Shown: in pieces, positions 1 through 64,000 of the stretch
Layout: every line of letters begins with the position of its first letter
Numbering within the stretch: position 1 is the first letter of the stretch
NCBI GenBank assembly: GCA_016179965.1
Contig: JACPCF010000019.1
Coordinates: 561 to 64,560 of the forward strand
Direction: 5' to 3'
DNA length: 64,000 nt
From: Candidatus Rokuibacteriota bacterium
GTDB taxonomy: Bacteria; Methylomirabilota; Methylomirabilia; Rokubacteriales; CSP1-6
Position numbers and translations under genes: made by a program
Notes under the pieces: generated by a model
Seen by the model: the letters and a program-made list of their open reading frames with translations, nothing else
What the model was told of the DNA's origin: nothing
Database searches by the model: none

Positions 1-1
1 C

Positions 2-1060
2 AAGGCGCTGGAGATCCTGGATTACCCGAAGTTCCGCTCCGAGCAGGCCCAAGCCCGCAAGGAGGGCCGCTACGTGGGCGTCGGCTTCTCAACTTTCGTG
101 GAGACGGCGAGCACCGGCCCCTCGGCCAAGATGGCGTTCCAGGGCCACGAGTACGGCGCCGTCAGGGTCGAGCCGAGCGGCCGCGTGACGGCCCTGACCG
201 GCACCTCACCACACGGTCAAGGCGGAGAGACGACGTTCGCCCAGATCGTGGCCGACGCCCTCGGCGTCACTCCTGAGGACGTCACCGTGCTTCACGGCGA
301 TACCGCAGTAATCCCTACCGGCTTCGGGACGGGCGGGAGCCGCGGGGCGAGCGTCGGCGGGGCGGCGATCCACGTGGCCGCCGGGCGCGTGAGGGAGAAG
401 GCCCAGCGCATCGCCGCCCACCTCCTCGAGGCGGCGCCGGAGGACATCGCCGTCACCGACGGGAAGTTCCACGTCAAGGGCCTCCCCGACCGGGCGGTGA
501 CCCTCCGCGAGGTCGCCCAGACGGCGCACCGCGCGGCCAACCTCCCGCCCGGGATGGAGCCCGGGCTCGACGCCAGCCACATCTTCGACCCCCCGGACTT
601 CACGATTCCCTTCGGCGTGTACATCGCGGTGGTGGAGGTGCTGCCTGAGAGCGGCGAGGTCAGGCTGCTGCGCTTCATCGGTGTGGACGATGTGGGGACG
701 GTGATCAACCCGCTCCTGCTGAAGGGCCAGCTCCACGGCGGGATCGCCCAGGGGATCGCCCAGGCCCTCTGGGAGGAGATCGTCTACGACGAGGGCGGCC
801 AACTCCTGTCGGGGAGCCTGATGGAGTACGCGGCGCCGAAGGCTCCCGATCTCCCGATGTTCGAGCTGGACCACACGGTCACGCCCACGCCCCACAACCC
901 CCTCGGCGCCAAGGGGGTGGGCGAGGCCGGCTGCGTCGGCGCCCCTCAGGCCGTCGTGAACGCGGTGCTCGACGCGCTCTCGCCGCTCGGCATCAAGTCC
1001 CTCGACATGCCCCTCCGGCCCGAGAAGATCTGGCGCGCGATCGAAACCGCCGGACGCTGA
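2..1060 (+). CDS. xanthine dehydrogenase/aldehyde oxidase family molybdopterin-binding subunit, C-terminal part (5' truncated by window edge)
   Basis: ORF 74..1060 continues in frame to the window start; translation shows the C-terminal Mo-binding-domain pattern (GVGEAG...GAP). Confidence 0.75.
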   Translation, partial: KALEILDYPKFRSEQAQARKEGRYVGVGFSTFVETASTGPSAKMAFQGHEYGAVRVEPSGRVTALTGTSPHGQGGETTFAQIVADALGVTPEDVTVLHGDTAVIPTGFGTGGSRGASVGGAAIHVAAGRVREKAQRIAAHLLEAAPEDIAVTDGKFHVKGLPDRAVTLREVAQTAHRAANLPPGMEPGLDASHIFDPPDFTIPFGVYIAVVEVLPESGEVRLLRFIGVDDVGTVINPLLLKGQLHGGIAQGIAQALWEEIVYDEGGQLLSGSLMEYAAPKAPDLPMFELDHTVTPTPHNPLGAKGVGEAGCVGAPQAVVNAVLDALSPLGIKSLDMPLRPEKIWRAIETAGR

Positions 1061-1075
1061 AGACGTGCGGAAGCC

Positions 1076-1792
1076 TCAGGACGGGGCCAGGTCTTCGAAG
1101 ACCGCGCGGTAGAGACCATCCCAGAACCGGGCCCGGGCGCCCAAGGAGGCGTGGGCCCCCTCGAGAATGCGCTCGTGGTTCTCGGGCGTCTCGGCGTAGC
1201 GGGCTAGAGCCATCCGAAGGAGTCTCCCGTGCTCGAGGTCCTGGGCCACGTGCAGGGTGAAGTACTCCAGCGGTTTGTCCTCCACTCCGACCTTCCGAAG
1301 GCCCTCCACCAGGTAGGCGAACATCGTAGGGATCGCCCACTCATGGCCGGGGCCCACAGCCCCCAGCCCCACCAGATAGTGACGGAGCGAGGTCAGCTCG
1401 ATGTGATGGTTGATGAAGGCCCGGGTCTCCGGGAGGGCCTCCACGCGGTCCCAGTCTTCTTCGCTAAGCCCGAGGGCGCGCAGGAACCGCCGGTAGAGCG
1501 CGGGATGGGAGCAGTCATAGGTCTGAGGACGGGCGTACTCATCCTCCAGTACCATATGGATCCAGTCCCTCACCTCCTGCTCCGGGATGCTCTTGACCAG
1601 GGCTTCCAGATAGGTCGTGAACACCCGAACGAGCTGATAGTGCTGGAGACCAAAAGCCCAGAGCTGAATCCGTCGCAGGCCGCCCTCGGCGAACCGACGC
1701 AGGAAGGGGTGGTGCAGGGCGGGATGGCTTCGAACCTCGGCTTCCAAGCGCTGAAGGAAGAGCTCAGCGCGCGTGGGATCAGTTCCGGGCAT
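1076..1792 (-). CDS. TenA/PqqC-like (haem-oxygenase-like fold) iron-containing redox enzyme family protein
   Basis: ORF 1076..1906; likely start MPGTDP (ATG 1790-1792); helical E/H-rich translation typical of the PqqC/TenA superfamily. Confidence 0.55.
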   Translation of the reverse strand: MPGTDPTRAELFLQRLEAEVRSHPALHHPFLRRFAEGGLRRIQLWAFGLQHYQLVRVFTTYLEALVKSIPEQEVRDWIHMVLEDEYARPQTYDCSHPALYRRFLRALGLSEEDWDRVEALPETRAFINHHIELTSLRHYLVGLGAVGPGHEWAIPTMFAYLVEGLRKVGVEDKPLEYFTLHVAQDLEHGRLLRMALARYAETPENHERILEGAHASLGARARFWDGLYRAVFEDLAPS

Positions 1793-1805
1793 ATTTTGCT
1801 GGCCC

Positions 1806-2216
1806 TCAGAAGGTGAGGACCTTGTCGGCGGTCGCGACCTCTTCCAAGAGGAAGGCCGTAAGCCCGCGCACCTCGATGCCGTCGAGGAGATCCTCGGCCT
1901 CCACACCGCAAATCGCCATGGAGGAGCTACAGGCGTAGAGCCGCACGTCCCCGAGCTCCATTACCTGTCGCAAAAGCCCCGGCAGGTCTGTGAGCGCCAG
2001 GGCCGAGAGGCGCTCCCGCACCGCCGCCTCGTGCTCGCGATAAGCCTCCGAGAGGTTGATCTCCTGGACCCCTCTCTTGGTCACCTTGAGGACCGCCTCG
2101 TCGCGAAAGAACACCCTCACTGCCACCCCCGAGCTGACGGCCGCCATCAGCAGCGTCACAACTTGGACGAGGCTGTTGAAGTTGCCGTGCGAGGCGATGA
2201 CGGCCAGGGTGTTCAC
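1806..2216 (-). CDS. DsrE/DsrF-like sulfur-relay family protein
   Basis: C-terminal 136 aa of ORF 1806..2555 (VNTLAVIASHG..., Cys-containing YACSSSMAICG); GTG start at 2214-2216 overlaps the tusA-like stop. Confidence 0.6.
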   Translation of the reverse strand: MNTLAVIASHGNFNSLVQVVTLLMAAVSSGVAVRVFFRDEAVLKVTKRGVQEINLSEAYREHEAAVRERLSALALTDLPGLLRQVMELGDVRLYACSSSMAICGVEAEDLLDGIEVRGLTAFLLEEVATADKVLTF

Positions 2217-2512
2217 GGAGTGGGTTCGCCGGCCCGCTTCTGGACGAAGGAGACGATGAGCGAGCCCCAGCGGGCGTCGGGCTCCCGCCGGTGACCGAGG
2301 AACCGGTGGCCGGTGGTCCGGCACCAGGCAGGGTAGTCGTGCTCGGCGGCGAGGTCCGTCGAGAGCACTTTGACGACACCCGCCGGACCCACGGTCAGCA
2401 TCGCCCGCATCAGCCGGAGGATGCCCTGGGCGCAGAGCATCCCCCGGTTGTCCACCACGGTGGAGACCGTGCCTTCCTCGACCGGACGCCCCTCCCCGCT
2501 TACCAGTTCCAT
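2213..2512 (-). CDS. TusA-like sulfurtransferase
   Basis: 99 aa; DYPAWCRTTGHRF matches the TusA C-terminal signature; Cys in the LCAQG motif. Confidence 0.7.
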   Translation of the reverse strand: MELVSGEGRPVEEGTVSTVVDNRGMLCAQGILRLMRAMLTVGPAGVVKVLSTDLAAEHDYPAWCRTTGHRFLGHRREPDARWGSLIVSFVQKRAGEPTP

Positions 2513-2883
2513 ACTGTGTCGAACTGGTCCACGAACTTTCCCATCTCTTTCCCACTGAGGAGCTGGACTCCCTCGGTCAGCTCGTCTTTCTTGATCCCAC
2601 GCTCCTCCAGGTCTTCGCGCACGGCGTAGACGGGGATGTTCGCCTGGTGGACCGACTTGAGGTCGGTCTCAATCAGGAAGCCGGGCTGGACGAGCGTCCC
2701 GGCAATCCTAATCCCGGTCCCGTCCTGGCCGCGGACCGCATAGTTGACGGCGTCCCCCCGCAGGAGCAGCGTCAGGGGTTGCCCCGCCACCGAGGCAAAG
2801 GCGGAGGCGAAGAGGCCGATGTCGCTGTCCTCAAGGTTTCCGTACTCGGTGTGAGCGAGCACGGAGAGAATCTTCTTAGCCAT
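2500..2883 (-). CDS. DsrE/DsrF-like family protein
   Basis: 127 aa, MAKKILSVLAHTEYGN...; GGAGGG Shine-Dalgarno upstream of the start. Confidence 0.7.
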   Translation of the reverse strand: MAKKILSVLAHTEYGNLEDSDIGLFASAFASVAGQPLTLLLRGDAVNYAVRGQDGTGIRIAGTLVQPGFLIETDLKSVHQANIPVYAVREDLEERGIKKDELTEGVQLLSGKEMGKFVDQFDTVWNW

Positions 2884-2905
2884 GGCCCTGTCCCTCCGAT
2901 TTCTG

Positions 2906-3337
2906 TTAGTGGGCCGACATCAAGAGCGTCTTGTCGGCCTGGTCCGTGAACTTGTAGAGGTCCCCGAGCGTGCCGTGCACGACGGGATCGAGGTGGTAGC
3001 CCTGTGGAACGCCCCGTTCCACACAGCAGAGCCCTCAGACGTACCACTGGAGCTTGGGCTCGCTCTTCCCCTTCTCCAGGAGCCGGGCCACGAACTCCGC
3101 CGTGGTGTTGTGGGCCTTGCCCACGTCGGTGTGATGCGCGGCGTTGGTCTTCCAGATCGGGTCGTCGTGCTGGGCCTGGGCCTTGGCGGTGAGGAGCACG
3201 CCGTCCTCGTAGGCCAGCACGTTGACGTTGTACCCCTTGTCGAGGGCCGTGTCCACCAGCCGGAAGAGGCTGATGGGGGTCTCGTTGCCGTACGGTCCCG
3301 CCGTGATGCAGATGTGAAGGGTCTTCCGGTTCGCCAT
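2906..3337 (-). CDS. DsrE-like protein, candidate selenoprotein (in-frame TGA at 3035-3037 read as Sec)
   Basis: ORF 3035..3337 (100 aa) stops at TGA. The same frame continues 42 codons (GLCCVERGVPQGYHLDPVVHGTLGDLYKFTDQADKTLLMSAH) to TAA at 2906-2908. The KFTDQ(A)D segment parallels the KFVDQFD C-terminus of the neighbouring DsrE paralog. Confidence 0.55.
3003..3023 (-). promoter_or_regulatory. SECIS-like mRNA hairpin (UGUGGAACG-GGG-CGUUCCACA) 11 nt downstream of the in-frame UGA
   Basis: perfect 9-bp stem with 3-nt G-rich loop read directly from the sequence; position matches the bacterial SECIS spacing. Confidence 0.5.
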
Positions 3338-3349
3338 ATCGGGCTCCTC

Positions 3350-3679
3350 TCAATGCCAGATGGCTTTGTCTGACTTCTCCATCAGGAGGTCGATGAGTTC
3401 ATCCGCATTGCTCACCCGGACCCCCTCGGAGAGCCGCTCCTTGGTGATGCCGCGCTGTCGAAGAGAGATCTCGTCCGCCAGGAGCGTCAAGTTATGGGTC
3501 TTGGCCTCGGCCAGGAGCTTCTCACCCGCCTCGAAGCGCTTCCGCGCGGCGAAGACCGCATCCTGCACGAGATAGATCGTGACGTTGTGCCGGAGCTCCC
3601 GGAGCTGCTTCGCCAGCTCGAACGCGTGCTCCCCGCCCTCCAGCGGGCTCTTGGACTCGACTAAAAGGTACTGGGCCAT
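3350..3679 (-). CDS. DsrE/DsrF/DsrH-like family protein
   Basis: 109 aa, MAQYLLVESKSPLEGG... Confidence 0.6.
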   Translation of the reverse strand: MAQYLLVESKSPLEGGEHAFELAKQLRELRHNVTIYLVQDAVFAARKRFEAGEKLLAEAKTHNLTLLADEISLRQRGITKERLSEGVRVSNADELIDLLMEKSDKAIWH

Positions 3680-3696
3680 GTCTCTTCACCTCCTTT

Positions 3697-4512
3697 TCAG
3701 GCTTTCGTTCGGGTAATTGCCAGAGAGGGATCGGTGGGACGCACTGGATCCCGCTCAGCAACCGCACAAGAAGCGTCGAACCACCGGAGTCGGCCGCGCA
3801 AGCGAACGACATCGCCGATAACGGCGACCACAGGCGGCTGAAGCCCCGCGGCCTTGTCCAGGATGTCGGCGAGCGTGCCGGTGATCGTCTGCTGGGCTTC
3901 AGTCGTCCCCCAGCGGATGAGGGCCACGGGGGTCTCCGGGGAGCGACCGTGGGCCAGAAGCTCAGCGACGATCCGGGGCAGCGTCCGCGCCCCCATCAGG
4001 ACGACCAGGGTGTCCACCGCGGTCGCCAGCCGTTCCCACTCCACGGCGGGCTCACCCTTGCACCCGTCCTCGTGGCCCGTGACGACGGCGAAGGAGGACG
4101 CCAGCCCACGGTGGGTGAGGGGGATTCCCGCGTAGGCCGGCACCGCCACGGCCGAGCTGACCCCTGGCACGACCTCGAAGGGGATCCCCGCCGCCGCTAG
4201 AGCCTCTGCCTCCTCCCCGCCCCGGCCGAAGACGAAGGGATCGCCACCTTTCAGTCTGACTACCCGACGGCCGCGTCGAGCGTGGGCGATGAGGAGATCA
4301 TTGATCTGCTCCTGGGGCAGGCTGTGGCCGCCGGCGAGCTTGCCGGCAAAGATGCGCAGCGCGTCGGGCGGCGACTCGTCGAGCAGGATCGGGTTGACCA
4401 GGCGATCATAGATCACCACCTCGGCCTTCCGCAGCACTTCCAGGCCACGCACCGTCAGGAGACCAGGATCGCCCGGCCCCGCGCCGACCAGATAGACGGT
4501 GGCTACCCGCAT
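3697..4512 (-). CDS. cobA: uroporphyrinogen-III C-methyltransferase (sirohaem branch)
   Basis: VYLVGAGPGDPGLLT...GGDPFVFGRGGEE motifs; start MRVATV at 4512 overlaps the upstream gene by 10 nt. Confidence 0.9.
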   Translation of the reverse strand: MRVATVYLVGAGPGDPGLLTVRGLEVLRKAEVVIYDRLVNPILLDESPPDALRIFAGKLAGGHSLPQEQINDLLIAHARRGRRVVRLKGGDPFVFGRGGEEAEALAAAGIPFEVVPGVSSAVAVPAYAGIPLTHRGLASSFAVVTGHEDGCKGEPAVEWERLATAVDTLVVLMGARTLPRIVAELLAHGRSPETPVALIRWGTTEAQQTITGTLADILDKAAGLQPPVVAVIGDVVRLRGRLRWFDASCAVAERDPVRPTDPSLAITRTKA

Positions 4513-5138
4513 GTCCCCGCCCTGAGCCGCGACAAGAGACGCGCCTTGGCTTCGTCCCGGCGCCCTTCGGCGATCAGGCTCCGGAGGTCTCCGTCGAGCG
4601 CCCGGCGCCACGCCGCGCCGTCGGGAAGCCGCCCGCGCTCCTTCAGCTCCTGCCTGACCTCCGCCGCGACCTCGGCGAGCACGGCGTAATCCTCCGTGAA
4701 ATAGGCCTCGAGCTCGTCTCTCACCGCGCGGGACAGGGCCGGGCTCGCGCCTCCCGTGGCCACCGCCACCACGAGCGCCCCCCGCCGGACGACGGCGGGA
4801 AGAATGAAATCACAATGGGCTGGATCGTCGGCGGCGTTGACCCACACGCCCCGTTCCCTCCCTTCGCGGGCGACGGTCGCATTGACCTCCCCGCCGTCGG
4901 AAGCGGCAAAAGCCAACTCCGAGCCCGACAGATCGCCGGGGCGGTATTCCCGGGCCACGTGCCGGATTCGCCCCTCCCCGGCCAGCACCCCAAGGCGCGG
5001 GGTGAGCGCGGGACTGATCACCGTCACGGATGCTTCCGCGGCGATGAGGGCCTCCACCTTGTGCTCGGCCACCCGACCGCCGCCGATGACGACGCACCGT
5101 CGCCCGGCCACCTCGAGGAAGACCGGATAGTAGCCCAT
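4503..5138 (-). CDS. sirC: precorrin-2 dehydrogenase/sirohydrochlorin ferrochelatase (SirC/CysG N-terminal domain-like)
   Basis: 211 aa, Rossmann motif VVIGGGRVA and family resemblance. Confidence 0.8.
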   Translation of the reverse strand: MGYYPVFLEVAGRRCVVIGGGRVAEHKVEALIAAEASVTVISPALTPRLGVLAGEGRIRHVAREYRPGDLSGSELAFAASDGGEVNATVAREGRERGVWVNAADDPAHCDFILPAVVRRGALVVAVATGGASPALSRAVRDELEAYFTEDYAVLAEVAAEVRQELKERGRLPDGAAWRRALDGDLRSLIAEGRRDEAKARLLSRLRAGTCG

Positions 5139-5141
5139 CCC

Positions 5142-8027
5142 TCAGCCGTCCACGCCGTGGGGCGGCCGCCCCGGTGAGGGATCCCGGTCCGCCGCGGCGA
5201 CCTCGGCGCCGGCCAGGAATTCTCGGAGCTTGTCGTCGGTGTGACGGGCGCAGAACCGGCGGAAGTTCTCTCCGTTGACCCGCCCCGAAAGGTAAGTCTT
5301 GAGCAGCCGCTCGATGGCTGCCGGCACCTCGACCGCGGGAGCGCGGTAGCCGATGGGACGTGCTTTGGCCTGGTATTTCCCCACGGCCCCCCCCACGCAG
5401 AAGTAATAGGCATCCACCATCTGGCCTTCCACCTTCATCTTCTTCCCCTCGATCCCGATGTCCGCGATCCAGTGCTGCCCGCAGCTGTTGGGGCAGCCGG
5501 TGATGTGGATCTTGACGTGCTGTTCGAAACCGGGCAGGCGCGTTTCAAGATCCTCCACCAGCCAGCGGGCGAAGTTCTTCGTTTCGCTCAGCGCGAGCTT
5601 GCAGAACTCCGTCCCCGTGCAGGCGATGGTGCCCCGCCAGAAGGGCGAGGCGTCGATCCTGAACCCCGCGTCCCCGAGCTCCCGCGCCAGCCGCTCGGCG
5701 CGGTCCCGGCGGACGTTCAGGATGAGGAGGTTCTGCATGTTGGTCGTCCGGAGCTCCCCCGTGCCGTAGAGCTCCGCGAGGTCCGCCACGGCCCGCATCT
5801 CACCCGGAGACATGCGTCCGCGGAGGACGGCAATCCCCGCGTAGCAGTAGCCGTCCTGCCTCTGGGGGTGGATTCCCACGTGGTCCCGGTAGACGTCGTC
5901 CGGAGGATCCTCTGGGACCGCGGGGTCCAGGCTGAACCCCATCCGGCGTTCCAGCTCTTCCTGAAATCGCCCGGCCGTCCAGCCGTGGGTGAGGAAGAGG
6001 AACTTGAGTCGCGCCTTCTCCCGATTCTGGCGGAGGACGTCGCTGTCACGGAAGATCTCGGAGATCCCCTTTACGACGGGAAGAACCTGGTTCCAGCGCA
6101 CAAAGGCGTTGAGCCGGAGGCCGAGGTGCGGGTCGGTGGACAGCCCACCGCCTACCCGCACGGAGAAGCCGATCTCGCCGGTCTGGGGGTCCGGGAGAGC
6201 GGTCATTCCGATGTCGTTGATCTCCGGATACGAGCACCAGACCCGGCAGCCGGTGATGGAGATCTTGTACTTGCGCGGGAGGTTGTAGAAGTCAGGATTG
6301 CCGTTCAGCATCCCGGTCGCCGCACGGACCAGCGGGGAGGCGTCCACGACCTCGTCGGCGTCCACGCCGGCCAGCGGGCAGCCGGTGACGTTGCGGGTGT
6401 CGTCGCCGCAGGCGCCCATCGTGGTGATGCCGCACCGCCAGAGGCTTTGAAAGATCTCCGGGAGGTCCTCGATCTTCACCCAGTGGAGCTGGACGTTCTG
6501 CCGGACGGTGATGTCCGCGACCCCGCGCGCGTGCCTCTCCGCGAGGTCGGCAAGGGTCCGGAGCTGGTGGGAGAGGAGGAAGCCGTTGGGGAGGCGGATC
6601 CGGACCATGAAATAGGGCACCGCCTTGCCTTCGCCCCCCTTTCCCCCCACCGCGCCGATGCCATCGCCCTGGGTGTACACCCCCCACCAGCGGAAATACG
6701 TATTGAGCCACTCGGCCGGGATCGATTGATAGCCCTCGCGGGCGAACCGGACGATCTCCGAATAGGCGTCCCACGGGTTCAGCGCGCGCTTGAGCCGCTC
6801 GGCCCGCTGGGCCTTGGTCTCTTTCACGGGCTCTGCCGGGGCGCGAGGAGTCTCGGGCCCCCGCACCCAATTCCGCAGGATTTCGGCCACTTCCGGACGG
6901 GTAAACTCCGCGGGGAGAGGCTCCCCCCGCCCCAAGAGTTCGCGTACCAGGCTCCCGCTCAGGGCCATCCGGTCCGACGGATTGTGCGGGCAGGTTTTGG
7001 GAGACGTAATGGCCTCGCACCGACGGCAGTAGAAGGTCTCATCGAAAAAGAGGGGGACGACGCCGAGCTCCTCGGAGGCGAACCGGCGGAAGATCTCGTC
7101 CACCGTCAGCGGGGAGGACGCGGTCTCGACCCCCGCGTATTCGCGCCCGACAATAAAGTGGGTGCAGCCATAATTCTTCCGGACGAGGGCGTGGAAGAGC
7201 GTCTCTCTGGGGCCCGCATACCGCATCGCGCCAGGAAACACCGCCAGCACCACGCGGTCCTTGGGGTAGTACTGCTCGACCAGAACCTGGTAGCAGCGGA
7301 CGCGGACCTCCGAGGGAACCTCGTCGAGCTTGGTCTGCCCCACAAGCGGGTGGATGAGGAGGCCGTCGAGCGGCTCCAACGCGCACTTCTGCACGTATTC
7401 ATGGGCGCGGTGGATGGGGTGCTGGCTCTGAAATCCGACGACGGTGCGCCACCCAAGCGCCTCGAACCGAGCCCGCGTCGCGGAGGGATCGAGACGGTAG
7501 GCCTCGAACCCCTTCAGGGGAGGACGGGTGATCAGGTCCACCTTTCCGGCCAGAAGCACATCGCCCCGGCTAAGCTGATACTGGGCCCCGGGGTGACGGG
7601 GGTCCTCCGTCCCGTAGACCAGGCGGGCCTCCTCGCGCCCATCGTAGGGGAAACGCTCTTTCAGGTGCAGGATGCCGAGCGGCTCCTCCCATGGGGACAC
7701 GAGGGCCACCTCTTCCCCTTCCCTCAACACGTCGGCGTCAGCGCGCCGGACCGCCAGCGTGATCGGCAGAGGCCAGGGAAGGCCGTTGGCCAGGCGCATC
7801 TCCTGAAGGACGCTCCGGTAGTCGGCCTCACCGATGAACCCTTCGAGGGGGCTGTAGGCCCCGACCGCGATCAGCTCGACATCGGACATCGTGCGGGCGT
7901 TCAGGGCGATACGCTTCAACGAGGAAACGCGCCGGCCGGCCTCATCTCGGGCTTCGCCACGGAGGACTCGATCGACCAGCACCCCACCGTGGGGGGGAAT
8001 CGTGGTTCCTACGGACGCCTGAGTCAT
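5142..8027 (-). CDS. fusion protein: N-terminal sulfate adenylyltransferase (ATP sulfurylase) + C-terminal sirohaem ferredoxin-type sulfite reductase hemoprotein
   Basis: single uninterrupted 972-codon ORF. N-terminal part has IPPHGG...QSQHPIHRAHE...GREYAGVE; C-terminal part has the 4Fe-4S/sirohaem Cys cluster CTGTEFC...CPNSC. Likely start MTQASV (ATG 8025-8027). Confidence 0.85.
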   Translation of the reverse strand: MTQASVGTTIPPHGGVLVDRVLRGEARDEAGRRVSSLKRIALNARTMSDVELIAVGAYSPLEGFIGEADYRSVLQEMRLANGLPWPLPITLAVRRADADVLREGEEVALVSPWEEPLGILHLKERFPYDGREEARLVYGTEDPRHPGAQYQLSRGDVLLAGKVDLITRPPLKGFEAYRLDPSATRARFEALGWRTVVGFQSQHPIHRAHEYVQKCALEPLDGLLIHPLVGQTKLDEVPSEVRVRCYQVLVEQYYPKDRVVLAVFPGAMRYAGPRETLFHALVRKNYGCTHFIVGREYAGVETASSPLTVDEIFRRFASEELGVVPLFFDETFYCRRCEAITSPKTCPHNPSDRMALSGSLVRELLGRGEPLPAEFTRPEVAEILRNWVRGPETPRAPAEPVKETKAQRAERLKRALNPWDAYSEIVRFAREGYQSIPAEWLNTYFRWWGVYTQGDGIGAVGGKGGEGKAVPYFMVRIRLPNGFLLSHQLRTLADLAERHARGVADITVRQNVQLHWVKIEDLPEIFQSLWRCGITTMGACGDDTRNVTGCPLAGVDADEVVDASPLVRAATGMLNGNPDFYNLPRKYKISITGCRVWCSYPEINDIGMTALPDPQTGEIGFSVRVGGGLSTDPHLGLRLNAFVRWNQVLPVVKGISEIFRDSDVLRQNREKARLKFLFLTHGWTAGRFQEELERRMGFSLDPAVPEDPPDDVYRDHVGIHPQRQDGYCYAGIAVLRGRMSPGEMRAVADLAELYGTGELRTTNMQNLLILNVRRDRAERLARELGDAGFRIDASPFWRGTIACTGTEFCKLALSETKNFARWLVEDLETRLPGFEQHVKIHITGCPNSCGQHWIADIGIEGKKMKVEGQMVDAYYFCVGGAVGKYQAKARPIGYRAPAVEVPAAIERLLKTYLSGRVNGENFRRFCARHTDDKLREFLAGAEVAAADRDPSPGRPPHGVDG

Positions 8028-8135
8028 GCGCCGGTGCCCCTGTGTCGGAGAAAGGTACACTTTCCGATCAAGAATGTCAAGAAGTAACGTAAATCCAGGA
8101 AAGGCAATTACTTCGGGGTGGCTGGGGCAGCCCGT

Positions 8136-9530
8136 CTAGACCAGAACCAGGCCGGCGGCGGCTTCGCCGGAGTGGACGCAGTCGGAGATGCCAACGCCGC
8201 AGTAGGCGCTCCCGGCGAGCGCCAGCCCCGGATGGCCAACCAGCCGCCGCTCGATCGCCGCCACAGTCTCCAGGTGGCCCACGTGGTACTGGGCCATCGA
8301 GGCCGGGTAGCGGTGGACGCGGGTGAGCAGGGGCGGTGCTGTCACGCCGAGCAGCTCGTTCAGCTGGGCCCTCACGATCGCCGCCATCCGCGCGTCGTCC
8401 TCCTTGAGGATGCCCTCGTCGAGGGGGCCGCCGACGAAAACGCGAAGCAGGGCGTGACCAGGCGGGGCCCGCCCCGGGTACTTCACGCTGGAGAAGGTGC
8501 AGGCCAGGAGCGGGCGACGCTCGATCCGGGGCACGACGAAGCCGAAGCCGTCCAGCGGATGGGCGATCTCCTCCCGGCGGTAGGCGAGCGCGACCGTCGC
8601 CGATGAGGCGTACGGAATCGCCTCAAGAAGATGGGCCAGGCTCGGGTCGAGGGCGCGGACCATGCGCGCGGCCTGGGGCGCCTCGGCCGCCACGATGACC
8701 GCATCCGCGTCCACGCCGCTTCCGTCGGCCAAGCCCACACGCCAGCGGCCACCGTCGCGCCGGAGCCCGACGACCCGTTCCTTGAGCCTCACCGAGCCCG
8801 GCGGGAGGCGATCGCCGAGCGCGCGCGTGAACTCTTCCATCCCGTCCGCAAACGTGACGAAGAGGCTCCAGCGGGCGCCGCTCACCCCTTGGGCCTTCCG
8901 GGACGCGCGCCAGAGCGCCAGGATGAGGCTCCGGTGGGCTCGCTCCATCTCGAGGAAGCGCGGCATGGTCGCCGCCAGGCTCAGGAGATCCGGGTCGGCC
9001 GTGTAGATCCCCGCCACCAGCGGCTGGGCCACTCGCTCCAGCGCTTCGACGCCGAGCCGGCGGCGGACGAAGGACCCGAGGCTCTCATCCTCCGAGCCGA
9101 CCCTCCGCGGCAGCACAACGTCCATCGCCATCCTGAGCTTGCCCCGCCACGAAAAGAGTCGCGAGGAGAGCAGCGGCCCCAGGCGCGCGGGGGCCAGGAG
9201 CTGAAAGCCCTCGGGGAGCGGCTCGAGGCGCCCGCGGAAGACCACCCAGGTCTGGCGGAACCGGTCGTCGGTGCGAACGAGCCGGCCCGCGAGGCCGAGC
9301 CGCTCCGCCAGCGCCAGAGCCCAGGGTTTTTCCGAGATGAAGGAGTCGGGGCCGGCCTCGATCAGGAAGCCCTGGGTGCGCTCGGTGGCGATGGTGCCGC
9401 CGAGACGGTCACGCGCTTCCAGAAGGGTGAGGTCGATCGGCTCGCCGCGCTCGCGGGAAAGCTCGGTGAGCCGGTGAGCCGCGGCGAGGCCGCCAATCCC
9501 GCCGCCCACCACGACCACCCGGCGCGCCAC
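8136..9530 (-). CDS. hemY: protoporphyrinogen/coproporphyrinogen III oxidase (HemY/CgoX family)
   Basis: FAD motif VVVVGGGIGGLAAA; proposed GTG start at 9528-9530. Confidence 0.8.
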   Translation of the reverse strand: MARRVVVVGGGIGGLAAAHRLTELSRERGEPIDLTLLEARDRLGGTIATERTQGFLIEAGPDSFISEKPWALALAERLGLAGRLVRTDDRFRQTWVVFRGRLEPLPEGFQLLAPARLGPLLSSRLFSWRGKLRMAMDVVLPRRVGSEDESLGSFVRRRLGVEALERVAQPLVAGIYTADPDLLSLAATMPRFLEMERAHRSLILALWRASRKAQGVSGARWSLFVTFADGMEEFTRALGDRLPPGSVRLKERVVGLRRDGGRWRVGLADGSGVDADAVIVAAEAPQAARMVRALDPSLAHLLEAIPYASSATVALAYRREEIAHPLDGFGFVVPRIERRPLLACTFSSVKYPGRAPPGHALLRVFVGGPLDEGILKEDDARMAAIVRAQLNELLGVTAPPLLTRVHRYPASMAQYHVGHLETVAAIERRLVGHPGLALAGSAYCGVGISDCVHSGEAAAGLVLV

Positions 9531-9534
9531 GTCG

Positions 9535-10473
9535 TTACGCCCTGAGACCAGCCTTCGCCAGGCCGGCCAGCATCTCGATGAAAGCCGGGTGGTCGTTGAC
9601 GGCGCCGGCGCGATGGAAACGAAGCCCCAGCTCCTCCGCCAGCCGGCGCGCCTCGACGTCCAGGTCGTAGAGCACCTCGACGTGGTCCGAGACAAAGCCG
9701 ATTGGCGCGACCACCACGTCGCCCACGCCCTCCTTGGCCAGCCCGCGCAGGACGTCGCAGATGTCAGGCTCGAGCCAGGGATCGGGCGGCGAGCCACTCC
9801 GGCTCTGATAGGCCACCGACCATCGGGGATAACCGAGCCGTGCCGCCACAGCGCGCGAGGCCGCCGTGAACTGGGCCACGTACGGCGAGCCGTCGGCCAT
9901 CGCCGTGGGAACGCTATGCGCGGTGAAGACGAGCGGCGTGGCCTTCCTTCTGTCCGCGGGAATCGCGGACAAGACGGCCCTCACCCGATCCCCCGCGGCC
10001 TCGATGAAGCGCGGATGGTCGAACCAGGGCGGAGCGTACGAGACCTCCGGCGCCCCCGGGCCCACCTTCTCCCGGGCGGCCGCGACGTCGCCCACGTAGC
10101 GGTCCCAGGAGGCCTCCGTCTCAAAGGACGACAGGATGATCCCCAGGGCGCGCCGGTGGCCCTTGTCTTTCATCTCCGCCAGCGCCTCGTGAAAGAACGG
10201 GTGCCAGTTCCTCATGCCGACGTAGACGGGCACGGAGAGGCCGTCGCGCGTCAAGGCGCGGCGCAGCCCCTCCGCCTGGAGAAGCGTGAGATCGTTCAGC
10301 GGGGAGCGACCGCCGATGACTTCGTAATGGTGCGCTACTTCTTCGAGGCGCTCGGCAGGAATGTGCCGGCCCGCGGTGACGATCTGGAGGAAGGGGCGGA
10401 TGTCCTCGGGCTTTTCCGGGCCGCCGAAGGCGATCAGCAAGACCGAATCCACCACGCTCATGGCCGCGCCCAC
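9535..10473 (-). CDS. hemH: ferrochelatase (HemH/CpfC)
   Basis: 312 aa, LLIAFGGPEKPEDIRPFL...; alternative start ATG at 10461. Confidence 0.85.
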   Translation of the reverse strand: MGAAMSVVDSVLLIAFGGPEKPEDIRPFLQIVTAGRHIPAERLEEVAHHYEVIGGRSPLNDLTLLQAEGLRRALTRDGLSVPVYVGMRNWHPFFHEALAEMKDKGHRRALGIILSSFETEASWDRYVGDVAAAREKVGPGAPEVSYAPPWFDHPRFIEAAGDRVRAVLSAIPADRRKATPLVFTAHSVPTAMADGSPYVAQFTAASRAVAARLGYPRWSVAYQSRSGSPPDPWLEPDICDVLRGLAKEGVGDVVVAPIGFVSDHVEVLYDLDVEARRLAEELGLRFHRAGAVNDHPAFIEMLAGLAKAGLRA

Positions 10474-10477
10474 AGCA

Positions 10478-11593
10478 CTATCTCGCGTCGTTCGAGCGCG
10501 GGCTTTGCCCGCGCAACCCCGGGGGGGAGGAATCGGAAGGGGGGCGGAGCCCCCCTCCGAGCGAAGACAGCTCGTGAACCATCTCCACCATCGCGATCAC
10601 GTGCTCCACGGACGTCTCGGGGAGGACCCCGTGGCCGAGGTTGAAGATGTGGCCGGGCCGGGCGGCGGCCCGATCGAGGATCGCCCGGACATGCCGCTTG
10701 ATCTCGGCGGGCTTCGCGAGCAGCACGGCCGGGTCGAGGTTCCCCTGGACCGCCACGTCGTAGCCGATGCGCTTCCAGGCGTCGGCCAGGTCCACGCGCC
10801 AGTCGAGACCGATCACGTCCCCCCCCGCCTCGCGCAGCAGCTCGAGCAGGCCCGCGGTGCCCGTGCTGAAGTGGATGACGGGAACGCCCGGCGTGAGCCC
10901 TTTGATGACGGCGCGCGTATGGGGCAGGACGAACTCGCGGTAGGCGTCGGGCGAGAGCGCCCCCACCCAGGAGTCGAAGAGCTGCACGGCCTGGGCGCCC
11001 GCGGCGATCTGGCCGTTCACGTAGCCGACGGTGACCCTGACGAGGCGCTCCATGAGGGCGTGCCACGCGGCGGGATCGTCGTGCATCAGCCGCTTCGTGT
11101 GGAGATACTCGCGGGACGCGCTGCCCTCGATCAGGTAGGAGGCCACCGTGAAGGGCGCGCCGGCGAAGCCGATCAGCGGCACTCGCGCGGCCAGCGCCTT
11201 GCGCACCGTGCGGATCGCCTCGAAGACGAAGGGCGTCGCCTCCCGGGGGTCCACGTCCGCCAGCCGCCGGAGATCCGCCGCGCCGCGCACGGGACGGTGG
11301 ATGAGGGGCCCTTCCCCCTTGGCGAACTCCAGGCCCACCCCCATGGGCTCAACCGGCAGGAGAATGTCGGCGAAGATGATCGCGGCGTCCACGCCGAGGC
11401 GCTCCACCGGCAAGAGAGTCACCTCGGCAGCCGCCTCGGGATTCTTGCAGAGCTCCAGGAAGCCGAACCGCTCGCGGAGCGCGCGGTACTCGGCCATGAA
11501 GCGCCCCGCCTGGCGCATGAGCCAGACCGGGGTGAACTCGGTGGGCTCGCGCCGGCACGCGCGGAGAAAGGGAGCGGGCGCCGCGGCGTTCAT
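10478..11593 (-). CDS. hemE: uroporphyrinogen decarboxylase
   Basis: PVWLMRQAGR motif; start MNAAAP (ATG 11591-11593). The last ~28 codons are encoded by repeat family 1 copy A. Confidence 0.85.
   Translation of the reverse strand: MNAAAPAPFLRACRREPTEFTPVWLMRQAGRFMAEYRALRERFGFLELCKNPEAAAEVTLLPVERLGVDAAIIFADILLPVEPMGVGLEFAKGEGPLIHRPVRGAADLRRLADVDPREATPFVFEAIRTVRKALAARVPLIGFAGAPFTVASYLIEGSASREYLHTKRLMHDDPAAWHALMERLVRVTVGYVNGQIAAGAQAVQLFDSWVGALSPDAYREFVLPHTRAVIKGLTPGVPVIHFSTGTAGLLELLREAGGDVIGLDWRVDLADAWKRIGYDVAVQGNLDPAVLLAKPAEIKRHVRAILDRAAARPGHIFNLGHGVLPETSVEHVIAMVEMVHELSSLGGGLRPPSDSSPPGLRGQSPRSNDAR
10491..10562 (+). repeat. repeat family 1, copy A (short form: hairpin GAGCGCGGGCTTTGCCCGCGC + GGGGGGCGGAGCCCCCCTCCGAG)
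   Basis: direct comparison with copies B to E. Confidence 0.8.
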
Positions 11594-11651
11594 GGATGAT
11601 CGAGCGTACAGGAAGCGCCGCGGATTGACAACTCTCGGCACCTGGGCGACC

Positions 11652-13334
11652 ATGGCGTCCATGCCGTTCATGGCGGGGAAGCAGGCGTTCCTGGAGCTCC
11701 TCAAGCAGGAGGGCGCGGAGGTGCTCTTCGGCAACCCGGGGACCACCGAGCTGCCGCTGATGGACGGCCTGGCGCGCGAGACGCGGATCCACTACATCCT
11801 GGCCCTCCAGGAGGCGGTGGCCATCGCCATGGCCGACGGCTACGCTCAGGCCAGCGGCAAGCTGGCCCCGGTGAACGTCCACATCTCCCCCGGCCTCGGC
11901 AACGCGATGGGGATGCTCTACGACGCCTGGAAGGCCGGCTCTCCTCTGCTCCTGACCGCGGGTCAGCACGATCAATCCTTCACCGTCACCGAGCCCGTCC
12001 TCTGGTCCGAGCTGCCGCCCGTGGCGAAGCCCTACGTGAAGTGGGCGACCGAAGTCCGCCGGCTGGAAGATCTGCCGCGCATCGTGCATCGCGCGGCGAA
12101 AGTCGCTCTGACGCCGCCGACAGGCCCCGTCTTCCTCTCCCTGCCCGTGGACGTGCTCAACGCCGAGCGCGACCTGGAGCTGGGCGAGCCCACCCGCGTG
12201 GACCCGCGGATCCGCGGGGCGCGCGAGGCGGTGGAGCGGGCGGCCGACCTCCTGACCCAGGCCAAGCGACCGCTCATCGTGGCCGGCGACGCCATAGCCC
12301 AGGGCGACGGCCACGCCGAGCTGATCGAGGTGGCCGAGTTGCTCGGCGCGCCGGTCCGCACGGAAGGGATGGCCAACCGCTGCAACTTCCCCTTCACCCA
12401 CCCGCTCTATCAGGGCGCGATCTCGCGCCTGGCCCCCGATCTGCGCGCGCTCCTCCAGCAGCACGACCTGCTCTTCTCCGTGGGCGGCGACCTCTTCACC
12501 CTGTCGCTTCCGTCGGACGTGGAGCCCATGCCCCACGGCCTGACGATCATCCATCTGGACGTGGATCCCTGGGAGGTCGGCAAGAACTACCCTGCCAAGG
12601 TGGCGATCCTCGGCGATCCGAAGGCAACGCTGCCCGAGCTGGCTGAGGCGCTGCGGAAACGCTTCGGAGGAAGCGCGCACCCCGAGGCCCAGCGCCGCAC
12701 GGAGGAAGCGGAGAAGCAACGCGCTCAGACGATCGCCGAGTTGAAGAAGCGCGCGCTGGCCGCGAGCGGCCGTCAGCCGATCGCGCCCTTGGCCCTGATC
12801 CACGCCCTCGCCGAGGGCCTGCCGCCCGACGCGGTGGTCGTGGACGAATCGATCTCCTCGGGAGGAGGCCTCCGGGAACTCCTTCGCTGCCAGGATCCCC
12901 GGAGCTTCTTCGGCCTCCGGGGCGGCGGCATCGGCTGGGGGCTCCCGGCGGCGCTCGGGGTCAAGCTCGCGCTGCCGCGCCGCCCGGTCGTGGCGCTGGT
13001 GGGAGACGGGAGCGCGATGTACACCAACCAGGCCTTCTGGACCGCCGCCCATGAGGGGCTCGGCGTGATCTTCCTGATCGTCAACAACAGGAGTTACCGG
13101 GTCCTGAAGCAGCGCGTCCACGCCCTCAAGGGCTTTTCGGCCCAGGACAACGTGTACGTGGCGATGGACCTCGACAAGCCGCTCATCGACTTCGTCGGGC
13201 TCGCCCAGTCCCTCGGCGTGCCCGGTGAGCGCGTGGAGAAGGCCGCGGACATCGGCCCGGCCCTGGCCCGCGGTCTCGCTGCCGGCGGACCGTACCTCCT
13301 CGACGTCCAGGTGGACGGGACGTTCAAGCCCTAG
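11652..13334 (+). CDS. thiamine-pyrophosphate-dependent enzyme (acetolactate synthase/benzoylformate decarboxylase family)
   Basis: TPP-binding GDGS...NN motif and N-terminal pyrimidine-binding domain; start MASMPF. Confidence 0.8.
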   Translation: MASMPFMAGKQAFLELLKQEGAEVLFGNPGTTELPLMDGLARETRIHYILALQEAVAIAMADGYAQASGKLAPVNVHISPGLGNAMGMLYDAWKAGSPLLLTAGQHDQSFTVTEPVLWSELPPVAKPYVKWATEVRRLEDLPRIVHRAAKVALTPPTGPVFLSLPVDVLNAERDLELGEPTRVDPRIRGAREAVERAADLLTQAKRPLIVAGDAIAQGDGHAELIEVAELLGAPVRTEGMANRCNFPFTHPLYQGAISRLAPDLRALLQQHDLLFSVGGDLFTLSLPSDVEPMPHGLTIIHLDVDPWEVGKNYPAKVAILGDPKATLPELAEALRKRFGGSAHPEAQRRTEEAEKQRAQTIAELKKRALAASGRQPIAPLALIHALAEGLPPDAVVVDESISSGGGLRELLRCQDPRSFFGLRGGGIGWGLPAALGVKLALPRRPVVALVGDGSAMYTNQAFWTAAHEGLGVIFLIVNNRSYRVLKQRVHALKGFSAQDNVYVAMDLDKPLIDFVGLAQSLGVPGERVEKAADIGPALARGLAAGGPYLLDVQVDGTFKP

Positions 13335-13354
13335 CCCCCCACCCGATGCCATTT

Positions 13355-13419
13355 CCTCTTCTCCTCCCCCTCGGGGGGGAGAGGATGAAGGTGAGGGGAT
13401 TATGAGTGGGGTGAGGGGG
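13355..13419 (+). repeat. repeat family 2, copy 1 (palindrome CCTCTCCCCC-TCG-GGGGGAGAGG flanked by GGTGAGGGG)
   Basis: 3' of the TPP-enzyme gene. Confidence 0.7.
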
Positions 13420-13435
13420 CGAGGAGGTTCACGCG

Positions 13436-14206
13436 GTGCCGGATCGCCTGAAGGGGAAGGTCGCCATCGTCAGCGGGGCCGGCTCGCGCGGCCCCGGAGT
13501 GGGGAACGGCAAGGCCGCCGCCGTCCTCTTCGCCCGCGAGGGCGCCCGGGTCCTCTGCGTGGACCAGTTCCTGGACCGCGCCGAGGAGACCTGCGCGCTC
13601 ATCCGCGCCGAGAATGGGAACGCCTCCACGCTCCAGGCCGACGTGACACGGGCGGCCGATTGCGAGCGGATGGTCGCGACGGCCCTCGAGCGCTACGGCC
13701 GGCTCGACGTCCTCCACAACAACGTCGGGATCGAGTCACGGAAGAACCTCATGGAGGTCACCGAGGAGGAGTGGGACCGCGTCATGGCGGTGGACCTGAA
13801 GAGCATGCTGCTCACCTGCCAGGCCGCCATCCCCCGGCTGGTCGAGGCCAGCGGGGGCTCCATCATCAACGTCTCCTCGGTGGCGGCCCTCCGCGCCCAC
13901 GGCCGTACCGCCTACTCTGCCGCCAAGGCGGGGGTGATCGGCCTGACGATCTCGCTGGCCGGGCAACTGGCGAAGGATCGGATCCGCGTCAATGCGATCG
14001 CCCCGGGCATGGTCTATACCCCGATGGTGGCGGAGGGGATGTCGGCGGAACTGCGCGAGCGCCGCAGGCTCGCCGCCTTGATCCAGGACGAGGGCACGGC
14101 CTGGGACGTGGGCTGGGCTGCGGTCTATCTGGCGAGCGACGAGTCCCGCTGGGTGACGGGCCAGGTCCTGGTCGTCGACGGCGGCGTTTCCATCACTACT
14201 CGGTGA
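13436..14206 (+). CDS. SDR family oxidoreductase
   Basis: GKVAIVSGAGSRG...YSAAK motifs; GTG start with GGAGG 9 nt upstream. Confidence 0.85.
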   Translation: MPDRLKGKVAIVSGAGSRGPGVGNGKAAAVLFAREGARVLCVDQFLDRAEETCALIRAENGNASTLQADVTRAADCERMVATALERYGRLDVLHNNVGIESRKNLMEVTEEEWDRVMAVDLKSMLLTCQAAIPRLVEASGGSIINVSSVAALRAHGRTAYSAAKAGVIGLTISLAGQLAKDRIRVNAIAPGMVYTPMVAEGMSAELRERRRLAALIQDEGTAWDVGWAAVYLASDESRWVTGQVLVVDGGVSITTR

Positions 14207-14228
14207 AACAGACGAGGGAGCCACCATC

Positions 14229-15212
14229 ATGGCGATGACGTTCGGCGTTCACGTGGGACACGTGAGCAGTCCGCTGGGGGAACTCCGCAAGCTCTGGCGC
14301 TTCGCGGATACCTCGGGCTTCGACTGGTTCTCGGTGTCGGACCACTTCCAGGAAAGCCCGCCCCAGGGGGGCGACATGGACTGCTTCGAGGCCATCTCGA
14401 CGATGACGGCGCTGGCGACGGAGACGAAGAACGTCCGGGTGGGGTGCCTGGTCTTCTGCGTCAACTACCGCCACCCGGGAGTGCTGGCCAAAGCGCTCTG
14501 CACGATCGACCACCTGTCGGGGGGCCGCGTCGAATGCGGTATCGGGGCGGGCTGGCACGAGGCCGAGTACAAGGCATTCGCAATTCCCTTCGAAAGGATC
14601 GGCGTCCGCGAGGACCAGCTGGAGGAGGCCGTTCAGGTGCTGCGGCTTCTGTTCACGCAGCGGATCGCGAGCTTCAAGGGGCAATACTTCCAACTCACCG
14701 ACGCGCGCTGCAACCCCAAGCCGCTCCAGAAGCATCTCAGGATCTGGATCGGCGGCCTCGGCGAGAAGCGGACGCTCCGCGCCGCGGCCAGGTACGCCGA
14801 CGGCTGGAACGCCCCCTACATCTCGCCGGAGGAGTTCAAGCGGAAGAGCCAGATCCTCGACGACTGGTGCCAGAAGGCGGGGCGCGATCCGGCCGAGGTT
14901 CTCCGCACGGTCAACGTCGGCTTCTACATGGGCGCGACGGAGAAGGCGGCCAGGCGTCAGGAGGAGCGGATGAAGGCCCAGTGGGGGGCGACGCTCCAGC
15001 AGCGGATCGGCGGCTTCTTCGTCGGCACTCCCCAGCAGGTGATCGACCGTGTGGCCGAGTACAAGAAAGCCGGAGCGGTCCGGCTGAACATCGGCCTCAG
15101 GTTCCCTCTCGACTGGGAGGCCCTCCACGCCTACGTCGAGGAGGTCTTGCCGGCCTTCCTGCCGAAGAAGAAGGCGACCTCTAAGAAAAAGCCGCGCGCC
15201 CGCAGCCGATGA
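14229..15212 (+). CDS. LLM-class (luciferase-like) F420/flavin-dependent oxidoreductase
   Basis: 327 aa, TIM-barrel luciferase-like monooxygenase pattern. Confidence 0.75.
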   Translation: MAMTFGVHVGHVSSPLGELRKLWRFADTSGFDWFSVSDHFQESPPQGGDMDCFEAISTMTALATETKNVRVGCLVFCVNYRHPGVLAKALCTIDHLSGGRVECGIGAGWHEAEYKAFAIPFERIGVREDQLEEAVQVLRLLFTQRIASFKGQYFQLTDARCNPKPLQKHLRIWIGGLGEKRTLRAAARYADGWNAPYISPEEFKRKSQILDDWCQKAGRDPAEVLRTVNVGFYMGATEKAARRQEERMKAQWGATLQQRIGGFFVGTPQQVIDRVAEYKKAGAVRLNIGLRFPLDWEALHAYVEEVLPAFLPKKKATSKKKPRARSR

Positions 15213-15411
15213 CGCGTCCCCGTCGGCTGCTGGCGGCCGTTCAAGCCCACTTCCCGGCTGGTGGACGCCGACGGCCGGTTCCACCGCTTCTCCGGAGAGG
15301 TGCGCGTGGACCCGAACACGCTGGATCAGGCCGTGGTGGATACGGCCATCCGACCTCCGCGGCATCCCGGCCCCCTCCGGCAGCCCCTCCTGATCTGGTA
15401 CACTTACTTCC

Positions 15412-15915
15412 GTGTTTGACCGGGCGCGCGATCCCGAGCTCTTGAGGAGCATTTTCGAGCGGACGCGGGTCTTGCGAAAGCCCCTGAGGGGGATCATCGC
15501 CGGCTACCACGTCCTCCCGTACATCCTCGTCGGGCCGCAGGAGGAGCAGCAGCAACGGTCCGTCGAGATCCGGGGGAAGATCCGCGTCTCCCCGCGGCTC
15601 GTCCTGGCCCCCGGCCAGCACGGCCAGACCTACGGCGAGCTCTTCCGCGACCAGGAGGTCATGGACCAGGCCTTGGTGGCCCGGGTCTTCAGCTTCCTCT
15701 ACAGCTCCCGCCATCAGGTCACGCTCGAGCACGAGGAGCTCAAGATCACCCGGAGCGACCGGGAACCCGAGGCCCAGATCCACCGGTCGCTGGACGAGCT
15801 CCTCCAGCGCGAGATCATCGACACGGGGGTGATCCTCTGCCCCCAGGTCAGATTCTATCCCGTTTCGATTGACCGCTTCATCACGGAGATCCTGGACGAG
15901 GAGTTCCGCCCGTGA
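15412..15915 (+). CDS. hypothetical protein
   Basis: 167-aa ORF, 4-nt overlap with the downstream CaiB gene; no family recognised. Confidence 0.4.
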   Translation: MFDRARDPELLRSIFERTRVLRKPLRGIIAGYHVLPYILVGPQEEQQQRSVEIRGKIRVSPRLVLAPGQHGQTYGELFRDQEVMDQALVARVFSFLYSSRHQVTLEHEELKITRSDREPEAQIHRSLDELLQREIIDTGVILCPQVRFYPVSIDRFITEILDEEFRP

Positions 15916-17117
15916 CCGAGCCGCTGGCCGGGATCGTGGTGGCCGACCTCACGCTCAACGTCGCCGGGCCGTTCTGCACTCAGATCCTCGGGGACATGGG
16001 CGCCGACGTCATCAAGCTGGAGCGCCCCGGCAAGGGGGACGACGCCCGCGCGTGGGCGCCGCCCTTCTGGGGGACGGAGAGCGCCACCTTCATGAGCCTG
16101 AACCGCAACAAGCGGAGCCTCGCGCTGGACCTCAAGGCCCCCGACGGCCGCGCGATCGCCCGGCGACTGATCGAGAAGGCCACCGTGTTCGTTCAGAGCC
16201 TCGCAGCCGGCGTGGTGGAGGCCCTGGGCCTGGGGTGGGACGACGTCCATGCGCTGAACCCGCGGCTCATCTACTGCTCGGTGACCGCCTTCGGCGCTCG
16301 CGGCCCCCTCAGCGCACTCCCGGGCTACGACGCGCTGATGCAGGCCTACGGCGGGCTGATGTCGGTCAACGGCCATCCGGGCCAGCCGCCGGCGCGGATC
16401 GGCGCCTCGATCGTGGACATGGGGACCGGGATGTGGGCCGCCCTCGGAATCCTGGGGGCGCTCAAGGAGCGCGACCGAACGGGCCTGGGCTCTCACGTCA
16501 CGACCTCGCTCTTCGACACGGCGCTCATGTGGAGCTCCTACCACCTGATGAATTACTTCGCCTCGGGCGAGGCGCCCCAGCCCCAGGGCTCGGGCACCCA
16601 GATGATCGTCCCCTACGAGGCCTTCCCGACGGCGGACGGCTATGTCATGCTCGCCGCGGGGAGCGACGGCCTCTTCGCCGGGATGTGCGAGGCACTGGGA
16701 ATCCCGGCCACCGCCACGGATCCCCGCTTCGTGGACAACCCCGCCCGCGTGAGGAACCGGAAGGCGCTTTACGACCTGATCGCCGGGGTCACCCAGAAGG
16801 ACAAGACGGGCCACTGGGTGGAGCGCCTCCGCGCGGCGGGGGTGCCGTGCGCGCCCATCCTCTCCGTGGACCAGGTGGCGGCGGAGCCCCAGACCGAGGC
16901 GAGCGGGATGCTCCTCCGGGCTCCCCACCCTCGCGTCCCCGATTATCGAAGCGTCGCGCTCCCCCTCGAATGGGCCGGCCGGCGCCACGGCGTCACGCGG
17001 GTGCCGCCGCTCCTCGGCGAGCACACCGCGGAAATCCTGGGCAGGCTCGGCTACAGCGGCGCCGACATCGAACGGCTCGCCGCCGGGCGCGTCGTCCAGC
17101 TGAGGAACGGCCGATGA
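15912..17117 (+). CDS. CaiB/BaiF family CoA-transferase (family III)
   Basis: 401 aa, characteristic N-terminal VVADLTLNVAGPFCTQILGDMGADVIK. Confidence 0.85.
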   Translation: MTEPLAGIVVADLTLNVAGPFCTQILGDMGADVIKLERPGKGDDARAWAPPFWGTESATFMSLNRNKRSLALDLKAPDGRAIARRLIEKATVFVQSLAAGVVEALGLGWDDVHALNPRLIYCSVTAFGARGPLSALPGYDALMQAYGGLMSVNGHPGQPPARIGASIVDMGTGMWAALGILGALKERDRTGLGSHVTTSLFDTALMWSSYHLMNYFASGEAPQPQGSGTQMIVPYEAFPTADGYVMLAAGSDGLFAGMCEALGIPATATDPRFVDNPARVRNRKALYDLIAGVTQKDKTGHWVERLRAAGVPCAPILSVDQVAAEPQTEASGMLLRAPHPRVPDYRSVALPLEWAGRRHGVTRVPPLLGEHTAEILGRLGYSGADIERLAAGRVVQLRNGR

Positions 17118-17153
17118 CGGGACTACACGCGTTCTTGAAGAATCTCGACGCCG

Positions 17154-17264
17154 TTCGAGCGCGGGCTTTGCCCGCGCACCCCCCGCGGGGAGGTGTCGGA
17201 AGGGGCGGGAACCCGGGCATCCACGCCGAAGGCGTGGGGGGGCCTGGGTGGCCCCCCTCCGAGG
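17154..17264 (+). repeat. repeat family 1, copy B (long form, 111 bp, three hairpin modules, ends CTCCGAGG before the ATG)
   Basis: about 90% identical to copy C. Confidence 0.85.
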
Positions 17265-17265
17265 T

Positions 17266-18066
17266 ATGACCGAGGCGCGGCAGTACAAGCACCTGAACGT
17301 GACGCGGAGCCCTGACGGCTTCGTGGTGACAGTTGAGCTCAACCGCCCCGAAGTTCTCAACGCCATGAACACGGCCATGGGGGAGGACCTGCTGGCCTGC
17401 TTCGAGGCGCTTCACTGGGACAAGACCGTGCGCGCCGTGGTCCTGGCCGGCGCGGGGGAGAAGGCGTTCTGCGTCGGCGGCGACCTCAAGGAGCGCGAGG
17501 GGATGACCGACGAGGGGTGGCGCGCCCAGCACGAGATCTACGAGACGATGGCCTTCCGCCTCCTCCGCTGCCCGGTGCCGGTCATCGCCGCCGTGGAGGG
17601 GTTTGCCTTCGGGGGCGGGCTGGAGCTGGCGATCCTCTCCGACTTCATCGTCGCCGGCGAGGGCGCCGTCTTTGCCGTTCCCGAGATCACCCGCGGCATC
17701 TTCCCGGGGATCGGCGGGACCCAGCTCCTCCCCCGGATCATCGGGGCGCCGCTTGCGAAAGAACTGATTTTCACCGGCCGCAGGATGAACGCCCAGGAGG
17801 CCAAGGCGGTGGGGCTGGTGAATCACCTGGTCCCGGCGGGCCAGGCGCGGACCAAGGCGCTGGAGATCGCGGCCACGATCGCCGAGAATGGGCCCATCGC
17901 CGTGCGCCAGGCGAAGAAGGCGATCGCCTGGGGAGCGGAGACCGACCTCGAGACAGGGATGATCCTGGCGATCGAGGCCTACAACAATACGGTCAGCACG
18001 GAGGACCGCTTGGAGGGCGTGCGCGCCTTCAACGAGAAACGCAAGCCGCGCTTCCGGGGGAAATAA
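17266..18066 (+). CDS. enoyl-CoA hydratase/isomerase family protein
   Basis: crotonase-fold motifs AFCVGGDLKE...AAVEGFAFGGG; ATG immediately after the repeat-B CTCCGAGG. Confidence 0.8.
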   Translation: MTEARQYKHLNVTRSPDGFVVTVELNRPEVLNAMNTAMGEDLLACFEALHWDKTVRAVVLAGAGEKAFCVGGDLKEREGMTDEGWRAQHEIYETMAFRLLRCPVPVIAAVEGFAFGGGLELAILSDFIVAGEGAVFAVPEITRGIFPGIGGTQLLPRIIGAPLAKELIFTGRRMNAQEAKAVGLVNHLVPAGQARTKALEIAATIAENGPIAVRQAKKAIAWGAETDLETGMILAIEAYNNTVSTEDRLEGVRAFNEKRKPRFRGK

Positions 18067-18160
18067 CCCCCCTCACCCTACTCATGATCCCCTCACCTTC
18101 ATCCTCTCCCCCCGAGGGGGAGAGGGCAGGGTGAGGGGGGAGAGGAGAAGAGGTGAGGGG
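18066..18160 (-). repeat. repeat family 2, copy 2 (inverted orientation, extended)
   Basis: its plus strand is near-identical to the reverse complement of copy 1 over about 55 nt. Confidence 0.7.
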
Positions 18161-18180
18161 CGTTGGGGTGGGAGTCACCC

Positions 18181-19347
18181 ATGAAAGAGATGACGTTCAC
18201 GCTGACCGACGAGCAGCGGGCCCTCAAGGCCGCGGTCTACGATCTCTGCAAGCAGTTCCGCCCTGAGTACTGGCGCGAGCTGGACGCCAAGCGGGAGTAC
18301 CCCGACGCCTTCGTCAACGCCCTGACGAAAGCCGGCTACCTGGCGGCGCTCATCCCCCAGGAGTACGGCGGCCCGGGGCTCGGGATCCTCGAGGGCTCGC
18401 TGATCCTGGAGGAGATCAACCACTCGGGGGGGAACGCGGCGGCCTGCCACGCCCAGATGTACATCATGGGCACGCTCCTGCGCCACGGCTCCGAGGAGCA
18501 GAAGCGGCGCTACTTGCCGAAGATCGCGACGGGCGACCTGAGGCTCCAGGCCTTCGGCGTCACCGAGCCGAACTCGGGCTCGGACACCACCAAGCTTCAA
18601 ACCACAGCCGTGCGCCGGGGCGACAGGTACGTGGTGAACGGCCAGAAGATCTTCATCTCCCGCGTCCTCCAGTCTGACCTGATGCTGCTGCTCGCCCGGA
18701 CGACGCCTGTGGACCAAGTCGAACGGAAGACCGACGGCCTGAGCGTGTTCCTGGTGGACATCCGCGGCATCAAGGGGCTCGAGGTGCGGCCGCTCCGGAT
18801 GATGATGAACCACTCGACCAACGCCCTTTTCTTCGACAACATGGAGATCCCCGCCGAGGGCCTCATCGGCGAGGAGGGGAAGGGCTTCGCCTACATCCTG
18901 GACGGGATGAACGCCGAGCGGATCCTGGTCGCGGCCGATTCCATCGGCGACGGCCGCTGGTTCATCGAGAAAGCCGTGGCCTACTCGAGCCAGCGCGTCG
19001 TCTTCGGCAAGCCCATCGGCGCCAACCAGGGCGTCCAGTTCCCTGTCGCCCGCGCCCACATGGCGGTCGAGGCCGCGGATCTCATGCGGATCAAGGCCGC
19101 CCGCCTCTTCGACGCCGGCGAGCCGTGCGGGCCAGAAGCCAACATGGCCAAGTACCTGGCCGCCGAAGCCGCCTGGGAGGCGGCCAACGCCTGCATCGAC
19201 TGCCACGGCGGCTACGGCTACGCGGAAGAATACGACGTCGAGCGCAAGTTCCGCGAGGCGCGCCTCTACAAGACCGCGCCGATCAACAACAACCTGGTCC
19301 TGGCCTACATCGGCGAGCACGTCCTCGGCATGCCGAGATCCTACTGA
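18181..19347 (+). CDS. acyl-CoA dehydrogenase
   Basis: GVTEPNSGSD and C-terminal ACAD pattern. Confidence 0.85.
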   Translation: MKEMTFTLTDEQRALKAAVYDLCKQFRPEYWRELDAKREYPDAFVNALTKAGYLAALIPQEYGGPGLGILEGSLILEEINHSGGNAAACHAQMYIMGTLLRHGSEEQKRRYLPKIATGDLRLQAFGVTEPNSGSDTTKLQTTAVRRGDRYVVNGQKIFISRVLQSDLMLLLARTTPVDQVERKTDGLSVFLVDIRGIKGLEVRPLRMMMNHSTNALFFDNMEIPAEGLIGEEGKGFAYILDGMNAERILVAADSIGDGRWFIEKAVAYSSQRVVFGKPIGANQGVQFPVARAHMAVEAADLMRIKAARLFDAGEPCGPEANMAKYLAAEAAWEAANACIDCHGGYGYAEEYDVERKFREARLYKTAPINNNLVLAYIGEHVLGMPRSY

Positions 19348-19352
19348 TGCGT

Positions 19353-19425
19353 CTCTCACCGCTTCCCCTCTCCCCCTCACCCTGCCCTCTCCCCCTCGGG
19401 GGGGAGACGACGAAGGTGAGGGGAT
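19353..19425 (+). repeat. repeat family 2, copy 3
   Basis: CCTCTCCCCCTCGGGGGGGAGACGACGAAGGTGAGGGGATT, 3' of the acyl-CoA dehydrogenase gene. Confidence 0.7.
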
Positions 19426-19488
19426 TCTTCTGAAACGGATCAAGAGCGAAGCCCAGCGGCTCATGCCTAAGGGACCGCAAAAGCCCCA

Positions 19489-20436
19489 ATGAAACTCCCG
19501 AGGCGCGTGACGATCACAGAGGTGGGGACGCGGGACGGGTTCCAGATCGAGCCTGACTTCATCCCCACCGACCTGAAGGTCGAAGTGGTCAATCGTCTCT
19601 CGGCCACGGGCATGCCCCGGATCGAGGTCACCTCCTTCGTTTCCCCGAAGGCCGTCCCCCAGCTGAAGGACGCCGAGGAGGTGATGGCCCGGATCACCCG
19701 GCGCCCCGGCGCGACCTACGCGGCCCTCGTCCCCAACGACAAGGGCGCCTCCCGCGCCGTGGAGGCCGGCGTGGACGAGATCCACACCGTGGTCTCAGCG
19801 AGCGAGAGCCACAACCTCGCCAACGTGAACATGACCATCGCTGAGTCACTTCAGAAGCTCAGCGCGGTGGCCGAGGTCTGCCGACGGGCCGGGAAGCCGG
19901 TGGTCGCGGGAATCTCCACCTCCTTCGGCTGCCCGTTCGAGGGCGAGGTCCCACTCCAGAACCTGGAATCCGTCGTGGCGCGCCTGGTGGACCTCGGCGC
20001 GAAAGGGATCGCGCTGGCAGACACCACCGGCATGGCCAACCCCGGGCAGGTGGCACGCACCCTCGAGTACCTGATGCCCAAATTCCCGGGGATCGAGTGG
20101 ACGCTGCACACCCACGATACCCGCGCCATGGCGATCCCCAACATCCTGGCGGCGATGGAGTGCGGCGTCACCCGCTTCGACGCGTCGATCGGGGGCCTCG
20201 GTGGCTGCCCCTTCGCCCCCGGCGCCTCGGGGAACGTCTGCACCGAGGATCTCGTCCACTGCCTCCACGCCATGGGAATCGAGACCGGCATCAACCTGGA
20301 CGCGCTCATCGACACGTCGAAGCGGGTCCAGGAGATTGTCGGGCGCCCGCTCCCCGGCCAGATCATCAAGGCGGGCAAGGCCGACCGCCGTTACCCCCTC
20401 CCCGACTCCGTCCACCGCCGCCTGGCCGCGGAATGA
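19489..20436 (+). CDS. hydroxymethylglutaryl-CoA lyase family protein
   Basis: TIM-barrel HMGL-like motifs EVGTRDGFQ...HTHDTRAMAIPN. Confidence 0.8.
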   Translation: MKLPRRVTITEVGTRDGFQIEPDFIPTDLKVEVVNRLSATGMPRIEVTSFVSPKAVPQLKDAEEVMARITRRPGATYAALVPNDKGASRAVEAGVDEIHTVVSASESHNLANVNMTIAESLQKLSAVAEVCRRAGKPVVAGISTSFGCPFEGEVPLQNLESVVARLVDLGAKGIALADTTGMANPGQVARTLEYLMPKFPGIEWTLHTHDTRAMAIPNILAAMECGVTRFDASIGGLGGCPFAPGASGNVCTEDLVHCLHAMGIETGINLDALIDTSKRVQEIVGRPLPGQIIKAGKADRRYPLPDSVHRRLAAE

Positions 20437-20465
20437 AACGTCCACGGTACCAATTCGCAGTTTCC

Positions 20466-20573
20466 CGAGCGCGGGCTTTGCCCGCGCAATCTCCGGGGGG
20501 AGGTATCGGAAGGGGCGGGTACCCGGGCTTCCACGCCGTAGGCGTGGGGGGGCCTGGGTGGCCCCCCTCCGAG
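20466..20573 (+). repeat. repeat family 1, copy C (long form)
   Basis: about 90% identical to copy B; ends CTCCGAGG 5 nt before the ATG at 20579. Confidence 0.85.
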
Positions 20574-20578
20574 GAAAA

Positions 20579-21532
20579 ATGAAGTTCGCGCCGCCCCGCG
20601 AGCCGCTCGCCAAACTCCCGACCCCGCTCCTCGATCTCGCGCGGCTCAGTACCGTCCTGGGCGGGCCGCGCCTTTTGATCAAGCGGGACGACCTCGGCGG
20701 CTTCGCTCTGGGAGGCAACAAGGTCCGGAAGCTCGAGTTCTTTCTCGCCGACGCCCGGAACGCGGGCGCGGACGTGCTCATCACGTGCGGCGGGGTGCAG
20801 TCCAACCACTGCCGGGTGACGGCAGCGGCCGCGGCCCGGGCGGGCATGCGGTGCGTGCTGGTGTTGAGCGGGACGAAGCCGGCGCGGTTCAGCGGCAACC
20901 TCCTCCTGAACCAGCTCTTCGGCGCCGAACTGGTCTTCGTCGAAACGCGCGCCGAGCGGGGGCCGCGCATGGAGGCCCTGGCCGGGGAATTCAAGGCGAA
21001 GGAGCTTCGCCCGTACGTGATTCCCCTCGGCGGCTCCACCCCCCTGGGCGCCTACGCCTACGTGGAGGCGGCGCGCGAATTCGCCCTCCAGTGCCGTCCC
21101 ATGGGCCTCACGGTCTCGACCATCGTCCACGCCTCCTCCTCGGGCGGGACCCAGGCCGGCCTCGTGGTGGGGTGCCTGGCCGAGGAGCTGCCGACCCGCG
21201 TAGTCGGGATCAGCGCCGACGAGAAGAAGGACGATCTCGGCCGGATGGTGAACGACATCGCCCAGGCGCTCGCCGAGCAATCGGGATTGCCCGCGCCGCG
21301 AAAGGACCAGATCGAGGTCCTGGACGACTATGTGGGAGAGGGGTACGGCGTCCCGACTGCCGCCTCGGACGAAGCCATTCGACTGTTCGCCCGGCTAGAA
21401 GGGATCGTCCTGGACTCCACCTACACCGCCAAGGCCGCGGCGGGGCTGATCGACCTGATCCGCCGAGGGCGGTTCACGCGCGACGACACCGTGTGCTTCT
21501 GGCACACGGGAGGGAACGGGGGGCTGGCATGA
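20579..21532 (+). CDS. PLP-dependent ACC deaminase/D-cysteine desulfhydrase family protein
   Basis: LIKRDDLGGFALGGNKVRKLEF pattern; ATG preceded by the repeat-C CTCCGAGG. Confidence 0.75.
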   Translation: MKFAPPREPLAKLPTPLLDLARLSTVLGGPRLLIKRDDLGGFALGGNKVRKLEFFLADARNAGADVLITCGGVQSNHCRVTAAAAARAGMRCVLVLSGTKPARFSGNLLLNQLFGAELVFVETRAERGPRMEALAGEFKAKELRPYVIPLGGSTPLGAYAYVEAAREFALQCRPMGLTVSTIVHASSSGGTQAGLVVGCLAEELPTRVVGISADEKKDDLGRMVNDIAQALAEQSGLPAPRKDQIEVLDDYVGEGYGVPTAASDEAIRLFARLEGIVLDSTYTAKAAAGLIDLIRRGRFTRDDTVCFWHTGGNGGLA

Positions 21533-22086
21533 CCAAACGCGCGCGCGCCATGCTGAGGCAGATGGACCGGACCACCCGGACCTGGTTCCTCCCGACCATC
21601 GGGCGGGAGAAGGCCACGTTCATCGCCCGCCTCATTGACAAGCACCGGCCGAAGCGGGCCGTCGAGATCGGCTCCCTCATCGGCTACTCCGCCATCGTCA
21701 TCGCCGGCCACCTGCCGCCGGGCGGCCGCCTCACCTGCATCGAGCTGAACCCTTTCATGGCGATGATCACCGAGGAGAACCTGGCGACCGCGGGCCTCGC
21801 CACGCGCAGCCGCGTCATCACGGGCGACGCCCGGCGCGTGCTCCCGTTCCTGGGGAGCCGCTTCGACTTCGCGCTGATCGACGCCACCAAGGAGGAGTAC
21901 TTCGAGTACCTCCGCGCGCTGGAGCCCCGTTTGGCAAAGGGCGCCCTAGTCGTGGCAGACAACACGCGGCTCTACCGGAGCCGGCTGAAGGACTACCTTG
22001 CCCACGTCAGGCGGAGCGGCCGGTACGAGAGCCACGAGCAGGGGTTCGGCAAGGATGCCATGGAGCTGAGCCGCTTCCTTGGCTAG
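21529..22086 (+). CDS. class I SAM-dependent O-methyltransferase
   Basis: VEIGSLIGYSAI and DFALIDATKEEY motifs; ATGA overlap with the upstream gene. Confidence 0.7.
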   Translation: MTKRARAMLRQMDRTTRTWFLPTIGREKATFIARLIDKHRPKRAVEIGSLIGYSAIVIAGHLPPGGRLTCIELNPFMAMITEENLATAGLATRSRVITGDARRVLPFLGSRFDFALIDATKEEYFEYLRALEPRLAKGALVVADNTRLYRSRLKDYLAHVRRSGRYESHEQGFGKDAMELSRFLG

Positions 22087-23503
22087 AGGCGTTCTGCTCG
22101 GTCTCGGGCTCTGCGGCGTCCTCGCGGCGGGATGCGCCAGCGTCCCGCCCCCTCCCCAGCGTCACTACCTGCTGGTCCATGCGGACGGCTACCCGCTCAC
22201 CACCGAGGGACGGCTGCCGGACCGGGAGACGTTCAAACGGGAGCAGGTCGGCGCCATCGTCGCGGGGATCGACGATTACGTGAAGGGCTACGACCCGCAC
22301 GAGTGGCCGGGCAAGCGGCCGCGCCCCCAGCTCGTCCTGTTCATCCATGGCGGCCTCAGCCCTCACGCCAAGGGGCTCGCGCGGGTCCAGGACTTCCTGG
22401 ACGCCCAGAAGGACCGCCGGGCGAACCCGGAGGTCGCCGCCTCCCACTTCGTCTTCCTCAACTGGGACAGCGATCTGTGGGGATCCCTCGTGGACGACCT
22501 CTGCTGCATCCGTCAGGGGGATCGGAGCCAGCTCGTGGGACCGCTCACGGCTCCCTTCGTCGGCCTGGCCCGCGCGGCCGAAGCCGTGTTCCTCGCCCCT
22601 CGGGCGTGGTACTTCCAGACCCAGAACGCGGTGGACGGCTTCCGCGAAGAGGCCGAGCGCGACCAGTGCAACCCCCTGAGCGTCCGCCGGGTCGAGGACG
22701 AGGAAGAGCGGCTCAACGTGCCCGCGGCGGCCAGCTTCTTCGCGTTCTATCCCCTCCGGCTCCTCTCGGTGCCCTTCATCCAGTCCTTCGGCACATCGGC
22801 GTGGGAGATGATGAAACGGCGGGCCGCGCTCGTGTTCGCCCGGGAAAAGGCCCTGCCGCCCAGGGACTGGGTGAAGGAGGGCGCCGGGCGACTCCTCGTG
22901 ACCGCCTTGAGGGAGCGTCTGCGAACGTCCGGCGCGTGGTGGCTCGGCGGGACGGAACAGAGGGACCTCGACGTCGTCCTGGTGGGATTCAGCATGGGCG
23001 CCTTCGTCGTGAACCGGCTGCTCCAGGAGTTTCCCGAGATCCACTTCGCCCGGATCTTCTACCTGGGCGCCGCCTCGAGCATCGGCGACTTCGAGGCGTC
23101 GGTGCTCCCGTACCTGCGCCAGCACCGGGAGACCCGGGAGGTGAAGGCGACCCAGTTCTGGTCGTTCTCCATCGCCGAGGCCGACGAGGCCGGCCAGATC
23201 GATCCGCCGGACGTGTACGAGCGCGGCAGCCTCCTCGTCTGGATCGACAACTACTTCGAGCGGATCAACGCCCCGACCCAGCGCACCTTCGGGCGGTGGA
23301 GGAACCTCCGCCTCCACTTCAAGACGCCCGAGGGATTCCAGGGGCAGATCTTCCTCGTGAAGTTCGACGGCCGCGGCTGGCGGGACCCGAGCAAGCACGG
23401 GGACTTCGACGAGCCCAAGACCTTCGACCGGCTCCTCAGGATGAGAGAGGCCGACTGCCCCGAGGGCCGAGGCCTCATGCCGCTCCGTTTCCCGCGGCGA
23501 TGA
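22079..23503 (+). CDS. lipoprotein, alpha/beta-hydrolase-like (GFSMGA serine motif)
   Basis: TTG start; signal peptide with lipobox LAAGCAS; GxSxG motif. Confidence 0.5.
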   Translation: MARGVLLGLGLCGVLAAGCASVPPPPQRHYLLVHADGYPLTTEGRLPDRETFKREQVGAIVAGIDDYVKGYDPHEWPGKRPRPQLVLFIHGGLSPHAKGLARVQDFLDAQKDRRANPEVAASHFVFLNWDSDLWGSLVDDLCCIRQGDRSQLVGPLTAPFVGLARAAEAVFLAPRAWYFQTQNAVDGFREEAERDQCNPLSVRRVEDEEERLNVPAAASFFAFYPLRLLSVPFIQSFGTSAWEMMKRRAALVFAREKALPPRDWVKEGAGRLLVTALRERLRTSGAWWLGGTEQRDLDVVLVGFSMGAFVVNRLLQEFPEIHFARIFYLGAASSIGDFEASVLPYLRQHRETREVKATQFWSFSIAEADEAGQIDPPDVYERGSLLVWIDNYFERINAPTQRTFGRWRNLRLHFKTPEGFQGQIFLVKFDGRGWRDPSKHGDFDEPKTFDRLLRMREADCPEGRGLMPLRFPRR

Positions 23504-23547
23504 CTCGTGACCTTGACCGGCCGCAGGTGATCCCCTAGACTCGGGCC

Positions 23548-24696
23548 ATGCCGGGACGGCCGTTCCTCCAGATTCCCGGGCCCACGCTGGTGCCGGAGCG
23601 CGTCACGCGGGCCATTTCGCAGTCCATCATCGACCACCGCGGCCCGAAGTTCGCCGCGCTCGTCCACGAGTGCCTGGCGGGCCTGAAGGGAGTCTTTCAG
23701 ACGGTAAGGGGGGAGATCGTGATCTATCCCGGCTCGGGCACGGGCGCGTGGGAGGCCTGCCTGGTCAACACGCTCTCCCCGGGCGATCGCGTGCTGGCGT
23801 GCGTGAACGGGCACTTCTCCGCGGGCTTCGCCAAGACGGCGGCGGCCTATGGGATCGAGGTGGACCGCCTGGAGCTCCCCTACGGCGCCGGCGTCCCGGC
23901 GGACCAAGTCGAAGAACGGCTGAGGGCGGACAAAACCCACCAGCTTCGCGCCGTCCTCGCCGTCCACAACGAAACCTCCACGGGCGTGACCTCCAACGTG
24001 GCGGCGACCCGCGCGGCGCTCGACCGGGCGCGCCACCCGGCCCTCCTCCTCGTGGACGTGGTGTCTTCCCTCGCGTCCATCGACTTCCGCGTGGACGAGT
24101 GGGGGGTGGACGTGGCGCTGACGGGGCCCCAGAAGGGGCTCATGCTCCCGCCGGGGCTGGCAATCCTCGCGGTGAGCGACAAGGCGTTCCACGCCAGCGA
24201 GAAGGCCAAGTGCCCGCGCGCCTACTGGGACTGGGCCCCCGTCCTCGAGCGCAACAAGCGCGGCGAGTTCCCCTACCTCCGCGAGAGCCTCGCCATCCTG
24301 AACGAGGAGGGGCTCCCCAACGTCTTCAAGCGTCACGCGCGGCTGGCCGAAGCGTGCCGGCGCGCGGTGCAGGCGCTCGGCCTCCGGATCCTCTGCCAGA
24401 ACCCCGCCGAGTACTCGAATACGCTCACCGCGGTGGTGATGCCGACGGGCTTCGATTCCGACGCCTACATCGCCCACGCCTGGAAGACGCTCGACCTCTC
24501 CCTGGGCGTGGGGCTCAGCGAGGTGAAGGGGAAGATTTTCCGGATAGGTCACCTGGGGAGCCTGAACGAGCTCGACCTGCTCGGCGGGCTTGCCGGAGTG
24601 GAGCTGACGCTCAAGAGTTTCGGCGTGAACCTCCGCCTGGGCGCGGGGCTCGCCGCCGCCCAACAGTACTTGCTGGAAACCCCTTCGTCTCAGTAG
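23548..24696 (+). CDS. class V aminotransferase (alanine/serine--glyoxylate aminotransferase family)
   Basis: 382 aa, PLP-lysine region LTGPQKGLM. Confidence 0.8.
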   Translation: MPGRPFLQIPGPTLVPERVTRAISQSIIDHRGPKFAALVHECLAGLKGVFQTVRGEIVIYPGSGTGAWEACLVNTLSPGDRVLACVNGHFSAGFAKTAAAYGIEVDRLELPYGAGVPADQVEERLRADKTHQLRAVLAVHNETSTGVTSNVAATRAALDRARHPALLLVDVVSSLASIDFRVDEWGVDVALTGPQKGLMLPPGLAILAVSDKAFHASEKAKCPRAYWDWAPVLERNKRGEFPYLRESLAILNEEGLPNVFKRHARLAEACRRAVQALGLRILCQNPAEYSNTLTAVVMPTGFDSDAYIAHAWKTLDLSLGVGLSEVKGKIFRIGHLGSLNELDLLGGLAGVELTLKSFGVNLRLGAGLAAAQQYLLETPSSQ

Positions 24697-24698
24697 TT

Positions 24699-24767
24699 GT
24701 TCGAGCGACGGCTTTGCCGTCGCAACCTTGGGGGAGGCTTCGGAGGGGGCCGTCGAGGCCCCCTCCG
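24699..24767 (+). repeat. repeat family 1, copy D (divergent short form, hairpin GAGCGACGGCTTTGCCGTCGC)
   Basis: same module architecture with compensatory stem changes. Confidence 0.7.
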
Positions 24768-24772
24768 ATGAT

Positions 24773-25168
24773 CTACTGGAGCCAGCCGGCCTTCAAGAAC
24801 GACTGGTTCTGCTGCCCATTCACGACGATGATCACCGGCCCCGTGTACTGCCCCAGGGCCCGCTTCGCCGCCGCGTATTTCCGGTACTCGAAGACGTTAC
24901 CGAAGTAAAACCCGTCCCGGCAGAACGCCCAGATCGGGCCTCGATCGAGTGCCGGCGAGCAGGGGACCAGCTTCAAAGTTTCCAGCGCGGCGGGATTCGG
25001 GCGGAGCTGGCCGTTCACCAAAACGCCGATCTCCCGGCCCTTGGCGTTCAACACTCTCGCCTGCGAGTCCTCCTGAACGGTGGTGTCCGCCATCGCGATC
25101 ACTCCGGCCGAAAGCAGGCTCAAGAGCACGAGCCCCACCCCGATCAGCGCAACACTTCGCTTCGTCAT
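24773..25168 (-). CDS. secreted hypothetical protein
   Basis: 131 aa with N-terminal signal peptide. Confidence 0.45.
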   Translation of the reverse strand: MTKRSVALIGVGLVLLSLLSAGVIAMADTTVQEDSQARVLNAKGREIGVLVNGQLRPNPAALETLKLVPCSPALDRGPIWAFCRDGFYFGNVFEYRKYAAAKRALGQYTGPVIIVVNGQQNQSFLKAGWLQ

Positions 25169-25726
25169 CGCTTGCTCCCTCCGTCGCCGACGCTCCTAAC
25201 AAAAAGTGTCGGCACTGCCAAGAAAGGGGAGCAAGGAGAATGCCAGGACCCGGCGGCCGGGAAACTAGCGGGATTTCAGCCCAAGCGCGGCGAAACCGGA
25301 CACAGAGGACGGGTCAGGTTGGCCAGCGCTCGGACAAAACGGCAGGAAAGATCTCAGCGCCGGAGACCGCTCAGGGCCCGCTGGATCGTTCCCCGGATCC
25401 ACGTGTCGAGCGAGGTGCGGCACCTCGGCCTGTGGCGCGTGGGCGAGCCGCTCTCGACGCGAGGCCGCGTGGCGGCGTTGTGGGAGAAGAACGGCCACGA
25501 GTACGTCGAACCGGCCCTCCTGATGGTGGCGGAAGCGACGCGGCCCGTCGCCCACGTCCGCCACCGCTGCATCTACCAGGTCGCGACGACGGAGTTGTCA
25601 GTCTGACCCGATACCTGCCGTCCTGACACCCCCCGCGCCCCCTCTCCTTTCCCCCGGCGCGGCAAAAGAGTCCGATTCTCTGGCACTTAGCCTCTGGCAC
25701 GCCCGCTGCACTTTCCATCGTCTGAC

Positions 25727-26716
25727 ATGGCGAATGTCTCCTGCGCGTTCTCTGTCTCGGAAGGGGTCCGCCTCGTCGAGGTCAGCGTCGAGGGCGGACT
25801 CACCGCCGTCAACGCGTCCTCCCTCTGCCGGGCCGTGCGGGAGCATCTCGAAATGGGCGCCCAGGCCTTCCTGATCAACCTGGAGAACGTGAAGACGGTG
25901 GACCCGATCGGCCTGGCGGCGCTCCTTCAGAGCGCGCGGCTCGCCGAGCTCCTGGGGGCGAGGCCCACGATCATGCCCGGTCCGGCGGCGTACCGCGCGC
26001 TCCTCCCCACGCGACTCGTGGCCGAACTGCCGCTCGCCTCCTCGGAGAACCCGGCCCCGCTTCTGCTCTCGGGCTCGCCGGTCTACGACATTCCCGCCTC
26101 GCAGCGCCTCTTCGTGGCGATGAGCCAGCGCCTCGGCCTCCGGCTGCCCGCGTGGGAGGACCTGGCGCTCTTCGAGCAGTGGGCGCACGAGCCCCTTCTG
26201 GATCAGATGGTCGGGAGCGACTTCCTCTATCTCTGCCGCACCCTCGGCGCCCACCATCCCGACTTCACCCCACTCGTCTGGAGCGATCCGACCGCGCTCA
26301 CTCTGCTGGTCCAGCCGCTCGGGGCACCGAGCCCCGCGGTGGGGTACGTGCGCCTCTACAACATCCACCTCATCGAGGAGTTCGCCTTCCTTGAGACCGC
26401 CGTGTCGGACCTCCGCTACCTCCGCAAAGGCTGGGGGATCGAGGCCTCGCGCCTGCTCCTCGCGTACGCGATGGACGCCCTCGGCTTGGTCCGGGTGGAG
26501 GCGAAGGTCTACGCCTACAACGTCCTCAGCATCAACGCCCTCAAGCGGAACGGCTTCGCGCAGGAGGGGGTCCTCCGGCAGGCGCGCAGCTACGACGGCG
26601 AGCGCTGGGACATCCTCGTCTTCTCGATCCTCGAGGAGGAGATGCTCCAGCAGCGGAGGCAGGACGGCTTCCCCTACATGGGGTTCTGGCGAAGCCGGCG
26701 CGATGATCTTCCATAA
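25727..26716 (+). CDS. STAS-domain (anti-sigma-antagonist-like) / GNAT N-acetyltransferase fusion protein
   Basis: N-terminal 100 aa STAS-like (FLINLENVKTVDPIGLAAL); C-terminal GNAT core (VRVEAKVYAYNVLSINALKRNGF). Confidence 0.6.
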   Translation: MANVSCAFSVSEGVRLVEVSVEGGLTAVNASSLCRAVREHLEMGAQAFLINLENVKTVDPIGLAALLQSARLAELLGARPTIMPGPAAYRALLPTRLVAELPLASSENPAPLLLSGSPVYDIPASQRLFVAMSQRLGLRLPAWEDLALFEQWAHEPLLDQMVGSDFLYLCRTLGAHHPDFTPLVWSDPTALTLLVQPLGAPSPAVGYVRLYNIHLIEEFAFLETAVSDLRYLRKGWGIEASRLLLAYAMDALGLVRVEAKVYAYNVLSINALKRNGFAQEGVLRQARSYDGERWDILVFSILEEEMLQQRRQDGFPYMGFWRSRRDDLP

Positions 26717-28841
26717 GCTCGCCCCCCTGCTGGCCCTGGGCCTCAACCTGCTGCTGCTGGGGACGGCCCTCGCCCCGGACCGGAAGGGCCACCGCGAGAA
26801 GGTGTTCGCCTGCCTGGCGGGCGCGCTCGCCTGGTGGAACCTGGGCGTGTTCGGCCTGCGCATGAGCGACGACCCCGCCACGGCGCTCTTCTGGGAGCAG
26901 CTCCTCCACATCGGCGTGATCCCGCTCCCGGTCCTCTTCTACCACTACGTGCTCGTCTTCCTCGGCGAGCCCACCCGCGCGCGCGCGCTCCGGACGGGCT
27001 ACGTCCTGTGCGGCGGCTTTCTGGCCGTGAGCCCGAGCCCGCTCTTCATGTCGGGCGTCTCGGAGACCTACTGGGGCTACGCGCCGGCGGCCGGGCCCCT
27101 GTACCACCCCTTCTTCGTCTACTTCCAGGCCTACATGGTCCTCGGCCTCGCCCGCCTCCTCCGCCGCTACCGCGGCATGGAGTCGAGCTTCCGGAGAAAC
27201 CGGACGCTCCTCGTGATCTTCGGCGTGGTCGTGAGCCTCCTGGGCGGGGTGGTGGATTTCATCCGGTTCATCCTCGGCTGGGAGTGGCTCTACCCCCTCG
27301 GCATCCCGAGCAACGCGATCTTCGCCCTCGCCCTGGGCGTCGCGATCATCCGCTACCGGCTCATGGACATCGGCGTCCTGGTGAAGCGCGCGCTCCTCTA
27401 CCTCCTGACCTCCCTCGCCCTCGCGCCCGTCGTCTTCGTCGGGCTGTCCGTCGCGGATCGGCTCCTGCCCGGCCAGCACCTCGAGGGCAACCTGCGCTAC
27501 TCCATCATCCTGCTGGTGGCGCTGGCGATCGCCCTGCCCCTCCTCCGGAAGCTGGAGTACGGCCTGGATCGGCTGATGTTCCAGCATCGGCACGGCGTCC
27601 AGAACGCCCTCGTCACGCTCGGCAAGGAGCTGGCGTCCGTCCTGGACGTGAAGGTCCTCGGGCAGCGGCTCACGGAAAGCCTGGTAACCCGGATCCCGTT
27701 GACCCACGCCAGCCTCAAGCTCTACGACCCCGCCGCCGACGCCTTCGTCCGCGAGGCCTGGGCCAGCTCCGGCGCCATCGACGCGCCGGAGATCGCCATC
27801 CCCGCCAAGAGCGGGCTCGCCCTGTGGCTCCAGGCCACAGGGCGCACGCTGGTCCTCGAAGAGGCGGGCTTCCAGCCCCAGCTCGAGCCGGGCATCCTGG
27901 ACGCCGTCGCGGAGCTGGAGCGGCATCGCGCGTCCATGCTCATCCCGCTCCGCCTGGACGGCCAGCTGAGCGGGATCCTCGTCCTCGGCGAAAAGCTCTC
28001 GGGCGGGATCTTCGAACAGGAGGAGATCGAGCTCCTCGAGATGCTCATCGGCGAGACCGCCGTCGCCCTCCGGAACGCGCGCCTCTACGAGGAGCTGCGG
28101 AATCAGGTGGACGAGCTCCAGCGCACCCAGCAGCAGCTGGTCCAGTCGGCCAAGCTGGCCGCCATCGGCGAGCTGGCCGCCAACGTGGCGCACGAGATCA
28201 ACAGCCCCCTGACGAGCATCCTGGGCTACGCCGGCCTCCTGCTGAACCAGACGCCCCCCGACGCCCCGGCGCACGGCAAGCTGTCCGTCATCGAAAACGA
28301 AACCAACCGCGCGCGCAAGATCATCCAGGACCTGCTCCACTTCGCGCGGCGGCGGAAGCCCAAGCGCGAGCCGGTGAGCCTCCACGACCTCGTGGAGCGC
28401 TCGCTGGCGCTCCTCCGCGGCAAGCTCGCCGACCAGGGCATCGAGGTCGAGACCATCTTCGACTCGTCACTCCCGCCGATCTGGGCCGACGGCGACCAGC
28501 TCACCCAGGTCTTCATGAACCTGGTCGCCAACGCGGCGGACGCGATGCCCCAGGGCGGCCGGCTGGTGGTGGGCACCGAGGCGCGGAACGGCGGCGACCC
28601 GCACGTGGCCATCAGCTTCCAGGACACGGGCCTGGGGATGCGCCGGGATCAGGTCGCGCGGATCTTCGAGCCGTTCTACACGACCAAGCCGGAGGGGCAG
28701 GGCACCGGGCTCGGGCTGTCCGTCAGCCTGGGCATCGTGAAGAACCACGGTGGCCGCATCGAAGTGGAGAGCGAGTCCGGCAAGGGCACCACCATGATCG
28801 TGCTGCTGCCGCTCACCTGGAAACCGCTCGACGCATCGTAG
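26703..28841 (+). CDS. sensor histidine kinase: N-terminal multi-TM sensor, GAF, HisKA, HATPase_c
   Basis: H-box AHEINSPL, N/G-boxes, about 7 predicted TM helices; no response regulator adjacent. Confidence 0.8.
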   Translation: MIFHKLAPLLALGLNLLLLGTALAPDRKGHREKVFACLAGALAWWNLGVFGLRMSDDPATALFWEQLLHIGVIPLPVLFYHYVLVFLGEPTRARALRTGYVLCGGFLAVSPSPLFMSGVSETYWGYAPAAGPLYHPFFVYFQAYMVLGLARLLRRYRGMESSFRRNRTLLVIFGVVVSLLGGVVDFIRFILGWEWLYPLGIPSNAIFALALGVAIIRYRLMDIGVLVKRALLYLLTSLALAPVVFVGLSVADRLLPGQHLEGNLRYSIILLVALAIALPLLRKLEYGLDRLMFQHRHGVQNALVTLGKELASVLDVKVLGQRLTESLVTRIPLTHASLKLYDPAADAFVREAWASSGAIDAPEIAIPAKSGLALWLQATGRTLVLEEAGFQPQLEPGILDAVAELERHRASMLIPLRLDGQLSGILVLGEKLSGGIFEQEEIELLEMLIGETAVALRNARLYEELRNQVDELQRTQQQLVQSAKLAAIGELAANVAHEINSPLTSILGYAGLLLNQTPPDAPAHGKLSVIENETNRARKIIQDLLHFARRRKPKREPVSLHDLVERSLALLRGKLADQGIEVETIFDSSLPPIWADGDQLTQVFMNLVANAADAMPQGGRLVVGTEARNGGDPHVAISFQDTGLGMRRDQVARIFEPFYTTKPEGQGTGLGLSVSLGIVKNHGGRIEVESESGKGTTMIVLLPLTWKPLDAS

Positions 28842-28924
28842 TTCCCCCTTGTCACTCTGGCCAGGGGCTGCCGTCCTGTCACCGGGGCAGGAGGAAATGC
28901 GCCAAATTCTCACGTACTTACCCC

Positions 28925-28940
28925 TGGCACGTCTGGTGCA
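28925..28940 (+). promoter_or_regulatory. candidate sigma-54 promoter (TGGCAC-N5-GTGCA)
   Basis: one mismatch to the -24/-12 consensus; 48 nt upstream of the DUF4124 gene start. Confidence 0.35.
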
Positions 28941-28988
28941 AACTCCGGGGGTTGCATGGCCAGGACGGCCGTGGGAAGGAGGCGTTCC

Positions 28989-30650
28989 ATGAAACTCCGG
29001 TCAACGCTGGCAGTCGCCCTTGTTTCCCTGGTGTCTCTGGGCGGCGTCGCCGAAGCCCAGTACCGTTGGGTGGACGCCCAGGGCCGGGTGCACTATTCGA
29101 ACGTCCGCCCCGTCGCCCCTGCCCCCCCGGAGGCTCCCGAACCCGCCAAACGCCCCGGCGATCCCAAAGCGCTCATCGAGGAAGTGCTGGACCTGTCCGG
29201 GACGAAAAAGCAGATTTACCAGTTCCCGGCCGTGGTCCAGGGCCAACTCTCCGAGCGCCGGGACGAGATGCGGCCGGTGGATTACGAGCAGGCCAGCCAG
29301 GTGGTCGCGGAATCCTATCGGCCCGAGGCGCTCTACCAGGCGGTCGTCGAGACGTTCAAGCATCGCTACGACGAGCAGCGCCTGCTGGCCGTCGCCCAAA
29401 CGCTGCGCACCCCGTTGTTCAAGCGGATCACTCAACTGGAAACCCAGTCGTTGACCCCGGAGGCGGGGGAGGGCATCCGCGCGTTCGGGGCCCGGCTGCG
29501 CCAGGAGCCGCCGCCGCCGGCGCGCCTTGCCCTGCTGCGACGGCTGGACGAGGCGGCCGGCGTGACCGAGGGGAACCTGGACATCATGGTCGCCACCGTC
29601 CGCGCGATCGCGACGGCCGTCGAGCCGATGCTCCCGCCCGCTCGGCGAGCCAAGCCGGGACAACTGGAGCAGATGCTGATCCAGCTGAAAGCCCAGGCGA
29701 GGCCGTACGTCAAGAACGACATGCTGGTCACCATGCTCTATGCGTACCAGCCCCTGACGGACGGCGAGCTGCGGGAGTACGTGGCGTTTTACGAGTCGGA
29801 CACCGGCCGATGGTACACGCGCGTCGCCCGGGAGGGAGCCTTGACCGCCCTGACAGCCGCCGCCGACGAGTTCGGCCGCCGGATCGGAAAACGCGCCGCG
29901 GCGACACCCGCGGCCCAGCCCGCCCCCGCCGAGCCAAAGGGGAGCCCATCGGCCCCATCGACCGTCATGCAGAAGAACTGGGCCCTAGCCGCCTCCGCCC
30001 TGCTGACGGAGCGAAACGGCCAGCGCCACGACCTCCTCGGCGGGAGCGAGCGAACCGACGCCAACGTGAAGAACTGGAAGCAGATCATGCGCGATTGGTG
30101 GGGAATCAACAGCCGGGCGGATCTGTTCATGGTGCTGAAGTGGCTCGATGAGGGCGGGCACCGGCAGGATTTCGAGCAGCTGGGCGAGTTCTCCCGCTCG
30201 CTGAGCGCCGCCCAGCACAAAGAGCTTCGCCGGCGGCTCCAGTTCAGCGACAACGAAGTGGGCCTCCACCAGCTGGCGATGGTGGACACGTACTCCGAGA
30301 AGCTGGGCAAGAAGAGCCTGCTGGCCTGGGACTACGCCCGCTACATCTCGCTCTGCCGGTGGGGGTATCTCGTCGGGTACCTGAGCGAGGAGGAGGCCTG
30401 GGAGCGGATGCTCCCCGCGGCCCGCACGCTCCAGAGCGCCTTCGACTCGTGGAAGGACCTCGGGGAAAACTACCTGATCGGCCGGGAGTTCTGGTCCCTC
30501 GAGCGGACCCAGAAAGACGGCCACCTCTACCGGACCGCCTTCCAGAAGCTGCTCGCCGATCCCGCGAGCCCGTGGAACCGCTACTCGTGGGAGACGAGCC
30601 TGGACCCCACCGCTCCCGCCAAGACCGTCAAGGCCTCCCGGCCGCGCTAG
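28989..30650 (+). CDS. secreted protein with N-terminal DUF4124-like and C-terminal DUF1266-like regions
   Basis: signal peptide; YRWVDAQGRVHYSN; C-terminal WDYARYISLCRWGYLVGYLSEEEAWE. Confidence 0.5.
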   Translation: MKLRSTLAVALVSLVSLGGVAEAQYRWVDAQGRVHYSNVRPVAPAPPEAPEPAKRPGDPKALIEEVLDLSGTKKQIYQFPAVVQGQLSERRDEMRPVDYEQASQVVAESYRPEALYQAVVETFKHRYDEQRLLAVAQTLRTPLFKRITQLETQSLTPEAGEGIRAFGARLRQEPPPPARLALLRRLDEAAGVTEGNLDIMVATVRAIATAVEPMLPPARRAKPGQLEQMLIQLKAQARPYVKNDMLVTMLYAYQPLTDGELREYVAFYESDTGRWYTRVAREGALTALTAAADEFGRRIGKRAAATPAAQPAPAEPKGSPSAPSTVMQKNWALAASALLTERNGQRHDLLGGSERTDANVKNWKQIMRDWWGINSRADLFMVLKWLDEGGHRQDFEQLGEFSRSLSAAQHKELRRRLQFSDNEVGLHQLAMVDTYSEKLGKKSLLAWDYARYISLCRWGYLVGYLSEEEAWERMLPAARTLQSAFDSWKDLGENYLIGREFWSLERTQKDGHLYRTAFQKLLADPASPWNRYSWETSLDPTAPAKTVKASRPR

Positions 30651-30794
30651 GCCCCTTTCACTTACTCCGCCCCCCCCCGCCCGGCGCACGCCGCGGCCCC
30701 CTTTCACTTGTGAGTGAGTTGTTGTAAGGTGGGGGCGGTCTTCTCGTGCCTGAACCCCACGACACTGCCCGGACGACCAAGGGAGGGTAAGAGG

Positions 30795-32309
30795 ATGAAG
30801 CGCTGGCGGCTGTTTCTGGTTCTCTTCCTCGCGACGCTACTGATCCCCCTCGGGGCGGCGGCCCAGAAGGACACCCTCGTCGTGGCGCTCGTCTCACACG
30901 CGCCGACTATCGACCCCCACTTCCACTTCGAGCGGGTGGGGATCCTGGTCAACATCAACATGTTCGACTCGCTGCTGCACAAGAACAAGCGGCTCGAGTA
31001 CGAGCCCTCGCTCGCCACCTCCTGGAAGGCGCTCAACGACACCACCTGGGAGTTCAAGCTCCGCAAGGGCGTGAAGTTCCACAACGGCGAGGTGATGACG
31101 GCGGAGGACGTGAAGTTCTCCTTCGACCGGGTCCTGGACCCCGCCAAGAAGTCACCCCAGTATGGGAACATCCGGGCCATCAAGGAGGTCAGGATCGTGG
31201 ACCCGGAGACGATCCACCTCATCACCGACAGGCCGTTCCCGCTCCTCCTCGAGCGGATGGTCTTCTTCCCCATCGTCCCCAAGAAGCACGTCGAGAAGGT
31301 CGGTGATCAGGTATTCGGGATCTCCCAGCCCGTCGGAACCGGGCCGTGGAAGTTCGTCGAGTGGAAGCGCGACCAGCACATCAAGCTGGAGGCCTTCGAC
31401 GGGCACTGGCGGGGCCGGCCGGCGTTCAAGCACCTGATCATCCGCGCCGTTCCAGAGGTATCCACCCAGGTGGCGGAGCTCAAGACCGGAGGAGTGGACC
31501 TCATCCGGAACGTCTCGTCCGACCTCGTCCCCGACCTGAAGGCACACCCCCAGACCTACGTGAGCACCGCCCCGATCCTCCGGACCCACTACATCGAGTT
31601 CGATATGCGGCACCCGCCGTTCGACAAGAAGCTGGTTCGCCAGGCCGCCAACTACGCCGTGGACAAGCAGACGATCATTCAGAAACTCATGGCCGGGCTC
31701 GGGCGTCAGGTGGCGACGACCGTCCACCCCGCCGCCTTCGGTCATGACCCGTCCGTGACGCCGTACCCGTACGACCCGAAGAAGGCCAGGGAGCTCCTCG
31801 CCCAGGCCGGCTACCCCAACGGCGTGGACGTGACGATCCACAGCGCCTTCGTCGAGTTCCGCCCGGTCTTCGAAGCCATCTGCCAAATGCTCACCGAGGT
31901 GGGCATCCGCGCCACACCCAAGCCCTGGGACCCGGGTCCGGCGTATAACAAGTTCCTCCAGGGAGAAGGGAAGGCCACCCACGGCTACTACGGCAGCTGG
32001 GGCTACTACTCGGTCTTCGACGCCGACGCCATCCTCCACCCCCTCTACCACACCGAGCCGGGCGGCTGGATCGGCAAGTGGTACACGCGGATCGAGGGGC
32101 TGGACGGGATGATCGACGAGGCCCGCTCCACCGTAGACCAGGCCAAGCGCAAGCGGATCTACGCCCAGATTCAGCGCTATATCAAGGAGGAGGCGCCCAA
32201 CATCTTCCTCTTCCACCAGTTCGACACGCTCGGCGTCTCCAAGAAGGTGGAGTACGAGGCCCGCGGCGACGAGTGGCTCTGGCTCTTCGACGCCAAGCCC
32301 AAGAGGTAA
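30795..32309 (+). CDS. ABC transporter substrate-binding protein, family 5 (peptide/nickel, DppA/OppA-like)
   Basis: signal peptide; GGGAGGG Shine-Dalgarno upstream. Confidence 0.8.
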   Translation: MKRWRLFLVLFLATLLIPLGAAAQKDTLVVALVSHAPTIDPHFHFERVGILVNINMFDSLLHKNKRLEYEPSLATSWKALNDTTWEFKLRKGVKFHNGEVMTAEDVKFSFDRVLDPAKKSPQYGNIRAIKEVRIVDPETIHLITDRPFPLLLERMVFFPIVPKKHVEKVGDQVFGISQPVGTGPWKFVEWKRDQHIKLEAFDGHWRGRPAFKHLIIRAVPEVSTQVAELKTGGVDLIRNVSSDLVPDLKAHPQTYVSTAPILRTHYIEFDMRHPPFDKKLVRQAANYAVDKQTIIQKLMAGLGRQVATTVHPAAFGHDPSVTPYPYDPKKARELLAQAGYPNGVDVTIHSAFVEFRPVFEAICQMLTEVGIRATPKPWDPGPAYNKFLQGEGKATHGYYGSWGYYSVFDADAILHPLYHTEPGGWIGKWYTRIEGLDGMIDEARSTVDQAKRKRIYAQIQRYIKEEAPNIFLFHQFDTLGVSKKVEYEARGDEWLWLFDAKPKR

Positions 32310-32345
32310 AGGGAGCAGTCTCGCGGGCCTGAGCAGGAAGGGAGG

Positions 32346-33260
32346 ATGACCACTCTCCTCCTTCGCCGCGCCATCCGCGTCCTGGTCGTCTGCGTCGGGG
32401 TCTCCCTCATCACGTTCGGGATCCTTCAGCTGAGCGGAGACCCCGTCGCCCTCATGATGCCCGAGGCGCCGGAGGCCGACCGCGCGAAGCTGCGCGAGGC
32501 GATGGGGTTCAACGACCCGGTGGCGCTTCAGTTCGTTCGGTTCGTCGGCAACTCGATCCGCGGCGAATTCGGCAAGTCGTTCTACTACCGGGCTCCCGCG
32601 CTGGATCTGGTGCTGGAGCGGATGCCCACGACGCTGACCCTCACCGTCCTCGCCCTGGGGCTCGCCGTGCTGGTCTCTATCCCGGCGGGGATCTACAGCG
32701 CCGTCTATCGCTACTCCCTGCTGGATCAGATCGTCACGGTGGTCGTCTTCCTCGGCCAATCCATGCCGGTCTTCTGGACGGGGATCATGCTAATGCTCCT
32801 CTTCGCCGTCCAGTGGCGGCTCCTGCCGGTCTCGGGATGGGAGGGGTGGCAGTTCATGATCCTGCCGGCCGTGACGCTGGGAACCTTCCAGGCCCCGCTC
32901 CTCCTCAGGATCGTCCGCTCCAGCATGCTGGAGGTGCTGGGGCTCGACTACGTGAGGACCGCCCGGTCCAAGGGTGTCTCCGAGTGGATCGTCATCTGCC
33001 GCCACGCCTTGGTCAACGCCGCCCTCCCTGTCGTCACCGTCACGGGGCTCCAGTTCGGGATCCTGCTGGGCGGGGCCGTCATCACCGAGACCGTCTTCGC
33101 CGTCCCCGGCGTCGGGCGGCTGATCGTCCGGGCGATCCTGCAGCTCGACTTCCCCGTGGTCCAGGCCGGCGTCTTCCTCCTGGCCATGATCGTGGTCACG
33201 GTGAACTTCGTCGTGGACGTGCTGTATGCCTACCTGAACCCCCAGATCCGCGTGCGCTAA
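32346..33260 (+). CDS. ABC transporter permease (DppB-like)
   Basis: 304 aa, multiple TM helices, EAA-loop region. Confidence 0.8.
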   Translation: MTTLLLRRAIRVLVVCVGVSLITFGILQLSGDPVALMMPEAPEADRAKLREAMGFNDPVALQFVRFVGNSIRGEFGKSFYYRAPALDLVLERMPTTLTLTVLALGLAVLVSIPAGIYSAVYRYSLLDQIVTVVVFLGQSMPVFWTGIMLMLLFAVQWRLLPVSGWEGWQFMILPAVTLGTFQAPLLLRIVRSSMLEVLGLDYVRTARSKGVSEWIVICRHALVNAALPVVTVTGLQFGILLGGAVITETVFAVPGVGRLIVRAILQLDFPVVQAGVFLLAMIVVTVNFVVDVLYAYLNPQIRVR

Positions 33261-33262
33261 GA

Positions 33263-34171
33263 ATGGACGCCCAGACTCTCGCGCAGCCGGCTCCGGCGAC
33301 CGTGGAGGTCGGACGGGCCGCCGCGAGGTCGCGCGTCTACCGGAAGCTCGTCCGTCACCCGATGACGATCGTCGGGGGGCTCATCCTGCTCGTCGTCTTC
33401 GGGTCGGCCGTCCTCGCCCCCCTGGTGGCTCCCCACGATCCGGCCAAGCAGAGCCTGATCCGCCGCTTCACGCCGCCCTACTGGGCCAAGGGCGGCGACG
33501 TCCGCTTTGCCCTCGGGACCGATCAGGTCGGCCGCGACATCCTGAGCCGGATTCTCCACGGGGCGCGCATCTCGCTCCTGGTCGGCGTGTGCGCTGTTAC
33601 CGTGAGCCTCGTGGTCGGCGTCACGCTGGGGCTCTTCAGCGGCTTCCTCGGCGGGTGGGTGGACACGGTCGTGATGACCGTGGTGGATGTGACCCTCTCC
33701 TTCCCCCAGCTCCTGCTCGCGCTGGCGTTCGTGGCCGTGCTGGGGCCCGGGCTCGGGAACATCATCTTGGTGCTGGGGCTGACGGGCTGGGAGCGCTACG
33801 CCCGGGTTGTCCGGGCAGAAGTCCTGGCGCTCCGCGAGAAGGATTTCGTCGAGGCCGCGCGGGCGGTCGGGGCGGGCCCCCTTCGGATGCTCTCGCGTCA
33901 CCTCCTCCCCAACACCTTCTCGTCCATCATCGTGCTGTCAACGCTCCAGGTCGCCCAGGCGATCCTTCAGGAGGCCGCGCTCTCGTTCCTGGGACTGGGC
34001 ACGGGCTCGGCCTACCCGACCTGGGGGCAGATGATCGCGCTCGGGCGGGATTTCGTGACCGTCGCCTGGTGGCTGCCGACCTTCCCCGGGCTGGCGATCC
34101 TCCTCACCGTGCTCGCCATCAACCTGGTCGGCGACCGGCTCCGCGACGCCCTCGACCCACGCGCGACCTGA
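33263..34171 (+). CDS. ABC transporter permease (DppC-like)
   Basis: 302 aa membrane protein directly after the DppB-like gene; no ATPase genes follow. Confidence 0.8.
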   Translation: MDAQTLAQPAPATVEVGRAAARSRVYRKLVRHPMTIVGGLILLVVFGSAVLAPLVAPHDPAKQSLIRRFTPPYWAKGGDVRFALGTDQVGRDILSRILHGARISLLVGVCAVTVSLVVGVTLGLFSGFLGGWVDTVVMTVVDVTLSFPQLLLALAFVAVLGPGLGNIILVLGLTGWERYARVVRAEVLALREKDFVEAARAVGAGPLRMLSRHLLPNTFSSIIVLSTLQVAQAILQEAALSFLGLGTGSAYPTWGQMIALGRDFVTVAWWLPTFPGLAILLTVLAINLVGDRLRDALDPRAT

Positions 34172-34177
34172 GACCGG

Positions 34178-34210
34178 ATCGCGGAAGGGGGGCGCTAGCC
34201 CCCCTCCGAG
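34178..34210 (+). repeat. repeat family 1, copy E (terminal hairpin module only: GGAAGGGGGGCGCTAGCCCCCCTCCGAGG)
   Basis: matches the 3' module of copy A. Confidence 0.55.
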
Positions 34211-35571
34211 GAGGCGGCGATCTCGAAGAGCGCCACCGCCGTGCTCCGGATGCCGTTGACGAATCCCTCGAGCGTGATGCTCTCGTTGGGGGCGTGGTTC
34301 GCCTCGTCGTGAGGCGCGTAGGGAACCCAGATGCTGGGCAGTCCCAGGACCTGGGTAAAGAGGTAATCGGGGATCGTGCCCCCGAGGTTGGGGACGATGA
34401 CGGGCCGGCGCCCCCAGGCCTGCTCGACCGCGCGGACCACGGCCTTGCCGAGCGGATGGTCCACCGGGGTGCGCGACGGCGGGACCGCCCCGAGCCGCTT
34501 CACCTCGACGTCACCGAAGCCCCGGCGCTTGAGGTGGGCGCGGATCTTCTCCTCGATCTCGTCGGGATCCTGATCCATCACGAGGCGCGCGTCCAGCTTG
34601 GCGCGCGCGACGTTGGGAATGATCGTCTTCATCCCCGGCCCCTGGTAGCCGGACGTCAGCCCAGCGACGTTGAGGTTGGGCTGGAGGAGGAGCTGCCGGT
34701 AGTACGCGCGGCCACGCTCGCCGGTAACGGGAAGACAGCCGAGGTCCTCCCGGACGCTCTGCGCCGCGAAGGGGATCGTCCGGAGGGTGCGCCGGTCGGC
34801 AGGCGACGGCTTCCTCACCCGATCGTAAAACCCGCTGACTAGGACTTTCCCGCGACCCGACCAAAGCGATGCGACCGCCTGGCAGAGCCGCGCTGCCGGC
34901 GCCGGAGCGACGCCGCCATAGTTCCCCGAGTGGAGGTCCCGTTTCGCGCCGTGGGCGGTCAGCTCCAGGTAGAGGATCCCCCGGCACCCGAAGTACACCA
35001 TGGGCCCCGAGGGGTGCATGGGGCCGTCGGAGGAGTAGACCAGGGCGGCCGCGAGGAGCTTCCGGTGGGCCGAGAGGAAGGCGGGGAAGTTCCGGCTCGC
35101 GATCTCCTCCTCCCCCTCGAAGCAGAGCTTCACGTTGACCGGCAGCCGCCCCCGCGTCCGGAGCACCGCCTCGACGGCTTTCAGGTGGGCGAACATCTGG
35201 CCCTTGTTATCACCCGCCCCCCGGGCGTAGATCCGTCCGTTCCGGATGGACGGCTCGAAGGGCGGAGTCTCCCAGGCCTCCAGGGGCTCGGGAGGCTGGA
35301 CGTCGTAGTGGCCGTAGATCAGGACGGTCCGCTTGGCCCCCGACGCTCGCGCCTCGCCATAGACGACCGGGAACCCCGGGGTGGGGATGAGCCGCGCCTC
35401 GGCCCCCGCCTCGCTCATCAGGCGACGGACCAGTTCGGCGCACTCGGTGACGCCGACGTTCTGCGCGGAGACGGACGGCTGGCGGATGAGGGCGCAGAGC
35501 TCCTCCACGAAGCGCCCCCGATGAGTGTCGATGTACTCGAAGACGTCGTTCAGGACGAGGAATTCCCGATG
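34195..35571 (-). CDS. M20 family metallopeptidase (dipeptidase-like); start codon uncertain
   Basis: GHYDVQPP, GAGDNKG, CFEGEEE motifs. No canonical start near the expected N-terminus; C-terminal SEGG residues come from repeat copy E. Confidence 0.7.
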   Translation of the reverse strand, partial: HREFLVLNDVFEYIDTHRGRFVEELCALIRQPSVSAQNVGVTECAELVRRLMSEAGAEARLIPTPGFPVVYGEARASGAKRTVLIYGHYDVQPPEPLEAWETPPFEPSIRNGRIYARGAGDNKGQMFAHLKAVEAVLRTRGRLPVNVKLCFEGEEEIASRNFPAFLSAHRKLLAAALVYSSDGPMHPSGPMVYFGCRGILYLELTAHGAKRDLHSGNYGGVAPAPAARLCQAVASLWSGRGKVLVSGFYDRVRKPSPADRRTLRTIPFAAQSVREDLGCLPVTGERGRAYYRQLLLQPNLNVAGLTSGYQGPGMKTIIPNVARAKLDARLVMDQDPDEIEEKIRAHLKRRGFGDVEVKRLGAVPPSRTPVDHPLGKAVVRAVEQAWGRRPVIVPNLGGTIPDYLFTQVLGLPSIWVPYAPHDEANHAPNESITLEGFVNGIRSTAVALFEIAASSEGG

Positions 35572-35789
35572 ATCGCGAACCCCGTCTGGCGGATTTCCGC
35601 CTCGATTTCCTTCTGGGTCCGGCGGTCCACTCGACGCCGCCCCGGCTCGTTGGCTTCGGCGCGCCGCCGACGCTCCGCCTGCCGCCGATCCAGCATCACC
35701 CGGACGGTCGGAATCCCCGAAAACCACCCTCTCAGGTAGTCGCAGAGGTCGGGCTTATCTTGGGCGACGACGAAGAGGTACTGGGCCAT
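35550..35789 (-). CDS. small hypothetical protein (79 aa, basic C-terminus)
   Basis: strong GGAGGAGG Shine-Dalgarno; its stop abuts the M20 N-terminal region in another frame. Confidence 0.5.
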   Translation of the reverse strand: MAQYLFVVAQDKPDLCDYLRGWFSGIPTVRVMLDRRQAERRRRAEANEPGRRRVDRRTQKEIEAEIRQTGFAIIGNSSS

Positions 35790-35810
35790 GGATCCTCCTC
35801 CGCTCTCAGA

Positions 35811-36341
35811 TTAGGGCCGGATGATCAGATTCGGGTGGCGACGCCAGAAATAATACCCCATGGCGGCGGCCGCCAGCACGTTGCCGATCAGGATCTCCTG
35901 CCACGCCAGCGCGTGCAGCAGCCGCTCGGCGAACAGCATCGCCGCCACGAGGAACCCGAACTCGAACACGACGAAGAGGAGCACGATGCCGAAGCCGAGG
36001 TCCGGCTTCCGTTCGGCCACCGCCAGGAGCCAGGCGGCGATGCCCCCGAGCACGCAGAAGACGAGCCCGTGAACCCACGTGTAGACCAGGACCAGCTCGA
36101 AGGACACCGGCAGGCTCTCGGGCGCGGGAACTCCGCCGCCGGGGCGGAAGAGGACCGAGCCAAGGACCGTCGGGGTGTAGAAGGGCCGTCCTTTGATCGT
36201 GTCCAGGAGGAGGAACCAGATGGCGATCGTCGCCGCTCCGATCACACCCGCAACGATCCCTTCCTGGGCCAGCCGGGAGCCCCCGGAGGCCTCTCGCTCT
36301 GCCGTCGCCCTGCTGGTCACCCCCGGTTGAGCGGTCATCAC
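35811..36341 (-). CDS. integral membrane protein, hypothetical
   Basis: 176 aa, about 4 TM helices. Confidence 0.5.
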   Translation of the reverse strand: MMTAQPGVTSRATAEREASGGSRLAQEGIVAGVIGAATIAIWFLLLDTIKGRPFYTPTVLGSVLFRPGGGVPAPESLPVSFELVLVYTWVHGLVFCVLGGIAAWLLAVAERKPDLGFGIVLLFVVFEFGFLVAAMLFAERLLHALAWQEILIGNVLAAAAMGYYFWRRHPNLIIRP

Positions 36342-36511
36342 GCACTCCCCCCTGTCGGGGCGGACGCTTCAGGACGGAAACTTGGAGCGAGTGTAGGCGG
36401 AGCGGCCAAAGGTGTCAAGACGGCCCCTCAGCGGGAATAAAGGGCAGCGGTTCCCCAACTAAGGGCCCCGGGCGCTTGACGCGACGCCCCGGCCGTCATA
36501 GGGTTTCCCGT

Positions 36512-37051
36512 ATGATCCGCATCGGCACGCGGGCCGTCCTCTTCGCGCTCCTTCTGGCCGCGCTGACCGGCTGCGAGACCATCTACAAGGCGGCGACCGA
36601 GGAGCGCTCGCTCTCCGTCCTGGTGGACGACGAAGTCATCACGGTCAAGATCAAGAAGGGGTTCCTCGACCGGGCCCCGAAAGCGCTCGGTCTCAGCGTC
36701 TTCTGCCATCAGGGGCTCGTGGTGCTGGCCGGCGTCGCCGATCCCCAAATCGGCGACCGGGCCGTCGCCATCGCGCGCGCCGTGGAAGGCGTCAAGCGCG
36801 TGGAGACGTACTTCCTGCCGGGCCAGCCGGCGCCGTTCCAGGATCTTCAGATCAGCGCGAAGATCAAGGCGAAGATCATCGGCGACGGGGCGCTGCGCGT
36901 CTCCCAGGTGGATATGGCCATCATCGCCGGCCACGCGGTCCTCACCGGCGTCGTAGACCGGACGGAAAAAATCGACCAGATCGTCCGCCACGCGCGATCC
37001 GTGGAGGGGGTCGTCGCGGTCAAGTCGTTCCTCCAGCTCAAAGCGCCGTAG
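36512..37051 (+). CDS. BON-domain lipoprotein (OsmY-like)
   Basis: lipobox LTGCE; two BON-like repeats. Confidence 0.65.
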   Translation: MIRIGTRAVLFALLLAALTGCETIYKAATEERSLSVLVDDEVITVKIKKGFLDRAPKALGLSVFCHQGLVVLAGVADPQIGDRAVAIARAVEGVKRVETYFLPGQPAPFQDLQISAKIKAKIIGDGALRVSQVDMAIIAGHAVLTGVVDRTEKIDQIVRHARSVEGVVAVKSFLQLKAP

Positions 37052-37405
37052 TCGCCGTCATCACGGGAGCCAGCAAGCCCGGAACATCTCGGGCCAGTGC
37101 ATCGCCGTCACCGCCGGAGTCCCCCCATCTAGGGCGCCTTCCAGATCACCCTTCCGTCCTTCCCATGGACTGACAGCGCCGGCGAGCCGTCCGGTCCCAC
37201 GCCAAAGATTGGCAATTCCTGACAATTTTGGGGCAGGGACCCCCCCGGCGTGGTGGGCTCGGCGGCACCCATCCCGGGTTCCCTGACTCAGCCTAAGGGC
37301 CCGTCAATCTGGAGATCCTAGCCTACCCAGGGCCCGGCCCGGACCCCAGTTTGGAATAATTTGGAGGATTGGCGAGAAGCTTGCAATAATTTTTGAAGGT
37401 GCCTC

Positions 37406-37660
37406 ATGACCCGGGTCCCTCTCGATGAGCGTCGCCAGCTCTTCCTCGCCCGGCAGCGGGCCAACCAGGCGCTGCGGGACCAGCTCCTCGCGCCCGACCC
37501 CCATCCTCTCTCACCGGCAGAGGCGTCCCATCACCGCCGTCGAATGGTCGTCAAAGCCGTCATGATCGCCATGCTGGTGGGCCTGGGGGTGATCGTGTTC
37601 CAGACGGTGACGTTCAATCCCCCGACCTCGATCGTCGAGGCGCTACTGCCCCGCTTCTAG
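37406..37660 (+). CDS. small membrane protein, hypothetical
   Basis: 84 aa, one TM helix; AT-rich direct repeats upstream. Confidence 0.35.
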   Translation: MTRVPLDERRQLFLARQRANQALRDQLLAPDPHPLSPAEASHHRRRMVVKAVMIAMLVGLGVIVFQTVTFNPPTSIVEALLPRF

Positions 37661-37725
37661 AGGCGGCGCGCCAATGGGGTGGGCCTTTCGTCGCTGCTCT
37701 GGAAGGAGTGGGTCGAAGGGCTCCT

Positions 37726-38230
37726 CTATCTCTTGCTCATGCCGTAAGGCAGGGCGAGATCCCGAACGACGCGCACGGTAGGCATCCGTCGAAACACCTC
37801 CGGCGAGACCTTGATCTTCCCGTTCCGCCCTCCCGTCCCCAAGATCACGTAGTCGAGCCCCATCACCCGCTCGTCCACCAAGATCGGGAGGCCGTCCGGC
37901 AGACCGAACACCGTGACGCCCCCCACTCGCATCCCCGTCAACTGCGCCATCTCTTCAGCCGACGCGAACGAGACCTTGGACGCGCCGAGCAGGTTGCGCA
38001 CGGCGTGATTGACGTCGAGCCGGGTGGTGGCGAGGACGACGCAGGCGGCGTGCCGCTTCGGCTCCTTCTTGGAAGCGACGATGATCGTGTTCCCCGCGTG
38101 GTCGGGCGGATAGCCGTAGCGCTCGCAGAAGGCGGCCGTGTCCGCGAAGTCCGGGTCGATGCGAACCACCTCGTAGGGGACGCCGAGCCCGTCCAGCGCT
38201 TCCCGTGTCTTCTGCTCGGGATCAGTCAAA
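37726..38230 (-). CDS. YbaK/aminoacyl-tRNA editing-domain protein (Cys-tRNA(Pro) deacylase-like)
   Basis: C-terminal 168 aa of ORF 37726..38829; proposed TTG start 5 nt from the tRNA 3' end. Confidence 0.55.
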
Positions 38231-38235
38231 TTACT

Positions 38236-38314
38236 GGCGGGGTCGACGGGATTTGAACCCGCGGCCTCTGGATTGACAGTCCAGTGTGCTAACCAGGCTG
38301 CACCACGACCCCGC
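38236..38314 (-). tRNA. tRNA-Asp (anticodon GTC)
   Basis: cloverleaf read by hand: acceptor GCGGGGT, anticodon loop cuGUCaa, T-loop GGTTCAAATCC. Confidence 0.8.
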
Positions 38315-38343
38315 GCGCACTTACGATACCATACCGCACTGGA

Positions 38344-38404
38344 CTTTGCCCCACTTGGCCCAAAACTTTGCCCTACTCGCGCTCGACTTTGCCCACTTTG
38401 CCCT
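38344..38404. repeat. four direct copies of ACTTTGCCC at 21-bp phasing spanning the integrase stop codon (candidate recombinase arm-type sites)
   Basis: copies starting 38344, 38365, 38386, 38395. Confidence 0.45.
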
Positions 38405-39500
38405 GCTCGGCCCGGGCGAGCCGCTCGGCGCCCTCCCGGAGCATGGCTTCGTCCACGATCGCGTAGCGGCGGTAGATGGCTTCCGTCTTGTGGCCCACCA
38501 GCTTCATCGCGACCGAGCGGGGGACGCCGGCCCGCTCCATGTTGCGCACGGCGCTTCGCCGGAAGTCGTGCGGGATCCGGCCCGGGACGCCGGCCTTCTT
38601 GCACGCCGAGCGCCAGACCTGGCGGAACCACTTGATCGGCCGCCCGTTCCGGTGGAAGACCCAGGGGATGATCCGACCCGTCCGCCGCTGGAGCGCCTCC
38701 GTCCCCGCCCGTTGCTCCTCGAGTGCGGCCCGAAGCTCGGGGGTCATGACGAAGGTGCGCCCCTCCCGGTTCTTCGTCGTCTCGGGCTCGAGGCGAACCG
38801 TGCCCGCCTTGAAGTCGACCTGCCGCCACTGAAGCGGCAGGATCTCGCTCCGCGTCCGCCAGCCGGTGATATAGGCGAACGTCACCACGGCTCTCAGCGC
38901 CTCCGGCAGGTACCGGCGGAGCGCCTCGAACTGCTCCCGCTCGAAGAACCCCTGGCGGACGTTCCGCTCCTCGAGGCGGGGGATCCTGGGCGCCCGATGG
39001 ATCCTCTCGGCGACCAGGGCGAGGGAGTACATCCGCTTGAGGGCGCAGAGCTCGCGGTTGATCGTGGCGTTGGCGGCGCCCTCCGCGTGCCGTCTGACCT
39101 CATAGGCGTTGGCGTCGGCCACCGTCACTTGCACCGCCCGCCGCTCGCCGAAGAACGCGAGGATATGCTCCAGGCAGAACTCCATCCGCTCCGACGAGCG
39201 GCGGCCGTTGGCCGCGTAGTCCTGCCGGAGGTCCTCGGCAAGATCGGCGACCTTGACCCGCTCGACCCGGGGGACGATGGCCCGCCCTTCAAGGGCCGCG
39301 CCCTCCCGCTGGCGCAGCAGCCGCCGCGCCTCCCCTTCCCTGTCCGTTCCCGAGGACTCACGGATCACCCGCCCGTCTAGCCGATACTTCACCCACCAGA
39401 TGCGCGATTCCCTGAGCGAACCATCACTGGCCCTGAACTTCGGCCGGTAGAGGCTTCCCATGTCCATCCTCCTTTCGGTTCTACCGGCTCTCGAAAGCAC
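38373..39500 (-). CDS. int: tyrosine-type site-specific integrase
   Basis: 375 aa; arm-binding and SAM-like domains; catalytic R...HDFRRS...Y pattern. Confidence 0.85.
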   Translation of the reverse strand: MLSRAGRTERRMDMGSLYRPKFRASDGSLRESRIWWVKYRLDGRVIRESSGTDREGEARRLLRQREGAALEGRAIVPRVERVKVADLAEDLRQDYAANGRRSSERMEFCLEHILAFFGERRAVQVTVADANAYEVRRHAEGAANATINRELCALKRMYSLALVAERIHRAPRIPRLEERNVRQGFFEREQFEALRRYLPEALRAVVTFAYITGWRTRSEILPLQWRQVDFKAGTVRLEPETTKNREGRTFVMTPELRAALEEQRAGTEALQRRTGRIIPWVFHRNGRPIKWFRQVWRSACKKAGVPGRIPHDFRRSAVRNMERAGVPRSVAMKLVGHKTEAIYRRYAIVDEAMLREGAERLARAEQGKVGKVERE

Positions 39501-39573
39501 ACGGGAACCCTAGGGCCAGCCGCGCGAGTCGTCAAGTGTATCGTCTTTTAGACAGGGGAGACCGTTGGGGCCC

Positions 39574-39735
39574 TCAGGCGTCTCGGCAATCCTCCACGAG
39601 GCGGTTTAGCTCCGTTATCTCGATCCTCAAGAGCCTTCCCCCTCCGGGAAGACGGACCACGCGGAGTTTCCCGCTTTCCACCCAGCTCCTGACCGTCCAG
39701 TAGGAAACTGCCAGATACTCTGCGGCCTGCCGCAT
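39574..39735 (-). CDS. xis: excisionase/AlpA-like helix-turn-helix DNA-binding protein
   Basis: MRQAAEYLAVSYWTVRSWVESGKLRVVRL. Confidence 0.6.
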   Translation of the reverse strand: MRQAAEYLAVSYWTVRSWVESGKLRVVRLPGGGRLLRIEITELNRLVEDCRDA

Positions 39736-40096
39736 GGTCAGGAGGCGAGGACGGATAGAGGAAGACTGCAGCACCGCGGTCTTCGCGCTGGCGTTACTCG
39801 CGCCGACTCCTGGGAGCACCCTGCCCTGATTTCCAGCGGCGAGAGGTGGTGCGGCCAGGTGGCCGTGACGATGCGGCTCACGATAGGGGTCAACTTCTGG
39901 CCGCGGCATGCCCGTAATCCCGGCAACGTGGATGCCAGGAGAAGGAGCCGATGGAAGAGCTTAGAGAGGCCTGACTTATTAGCGTGCTACGGATAGGAGC
40001 AACCGGCGCGTAGCCCCCGAGGGAGAGACGGGTTGCGCTTTCGTTGTCCTTTTGTTGCGCTTTCCGAGGACGGTGGGTAGCCCCCACTCCGTGTAG

Positions 40097-40300
40097 TTGG
40101 CCAGATACACGGACGGGATTGGCGATTCCTACGCGGGGCGGATGAGCGGGCGAGGCCGACACACGTTCGCGAGCCTGCTCCTCCCGCAGGGCGAAAACCC
40201 AGTCTACGTCCAGCGGCAGTTTTCGATCAAAGGGACCGTGGACACCTACCGACGATGGCTCTCGATGGGCACAAGCCAGCGGTGGACCGACTGGACGACG
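40097..40300 (+). pseudogene. tyrosine recombinase C-terminal fragment
   Basis: GRHTFASLLLPQGENPVYVQRQ matches the catalytic R-H-T-F-A...Y region only. Confidence 0.5.
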
Positions 40301-40373
40301 GAAGTGGTAGCAAAGCGGCAGCAAAAAACAATGAGCGTCCCGGAGGACGCCCTGCAAGGTCCTGAAAAATCTG

Positions 40374-40420
40374 GTGAGCCGTGGTGGGATCGAACCACCG
40401 ACCCCCTGCTTAAAAGTGAG
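40374..40420 (-). other. tRNA 3'-end fragment (T-arm GGTGG-TTCGATC-CCACC + acceptor + CCA); candidate att-site remnant
   Basis: no complete cloverleaf can be built. Confidence 0.4.
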
Positions 40421-40556
40421 CCGCCACGGCAACCCTGAGGATACCTCAGAGGACCTATCCGCGCAAGAAAGCGACGATCAGGGGTAGGTGATAGTTCTCC
40501 TGATATCCCTATGGTGCGGGGTGGTTTGGTAGCAGGATGGTAGCAAGCGACGGCGC

Positions 40557-40745
40557 TTGAACTTCCCCCTCCCCCGGGCTACTCTTGTCGCACTCTTGAC
40601 CGTCATCCGTCCGGCTCGGGGGAGGCATGGCATGAGGTGTTCCCGGTGCCAGCACGAGAACCCCGCACAGGCGAAGTTCTGCGAGGAGTGCGCTACTCCC
40701 CTAGGCCGGACCTGTGCCAACTCAGTGCTGAAGGAGTTAGGCTGA
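40557..40745 (+). CDS. zinc-ribbon domain protein (short or truncated)
   Basis: CSRCQHENPAQAKFCEECATPL. Confidence 0.35.
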   Translation: MNFPLPRATLVALLTVIRPARGRHGMRCSRCQHENPAQAKFCEECATPLGRTCANSVLKELG

Positions 40746-40804
40746 CCATCTCACCGACTCTTCTACGGAAGTAGCAATCTCCCGCTCAGCAAAAGGAGAA
40801 TCCG

Positions 40805-41350
40805 ATGTATGAGCCCACCGAACTAGCCCGCTTTGCGCTGTCGGAGTTCGAGCGTGGCCTCGAAGGCCTCACGGACTCGGAGGCCCGGACCCGCTTGACG
40901 AAGCCTGACGGCACGCAGATGAACGCCATCTCCTGGATCATTGGTCATGTTGCTCAGCACTGGCTGAGTGTTCGGTCCTTGGCTACGTTAGAGCGACGGC
41001 CCAGCGGTCTACGACCGTTCGTTTCGGGATCCGCGGCTGACCCCACCCCGCCGCCGCTCAGTGATGCGCTCAAGTTCTTTCATGACGCCAAGGTCAGCAT
41101 TAGTTGGATCGCTGACGCCGACAATGCACTGATGGCTACGACACGAGAGGAGATCGTCAAAGCAAGCGCAACAACCACCGCGATCGGTTTGGAGGTCCCT
41201 AAAGAGAGCGTAGGGACGGCGCTCATGCGTGCCATCCTCCACACGTGGTTCCACATCGGCGAGATCAACGCCATCCGCCAGATGCTCGGCCACCGGGAGA
41301 TCTTCTTTGTGGGTAGGCTGGTCGGCAATCTCGAGTGGCGCCCTAGCTGA
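40805..41350 (+). CDS. DinB_2/DUF664-like metal-dependent four-helix-bundle protein
   Basis: IIGHVAQHW ... ILHTWFHIGEINAIRQMLG His motifs. Confidence 0.55.
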   Translation: MYEPTELARFALSEFERGLEGLTDSEARTRLTKPDGTQMNAISWIIGHVAQHWLSVRSLATLERRPSGLRPFVSGSAADPTPPPLSDALKFFHDAKVSISWIADADNALMATTREEIVKASATTTAIGLEVPKESVGTALMRAILHTWFHIGEINAIRQMLGHREIFFVGRLVGNLEWRPS

Positions 41351-41352
41351 GC

Positions 41353-41400
41353 TGGAGCCGGCGGTGGGACTCGAACTCACGACCTGCTGATTACGAATCC
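41353..41400 (-). other. tRNA 3'-end-like fragment (T-loop TTCGAGT + acceptor + CCA); candidate att remnant
   Basis: only the 3' portion folds. Confidence 0.35.
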
Positions 41401-41613
41401 CGGCCTAACCTACACAAAAACCAACTTGCCCCAAAAACTCCCAAGACTTTCCGGCTCTATGGCCACTCACGAGTTGGGATGCGTGGGTTGGCTTCGGCAC
41501 CAGTTCTCGGACAGTTTTCGGACAGCAGACGGGGTCCTTGACCCCTCCGGGGCGGCGGGCTAACCTCGGCCTGCCCGTCCTAGGTCCACTGCCCGCTCGC
41601 TGGAGGCCCCGGC

Positions 41614-42072
41614 ATGAAGTGTCATCGCCCGGATCGGGCGGAGCTCGGCGACCACAGGTGGCGCGACCTTCTCGATCGTCACGACGCCCTCATTGACCGA
41701 GTGCTCGGCCGGTTTCGGGGCCGCCTCGTCGACAAGAGCGGAGATGGCATCCTCGCCGCGTTCGACGGCCCCGCGCGAGCGATTCGCTGCGCCACCACCA
41801 TCACGGAGTCAGTCCGGGGAATCGGCCTCGAAGTCCGCGCCGGCCTACACACCGGAGAGGTGGAGATTCGGGGCGATCGGCTCGCGGGGATCGCCGTCCA
41901 CATCGCTTCGCGGGTCTCCAACCTGGCGCGCCCGGGCGAGGTGCTCGTGTCGAGCACGGTGAAAGACCTCGTCGCGGGCTCGGGGATCCGCTTTGAGGGC
42001 CGGGGGATCCATTCGCTCAAGGGTGTGCCGGGTGAATGGGCGCTCTTCGCCGTGACCCCGGAGCCAGTGTGA
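41614..42072 (+). pseudogene. class III adenylate/guanylate cyclase catalytic-domain fragment
   Basis: GDGILAAFDGPARAIRCA...; lacks the N-terminal metal-binding part. Confidence 0.5.
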
Positions 42073-42436
42073 TGGAGCGCGCGCGATCCCGCCGCCGGTC
42101 CTCATGCACGCCACCGAGCCCTCACCCTCGGCCTGCTCACCGCGCACGACAGTAGCAAAACGTTAGCAGAAAACAAAAAGGAGTTAGCGCGACGAACGCC
42201 AACTCCTTGATTTGTTGGTTGCGGGGGCGCGCTTTGAATTGTGGACGCGACCGGCTTTGGACTTTGAATTTATCGTAAGTTACTGACGCCAGAGTCGGTC
42301 GTTGTGGTGGACCAAGGCTACGGCTAAGGAAAATTGCTTGTTTAGCCGCCTCTCTCATTTCTGCGCTTGACAGTCAGGAACGGTTTGCTTTAGTTAGAGA
42401 AAGGATTGATAAGAAAGCTCTTAGGGTCTTTCGGCC

Positions 42437-43513
42437 ATGACCATCAAGGATATCGCCAGCCGCTGCGGGGTGTCGGTGGCTACTGTCTCCCGGGTCCTAA
42501 ATCGTTTCCCGCATGTCCATCCTGCCCTCAGAGCCCGAGTAGAGCGGGAGATCCGCCGGGTAGGCTTCCGTCCCAACGGGGTGGCGCGAAGTCTGGTCCT
42601 CAAAAAAACCAGGACCATCGGAGTCGTTGTCGCCGACATCACTAACCCCTTCTATTCGGAGATCGCCCGAGGGATCGAGGACCAAGTCAGGGCCCACGGC
42701 TACACCTCAGTGCTCTGCTCTACCGATAACCTCCCCAAACGCCAACTAGAGTACCTCCAGACTCTCCTCGAGAAGCGGGTGGATGGCCTAATCCTGGGTT
42801 CGGTGCGTCGCCGCGAGCCCGAGGTGGCCGCGCTGGCGCACAATGGGTTTGCCATGGTTCTGGTGAACCGCTCCTTTCGCTCTCCCCATGTCGATAGTGT
42901 GGTGGTAGACAACTATGCGGGCGCCCGTCGCCTCATGGAGTACTTGGTCGGCTTGGGGCACAGGCTGATCGCACACATCAGGGGTCCTCTCCAGTTCTCC
43001 ACCGGATATGATCGCTACCGAGGATACCGGGACAGCCTCCGTGCGCGCGGCCTGACCCCGGACCCCCGCTACGTGGTCTCGGGTGCCTTCCGGCGGGAGG
43101 ACGCGGTGGTGGCTACCCGTCGGCTTCTCGAGCTTCGACCCCGTCCTACCGCAATCTTCGCCGGCAACGATCTGATGGCTCTAGGCGCCCTGGAGGCCCT
43201 AGCCGAGGCGGGCCTGCGGATTCCCGCTGACATGGCGGTGGTGGGGTTCGATGACGTGGAACTGGCCTCCTACTGGGGGATCCGGCTCACCACCATGAGC
43301 CAGCGGATCTATGAGATGGGCCGGCTAGCGGTGGATCTCCTCATGGAGCGGATCGAGAAACGCCGCCGGGAGCGTCGGGCGATCATCCTTCAACCTGAGC
43401 TCGTGATCCGAGGCTCATGTGGGGGGCAGCCCATCTCTGGCGGGCTGGGTCAAGGCTCCCTCCCTCTCGAAACCCACCTGGACCGCGCTCAACTACGCAG
43501 GCCGCAGGGCTAA
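42437..43513 (+). CDS. LacI family transcriptional regulator
   Basis: N-terminal HTH IKDIASRCGVSVATVSRVLN plus periplasmic-binding-fold domain. Confidence 0.9.
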   Translation: MTIKDIASRCGVSVATVSRVLNRFPHVHPALRARVEREIRRVGFRPNGVARSLVLKKTRTIGVVVADITNPFYSEIARGIEDQVRAHGYTSVLCSTDNLPKRQLEYLQTLLEKRVDGLILGSVRRREPEVAALAHNGFAMVLVNRSFRSPHVDSVVVDNYAGARRLMEYLVGLGHRLIAHIRGPLQFSTGYDRYRGYRDSLRARGLTPDPRYVVSGAFRREDAVVATRRLLELRPRPTAIFAGNDLMALGALEALAEAGLRIPADMAVVGFDDVELASYWGIRLTTMSQRIYEMGRLAVDLLMERIEKRRRERRAIILQPELVIRGSCGGQPISGGLGQGSLPLETHLDRAQLRRPQG

Positions 43514-43650
43514 TCAGGGGGACAATAGGTCACTTCCTTATCGGCGGGATTTCCTCGGCCTCGGCCTGGCGATCTCTAAGAGGTCCTTGGGGCCAGGGTG
43601 AGGCTCCAGAAAAAGGGTCTTGACTCGGGAGACCTGAATAGGTTAAAAGG

Positions 43651-43664
43651 TGAAAACGTTTTCA
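43651..43664. promoter_or_regulatory. perfect 14-bp palindrome TGAAAACGTTTTCA (LacI-type operator candidate)
   Basis: between the lacI-family gene and the liv-type operon, just downstream of TTGACT-N17-TTAAAA promoter-like hexamers. Confidence 0.5.
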
Positions 43665-43797
43665 ACATATCTTGGGCGTTCGGAAGAAGCGAGATGGCCG
43701 AGGTTGAGCGGGGGATGTGGGACTTGGGGTCGATCCATCCTCCGGCATGGCCGAAACCCTAGACTTCTTGCTCCCCCACCCTGAAGGCGACACGCAA

Positions 43798-44481
43798 ATG
43801 TTGGCGTTGAAGCAGTTGACCAAAGCCTTCGGGGGCGTCCGGGCCATCGACAACCTGACCGTCAGCTTCGAGCCGCACAGGGTGCACGGGCTCATTGGCC
43901 CGAATGGGGCCGGGAAGACGACGCTCTTTAACCTCACCTCCGGGACCTTGCGACCGGACAACGGAGAGATTTCTTTCAACGGGGTCCCCATCACCTGGTG
44001 GAACCCCTGGAATATCGCGCGCCTGGGCATCGGCCGAACCTTTCAGACGATCCGCATCTTCCCCAAGATGACTGTGCTTCAAAACATGATGGTCCCCTAC
44101 GGCACTGATCCCAGCCGCTCGGTGGAGCTGTTGGAGTTCGTCGGGTTGAGGGAATTCAGGGACGCCCCCGCCCGAGAACTCTCCTACGGACAGCAGAAGC
44201 TTCTAGAGTTTGCGCGCGCGCTGGTCACGTCTCCCCGATTCGTTCTGCTGGACGAGCCCACCGCGGGCGTGAACCCGATCCTGGTCGAGAAGATTATGGG
44301 GCACATCCGGAACCTCACCCGGGATGGCAAAACCTTCATCGTCATCGAGCATGACATGAAGGTCATCATGAACCTGTGCGAGCGGATCGTGGTCCTCCAC
44401 AACGGAGAGAAGATCGCTGACGGTCCACCCGAGATGATCAAGACAAATCAGCAGGTGATCGACGCCTACTTCGGGGACTGA
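43798..44481 (+). CDS. livG: branched-chain amino acid ABC transporter ATP-binding protein (LivG-like)
   Basis: Walker A GPNGAGKTT, signature SYGQQKLLE. Confidence 0.85.
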   Translation: MLALKQLTKAFGGVRAIDNLTVSFEPHRVHGLIGPNGAGKTTLFNLTSGTLRPDNGEISFNGVPITWWNPWNIARLGIGRTFQTIRIFPKMTVLQNMMVPYGTDPSRSVELLEFVGLREFRDAPARELSYGQQKLLEFARALVTSPRFVLLDEPTAGVNPILVEKIMGHIRNLTRDGKTFIVIEHDMKVIMNLCERIVVLHNGEKIADGPPEMIKTNQQVIDAYFGD

Positions 44482-44482
44482 G

Positions 44483-45187
44483 ATGCTCCATCTCGAGAAT
44501 GTCGTCTCAGGGTACGGGAAGATCGAGATCCTCCACGGCGTCACCCTCGATGTGAGGACGGGGGAGGTCGTCTCCATCATCGGACCTAACGGGTCCGGTA
44601 AGTCGACCCTCTTCAAGACCGTCATGGGGTTTCTCACGCCCGCCGCCGGCGCCATCCGCTTCGACGGACGGGAGATCACTGGGCTTCCTCCTGAGGAGAT
44701 CATCCGCCGACAGATTTCGTGCGTTCCCCAGGGACGCTGCACGTTTCCCCACATGACGGTCAAGGAAAATCTGGAGCTCGGTGGCTACATTCACCGCAAC
44801 CGCCAAGAGGTAAGCCGGGCACTTGAGGAAGTCTTCGCTCAGTTTCCCATCCTGAAGGAACGACGCCGCGCCGTGGCGGGCTCGCTGAGCGGTGGGGAGC
44901 AGCAGATGGTGGAAATGGCTCGGGCGCTCATGCTTCGCCCCAAAGCGTTGTTGCTCGACGAACCGTTGCTGGGCCTGGCGCCCAAGGTGCGGGGGGTCAT
45001 ACTGGACAAAGTTCTCGAGTTGAACGCTGCCGGTGGGACCGTGCTGCTCATCGAACAGAACGCGCGGCGTGCGCTCGAGATCGCTCATCGGGCATATGTC
45101 TTGGAACTGGGCCGGATCAGGTTCGAGGGGCCAGGAGGAGAGCTGCTGGCCGATAAGAAGGTCCGGCGGCTCTATATCGGAGAGTGA
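44483..45187 (+). CDS. livF: branched-chain amino acid ABC transporter ATP-binding protein (LivF-like)
   Basis: GPNGSGKST, LSGGEQQM. Confidence 0.85.
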   Translation: MLHLENVVSGYGKIEILHGVTLDVRTGEVVSIIGPNGSGKSTLFKTVMGFLTPAAGAIRFDGREITGLPPEEIIRRQISCVPQGRCTFPHMTVKENLELGGYIHRNRQEVSRALEEVFAQFPILKERRRAVAGSLSGGEQQMVEMARALMLRPKALLLDEPLLGLAPKVRGVILDKVLELNAAGGTVLLIEQNARRALEIAHRAYVLELGRIRFEGPGGELLADKKVRRLYIGE

Positions 45188-45231
45188 TTCCGCCAACCGT
45201 CTCCCGCCGCGGAGACAGAGGAGGGCATACG

Positions 45232-46494
45232 ATGGGCAGAGTCAGATGTCTGGCCGGCGTCAGAGCGATCTTGGGGACACTCGTCATCGCGGTCCTCTTG
45301 GGGCTATGGGCCTCAGCGCCCGCGCACGCGGCCGAGCGCGACTATTTCCTCTTCGGCTCGGCGCTCTCCCTCACCGGGCGCTTCTCTACCGAGGCCAAGT
45401 CCATGATGGAGGGGTATGAGCTCTGGAAGTGGTGGATCAACAAGCAGGGTGGCATCAAGGTCGGCGACAAGCGCTACCGCGTGGAGATCAAGTACTACGA
45501 CGACAAGAGCGATGCCGCGACGGCGGCGAAGCTGGTGGAGAAGCTGATCACGGAGGACAAGGTGGACCTGATCTTTGGCCCCTACACCAGCGGCGTGACC
45601 TTCGCCGCCAGCGCCATCTCCGAGAAGTACCGGACACCCATGTTCGAGGAAGCCGGGCTGTCGGAAGGCCTCTTCGACCGCGGCTTCAAGTACCTGTTCG
45701 CGACCGACGTGTCGGTCCGTCTGTTGATGAAGCGGCCCATGGAATACATGGTCCAGGAGCTGGGCGTCAAGAAGGTGGCAATCGTGGCGCGCGACGCGAT
45801 CTTCCCGCTGGCCATGTCCGAGGCTGCCAAGGAGTTTTTCGACAAGTACGGCGCCCAGATCATCCACTTCGAGAAGTTCGGCGCCGAGGTGAAGGACCTG
45901 ACGCCCATTCTGCGCAAGGTCCAGGCCAAGAATCCTGACATGCTCATGCTGGGCGGGCACCTCCAGGACAGCATCGCGGTCCAGAAGCAGCTCAAGGAGA
46001 TCGGATACCGGCCGAAGGGCGTCTTCTACCCGATCGGCGCCAACCACCCGGAGTTTGTGCCGGAACTTGGCAAGGACGCGGAGTACGCCACGAGCTTCCT
46101 GGCGCTCCACCCCGACATGTACTTCAAGGGGAAGCACATGGACACGAACCAGTTCTACGCCCTGGTCAAGGAGCGCTACGGCTACGGGCTCCCGAAGATC
46201 CTGGACGAGGAGATCTCGGGCGCCATGTCCATGTGCCTGGTCGTCCAGGAGGTGATCGAGACGGCTGGCGTCGCGCCGCCGTTTGACCAGGCCAAGAAAG
46301 ACAAGGTGCGGGACACCGCGGCCAAGATCGAGTTGACGACGTTCTACGGGCCGCTGAAGTTTCACGAGAAGGGCTATAACGTGGCAAAAGAATGGACGAC
46401 GATCCAGGTCCAGGATGGCCAGCTCGTGAACGTGGATCCCAAGTTCCGGGCTCCCAAGGGCAAGGCAATCTACCCGGCGCCTCCCTGGAAGTAG
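45232..46494 (+). CDS. ABC transporter substrate-binding protein (LivK/type-I PBP family)
   Basis: signal peptide; periplasmic binding protein fold. Confidence 0.75.
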   Translation: MGRVRCLAGVRAILGTLVIAVLLGLWASAPAHAAERDYFLFGSALSLTGRFSTEAKSMMEGYELWKWWINKQGGIKVGDKRYRVEIKYYDDKSDAATAAKLVEKLITEDKVDLIFGPYTSGVTFAASAISEKYRTPMFEEAGLSEGLFDRGFKYLFATDVSVRLLMKRPMEYMVQELGVKKVAIVARDAIFPLAMSEAAKEFFDKYGAQIIHFEKFGAEVKDLTPILRKVQAKNPDMLMLGGHLQDSIAVQKQLKEIGYRPKGVFYPIGANHPEFVPELGKDAEYATSFLALHPDMYFKGKHMDTNQFYALVKERYGYGLPKILDEEISGAMSMCLVVQEVIETAGVAPPFDQAKKDKVRDTAAKIELTTFYGPLKFHEKGYNVAKEWTTIQVQDGQLVNVDPKFRAPKGKAIYPAPPWK

Positions 46495-46564
46495 CTCTCG
46501 GCCCTCACGCGGCGAGGAGGGGGCCGTCCCCTCCTCGCCCATACTCAATGGCAAGGCTCGCAAC

Positions 46565-47440
46565 GTGGACTGGCACCCGTTCGCCGTCGCGGTGATCGAC
46601 GGGATCCTGCTCGGCGGGATCTACGCCGCCTTCTCCGCCGGATTCTCGCTGGTCTTTGGGACGATGCGGGTCATCAACCTCGCCCAGGGCGAGCTGGTGA
46701 TGCTCGGGGCGTTCAGCGCGTACTGGCTCTACAGGGTTCAGGCCATTGACCCGTTCTACAGCATCCCGATCGTCCTGGGCGTCCTCTTTCTCGTCGGGTT
46801 CGGCCTCCAGAAGCTCCTTATCAATCGGATCATCGCCAAGGAGCCGCTTGTCTCCCTTCTCCTCACCTTCGGAATCTCGCTGATCCTGGAAAACCTGGCT
46901 CTTCGTCTGTGGACCGGGGACTACCGAACCATCACCACGTCGTACACGGGCTCGCGGACCGTGGTCGCCGGCGTCACCCTGTCCAACATGCGCGTGGTCG
47001 GGTTGGGGCTCGCGATGCTGGCCATGGTGGGCCTCTTCCTGTTCCTTACGAAGACCAAGATCGGCAAGGCGATCCGGGCAACAGCCCAGCACCCCGACGC
47101 TGCCCGGCTCATGGGAATCCGGATCCACCAGATCTACGCCCTGACCTTCGGCGTAGGCGCCGCCCTGGCAGGGCTGGCCGGCGTTCTCATCGCCCTCATC
47201 TTCACGATCCAGCCGGCGATGGGCGGGTTCTACACGCTCATGAGCTTCTGCGTGGTAGTGCTGGGGGGCATGGGATACGTTCCGGGAGCCCTGGTGGGTG
47301 GTTTCGTCCTGGGGATCATCCAGACCACTTCCGCCACCTTCCTGGGCGGTCACTGGATGGAGTTTTCGATTTTCGCAACCCTTCTCCTCGTCCTCCTGTC
47401 CCGGCCGGCAGGGATCCTCGGCAAAGGGATCGTGGAATAG
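46565..47440 (+). CDS. livH: branched-chain amino acid ABC permease (LivH-like)
   Basis: 291 aa membrane protein. Confidence 0.8.
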   Translation: MDWHPFAVAVIDGILLGGIYAAFSAGFSLVFGTMRVINLAQGELVMLGAFSAYWLYRVQAIDPFYSIPIVLGVLFLVGFGLQKLLINRIIAKEPLVSLLLTFGISLILENLALRLWTGDYRTITTSYTGSRTVVAGVTLSNMRVVGLGLAMLAMVGLFLFLTKTKIGKAIRATAQHPDAARLMGIRIHQIYALTFGVGAALAGLAGVLIALIFTIQPAMGGFYTLMSFCVVVLGGMGYVPGALVGGFVLGIIQTTSATFLGGHWMEFSIFATLLLVLLSRPAGILGKGIVE

Positions 47441-47444
47441 AAGC

Positions 47445-48392
47445 GTGGCACGCGGGGCGAAGCTCCTGACCCTGGGGGTCCTCTTCGCGGGTCTCGTCGG
47501 GCTCCCATTTTTTCTCACCGGGTACAAGCTTAGATTCGTCACTTGGCTTCTCATGTGGGTCGGTCTGGCGAGCACCTGGAACCTCTTCTCCGGGTATACG
47601 GGGTATATCAACTTCGGGCCTGTGGCCTTCTTCGGCGTGGGGGCATACGTCACGGCGGTGCTGATGGTGAAGGCCGGGGTCTCATTCTTCCCCGCCCTCC
47701 TTGCCGCTGGAGTCCTTGCCGGCATCGCTGCCCTTCTCCTAGGTGTCCCCACCCTCCGGATCCGAGGGGCCTACTTCGCGATCGCCACCCTCGCCTTCTC
47801 CGAGGCCACGCGATCGCTCACCCTGAACCTCTCCGGGCTCACCGAGGGGGGAAAAGGCCTCATGCTCCCGATCTACAACAACGCGTACTTCTTCTACTTT
47901 GTGATCCTCGGCCTCACCGTCGCGGTCGTGGCCACGGTCGCCTTCATCCAGCGGACGCGGTTCGGGATTACCTTGGTTTCGATCCGGGAGGACGAGGTGG
48001 CGTCCCAGGTTCTGGGGGTCAATACGTTCTTAAACAAGATGGCAGCCTTCGGGTTGAGCGGCGTGTTCCTCGCCCTGTACGGCGGGATCTATGCCTACTG
48101 GCAGACCTTCATCGAACCCGGAGAGGTCTTCAACGTTCTTTACTCCGTCCAGATGCTCGTCATGACCTTCCTCGGGGGATCCGGCACCCTCCTGGGCCCG
48201 ATCGTCGGGGCCGTCGTTCTCGGGGCCATGACCGAGTATCTCTGGGCGACGTTTACCTATGTCTATCTAATCTTCGTGGGCGTGTTGATCGTGGCCACCG
48301 TCCTCTTTCTCCCTGACGGGGTGTGGGGGTATTGCGTTCAGACGCAGTCACGGCGTAGGCGCCGCGCCCAGCCCGCGCCGGTCCTGGAATGA
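47445..48392 (+). CDS. livM: branched-chain amino acid ABC permease (LivM-like)
   Basis: GTG start right after the livH stop; membrane protein. Confidence 0.75.
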   Translation: MARGAKLLTLGVLFAGLVGLPFFLTGYKLRFVTWLLMWVGLASTWNLFSGYTGYINFGPVAFFGVGAYVTAVLMVKAGVSFFPALLAAGVLAGIAALLLGVPTLRIRGAYFAIATLAFSEATRSLTLNLSGLTEGGKGLMLPIYNNAYFFYFVILGLTVAVVATVAFIQRTRFGITLVSIREDEVASQVLGVNTFLNKMAAFGLSGVFLALYGGIYAYWQTFIEPGEVFNVLYSVQMLVMTFLGGSGTLLGPIVGAVVLGAMTEYLWATFTYVYLIFVGVLIVATVLFLPDGVWGYCVQTQSRRRRRAQPAPVLE

Positions 48393-48419
48393 TCCCATCT
48401 GGTATGTTGGAGAAGGGTT

Positions 48420-49709
48420 ATGAAGGGAACAACGCTGCCGACTGAGACAGTCTTTGTCCTGGAAACCTCCCCGATCAAATTCGGCCTGGGTGCCACGGAC
48501 GAGCTGGGCCATGACGCCCGCCGGCTCGGGATGACACGGGCCCTGATCGTCACCGACCGGCACCTGATGGCGCTGGGGCTCCCGACGTGCGTCCGCGCCC
48601 TCCTGGACGAGGAGGGGATCAAGGCTGAGATCTTCGATGGGGTGCACGTCGAGCCGACAGACCGGTCAGTGGAGGAGGCGGCGAGGTTCGCCAGTGGCGA
48701 GGGCTTCGACGGGTTCGTTGCCGTGGGCGGCGGGAGCACCATCGATACCGCAAAGGCGGTGAACGTGCTCACCAGCTATCCCGCTCCGCTCCGCGACTAC
48801 ATCAACAAGCCCATCGGCGGGGGTGTGGCGGTGCCGGGCCCGCTCAAACCGCTGATCGCTGTGCCGACGACAGCCGGGACCGGGAGCGAGACGACGGCGG
48901 TGGCGGTAGTCCACCTCACCGAGCTCCGCGTCAAGGCCGGGATCTCCCACCGCTTGCTCAGGCCGTCGCTGGGAGTCGTGGATCCTCTGAACAGCCTGAC
49001 CGCGCCCCCCGAGGTCACCGCCGCGGCTGGCGCCGACATCCTCACCCATGCCCTGGAGTCCTATACCACCCGACGCTACGACGCCCGGCCCAAGCACCAC
49101 CCGGCCGAGCGGCCCACCTACATCGGGGCCAACCCGATCAGCGATCTCTGGTCAGAGAAGGCCATCGAGTACGTGGGGCGCTACCTGAGGCGCGCGGTCC
49201 TGAACGGCCAGGACCTGGAGGCTCGCTGGCACCTGGCCCTGGCCGCGACTTACGCTGGGATCGGCTTCGGCAACGCGGGGGTCCACATCCCCCATGCCTG
49301 TGCGTACCCCATCGCCGTTCAGGTCGAGAGGTACGTGCCACCTGGATACACGACCGAGGAGCCGCTTGTTCCCCACGGAGTCTCGGTCATCGTCACGGCG
49401 CCGGCAGCCTTTCGCTTCACCTATCCAGCCTCGCCCGAGCGCCACCTGCGAGCGGCCGAGCTTCTGGGGGTGAGGACCCGCGACCTCTCGCTGGCCGATG
49501 GGGCCGAGGCGCTCCCCAGGGCTCTCGTGACACTCATGCGGGAGGTGGCGATCCCGAATGGGCTTGAGGCCCTGGGGTACACGGAGGCGGACATTCCGGC
49601 CTTGATCGAAGGAACGCTGAAGCAGCCCCGCCTCCTGGTGGGAGCCCCGCGCTCCGTCTCCGCCGCCGAGCTAGAGCGGATTCTCCGCGAGGCAATGCGG
49701 TACTGGTAG
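48420..49709 (+). CDS. iron-containing alcohol dehydrogenase family protein (hydroxyacid-oxoacid transhydrogenase-like)
   Basis: GGGSTIDTAKA and His-rich metal site HIPHACAYP. Confidence 0.8.
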   Translation: MKGTTLPTETVFVLETSPIKFGLGATDELGHDARRLGMTRALIVTDRHLMALGLPTCVRALLDEEGIKAEIFDGVHVEPTDRSVEEAARFASGEGFDGFVAVGGGSTIDTAKAVNVLTSYPAPLRDYINKPIGGGVAVPGPLKPLIAVPTTAGTGSETTAVAVVHLTELRVKAGISHRLLRPSLGVVDPLNSLTAPPEVTAAAGADILTHALESYTTRRYDARPKHHPAERPTYIGANPISDLWSEKAIEYVGRYLRRAVLNGQDLEARWHLALAATYAGIGFGNAGVHIPHACAYPIAVQVERYVPPGYTTEEPLVPHGVSVIVTAPAAFRFTYPASPERHLRAAELLGVRTRDLSLADGAEALPRALVTLMREVAIPNGLEALGYTEADIPALIEGTLKQPRLLVGAPRSVSAAELERILREAMRYW

Positions 49710-50026
49710 GGCCGATAGTGCGGCTGGTGGGGCTGCTTGCGCTCCTCCCGCGACTGACAATGGTCCCCTCGCCGGTAGCGCTCTCAAGGGCCACTTCGGT
49801 TGGCGTAGAGAGTCAATGGTCTTGAGCCCTTTTAACCGAAATAGGTCTTACCATCCCATTCGGAGCTGAAGTTAGCAGCGCAGAGGTACCTTCACAGATT
49901 CAAGTCCTTATCATCGGCTGGGACGAAAAGACATGGTCGCCCCGCCTGGCGGAGGCCGCCCCCGCTTCATTACGACCACCCTGCTGCTGGCCGCCCCCTC
50001 ACCTCATGCGCGCTGCTCCCGGGCCA

Positions 50027-51094
50027 CTAAGGTCTGAACACGAAGCCGAGGGTCAAGGCGGCGGCGGCAGGAATCGGGGGGAGATCGGCGAAGAGCTCAG
50101 GGTGATCCTTCATCACCTTCAGGATGTGCTTGGGCTCGAAGTGCTTGTTGACGTCGAAGGTCGCCTTGATGAAGCCCAGGCGGTGGAGCCGGTCCTGGGC
50201 GCTCCAGAGCGCCCGGTAGTTGTTCGCCGACAGGCGCCGGTCCACCTGCTCGATGTTGTACTTCATCGCGGCCTCCGCCACCTCGGGCTTCAACCCCGGG
50301 ATCCAACGCGTGGCCACGGCAGCGGCGGCCTTGGGGTTGGCGCGCATCCACTTGTCGGCCTCGGAGCACGCGGCCAGGAAGCGCTCGACCGTCTCCCCGT
50401 TCTTCTCCACCCACTCGCGAAGGGCGACATTGAAGCCGAGGAAGCCGATCACCTCGCCGCCCCGGACGATCTCGTAGGCGCCGGGGACATCGCGCGTCGC
50501 CACGATCGGCCACGGGTCCCAGGCGCTGAAGGCGTCGATCCCCTTGGCCAGGAGCGCCACCGTCATGTCGGGCGGCGGCGTGTTGACGAGCGTCACGTCC
50601 TGCAGCGTCAGGCCCGCCTTCTCCAAAAGCGCCAGGATGTAGAGGTGGTTGATCGTCCCGAACGAGGCGGCGATCCGCTTGCCGCGCAGATCCTTCAGGT
50701 TCCGCTTGGCGATGCCCGACCCCTCGCGCCCCACCAGGGCCATCGTCGAGTCCGAGCCCAGCCTGGCGGCGCTGCCGGTGTAGTTGCCGAGGATCACGAG
50801 GTCCATCCCGCGGAGGACCGCGCCGATCATCGGGACGCCGACCTGTCCGAGCTGGACCTCCCCCGCCTGGAGCGCGTTCAGCTGGTCCACGCCCGTCGCG
50901 TACGGGCGCGCGATCGCGACCTCCAGCCCCCACTTCTCGAAGAAGCCGCGCTCCAGCGCGATCGGCACGCCGAGCTGGTCGATGGCCGCCACGATGCCAG
51001 CCTTCACCTTGATCGGCGCGGGCCTCGCCTGCCCCAGGGCCTGGAGGGGCCACGCCGTCAGCCCCAGGAGGATCAGCGCACACATCGTTCTCAT
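50027..51094 (-). CDS. ABC transporter substrate-binding protein (NitT/TauT, NMT1-like family)
   Basis: start MRTMCA; signal peptide. Confidence 0.7.
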   Translation of the reverse strand: MRTMCALILLGLTAWPLQALGQARPAPIKVKAGIVAAIDQLGVPIALERGFFEKWGLEVAIARPYATGVDQLNALQAGEVQLGQVGVPMIGAVLRGMDLVILGNYTGSAARLGSDSTMALVGREGSGIAKRNLKDLRGKRIAASFGTINHLYILALLEKAGLTLQDVTLVNTPPPDMTVALLAKGIDAFSAWDPWPIVATRDVPGAYEIVRGGEVIGFLGFNVALREWVEKNGETVERFLAACSEADKWMRANPKAAAAVATRWIPGLKPEVAEAAMKYNIEQVDRRLSANNYRALWSAQDRLHRLGFIKATFDVNKHFEPKHILKVMKDHPELFADLPPIPAAAALTLGFVFRP

Positions 51095-51438
51095 CTCCGC
51101 TCCCTCCCTTGGTCGGTCTCGATCGGTTCCACCCGGGCCACCCAGTAGGGGCGGGCGACCGCCGTCAGTTCCGACGGCCGCACCCCCCGCAGCTCCACCC
51201 GGTTCCCCTCCGTCCCCGACACCCGGCCGAACCGCTGGAAGACCAGCACGTGGAAACGCTCGGGCGGGAAGCGGAGTGTCACCTGGACGTCCACCGGGCC
51301 GACGGCCCGCCCCAGGCCCGGCGCGATCTTGCCAGGGGCCCGGAGCGTCAGCCATCCCTGCCAGACGAGATAGCACGTCACCACCGCCAACACAATGCGT
51401 CCCCGTCGCGAGGCCACGAGCGCGCGCAGGAGCCTCAC
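51091..51438 (-). CDS. small membrane-anchored hypothetical protein inside the ABC operon
   Basis: 115 aa, one TM helix; 4-nt overlaps on both sides. Confidence 0.4.
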   Translation of the reverse strand: MRLLRALVASRRGRIVLAVVTCYLVWQGWLTLRAPGKIAPGLGRAVGPVDVQVTLRFPPERFHVLVFQRFGRVSGTEGNRVELRGVRPSELTAVARPYWVARVEPIETDQGRERR

Positions 51439-52199
51439 GCCGGCCTCACCATCCCCAGGACGCGGGCCACGAGCGCCTTGAAGTCCCGGTCCTCCACCAG
51501 CGGGGCCCAGACGCGCGGCCGGGGCAGGGGGACCGGGAGCTCTGCCAGCACCCGCCCGGGGGCGCTCGAGAGAACGATCACCCGGTTGGCGAGGAACACC
51601 GCCTCCTCGACATCGTGAGTCACAAACAGGATCGTCGGCCGGCGCTCCTGCCAGATGCGCGTCAGCTCCTCCTGGAGCGTCATCCGCGTCTGGGCGTCCA
51701 CGCTCGCGAACGGCTCGTCCATCAGGAGGAGGTCAGGGCTGTTGGCGAGCGCTCGCGCCACCCCCACGCGCTGCTGCATCCCGCCGGAGAGCTCGGCCGG
51801 GTAGCGCCCCGCCGCGCCCGCGAGCCCGACCAGGCCGAGGTACTCGCGGCCGATCCGCTCCCGCTCCTCGCGCGGCACCCCCCGCATCTTGGGGCCGAAG
51901 GTGACGTTCCCGAGCACCGTCTTCCACGGGAAGAGCGCGAAGGATTGGAAGACGACCCCCCGGTCCGGGCCCGGCCCCTTGACGCTCCGCCCGTCCAGCA
52001 GGATCTCCCCCCGCGAGGGCGGGATGAACCCCGCGATCATGTTGAGCAGTGTCGACTTCCCGCAGCCGGAGGGCCCGACGATCGAGACAAACTCCCCCTG
52101 CACGACCTCCAGCGACACGTCCGCGATCGCAGTCACGTGAGCCCCGGCATAGGGGTCCAGGTAGGTCTTGGAGAGCCCGCGGATGATCAGGTTTTTCAT
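51435..52199 (-). CDS. ABC transporter ATP-binding protein (NitT/TauT family)
   Basis: GPSGCGKST, LSGGMQQRV. Confidence 0.85.
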   Translation of the reverse strand: MKNLIIRGLSKTYLDPYAGAHVTAIADVSLEVVQGEFVSIVGPSGCGKSTLLNMIAGFIPPSRGEILLDGRSVKGPGPDRGVVFQSFALFPWKTVLGNVTFGPKMRGVPREERERIGREYLGLVGLAGAAGRYPAELSGGMQQRVGVARALANSPDLLLMDEPFASVDAQTRMTLQEELTRIWQERRPTILFVTHDVEEAVFLANRVIVLSSAPGRVLAELPVPLPRPRVWAPLVEDRDFKALVARVLGMVRPA

Positions 52200-53002
52200 C
52201 GCGCCACGAGCCCCCACCGCTCGACCGTCGCCCGCTCGAGCGGGACGAGGAGCCAGCCGTCGACAAAGTACCAGAGGAGGCCGAGCACGATCATGCCGAG
52301 GAGGATTTCCGTCACCTGGCCGGCCCGCCGGGCGTCGAACATGAGAAAGCCGATTCCGCTCGTCCCGACGATCATCTCCGCCGCGATCAGCGCGCGCCAG
52401 CCGTAGCCGAGCCCGTTCCTCAAGCCGGTGACGATGTTGGGGAGCGCGCCGGGCACGATCACCTCCAGCAGGATGTGGAAGCGCGGCGCCCCGAGGCTCT
52501 GCGCCGCGCGCGTCAGCTCCAGCGGCACCGAGCGGACGCCCAGCACCGTGTTCAGCACTACGGGGAAGAGAACGGTGTAGACGATCACGAAGGTCATCGT
52601 CCCCAGCCCGAAGCCGAACCAGATCAGGAGGATCGGAAGCCAGGCAATGTCGCCGATCGCCTGGAAGAACAGGAGGACGGGCCAGCCGAGCCGATGCGCC
52701 CGACGGCTCACCCCCACGAGGACGCCGAGCGGGATCCCGAGCGCCATCCCCGCGGCCGCCCCGACGGCGAGCCGGATCACGCTGTCCTCGAGATAGTCAG
52801 GAAGGACCCCCTTGTACATGAGGGTCCCAAACACGCGGAGCACCTCCATCGGCCCCGGGAAGAAGACCGCGGGGAACAAACCGGACGCCGCGAGCAGCGC
52901 CCAGAGCGCGAGGATCGGCACAAACGGGGCGAAGGAGGAGAGGCCCGGATGCGCCGCCGCCCAGCGGAGCGTGAGGCCGAGGAGCCGGAGCGCCCGCGCC
53001 AT
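52196..53002 (-). CDS. ABC transporter permease (NitT/TauT family)
   Basis: C-terminal 268 aa of ORF 52196..53815, start MARALR. Confidence 0.75.
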   Translation of the reverse strand: MARALRLLGLTLRWAAAHPGLSSFAPFVPILALWALLAASGLFPAVFFPGPMEVLRVFGTLMYKGVLPDYLEDSVIRLAVGAAAGMALGIPLGVLVGVSRRAHRLGWPVLLFFQAIGDIAWLPILLIWFGFGLGTMTFVIVYTVLFPVVLNTVLGVRSVPLELTRAAQSLGAPRFHILLEVIVPGALPNIVTGLRNGLGYGWRALIAAEMIVGTSGIGFLMFDARRAGQVTEILLGMIVLGLLWYFVDGWLLVPLERATVERWGLVAR

Positions 53003-53838
53003 CAGCCGACCCGCCGCACCATGCCCCACCGCTCGATCGTCGCCCGTTCCACCGGCGCCAGGAGGAGCCGATCGATCATGAGCCAGAGGGCCCCGATCAC
53101 GATCATGCCGAGGAGAATGACCTCGGTTCGGTAGAAATCGCGCGCCAGGAAGAGCATGTAGCCGAGCCCCGCGTTGGTCGCGATCATCTCGGCGGCGATG
53201 AGCCCGCGCCAGGCGTAGCCCATCCCGGTCCGGATCCCCGTCACGACGTTCGGCAGCGCGCCGGGGAGGAGCACCTCCGTGAGCATCCGCCATGGTCCCG
53301 CGCCCAGGGACGCGGCGGCATAGCGGAGCGGCAAGGGGATGCTCGCCACGCCGAGGAGTGTGTTGTAGGTCACAATGAAGAAGACCGCGTTGAAGATGAC
53401 GAAGGTGATGGCGCCGAAGCCGTAGCCGAACCACAGGGTGGCGATGGGGATCCAGGCGATCCCGGCGAGGACCGAGAAGAAGCGAAACAGGGGAGTCAGG
53501 ACCGCGGATGCCACCCGGCTCACGCTCATGGCCACGCCGAGCGGCACACTCACCGCGATCGCGAGCACCGTCCCAACCAGGACGCGGAGCAGGCTCTGTC
53601 CCGTATGATGGAGGAGGCTGCCGTCGCTGAGGGACTGGACGCCGGCGAGCGCCACCTCCCCGACCGACGGGAAGACGCGGGCGGGGACCTGGAACAGCGC
53701 CACCACGACGGCCCAGACCATCAGGAGCAGACCCAGCGGGACGAGGAAGGCGACCGCGGGACGCAATCCTCCGGGACCGCCCACGACGCGATCGTAGGCG
53801 GTGTCGGCTCGCCAATGCCGGCGTCTGAAGCCCCGCAT
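53002..53838 (-). CDS. ABC transporter permease (NitT/TauT family)
   Basis: 278 aa, paralog of the preceding permease. Confidence 0.75.
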   Translation of the reverse strand: MRGFRRRHWRADTAYDRVVGGPGGLRPAVAFLVPLGLLLMVWAVVVALFQVPARVFPSVGEVALAGVQSLSDGSLLHHTGQSLLRVLVGTVLAIAVSVPLGVAMSVSRVASAVLTPLFRFFSVLAGIAWIPIATLWFGYGFGAITFVIFNAVFFIVTYNTLLGVASIPLPLRYAAASLGAGPWRMLTEVLLPGALPNVVTGIRTGMGYAWRGLIAAEMIATNAGLGYMLFLARDFYRTEVILLGMIVIGALWLMIDRLLLAPVERATIERWGMVRRVG

Positions 53839-53851
53839 GTCCCCTTGACGT

Positions 53852-54679
53852 CTACTCCTTCAGGGCCCCGGCGGTCAAGCCGGTCACCAAAAACCGCTGG
53901 AGGAACAGGTAGAGGAGGATGGCGGGCAGGCCGCCCAGGAGAGACCCGGCCATGAGCATGGGCCAGATGATCCGAAACTCGCCCACGGTGCGGGCGATCC
54001 CCAGGGTCACGGTCATCATCTCCTCGCTCGTGGTCAGGCAAAGCGCCCACAGGAGGTCCCCCCAGGCCAGGAGAAAGGCAAACAGAACCGAGGCCACCAT
54101 GCCGGGGCCGAGGACCGGCAGGATGATGCGGAAGAAGACGCCGAGGCGGTCGCACCCATCGACGAGGGCCGCTTCGTCCATCTCGAGGGGCACCCCGTCG
54201 ATGAAGCCCTTCATGGTCCAGGTGGCGAACGGCAGGCAGATGGTGAGAAAGGCGATCACCAGGCCGGTGCGCGTGTCGTAGAGGCCGGTGGCGGTGAGCA
54301 CCTTGAAGTAGGGGCCGACGAGCAACACGCCGGGGAGCATCTGGGTGGCGAGGAAGAACCCGATGAGGACGCGCTTTCCCGGCAACTGGAATCTGGAAAA
54401 CCCGTAGCCGGCCAGGCTGCCGAAGAACACCGACAGGATGGCGGTCGCCAGCGAGATCACGGTGCTGTTGAAGAAATAGAGGGCAAAGTTCTTCCGCACC
54501 CAGATGCCAATCACGCTGTCCAGGGTCGGTTCCTTGGGAATCCAGGTCGGCGGGATGGCCAGGGCCTCGGACTCGGTCTTCGCCGCGGTCGAGAGCATCC
54601 ACGCGAAGGGGAACAGGACATAGATCGCGAGCATCAGGAGGAATCCGTAGACGAGGACCCGGAACGGCCAGGATCCCAT
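53852..54679 (-). CDS. carbohydrate ABC transporter permease (MalG-like)
   Basis: EAA-loop DEAALVDGC. Confidence 0.8.
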   Translation of the reverse strand: MGSWPFRVLVYGFLLMLAIYVLFPFAWMLSTAAKTESEALAIPPTWIPKEPTLDSVIGIWVRKNFALYFFNSTVISLATAILSVFFGSLAGYGFSRFQLPGKRVLIGFFLATQMLPGVLLVGPYFKVLTATGLYDTRTGLVIAFLTICLPFATWTMKGFIDGVPLEMDEAALVDGCDRLGVFFRIILPVLGPGMVASVLFAFLLAWGDLLWALCLTTSEEMMTVTLGIARTVGEFRIIWPMLMAGSLLGGLPAILLYLFLQRFLVTGLTAGALKE

Positions 54680-54715
54680 GGGCCTCCGTTTGGGCCTCCG
54701 ACCTTGGTCCACTGA

Positions 54716-55588
54716 TTATTCCTCCCGGCTGATCATCCGGATGTAGGGCAGGCTCACCAGCAGGAGCACCCCGGCCATGACCACGGCCATGGCGGAGGCG
54801 TATTCGAACCGGAAAAAGGCGAAATACTGCTTGTAGACGAGCGTCGAGAGCACCTCGGTCAGGCTCCCCGGGCCGCCCTGGGTCATGGCCTGGATGAGGC
54901 CGAAGCGTCGCACCTCCCAGACGGTGTCCAGGGCCAGGGAGACGATGAGCATTTTTCTGAGCCCGGGCAGGGTGATGTAGCGGAACCGTTGCAGGGCGTT
55001 GGCGCCGTCGATGCTGGCGGCCTCGTAGCGCTCACGGGGGATCGCCTGGAGACCGGCCAAGAGGATGATCATGACAAAGGGGAACCCCCGCCACACGTTG
55101 GCGAGGATCACACTGATCAGGGGGAGGTACCGGCCACCGAGCCAATCCAGCGGCGCGGCGAGCAGCCCCAGGCGGAGCAGGATGTCGTTGAGGGCGCCGT
55201 TGAGCGGGTTGTAGAGCCACTTCCAGATGATCCCGGTGACAACGTCGGGGACGACCCAGGGGAGAAGGGCAACCAGCCGGAGGGCGGGCTGGCCTCGCAG
55301 GGGCAGATTCAGGGCGAGGGCGACCGCCAGGCCGACGCCGAGGTGGGCGGCGACGCTCAGGCCGACCAACAGGCCCGTGTTCCAGAAGGCCTGGTGGAAG
55401 AGAGTGTCCTCGAGAAGCAGCCGATAGTGCTCGAGCGAGAAGCCCCCGCCGCTCTCCGGACGGAAACTCAAGGTCAGGCTGAAGAGGGCGGGGAAGCCGA
55501 GCACGGCCAGCAGCAGGAGGAGGGCCGGGAGGACGAAGAGATACCCGGTTCGGACGGACTTCGCTCGCGCGGTGGCCACAAGAGACAA
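54716..55588 (-). CDS. carbohydrate ABC transporter permease (MalF/UgpA-like)
   Basis: 290 aa membrane protein. Confidence 0.8.
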   Translation of the reverse strand: MSLVATARAKSVRTGYLFVLPALLLLLAVLGFPALFSLTLSFRPESGGGFSLEHYRLLLEDTLFHQAFWNTGLLVGLSVAAHLGVGLAVALALNLPLRGQPALRLVALLPWVVPDVVTGIIWKWLYNPLNGALNDILLRLGLLAAPLDWLGGRYLPLISVILANVWRGFPFVMIILLAGLQAIPRERYEAASIDGANALQRFRYITLPGLRKMLIVSLALDTVWEVRRFGLIQAMTQGGPGSLTEVLSTLVYKQYFAFFRFEYASAMAVVMAGVLLLVSLPYIRMISREE

Positions 55589-55625
55589 ACGCGGGGGAGA
55601 GGCCTCCCCTCCCCCGCGTTCCCGA
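55586..55625. repeat. intercistronic GC hairpin AACGCGGGGGAGAGG-cc-TCCCCTCCCCCGCGTT (family-2-like core) between sugar SBP and permease genes
   Basis: inverted repeat read directly. Confidence 0.4.
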
Positions 55626-55637
55626 GAGTTGGGCGTC

Positions 55638-56936
55638 CTAGCGACGCCGCGCCAAGATCGTGTTGATCCGGGCGTGGGCGTCAGCCAGGGCCTTGTCCGG
55701 GGGCTTGGCTTCGGTCAGCGCTTCCTGGACGGCCCCGGTGAAGGCGTCCATGATCTCCGGCCACTCCTTGATCTGGGGTTCCACCTTGCCGTAGGGGAGC
55801 TCGGCGGCGATCACCTTCGCGAACTTGTCGTTGAGGATCTCCGGAGCCACCCCGCTGACATCCTTCCGGGCGGAGGTGACCCGATTGTCCTGGAACCACT
55901 TCAACTCCATCTCCTTGGAGGAGATGAACTTCACGAGCTCCCAGGCCTCCTGGGGGTGCTTGGTGTTGGGGCTGATGATCCACGAGCTGAGCCAGATGGC
56001 GGTGGCGCGCTTTTTCTTGACTGGGAGCGGGTAGGCCCTGAGGACGTCAAAGGCCTTGAGGTCAGGGTTGAGCTTGTTTACGATCGGCGCCGTCCAGCCC
56101 GAGCCGATCTCGCAGGCGATCTTTTTGTGGGCAAGCTGGGTTCGCACGTCCTGGGGGTTTGCCGAGGTGGCCCCCGGAGGAACCACCTTGTGCTTGGTGG
56201 ACAACTCCACGAAGTAGGCGAAGGCCTCTCTGGCCTCGGGGGTGTCCAGCGCCGAGCGCTTCAGATCCGCCGTGAGGTAGTCCCCGCCGAAGGTCCAAAG
56301 GAACGGGCTGAACCGGAGGGAAAATCCCGGATCCTTGGCCCCCACCATCCCCAGGCCCCACTGCTGGCCGGGCGTCGTGGCCTTCTTGGCAAAGTCCAGA
56401 AAGCCTCCCCAGGTCGTCGGAAATCTCTCCACGTCTGTCCCCGCCTGCTTCAGCAGGTCGGTGTTGCACACCAGCACCATCGTCATGTAATCGCCGGGCA
56501 TCGCGTGGACCCGACCCCGGTGCTTGACCAGCTCCAGCGGCAACGGATACCACGCGTCCAGAAATCCCTTCCCCTCCTTTTCGATGAAGGAGGTGAGGTC
56601 CATGGCGTACCCCTTCTCGTAGAAAGAGGGCAGGGAAAACGCGTGGAGGTGCATCACGTCCGGGGCCCGGCCTGCCGCCGACTCGACCGTATATTTCGTC
56701 TCCTTCTCCCGGTAGGAGACCGGCTCCACCTGAACCTTGATGTTCGGATAGCGCTTCTCGAAGATCGCCATCCCCTCTGTCAGGGACTTGTTCCAGACGT
56801 CCTCGGTCAGGTGCCAGTCTGAAAAACGCAGGGTGACCCGTTCTTGCGCCCCGGCCGACATGGCGGCGATCAGCACGGTGACACAGATCATGGTCAGAAC
56901 CATTGGCCATAAAGAGTGACGACGTTGCATACACAC
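55638..56936 (-). CDS. extracellular solute-binding protein family 1 (sugar ABC transporter substrate-binding protein)
   Basis: signal peptide; family-1 SBP pattern. Confidence 0.75.
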   Translation of the reverse strand: MCMQRRHSLWPMVLTMICVTVLIAAMSAGAQERVTLRFSDWHLTEDVWNKSLTEGMAIFEKRYPNIKVQVEPVSYREKETKYTVESAAGRAPDVMHLHAFSLPSFYEKGYAMDLTSFIEKEGKGFLDAWYPLPLELVKHRGRVHAMPGDYMTMVLVCNTDLLKQAGTDVERFPTTWGGFLDFAKKATTPGQQWGLGMVGAKDPGFSLRFSPFLWTFGGDYLTADLKRSALDTPEAREAFAYFVELSTKHKVVPPGATSANPQDVRTQLAHKKIACEIGSGWTAPIVNKLNPDLKAFDVLRAYPLPVKKKRATAIWLSSWIISPNTKHPQEAWELVKFISSKEMELKWFQDNRVTSARKDVSGVAPEILNDKFAKVIAAELPYGKVEPQIKEWPEIMDAFTGAVQEALTEAKPPDKALADAHARINTILARRR

Positions 56937-57137
56937 CCTCCTTCAACCCCACCGAGGGGGCGCAGAGCACACAACATGCAACCTTTTCCGCACAACGTTA
57001 CTCCCGGTCGCGTCGGGGCGGTCCGCGTGGCGTCAGGAGAGCCATTTGCACGAATCTCACCGCTGGATCTCCGGATCCTCGGCGGCACAGGGGGCGGTGT
57101 CCCCCTGCGCGAAGCCCACGATGACAACCAAGCGCAT

Positions 57138-58088
57138 CTAAAGGTACACCTTCGGGCGGACGTCCGCCACGAAGCGCTCGAGGACCTCGAGCATCGCGGG
57201 GACCGTGGGGACCGAGAAGTCGAGGACGAAGTGCTGGACGCCGACGGCGGCGTACGCCCGGAGGTCCTCGATGATCTGGGCGGGGGATCCGGTCAGAGGC
57301 GTGCGCGTCCCGCCGGCAGCCTCCTCGAACCTGAGCGGAGCCTTGAACGAGATCGTAATGGTGGCGGGGTCGCGGCCGCCGGCGCTCGCCATGTCCCGGA
57401 GCTCGCGGACCTTGGCACCCAGCTCGGCCGGGTGGAGCGTGACCGGCGGTCGAAGGCCGAGCGGGTGCCAGCCGTCGCCAACTTCCACTACCCGCTGGAG
57501 TGCCGCCTCGCTGTGGCCGCCGATCCAGATCGGGATCCCGGACGGGCGGGCCGGGTGAGGGCGGACCCCGCCGGCCTCGGCAATCCGCACGAACCGCCCC
57601 TCGAAGGCCACCCGGGGCTTGGTCCAGATCTCCTTCATCACCTTGAGGTACTCGAGCGTCCGCGCCGCGCGATCCTCGAAGGGGATCCCGACGGCCGCGA
57701 ACTCCTCACGCCACCAGCCGACTCCCGCCCCTAGGATGACGCGCCCTCCGGACAGGTAATCCGCTGTCGCCAGAGCCTTGGCCGTGAAGATCGGGTTGCG
57801 ATAGGGGATAACCAGGACGCTGGTCCCCACGCTGATCCGCTCCGTGATGGTGGCGAGGTACGTGATGGCCGTCAGCGGCTCGAGCCAGGGCTCGTCGGGT
57901 CCCAGCGGGAAGGTCCCGGTGGGCGAGTAGGGGTAGGCCGAGCGGCTCTGGACGGGGATCAGCATCCGATCCGTCACCCAGATGGAGTCGTAGCCGAGCG
58001 CCTCGGCCCGTCTGGCGAGCGAGGTGATGGCCTCCCGCCCCGCGAGCACGCCGCGCCCCTGGAGGGAAAACCCGAAGCGAACCGTCAT
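57138..58088 (-). CDS. LLM-class F420/flavin-dependent oxidoreductase
   Basis: start MTVRFG; luciferase-like TIM barrel. Confidence 0.75.
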   Translation of the reverse strand: MTVRFGFSLQGRGVLAGREAITSLARRAEALGYDSIWVTDRMLIPVQSRSAYPYSPTGTFPLGPDEPWLEPLTAITYLATITERISVGTSVLVIPYRNPIFTAKALATADYLSGGRVILGAGVGWWREEFAAVGIPFEDRAARTLEYLKVMKEIWTKPRVAFEGRFVRIAEAGGVRPHPARPSGIPIWIGGHSEAALQRVVEVGDGWHPLGLRPPVTLHPAELGAKVRELRDMASAGGRDPATITISFKAPLRFEEAAGGTRTPLTGSPAQIIEDLRAYAAVGVQHFVLDFSVPTVPAMLEVLERFVADVRPKVYL

Positions 58089-58924
58089 CCCTTGAGCCCT
58101 CCGCTCCCCCATCCCGCCACCAGATGCCGCTGGACCGCCATGAAGAACGCCAGGGCCGGGATCGTGATCAGCACGCCGGCGGCCATGATCAGCCCCCAGT
58201 CAATCAGGGCCGAATGGAAGAGATCCTGGACGCCGACGGGTAGCGTCTTGAGCTCGTCGGACGAGATCAGGATCCGGGTGAAGATGTAATCGTTCCAGGC
58301 CAGGATGAAGGTGAAGATCGAGGTGGCGATGATCCCGGGCAGGGCCAGGGGCAGAACCACATAGACGACGGCCCGGAACCTGCCCGCCCCATCCACCAGG
58401 GCCGCCTGCTCGAGCTCGATGGGGATCGTCTCGAAGAATGCCCGCAGCAGCCACAGGGTGAAGGGCAGGCAGAAGGACGCGAAGGCTAGGACCAGGGCCA
58501 GGTGGGTGTTCTCGATCCCGACCTTCTTCACCAGGATGAAGAACGGGATGACGATCATGATGGGGGCGAACATGTAGGTGCAGAGGATCAGCCCGGCGAT
58601 CTGCTCCCGTCCAGGATAGCGGTAGCGGGTGAGGCTGTATGCCCCCACGGCGCCCGCCACCATGGTCAGCACGACCGCCAGCCCCGCCACCGTCAGGCTG
58701 TTCCGAAAATAGACCAGGAAGTTGGTCGAGGTAAACAGCCGCCAGAAGTTCTCCCACGTCGGCGCCTTGGGAACGAAGTACGGCGGCTGGGCGAAGACCT
58801 CCACGGGCGGCTTCATGGAGGTGGACGCCATCCAGAGAAAGGGGAACGCCGACTGGAAGACCAGCACGGCCGCCCCGACGTAGAGGAGCCCGCGCGCCGC
58901 CGCCCTCCGCGCCCGCGGCCTCAT
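58085..58924 (-). CDS. carbohydrate ABC transporter permease
   Basis: 279 aa; ATGA overlap with the upstream permease. Confidence 0.8.
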   Translation of the reverse strand: MRPRARRAAARGLLYVGAAVLVFQSAFPFLWMASTSMKPPVEVFAQPPYFVPKAPTWENFWRLFTSTNFLVYFRNSLTVAGLAVVLTMVAGAVGAYSLTRYRYPGREQIAGLILCTYMFAPIMIVIPFFILVKKVGIENTHLALVLAFASFCLPFTLWLLRAFFETIPIELEQAALVDGAGRFRAVVYVVLPLALPGIIATSIFTFILAWNDYIFTRILISSDELKTLPVGVQDLFHSALIDWGLIMAAGVLITIPALAFFMAVQRHLVAGWGSGGLKG

Positions 58925-59808
58925 CCGATCTCCACCTCCCTCCGGAAGAGCCGGAAGTACACGACCGTGGAGACCATCAGGATCCCGAACATGACCACGG
59001 CGAGAGCGGCCCCGAGCCCCGCCTGGTAGTAGGTCAGGGTTCGCATGTAGGCGTAGACGGGCAACGTCCGGATGAAGCGTCCGGCTCCCGCCCCCTCCCC
59101 CATCAGCCACACCGTGTCGAACTTGGTGAACATCCAGATGCTGCGGAGCAGGATCACCACGAACAGGATTCCCCGGATGTGCGGCAGGGTGATGTGGAGG
59201 AAGCGCCGGGCGGCGGAGGCCCCATCCACCTTCGCCGCCTCGTACAGCTCCTCGGGGATCGTCTGGAGCCGCGCCAGGACCGCCAGGAGCACGAACGGGA
59301 AGAACTGCCAGACGCTGACGATGATCAGGGAGAGCATGATGTGATCCGCGCCCAGCCAGCTGATCGGATCCCGGATGATCCCGATCCCCATCAGGACGGC
59401 GTTCAGGACCCCATAGGTGTCGTTGAGCAGCCACTTCCAGAGAATGACGGCGACGATCGTCGGGATCATGTAGGGGAAGAGGACGATGCCGCGGGCGAGA
59501 CCCCGGCCCGCGAACGACTCGTGGAGAATGAGGGCAGCGGCCACGCCCAGCAGGATCTGGAGGGTGATGGTCCAGAACGAATAGACCACGCCATACCAGA
59601 GGCTAGTCCAGAACTCGGCGTCGCTCCAGAGGTAGATGTAGTTGTCGAGGCCGACGAACCGCTGCTCGGGGAAGAAGGAGTGCTTCTCGAGGAGGCTGAG
59701 CCAGATGGAGTAGCCGACGGGATAGATGGTCAGCGCCAGGATGAGAAGGAGGCCGGGCGCGATGGTCAGGAAGCCGATCGCGTGCTGCGCGAGCGGCGGT
59801 CGCCTCAC
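58921..59808 (-). CDS. carbohydrate ABC transporter permease
   Basis: 295 aa membrane protein. Confidence 0.8.
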   Translation of the reverse strand: MRRPPLAQHAIGFLTIAPGLLLILALTIYPVGYSIWLSLLEKHSFFPEQRFVGLDNYIYLWSDAEFWTSLWYGVVYSFWTITLQILLGVAAALILHESFAGRGLARGIVLFPYMIPTIVAVILWKWLLNDTYGVLNAVLMGIGIIRDPISWLGADHIMLSLIIVSVWQFFPFVLLAVLARLQTIPEELYEAAKVDGASAARRFLHITLPHIRGILFVVILLRSIWMFTKFDTVWLMGEGAGAGRFIRTLPVYAYMRTLTYYQAGLGAALAVVMFGILMVSTVVYFRLFRREVEIG

Positions 59809-59830
59809 GCCCGGCCCCGAGGAGTCGCGG

Positions 59831-61174
59831 CTACCAGCGCTTGTGCCCCAGCTTGGTGATCAGCTCCTCGGCCCGCCCCTGGCCCCTGGCGGCCGCCTGC
59901 GGCGACGGCATCCCCCGCACGGCGTCGGTCACCATGTCGGGGATGATCCCCGATCCGAGGATCTCGAGCCCGAAGGGGAGCCGCAGATCGGACCACTCGA
60001 TAATAAGGGTCGGCTTGGCCTGATCCGCCTCGAAGTAGCGGTACTGCATGTCCTGCCACTCCTTCCAGCGCCGGATCATGTCGTTGGCCTGGTAGGCGGG
60101 ATTCCGCCGCACCGACTTGAGGCTCGGCAGGAGGTGGATCGGCACCGAGTGCAGGTACTTGATGTAGTGCTCCTCTTTGTAGAAGAACTTCAGGAACTCG
60201 GCCGCCTCGTTCGGGTACTTGGCGTTCTTGAAGACCATCCACGGCTCGGCGTCGATCTGGGCCGCGGTGGTCTTGCCCGATGGCCCGATGGGCCTGACCA
60301 GCACGCCGAAGTGCTCCGAGTTGGCCATCTCCTTTGGGGCGTGGCGCTCGATGAGACCAGCGCCCCGGCCGTAGCCCTGGTAGATCATGGCGGCTTTGCC
60401 CGTGGCGACGTTGACGAAGGTGTCCAGGTAGCCGTGGCCGAGCCAGCCGGGAGGCAGGACTGTGGCGTTGAGCTTCTTGTAGAAATCCAGCACCTCGATG
60501 ACCTGCTTCTCGGTGAACGTGGGCCGGCCTGTCTTGGAATCGAAGAGCCGCCCGCCGTTGGCCTTGGTCAGCTCGCCCACCATGATGTTGATGAAGAGGC
60601 CGACCCCCGGCAGCGACAGGCCGTAGCGGGTGACCCGCCCATCCTTGTCGCGCTCCATCATGGCCTCGGCCACCTTGATCAGGTCATCCCACGTTTCGGG
60701 GGGCTTCAATCCCTTCTGCTTGAAGATGTCTTTGCGGTAGATGAGGAGCGAGGTCGCCGCCGAGTGGGGAATCCCGTAGTACTTGCCCTCGAAGCGGCAC
60801 GGGCCTCGGATCGCCTCCCAGATGTTCTCCTTGCCGACGGCCTCCGCCACATCCTCCATCGGCCTGAGGAGCCCCTTGGCGTAGAACGAGGCGCACGTCA
60901 CCGCCTGGCCGTGGCTGGCGTCCGGCGGCGCCCCCGCCGCCAGGGCGGCGATCAGCTTGGCCTCCAGATCCCCCCAGGCCAGAGCCTCCTGCTTCACCGT
61001 GATGTCCGGCCGGAGCTTCTCGAACTCGTCGATGATCCCCTGGAAGGCCTTGACCGACTGGGGCTCGGTCTCCGTGTGCCAGATGCGCACGACCTTCTTC
61101 TCCTGGGCCCAGGCCGGGAGCGCCAGCACCAGAAGGACAACCGGGATCAAGACCCATCCTCTCCGTCGCATCAT
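59831..61174 (-). CDS. extracellular solute-binding protein family 1 (sugar ABC transporter substrate-binding protein)
   Basis: start MMRRRGW; signal peptide. Confidence 0.75.
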   Translation of the reverse strand: MMRRRGWVLIPVVLLVLALPAWAQEKKVVRIWHTETEPQSVKAFQGIIDEFEKLRPDITVKQEALAWGDLEAKLIAALAAGAPPDASHGQAVTCASFYAKGLLRPMEDVAEAVGKENIWEAIRGPCRFEGKYYGIPHSAATSLLIYRKDIFKQKGLKPPETWDDLIKVAEAMMERDKDGRVTRYGLSLPGVGLFINIMVGELTKANGGRLFDSKTGRPTFTEKQVIEVLDFYKKLNATVLPPGWLGHGYLDTFVNVATGKAAMIYQGYGRGAGLIERHAPKEMANSEHFGVLVRPIGPSGKTTAAQIDAEPWMVFKNAKYPNEAAEFLKFFYKEEHYIKYLHSVPIHLLPSLKSVRRNPAYQANDMIRRWKEWQDMQYRYFEADQAKPTLIIEWSDLRLPFGLEILGSGIIPDMVTDAVRGMPSPQAAARGQGRAEELITKLGHKRW

Positions 61175-61294
61175 CGCTCCTCCCTCCTCGTCCGCGGGGC
61201 GGTCGTGGAGCCCCGCGGGATAGACTGGCCATCCCGCCCGGGATGGCCGATGAACGGTGATCTGCGCGAGGACACGTTGCCGCCGCATTTCCCG

Positions 61295-62077
61295 TCACGG
61301 GTCCGAAGGGCCCGAATAGCCCAGCCGCCGTGAGATCTCCAGGCCCGCCGCCCGGACCCGCGCCGCCATCCGATGGAGCGCCGCGGACGGGAGGCGTTGG
61401 CTCGGCCCGGAGACGCTGACCCCGGCCACCACCGCACCCCGCCGGTCCCGGACCGGCGCGGCGACGCACCGGAGCCCGAGGCTGCACTCCTCGTCGTCCA
61501 GGGCGTACCCGCGCGTCGCCGCCTCGCGCAGCGCCCGCCGGAGCGGTGCCCGCTGCGTGAGCGTGCGCGGCGTCAGGCGGGTCAGCCGGGTGGCCCGGAG
61601 CCAGCGATCGAGGTCGTTCGGGTCCAGGCCGGCCAGGAGAACTTTCCCCAGGGCGGTGGCGTGAGCGGGCACGCCCCGACCGAGGTCCAGGTGTAACCGC
61701 AAGAGGTGCGGGCCCTCGACCTTGTGGATGTTCACCACTCGATCCTCCTCCAGCACGCCCAGGTTCGCGGTCTCCCCGGTCTCGGCCGAGAGCCGGTCCA
61801 TGACCGGCCCGGCCAGATCCTTCAGCCCGTAACGCTCCGTCGCGGTGCTCCCGACGACGAAGAGCTTGTACGTGAGCCGATACCGCTCGGTCTGGGGGTT
61901 CTTCTCGACGTACCCCTGCCCCGCGAGCGTGGCGAGCAAGCGGTGGACGGAACTCTTGCCCATCCCCAGCTTTCTGGCCAGCTCCGTCACGCCGAGTTCC
62001 TGGGCGGAGGCCAGCGTCTCCAGGACGGCGAGGGCGTGTTCAACCGCCGGCGAGGTGTACTGGCCATGCGAGGGCAT
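61295..62077 (-). CDS. IclR family transcriptional regulator
   Basis: N-terminal wHTH (VTELARKLGMGKSSVHRLL) plus IclR effector domain. Confidence 0.85.
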   Translation of the reverse strand: MPSHGQYTSPAVEHALAVLETLASAQELGVTELARKLGMGKSSVHRLLATLAGQGYVEKNPQTERYRLTYKLFVVGSTATERYGLKDLAGPVMDRLSAETGETANLGVLEEDRVVNIHKVEGPHLLRLHLDLGRGVPAHATALGKVLLAGLDPNDLDRWLRATRLTRLTPRTLTQRAPLRRALREAATRGYALDDEECSLGLRCVAAPVRDRRGAVVAGVSVSGPSQRLPSAALHRMAARVRAAGLEISRRLGYSGPSDP

Positions 62078-62198
62078 TGTTCTTATATTGTGAACGACGT
62101 TTAATATAGGAGACCGGCGACGATCCTGTCAAGGCCCTCCCCGGGCTTGCCCTCCCCAATTTCGGCTCCGAGCCTTGAGGTCGACCGGAGGGTGGCGA

Positions 62199-62771
62199 TT
62201 AGGGGGATTCAGGTGGCGGCGAGGTTTTGGCGGTGGGAGAGCGGCAGGCGGATTCTTGGCCGGTGGGGCGCGAGGGCAGAGTCCGAGTCGTAGGCATCCT
62301 TCTCAGCGTAGCGCTCCGCGATCGCGATCCCCTTGAGGGCCAGGCTGGCCAGGAGGTCGGCAACCTTGAGGCGTACTCGCGTCTGGGCTCCGTCTGGAAG
62401 CCGGGCCTCCAGTCCACCCGGATCAGATAGTCCTGGCCATCCCGGGGAGAGCGGATGACCTTCTCAAACTGAAAGAGAGGATCCGGGCCGCGTTGGTACC
62501 CGCGATCCAGGAGCAGGTTCACGATGGTGGCGTACCGTTCCGCGTCCACGAGATCCGGATCCACCACGAGGTCGATGTCGATCGAACCCACGTGGACGAA
62601 TTCTCGCCCAGGTGCGCCGAACTGCTCCAGGATGAGATACGGCGCCCAGCCACCAATGAGGACAAGCGCATCCCGGTAGGCGCCGAGCGTGGTCATGACC
62701 TCGGCCAGGCCCGACCGGGAGGCCGCCGTGATCCCGTCCTGGTAGTCCCTGGCCGTCCGCGGCTTTCGCAT
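62199..62771 (-). CDS. nucleotidyltransferase (AbiEii-like, GSIDID polymerase-beta motif); C-terminus probably frameshifted or truncated
   Basis: GS-x-D-x-D motif; last ~55 residues are low-complexity, out-of-frame-looking sequence. Confidence 0.5.
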   Translation of the reverse strand: MRKPRTARDYQDGITAASRSGLAEVMTTLGAYRDALVLIGGWAPYLILEQFGAPGREFVHVGSIDIDLVVDPDLVDAERYATIVNLLLDRGYQRGPDPLFQFEKVIRSPRDGQDYLIRVDWRPGFQTEPRREYASRLPTSWPAWPSRGSRSRSATLRRMPTTRTLPSRPTGQESACRSPTAKTSPPPESP

Positions 62772-62778
62772 CCGGCGC

Positions 62779-63813
62779 TCAGTACCCCAGCTTCTCGCGG
62801 CGGAGAACCTCCGCCTGCTCGCGACCTCGAGCGGGGTAGTTGATCAGGTCGAGGAAGAGCTGGGTGTTGCAAACGACGCGAACCCCTCTGATGGTCTGGA
62901 CCCGGTAGAAGACCCCCTCGTCGTAGGGCTCGAGAAGGTGGACCGTCCCCCCGGATTCCACGGGTCGGAGGTCGAGGGCCTTCACGAGCCGCTCGCGATC
63001 GCCCACAAAATAGGCGTGCACGTCCGGCGAGCGGACGAAGGGCGCCACGAAAGCCGCTCCGCTGTGGAGGGTGAAACCCACCGCCTCTTTGTGGGCCACC
63101 GCGTGGGCGGTGAGCTTAGCCGCCAGCTGGGCAGAATTCCGGACGAACGTGTAGAACGTGTGCTGCCGCTGCCGTTCGAGACTGTAGTTCTGCGCCCAGA
63201 GATCGAGGAGCTCTCCGGGCTTCTGGAGCTTGATGGCTCCCCGGCGCTTCTCGACGAAGGCCTTCTCCTCGAGCGCGTTGACGACCAAGTGGGCGGTGCG
63301 GAGGCTGATGTCCGACTCCTCCGCCAGCCGGGCCAGGGTCCACTCCGCTTTCGGTTGCTCGAGGAGCACCCGCAGGATCCGCGAGGACTTGGGGGCGAAG
63401 AGCCGCCTGAGCCGTGCCTTTGCCCGAGCGGGAGGCTCGGCGCTCAGCCGGTCTACCAGGATCCCGTCGAAGCGGAGGAAGACGTTCCCGGTGAGGTCGA
63501 GGTAGCCGACCCCGGCCTCGCGGCAGAGGCGCCGCCCTTCCGGGGAGATGTAGGGGGCGATGATGACGGGGTAGAGGCGAGGGTCTTTCCGGGCCGCCAG
63601 TGTGAGGGAGGTGATGGCCTGGGCCAGGTAGCGCGGCTCGCCGACGGCCTTGACCTCGCAGACGAGGCGCCATGTCTTCCCGGCCGAGCGGACCTTCAGG
63701 ACGAGGTCCCAGGGGGTGTCCCGGGAAGGGCGCTCCACGGCCACCTGGAGCGTCGGCAGGAGCTCCGGGAGCCGCCTCCGCAGGCTGGCGAGGACCTCTT
63801 TCTCGGTCGGCAT
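62779..63813 (-). CDS. AbiEi-like wHTH regulator/antitoxin candidate with N-terminal PD-(D/E)xK-like region
   Basis: proposed start MPTEKEV (AGGT ribosome-binding site); D..(20 aa)..CEVK nuclease-like motif; central wHTH; conserved C-terminal domain. Confidence 0.45.
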   Translation of the reverse strand: MPTEKEVLASLRRRLPELLPTLQVAVERPSRDTPWDLVLKVRSAGKTWRLVCEVKAVGEPRYLAQAITSLTLAARKDPRLYPVIIAPYISPEGRRLCREAGVGYLDLTGNVFLRFDGILVDRLSAEPPARAKARLRRLFAPKSSRILRVLLEQPKAEWTLARLAEESDISLRTAHLVVNALEEKAFVEKRRGAIKLQKPGELLDLWAQNYSLERQRQHTFYTFVRNSAQLAAKLTAHAVAHKEAVGFTLHSGAAFVAPFVRSPDVHAYFVGDRERLVKALDLRPVESGGTVHLLEPYDEGVFYRVQTIRGVRVVCNTQLFLDLINYPARGREQAEVLRREKLGY

Positions 63814-63832
63814 ATTTTTACCTAAAAGCCAA

Positions 63833-63852
63833 TTTTTACCGTACGGGTAAAA
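63833..63852. promoter_or_regulatory. imperfect inverted repeat TTTTACC-GTAC-GGGTAAAA just downstream of TTGACA-N18-TATTTT promoter hexamers (autoregulatory operator candidate)
   Basis: read on the minus strand, upstream of the AbiEi-like gene. Confidence 0.4.
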
Positions 63853-64000
63853 TACGCCATCCGGTATAAGTGTGTCAATTTTTCGACTCGGGAGGCGGGC
63901 CACCTGGCCCCAGGGTAAGAACCGGCCGGGGACGATGGGATTGGCCGCCCCCGGAAGGAATGAACTGGTCACCGCCGACGAAACTTGATAATTTCCTCCG

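What the first reader, a model, noticed from the sequence alone, without database searches (positions are those of the whole stretch)
10491..34210. New modular palindromic repeat family (5 copies) that supplies ribosome-binding sites and C-terminal codons to flanking genes
Copies at 10491, 17154, 20466, 24699 and 34178 are all in the same orientation. Each is built from hairpin modules: GAGCGCGGGCTTTGCCCGCGC, an optional CACGCCGWAGGCGTG, and a terminal GGGGGGCC...GGCCCCCCTCCGAGG. Copy D keeps the first stem through paired changes (GCGACGGC/GCCGTCGC), so the structure rather than the sequence is conserved; this suggests an RNA- or DNA-structure element of the REP/MITE kind. Every copy sits at a gene 3' end. 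In copies B and C the terminal CTCCGAGG lies 1-5 nt upstream of the ATG of the next gene (enoyl-CoA hydratase at 17266, DcyD-like at 20579) and acts as its apparent Shine-Dalgarno. In copies A and E the element is read through as the last codons of hemE and of the M20 peptidase, which ends with the SEGG residues.
Basis: seen in the sequence. Interest (0 to 1): 0.7.

Follow-up and report, generated by a model that had tools for sequence, protein, structure and literature searches.

The report
Mobile hairpin repeat bridging neighbouring genes
This is a real, apparently undescribed family of about 75-nt three-hairpin mobile repeats, found throughout Rokubacteria genomes, that wedges itself between tightly packed genes and is often read through by the ribosome as a short bridging reading frame or as a protein tail.

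Summary
The window carries four full copies (10488-10564, 17151-17266, 20461-20576, 24697-24772) and one solo terminal hairpin (34182-34209), all on the + strand.

The family is widespread. A pattern scan returned at least 117 loci, almost all from Rokubacteria/Methylomirabilota MAGs. No Rfam family matches and I found no paper describing it.

Both main hairpins keep pairing through compensatory changes. In H1, 111 of 112 unconstrained positions are complementary. Across 118 copies, 95% of cells pair, against about 50% in slid controls.

It behaves as mobile DNA. Orthologous sites are empty in about 35 relatives, where the flanking genes overlap. There is no strand bias relative to transcription (36 vs 44). 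Tandem arrays occur, and some copies carry 20-85-nt flanking duplications.

The "Shine-Dalgarno donor" idea is weak: GAGG lies 1 nt from the ATG in copy B. Instead, copies B and C lie inside short bridging ORFs (17114-17269, 20433-20582). Each starts on the upstream stop (ATGA) and ends on the downstream start (ATGA). Eight of 34 co-directional forward copies do this, in one preferred frame, as MIRUs do in mycobacteria.

In reverse orientation, upstream genes read into the element: hemE gains about 30 residues, and the M20 peptidase stops inside the hairpin loop.

The transposition mechanism is unknown.

The parts
10488..10564 (+). Copy A, full element (H3 type I). H1 is 10496-10514 and H3 is 10533-10560. 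It lies antisense between hemE and hemH, which are both on the minus strand.
   Evidence: CM hit of 80.2 bits.
10478..10567 (-). Element-encoded C-terminal tail of hemE (about 30 residues, ...SSLGGGLRPPSDSSPPGLRGQSPRSNDAR*). The stop TAG is at 10480..10478, 16 nt before the hemH ATG (10461..10459).
   Evidence: Translation. The Pfam URO-D match ends at residue 341 of 371. Minus-strand sequence.
17151..17266 (+). Copy B, full element with the long H3. H1 is 17159-17177. The outer H3 stem is 17196-17205 paired with 17252-17262. The nested 45-nt hairpin module is 17206-17250.
   Evidence: The orthologous copy in Rokubacteria CSP1-6 (L034) lacks the nested module.
17114..17269 (+). Bridging ORF of 51 codons through copy B. 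Its ATG overlaps the TGA of the CoA-transferase gene (ATGA at 17114-17117). Its TGA overlaps the ATG of the enoyl-CoA hydratase gene (ATGA at 17266-17269).
   Evidence: The orthologous junction is empty, with the two genes overlapping, in about 35 related loci.
20461..20576 (+). Copy C, full element with the long H3. H1 is 20469-20487. The nested module is 20516-20560.
20433..20582 (+). Bridging ORF of 49 codons through copy C, in the same element frame as in B. Its ATG overlaps the TGA of the HMGL-like gene (20433-20436). Its TGA overlaps the ATG of the PALP-family gene (20579-20582).
24697..24772 (+). Copy D, full element (H3 type II). H1 is 24705-24723, with compensated stem GCGACGGC/GCCGTCGC. 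H3 is 24740-24768. It lies between convergent genes: stop TAG at 24694-24696, and reverse stop at 24773-24775, 4 nt after TCCGA.
   Evidence: CM hit of 90.7 bits. A Logan contig (L002) carries the same site with an extra insertion in the H3 tip.
34182..34209 (+). Copy E, solo terminal hairpin (H3 type I only). The stop codon of the M20 peptidase (TAG, 34197..34195, minus strand) lies in its loop, and the protein ends SSEGG*.
   Evidence: (20.6 bits, E = 0.008). The same SEGG* arrangement is seen in L009 and L064.

Best explanation
This is a non-autonomous, REP/MITE-like mobile DNA element family specific to Rokubacteria (GTDB Methylomirabilota).

**Anatomy.** The conserved unit is about 70-80 nt, TTCGAGCG...CCTCCGA(GG). 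It has three parts:
- H1, a stem of 8 bp with a TTT loop.
- H2, a weak hairpin that pairs a pyrimidine tract with GGAGG.
- H3, a strong terminal hairpin of 12 bp. Its tip tolerates nested insertions.

**Where it lands.** It inserts into the very short or overlapping junctions between genes. The H3 end sits 0-8 nt from a start codon (forward orientation) or from a stop codon (reverse orientation).

**Why insertions are tolerated.** The element has no stop codon in any frame, so it can be translated.
- Forward orientation inside operons: a short ORF starts on the upstream stop (ATGA), runs through the element in one preferred frame, and ends on the downstream start (ATGA). This would restore the translational coupling that the insertion broke.
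- Reverse orientation: the upstream gene either stops just before H3, or reads into or through the element and gains a tail.

**Shown here:** family membership, conservation of the hairpins, presence/absence at orthologous sites, the geometry at gene boundaries, and the in-phase bridging ORFs.

**Inferred, not shown:** that the hairpins serve transposition at the DNA level, that the bridging ORFs are actually translated and couple the genes, and the nature of the mobilising enzyme.
For: **Abundance and taxon restriction**
- At least 117 loci, nearly all from Rokubacteria/Methylomirabilota MAGs.
- 149 copies in 870 kb of those loci.

**Mobility**
- The CoA-transferase|ECH junction that holds copy B is empty in about 35 orthologous loci. 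There the two genes overlap by 4 or 17 nt.
- The neighbouring ECH|ACAD junction is empty in most relatives (TAG-AGCC-ATG). It is filled by a reverse-oriented copy in L123 and L127, and by a solo H3 in L122.
- Tandem arrays occur in L029, L040, L041 and L092.
- Clear flanking direct duplications of 20-85 nt occur in 8 of 119 copies, against 1 of 589 controls (p = 4e-6). The right repeat always starts 3-8 nt after TCCGA.

**No strand bias**
- 36 forward vs 44 reverse copies between co-directional genes (p = 0.43).

**Hairpins conserved**
- H1 is complementary at 111 of 112 unconstrained positions, with 6 pair types.
- 95% of cells pair, against 88.4% in shuffles and about 50% in slid controls. 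There are 128 compensatory cells against 44 expected, reached by 0 of 500 shuffles.

**Boundary geometry**
- A reverse stop codon lies 0-8 nt after H3 in 46 of 72 copies.
- A real start codon (L3, Ndk, UvrC, ABC ATPases) lies -1 to 8 nt after H3 in 28 of 49 copies.

**Bridging ORFs**
- Complete in 8 of 34 forward co-directional copies, including B and C.
- ATGA at the upstream stop in 10 of 34, against 1 of 65 in the other classes (p = 7e-5).
- The stop overlapping the downstream start falls in element frame 0 in 13 of 17 cases (p = 3e-4).
- The two ATGA ends are in phase in 9 of 11 cases (p = 0.0014).
- The nested module in B adds 13 codons to the ORF relative to L034, so it keeps the frame.

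**Read-through tails in reverse copies**
- hemE, about 7 other full read-throughs, and 3 SEGG* endings.
Against: - No transposase was found. The ORFs between three inverted pairs are ordinary genes, and no systematic search was possible.
- There are no convincing terminal inverted repeats, and no fixed-length target-site duplication.
- The 22-47-nt "leader" between the upstream stop and the core is not conserved between copies. It is also not detectably a decayed duplicate of the downstream gene (0.127 vs 0.122, reached by 67 of 200 permutations). The true extent of the inserted DNA is therefore unexplained.
- Open frames are common in 70% GC DNA, so openness alone is weak evidence. Only the phase and ATGA statistics support translation.
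- Gene calls in the loci come from a crude GC3-based caller.
- Some copies are orthologous and so not independent (B and L034; L019 and L083; D, L001 and L002).
- There is no expression or ribosome-profiling evidence.
Confidence: 0.7

Rival explanations
1. It is a cis-acting structured RNA, such as a terminator, a 3' mRNA stabiliser or a regulatory leader. On this view its hairpins are conserved by selection at the RNA level and its copies are inherited vertically with their genes.
For: - The folds are strong (z = -2.5 to -7).
- There is extensive covariation.
- Variable-length extensions occur at the H3 tip, as in many structured RNAs.
- Some copies are conserved at orthologous positions between species (B and L034; L019 and L083).
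- G-U pairs outnumber A-C mismatches on the + strand.
Against: - There is no orientation bias relative to transcription (36 vs 44). Copy A is antisense to its operon.
- Orthologous sites are empty in most relatives.
- Tandem arrays and flanking duplications occur.
- Many copies lie inside translated frames, where ribosomes would melt the hairpins.
- No U-tract follows the hairpins.
- No Rfam family matches.
Confidence: 0.15
2. The terminal CTCCGAGG supplies the Shine-Dalgarno sequence of the downstream gene. A refined variant is that the conserved GGAGG just 5' of H3 is brought next to the start codon when H3 folds, giving a split SD.
For: - GAGG lies 4 nt from the ATG in C, and similar spacings occur in other type I copies.
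- GGAGG is more than 90% conserved, 1-2 nt before H3.
- Start codons cluster 3-8 nt after H3. That would give an effective spacing of 4-10 nt if H3 is folded. This step is my own inference.
Against: - In B and in 7 other copies GAGG is only 1 nt from the ATG.
- Type II copies end TCCGAT/A/C, without GAGG, yet still abut real starts.
- GGAGG is equally conserved in reverse-oriented and convergent copies, where it cannot serve a start codon.
- The frame-specific ATGA overlaps point to coupling instead.
Confidence: 0.12
3. It is a local duplication, a low-complexity G/C-rich coincidence, or an assembly artefact, with no family behind it.
For: All five window copies lie within 24 kb and in one orientation.
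Against: - Zero matches are expected by chance.
- There are hundreds of copies in independent MAGs from many studies.
- The flanks of the copies are unrelated to each other.
Confidence: 0.01

Closest known systems
MIRUs (mycobacterial interspersed repetitive units)
   Same: - Both are short repeats in operon junctions and appear to be mobile.
- Both insert at start codons, so that an ORF inside the repeat is coupled to the downstream gene with a 4-nt overlap. This is stated for MIRUs in the review PMC12548453.
- Here, 13 of 28 forward copies have a frame-0 TGA overlapping the downstream ATG, and 8 also start on the upstream stop.
- Tandem arrays occur in both.
   Different: - The phylum is unrelated and no sequence relationship is known.
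- The Rokubacteria element is built from three GC-rich hairpins with compensatory conservation.
- It occurs equally often in the reverse orientation, where no bridging ORF exists.
- It is mostly single-copy per site, not a VNTR.
REP / BIME elements (repetitive extragenic palindromes) and REPINs
   Same: - Both are high-copy, GC-rich, imperfect palindromes.
- Both lie between genes, mostly after 3' ends, in either orientation, and sometimes in clusters.
- In both, stems co-vary by subfamily.
- From my own knowledge: REPs within about 15 nt of a stop codon can stall ribosomes. The 0-8-nt spacing seen here would put H3 in that range.
   Different: - There is no GT[AG]G tetranucleotide next to the stem.
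- The unit has three hairpins and is about twice the size of a REP.
- No RAYT gene was found.
- Copies are frequently inside reading frames, whereas REPs are extragenic by definition.
- Long flanking duplications occur in some copies.
RPEs (Rickettsia palindromic elements)
   Same: Both are palindromic repeats that are free of stop codons and often end up in frame inside protein-coding genes, adding peptide segments (review PMC10969869). The hemE tail, about 7 other read-through tails and the SEGG* endings are of this kind.
   Different: - RPEs are about 150 bp, AT-rich, and inserted internally in genes.
- Here the element only affects gene ends. The tails use several frames, which looks accidental rather than structured.
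Bacterial MITEs (Correia/NEMIS, ERIC, RUP, BOX)
   Same: - They are small, non-autonomous and abundant.
- They fold into hairpins.
- They alter expression of neighbours.
- Nested and modular variants occur.
   Different: - No clear terminal inverted repeats (only about TCGAG vs CTCGGA).
- No fixed-length target-site duplication.
- No parent IS has been identified.

Membership tests
REP (RAYT-associated repetitive extragenic palindromes) | Short GC-rich imperfect palindrome, present in many copies, located outside genes. | tested here: inconclusive
   It is palindromic and high-copy. However, many copies lie inside ORFs, and the unit has three hairpins over about 75 nt.
REP (RAYT-associated repetitive extragenic palindromes) | Conserved GT[AG]G tetranucleotide directly 5' of the stem. 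| tested here: not met
   The conserved flanks are TTCGA-GCGC... and ...TCCGA-GG (alignments A2 and A3). There is no GTAG or GTGG.
REP (RAYT-associated repetitive extragenic palindromes) | A RAYT (Y1 HUH transposase) gene flanked by inverted copies in the same genome. | not tested
   Only three inverted pairs were inspected, and they enclose ordinary genes (dienelactone hydrolase, an Fe-S protein). Whole genomes were not available.
MITE | Terminal inverted repeats. | tested here: inconclusive
   The ends TTCGAGCGCGGGC and GCCCCCCTCCGAGG share only about 8 of 12 positions when one is reverse-complemented. This was read from the sequences, without a formal test.
MITE | Target-site duplication of fixed length. 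| tested here: not met
   Flanking repeats range from 4-8 nt (ATGAC, AATGAA, ACATGAG, GTTTGAGG) to 20-85 nt, and most copies show none.
MIRU-like coupling repeat | Sits in operon junctions and carries an ORF whose stop overlaps the downstream start, and whose start overlaps the upstream stop. | tested here: met
   Met in 8 of 34 forward co-directional copies, including B and C. The frame and phase excess is significant. It does not apply to reverse-oriented copies.
MIRU-like coupling repeat | Sequence homology to mycobacterial MIRUs. | not tested
   No MIRU sequence was compared. The resemblance is functional only.
Any Rfam RNA family | A covariance-model match at or near the gathering score. 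| tested here: not met
   The window at gathering threshold gives only tRNA-Asp. An E-value search of three loci that hold copies gives nothing at the element.

The most novel reading that the evidence does not exclude
The element may be an independently evolved "self-neutralising" mobile repeat. Its hairpins would be kept free of stop codons, and its length and frame tuned, so that it can land in overlapping start/stop junctions of operons and hand the ribosome on through a built-in bridging ORF. It may also spread by an unusual mechanism: one precise end (H3, 3-8 nt from the junction), one ragged end, and variable target duplications of 4-85 nt. That pattern fits neither a DDE transposase nor a RAYT.
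Probability: 0.3. Interest if true: 0.7.

Novelty: new variant of a known kind. Interest (0 to 1): 0.55.

Why it matters
Rokubacteria are an uncultured, soil-dominant phylum with large genomes. A phylum-wide repeat at roughly one copy per 16-100 kb affects several things:
- **Gene calling.** It produces spurious C-terminal tails, missed small ORFs and wrongly placed starts.
- **Assembly and binning.**
- **Operon expression.**

It would also be a second, independent example, after MIRUs, of a mobile repeat that preserves translational coupling. That offers a natural test bed for how ribosomes re-initiate across strongly structured RNA. The asymmetric insertion geometry hints at a mobilisation mechanism that has not been characterised.

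Tried and rejected
- **Rfam.** Searches at gathering and E-value thresholds gave nothing at the element.
- **Literature.** Searches combining Rokubacteria with REP, MITE, palindromic or hairpin repeats found no description.
- **RAYT or transposase.** I looked for one between inverted pairs of copies and found only ordinary genes.
- **A general long target-site duplication.** I tested the idea that the leader is the decayed duplicate of the downstream gene's 5' end. It is not supported (only a weak overall signal).
- **A fixed short TSD.** Exact flanking repeats are barely above controls, except for a long tail.
- **The stop codon next to H3 as part of the element.** Stop usage there (TAG 19, TGA 15, TAA 12) is close to background.
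- **Copy E as a degenerate full copy.** The apparent H1 remnant is the native DPRAT C-terminus of the permease. I treat E as a solo H3.
- **The nested CACGCCGWAGGCGTG module as an independent repeat.** It occurs only inside H3.
- **RNAalifold on the MAFFT alignment.** It mis-registered H3, because the two subtypes differ by a bulged A. I replaced it with a covariance-model-based alignment.


Full report
**Is it there?**

All five sites are present on the + strand. The 21-nt first hairpin occurs exactly at 10494, 17157 and 20467, where none is expected by chance. Copy D has the same hairpin with two compensated positions (GCGACGGC/GCCGTCGC).

A covariance model built from 97 family members and run without filters over the window finds four full copies: 10488-10564, 17151-17266, 20461-20576 and 24697-24772. 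It also finds one isolated terminal hairpin at 34182-34208, and nothing else. Copy E is therefore a solo hairpin, not a full copy.

**Anatomy**

The conserved unit runs from TTCGAGCG to CCTCCGA(GG). It contains three parts:
- H1, an 8-bp stem with a TTT loop.
- H2, a short weak hairpin in which a pyrimidine tract (CTCC, CCTT or CTTCC) pairs with a nearly invariant GGAGG.
- H3, a strong 12-bp terminal hairpin, after 1-2 nt.

H3 comes in two subtypes:
- Type I: TCGGA-A-GGGGGGC / GCCCCCC-TCCGA, with a loop of about GNA.
- Type II: TCGGAGGGGGCC / GGCCCCCTCCGA, with loop GTCGA.

The H3 tip tolerates insertions. B and C carry a 45-nt nested hairpin, and other loci carry different ones. That nested module is found only inside H3.

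Every copy folds better than shuffles on either strand (z from -2.5 to -7.1).

**Distribution**

One protein of the window is identical to one in a Rokubacteria MAG (GCA_016188015.1).

I scanned species-representative genomes with a pattern that left two H1 pair positions free. Nearly all are Candidatus Rokubacteria / Rokuibacteriota / Methylomirabilota MAGs from many independent studies.

An nhmmer profile finds 149 copies in the 870 kb held, about 30 beyond the seeds. A sample of 686 kb chosen through a neighbouring gene, not through the element, holds only 7 copies. Density therefore depends on lineage, from about 1 per 16 kb in this window to about 1 per 100 kb.

Rfam has no match. I found no paper describing the family.

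**Structure conservation**

At the two H1 positions left unconstrained in the scan, 111 of 112 copies are complementary. Six pair combinations are used.

On a model-based alignment of 118 copies:
- 95% of pair cells are standard pairs, against 88.4% in shuffles and about 50% when partners are slid.
- 128 cells carry changes on both sides, against 44 expected. None of 500 shuffles reaches this.

Two caveats apply. Most of these cells come from a few subfamily-level switches. And covariation cannot tell an RNA hairpin from a DNA hairpin.

**Mobile or inherited?**

The junction that holds copy B, between the family III CoA-transferase and the enoyl-CoA hydratase (ECH), is occupied only in the window and in Rokubacteria CSP1-6 (L034). 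L034 lacks the nested module. In about 35 other orthologous loci the two genes overlap by 4 nt (GTGA) or 17 nt, with nothing between them.

The next junction, between the ECH and the acyl-CoA dehydrogenase (ACAD), is TAG-AGCC-ATG in close relatives. It holds a reverse-oriented full copy in L123 and L127 and a solo H3 in L122. In the window it holds a different palindromic repeat.

Tandem arrays of two or three copies exist. The orientation of copies between co-directional genes is unbiased (36 forward, 44 reverse, p = 0.43). Copy A itself is antisense to the hemE-hemH operon.

These facts fit a mobile DNA element. They do not fit a strand-specific RNA signal.

**Geometry at gene boundaries**

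I used a crude GC3-based gene caller, so these numbers are approximate. The H3 end lies within 0-8 nt of a gene boundary:
- A reverse stop codon in 46 of 72 cases.
- A start codon in 28 of 49 cases. These have recognisable N-termini of L3, Ndk, UvrC and ABC ATPases.

The H1 side is separated from the next gene by anything from 1 to 290 nt. The 3-7 nt after TCCGA-GG are strongly AT-rich, up to 87% A+T in a roughly 70% GC genome.

**Flanking duplications**

Eight of 119 copies, about six independent sites, are flanked by clear direct duplications of 20-85 nt of the gene junction. Controls give 1 of 589 (p = 4e-6). The right repeat always starts 3-8 nt after TCCGA. The left repeat ends at the upstream stop codon.

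Shorter shared strings surround B (ATGAC) and C (AATGAA).

I tested the idea that the 22-47-nt "leader" between the upstream stop and the core is a decayed duplicate. It was not supported. Its origin is unexplained.

**What the element does to its neighbours**

The Shine-Dalgarno reading is weak:
- In B and seven other copies GAGG is 1 nt from the ATG.
- Type II copies lack GAGG yet still abut real starts.

What B and C share is a short ORF. In B it is 17114-17269 (51 codons), and in C it is 20433-20582 (49 codons). In both, the ATG overlaps the upstream TGA and the TGA overlaps the downstream ATG. Both use the same element frame (...CGA GCG ... TCC GAG ...).

Family-wide:
- 8 of 34 forward co-directional copies have this complete arrangement.
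- ATGA at the upstream stop occurs in 10 of 34, against 1 of 65 in other contexts (p = 7e-5).
- The stop that overlaps the downstream start is in frame 0 in 13 of 17 cases (p = 3e-4).
- When both ends are of the NTGA type they are in phase in 9 of 11 cases (p = 0.0014).
- The nested module of B adds exactly 13 codons to the ORF relative to L034.

The core has no stop codon in frame 0 in any of 127 copies, and almost none in the other frames.

I infer that insertions into coupled or overlapping gene pairs survive when a bridging ORF passes the ribosome on. [quoted passage not shown]

**Reverse orientation**

Here the upstream gene usually stops just before H3. In about eight copies it reads through the whole element.

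hemE is one of these. Its URO-D domain ends at residue 341 of 371. The remaining 30 residues are element-encoded. The new stop lies 16 nt before the hemH start.

Three copies, including E, place the stop in the H3 loop, so the protein ends SEGG*. The tails use several frames, which looks accidental. This resembles the in-frame behaviour of Rickettsia palindromic elements (PMC10969869).

**Comparison and verdict**

The element works like a REP/MITE-type repeat with MIRU-like coupling ORFs, but it is not a member of any of those families:
- It has no GT[AG]G box.
- No RAYT was found; only three inverted pairs were checked.
- It has no clear terminal inverted repeats.
- It has no fixed target duplication.
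- It has no known sequence relation to MIRUs.

I rate it a new variant of a known kind. It is of moderate interest, mainly for annotation of this phylum, for translational coupling, and for the unexplained asymmetric insertion geometry.

Noticed in passing
window 13364-13401, 18067-18162, 19386-19426; also L128, L136, L140, L171 at the ECH|ACAD junction: A second, unrelated palindromic repeat family (CCCTCTCCCC-NNNN-GGGGAGAGGG, followed by GGGTGAGGGG). It fills other short intergenic junctions, including the ECH|ACAD junction of the window. There are 7 matches to its core against 1.4 expected.
   Followed up: partly
L127 about 4800-4860, and L144 and L154 at the ECH|ACAD junction: A third small palindrome family (CAACATGGC-NNN-GCCATGTTG) inserted at the same junction in other lineages. 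This junction is a hot spot for several repeat families.
   Followed up: no
L019 6846-6924 vs L083 916-995; also L038 and L123: Orthologous copies differ by an inversion of the H3 tip (GCC-GTCGA-GGC vs GCC-TCGAC-GGC). This is what a hairpin-tip flip at the DNA level would produce.
   Followed up: no
L064 3132-3225 and 6748-6806: Two copies lie on a contig assigned to a Candidatus Limnocylindria (Chloroflexota) MAG. This could be mis-binning or horizontal transfer. L028 (Extensimonas) is a chance match to the pattern and has no H3.
   Followed up: no
DASYUM (SMAG_U4595) loci L006, L043, L046, L069, L073: In some lineages a further 20-45 nt upstream of the core is conserved between copies (...AATCGCCGAC-GT-TGGTGKTCCGCTCCGAGCG; in AR9-like MAGs ...GCCTGTCGSAGTAACCGSC). 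The 5' boundary of the element is therefore lineage-specific.
   Followed up: partly
window 52200-59280: Several 50-110-nt direct repeats at 65-80% identity, spaced about 812-849 and about 4217 nt apart. They look like paralogous coding segments (tandem related genes), not like the hairpin element.
   Followed up: no
L079 and L090, directly after the element: Some copies abut the 3' end of a reverse-strand tRNA gene (TGGCGGAGGGG...GGATTTGAACCC), and another tRNA gene lies upstream.
   Followed up: no
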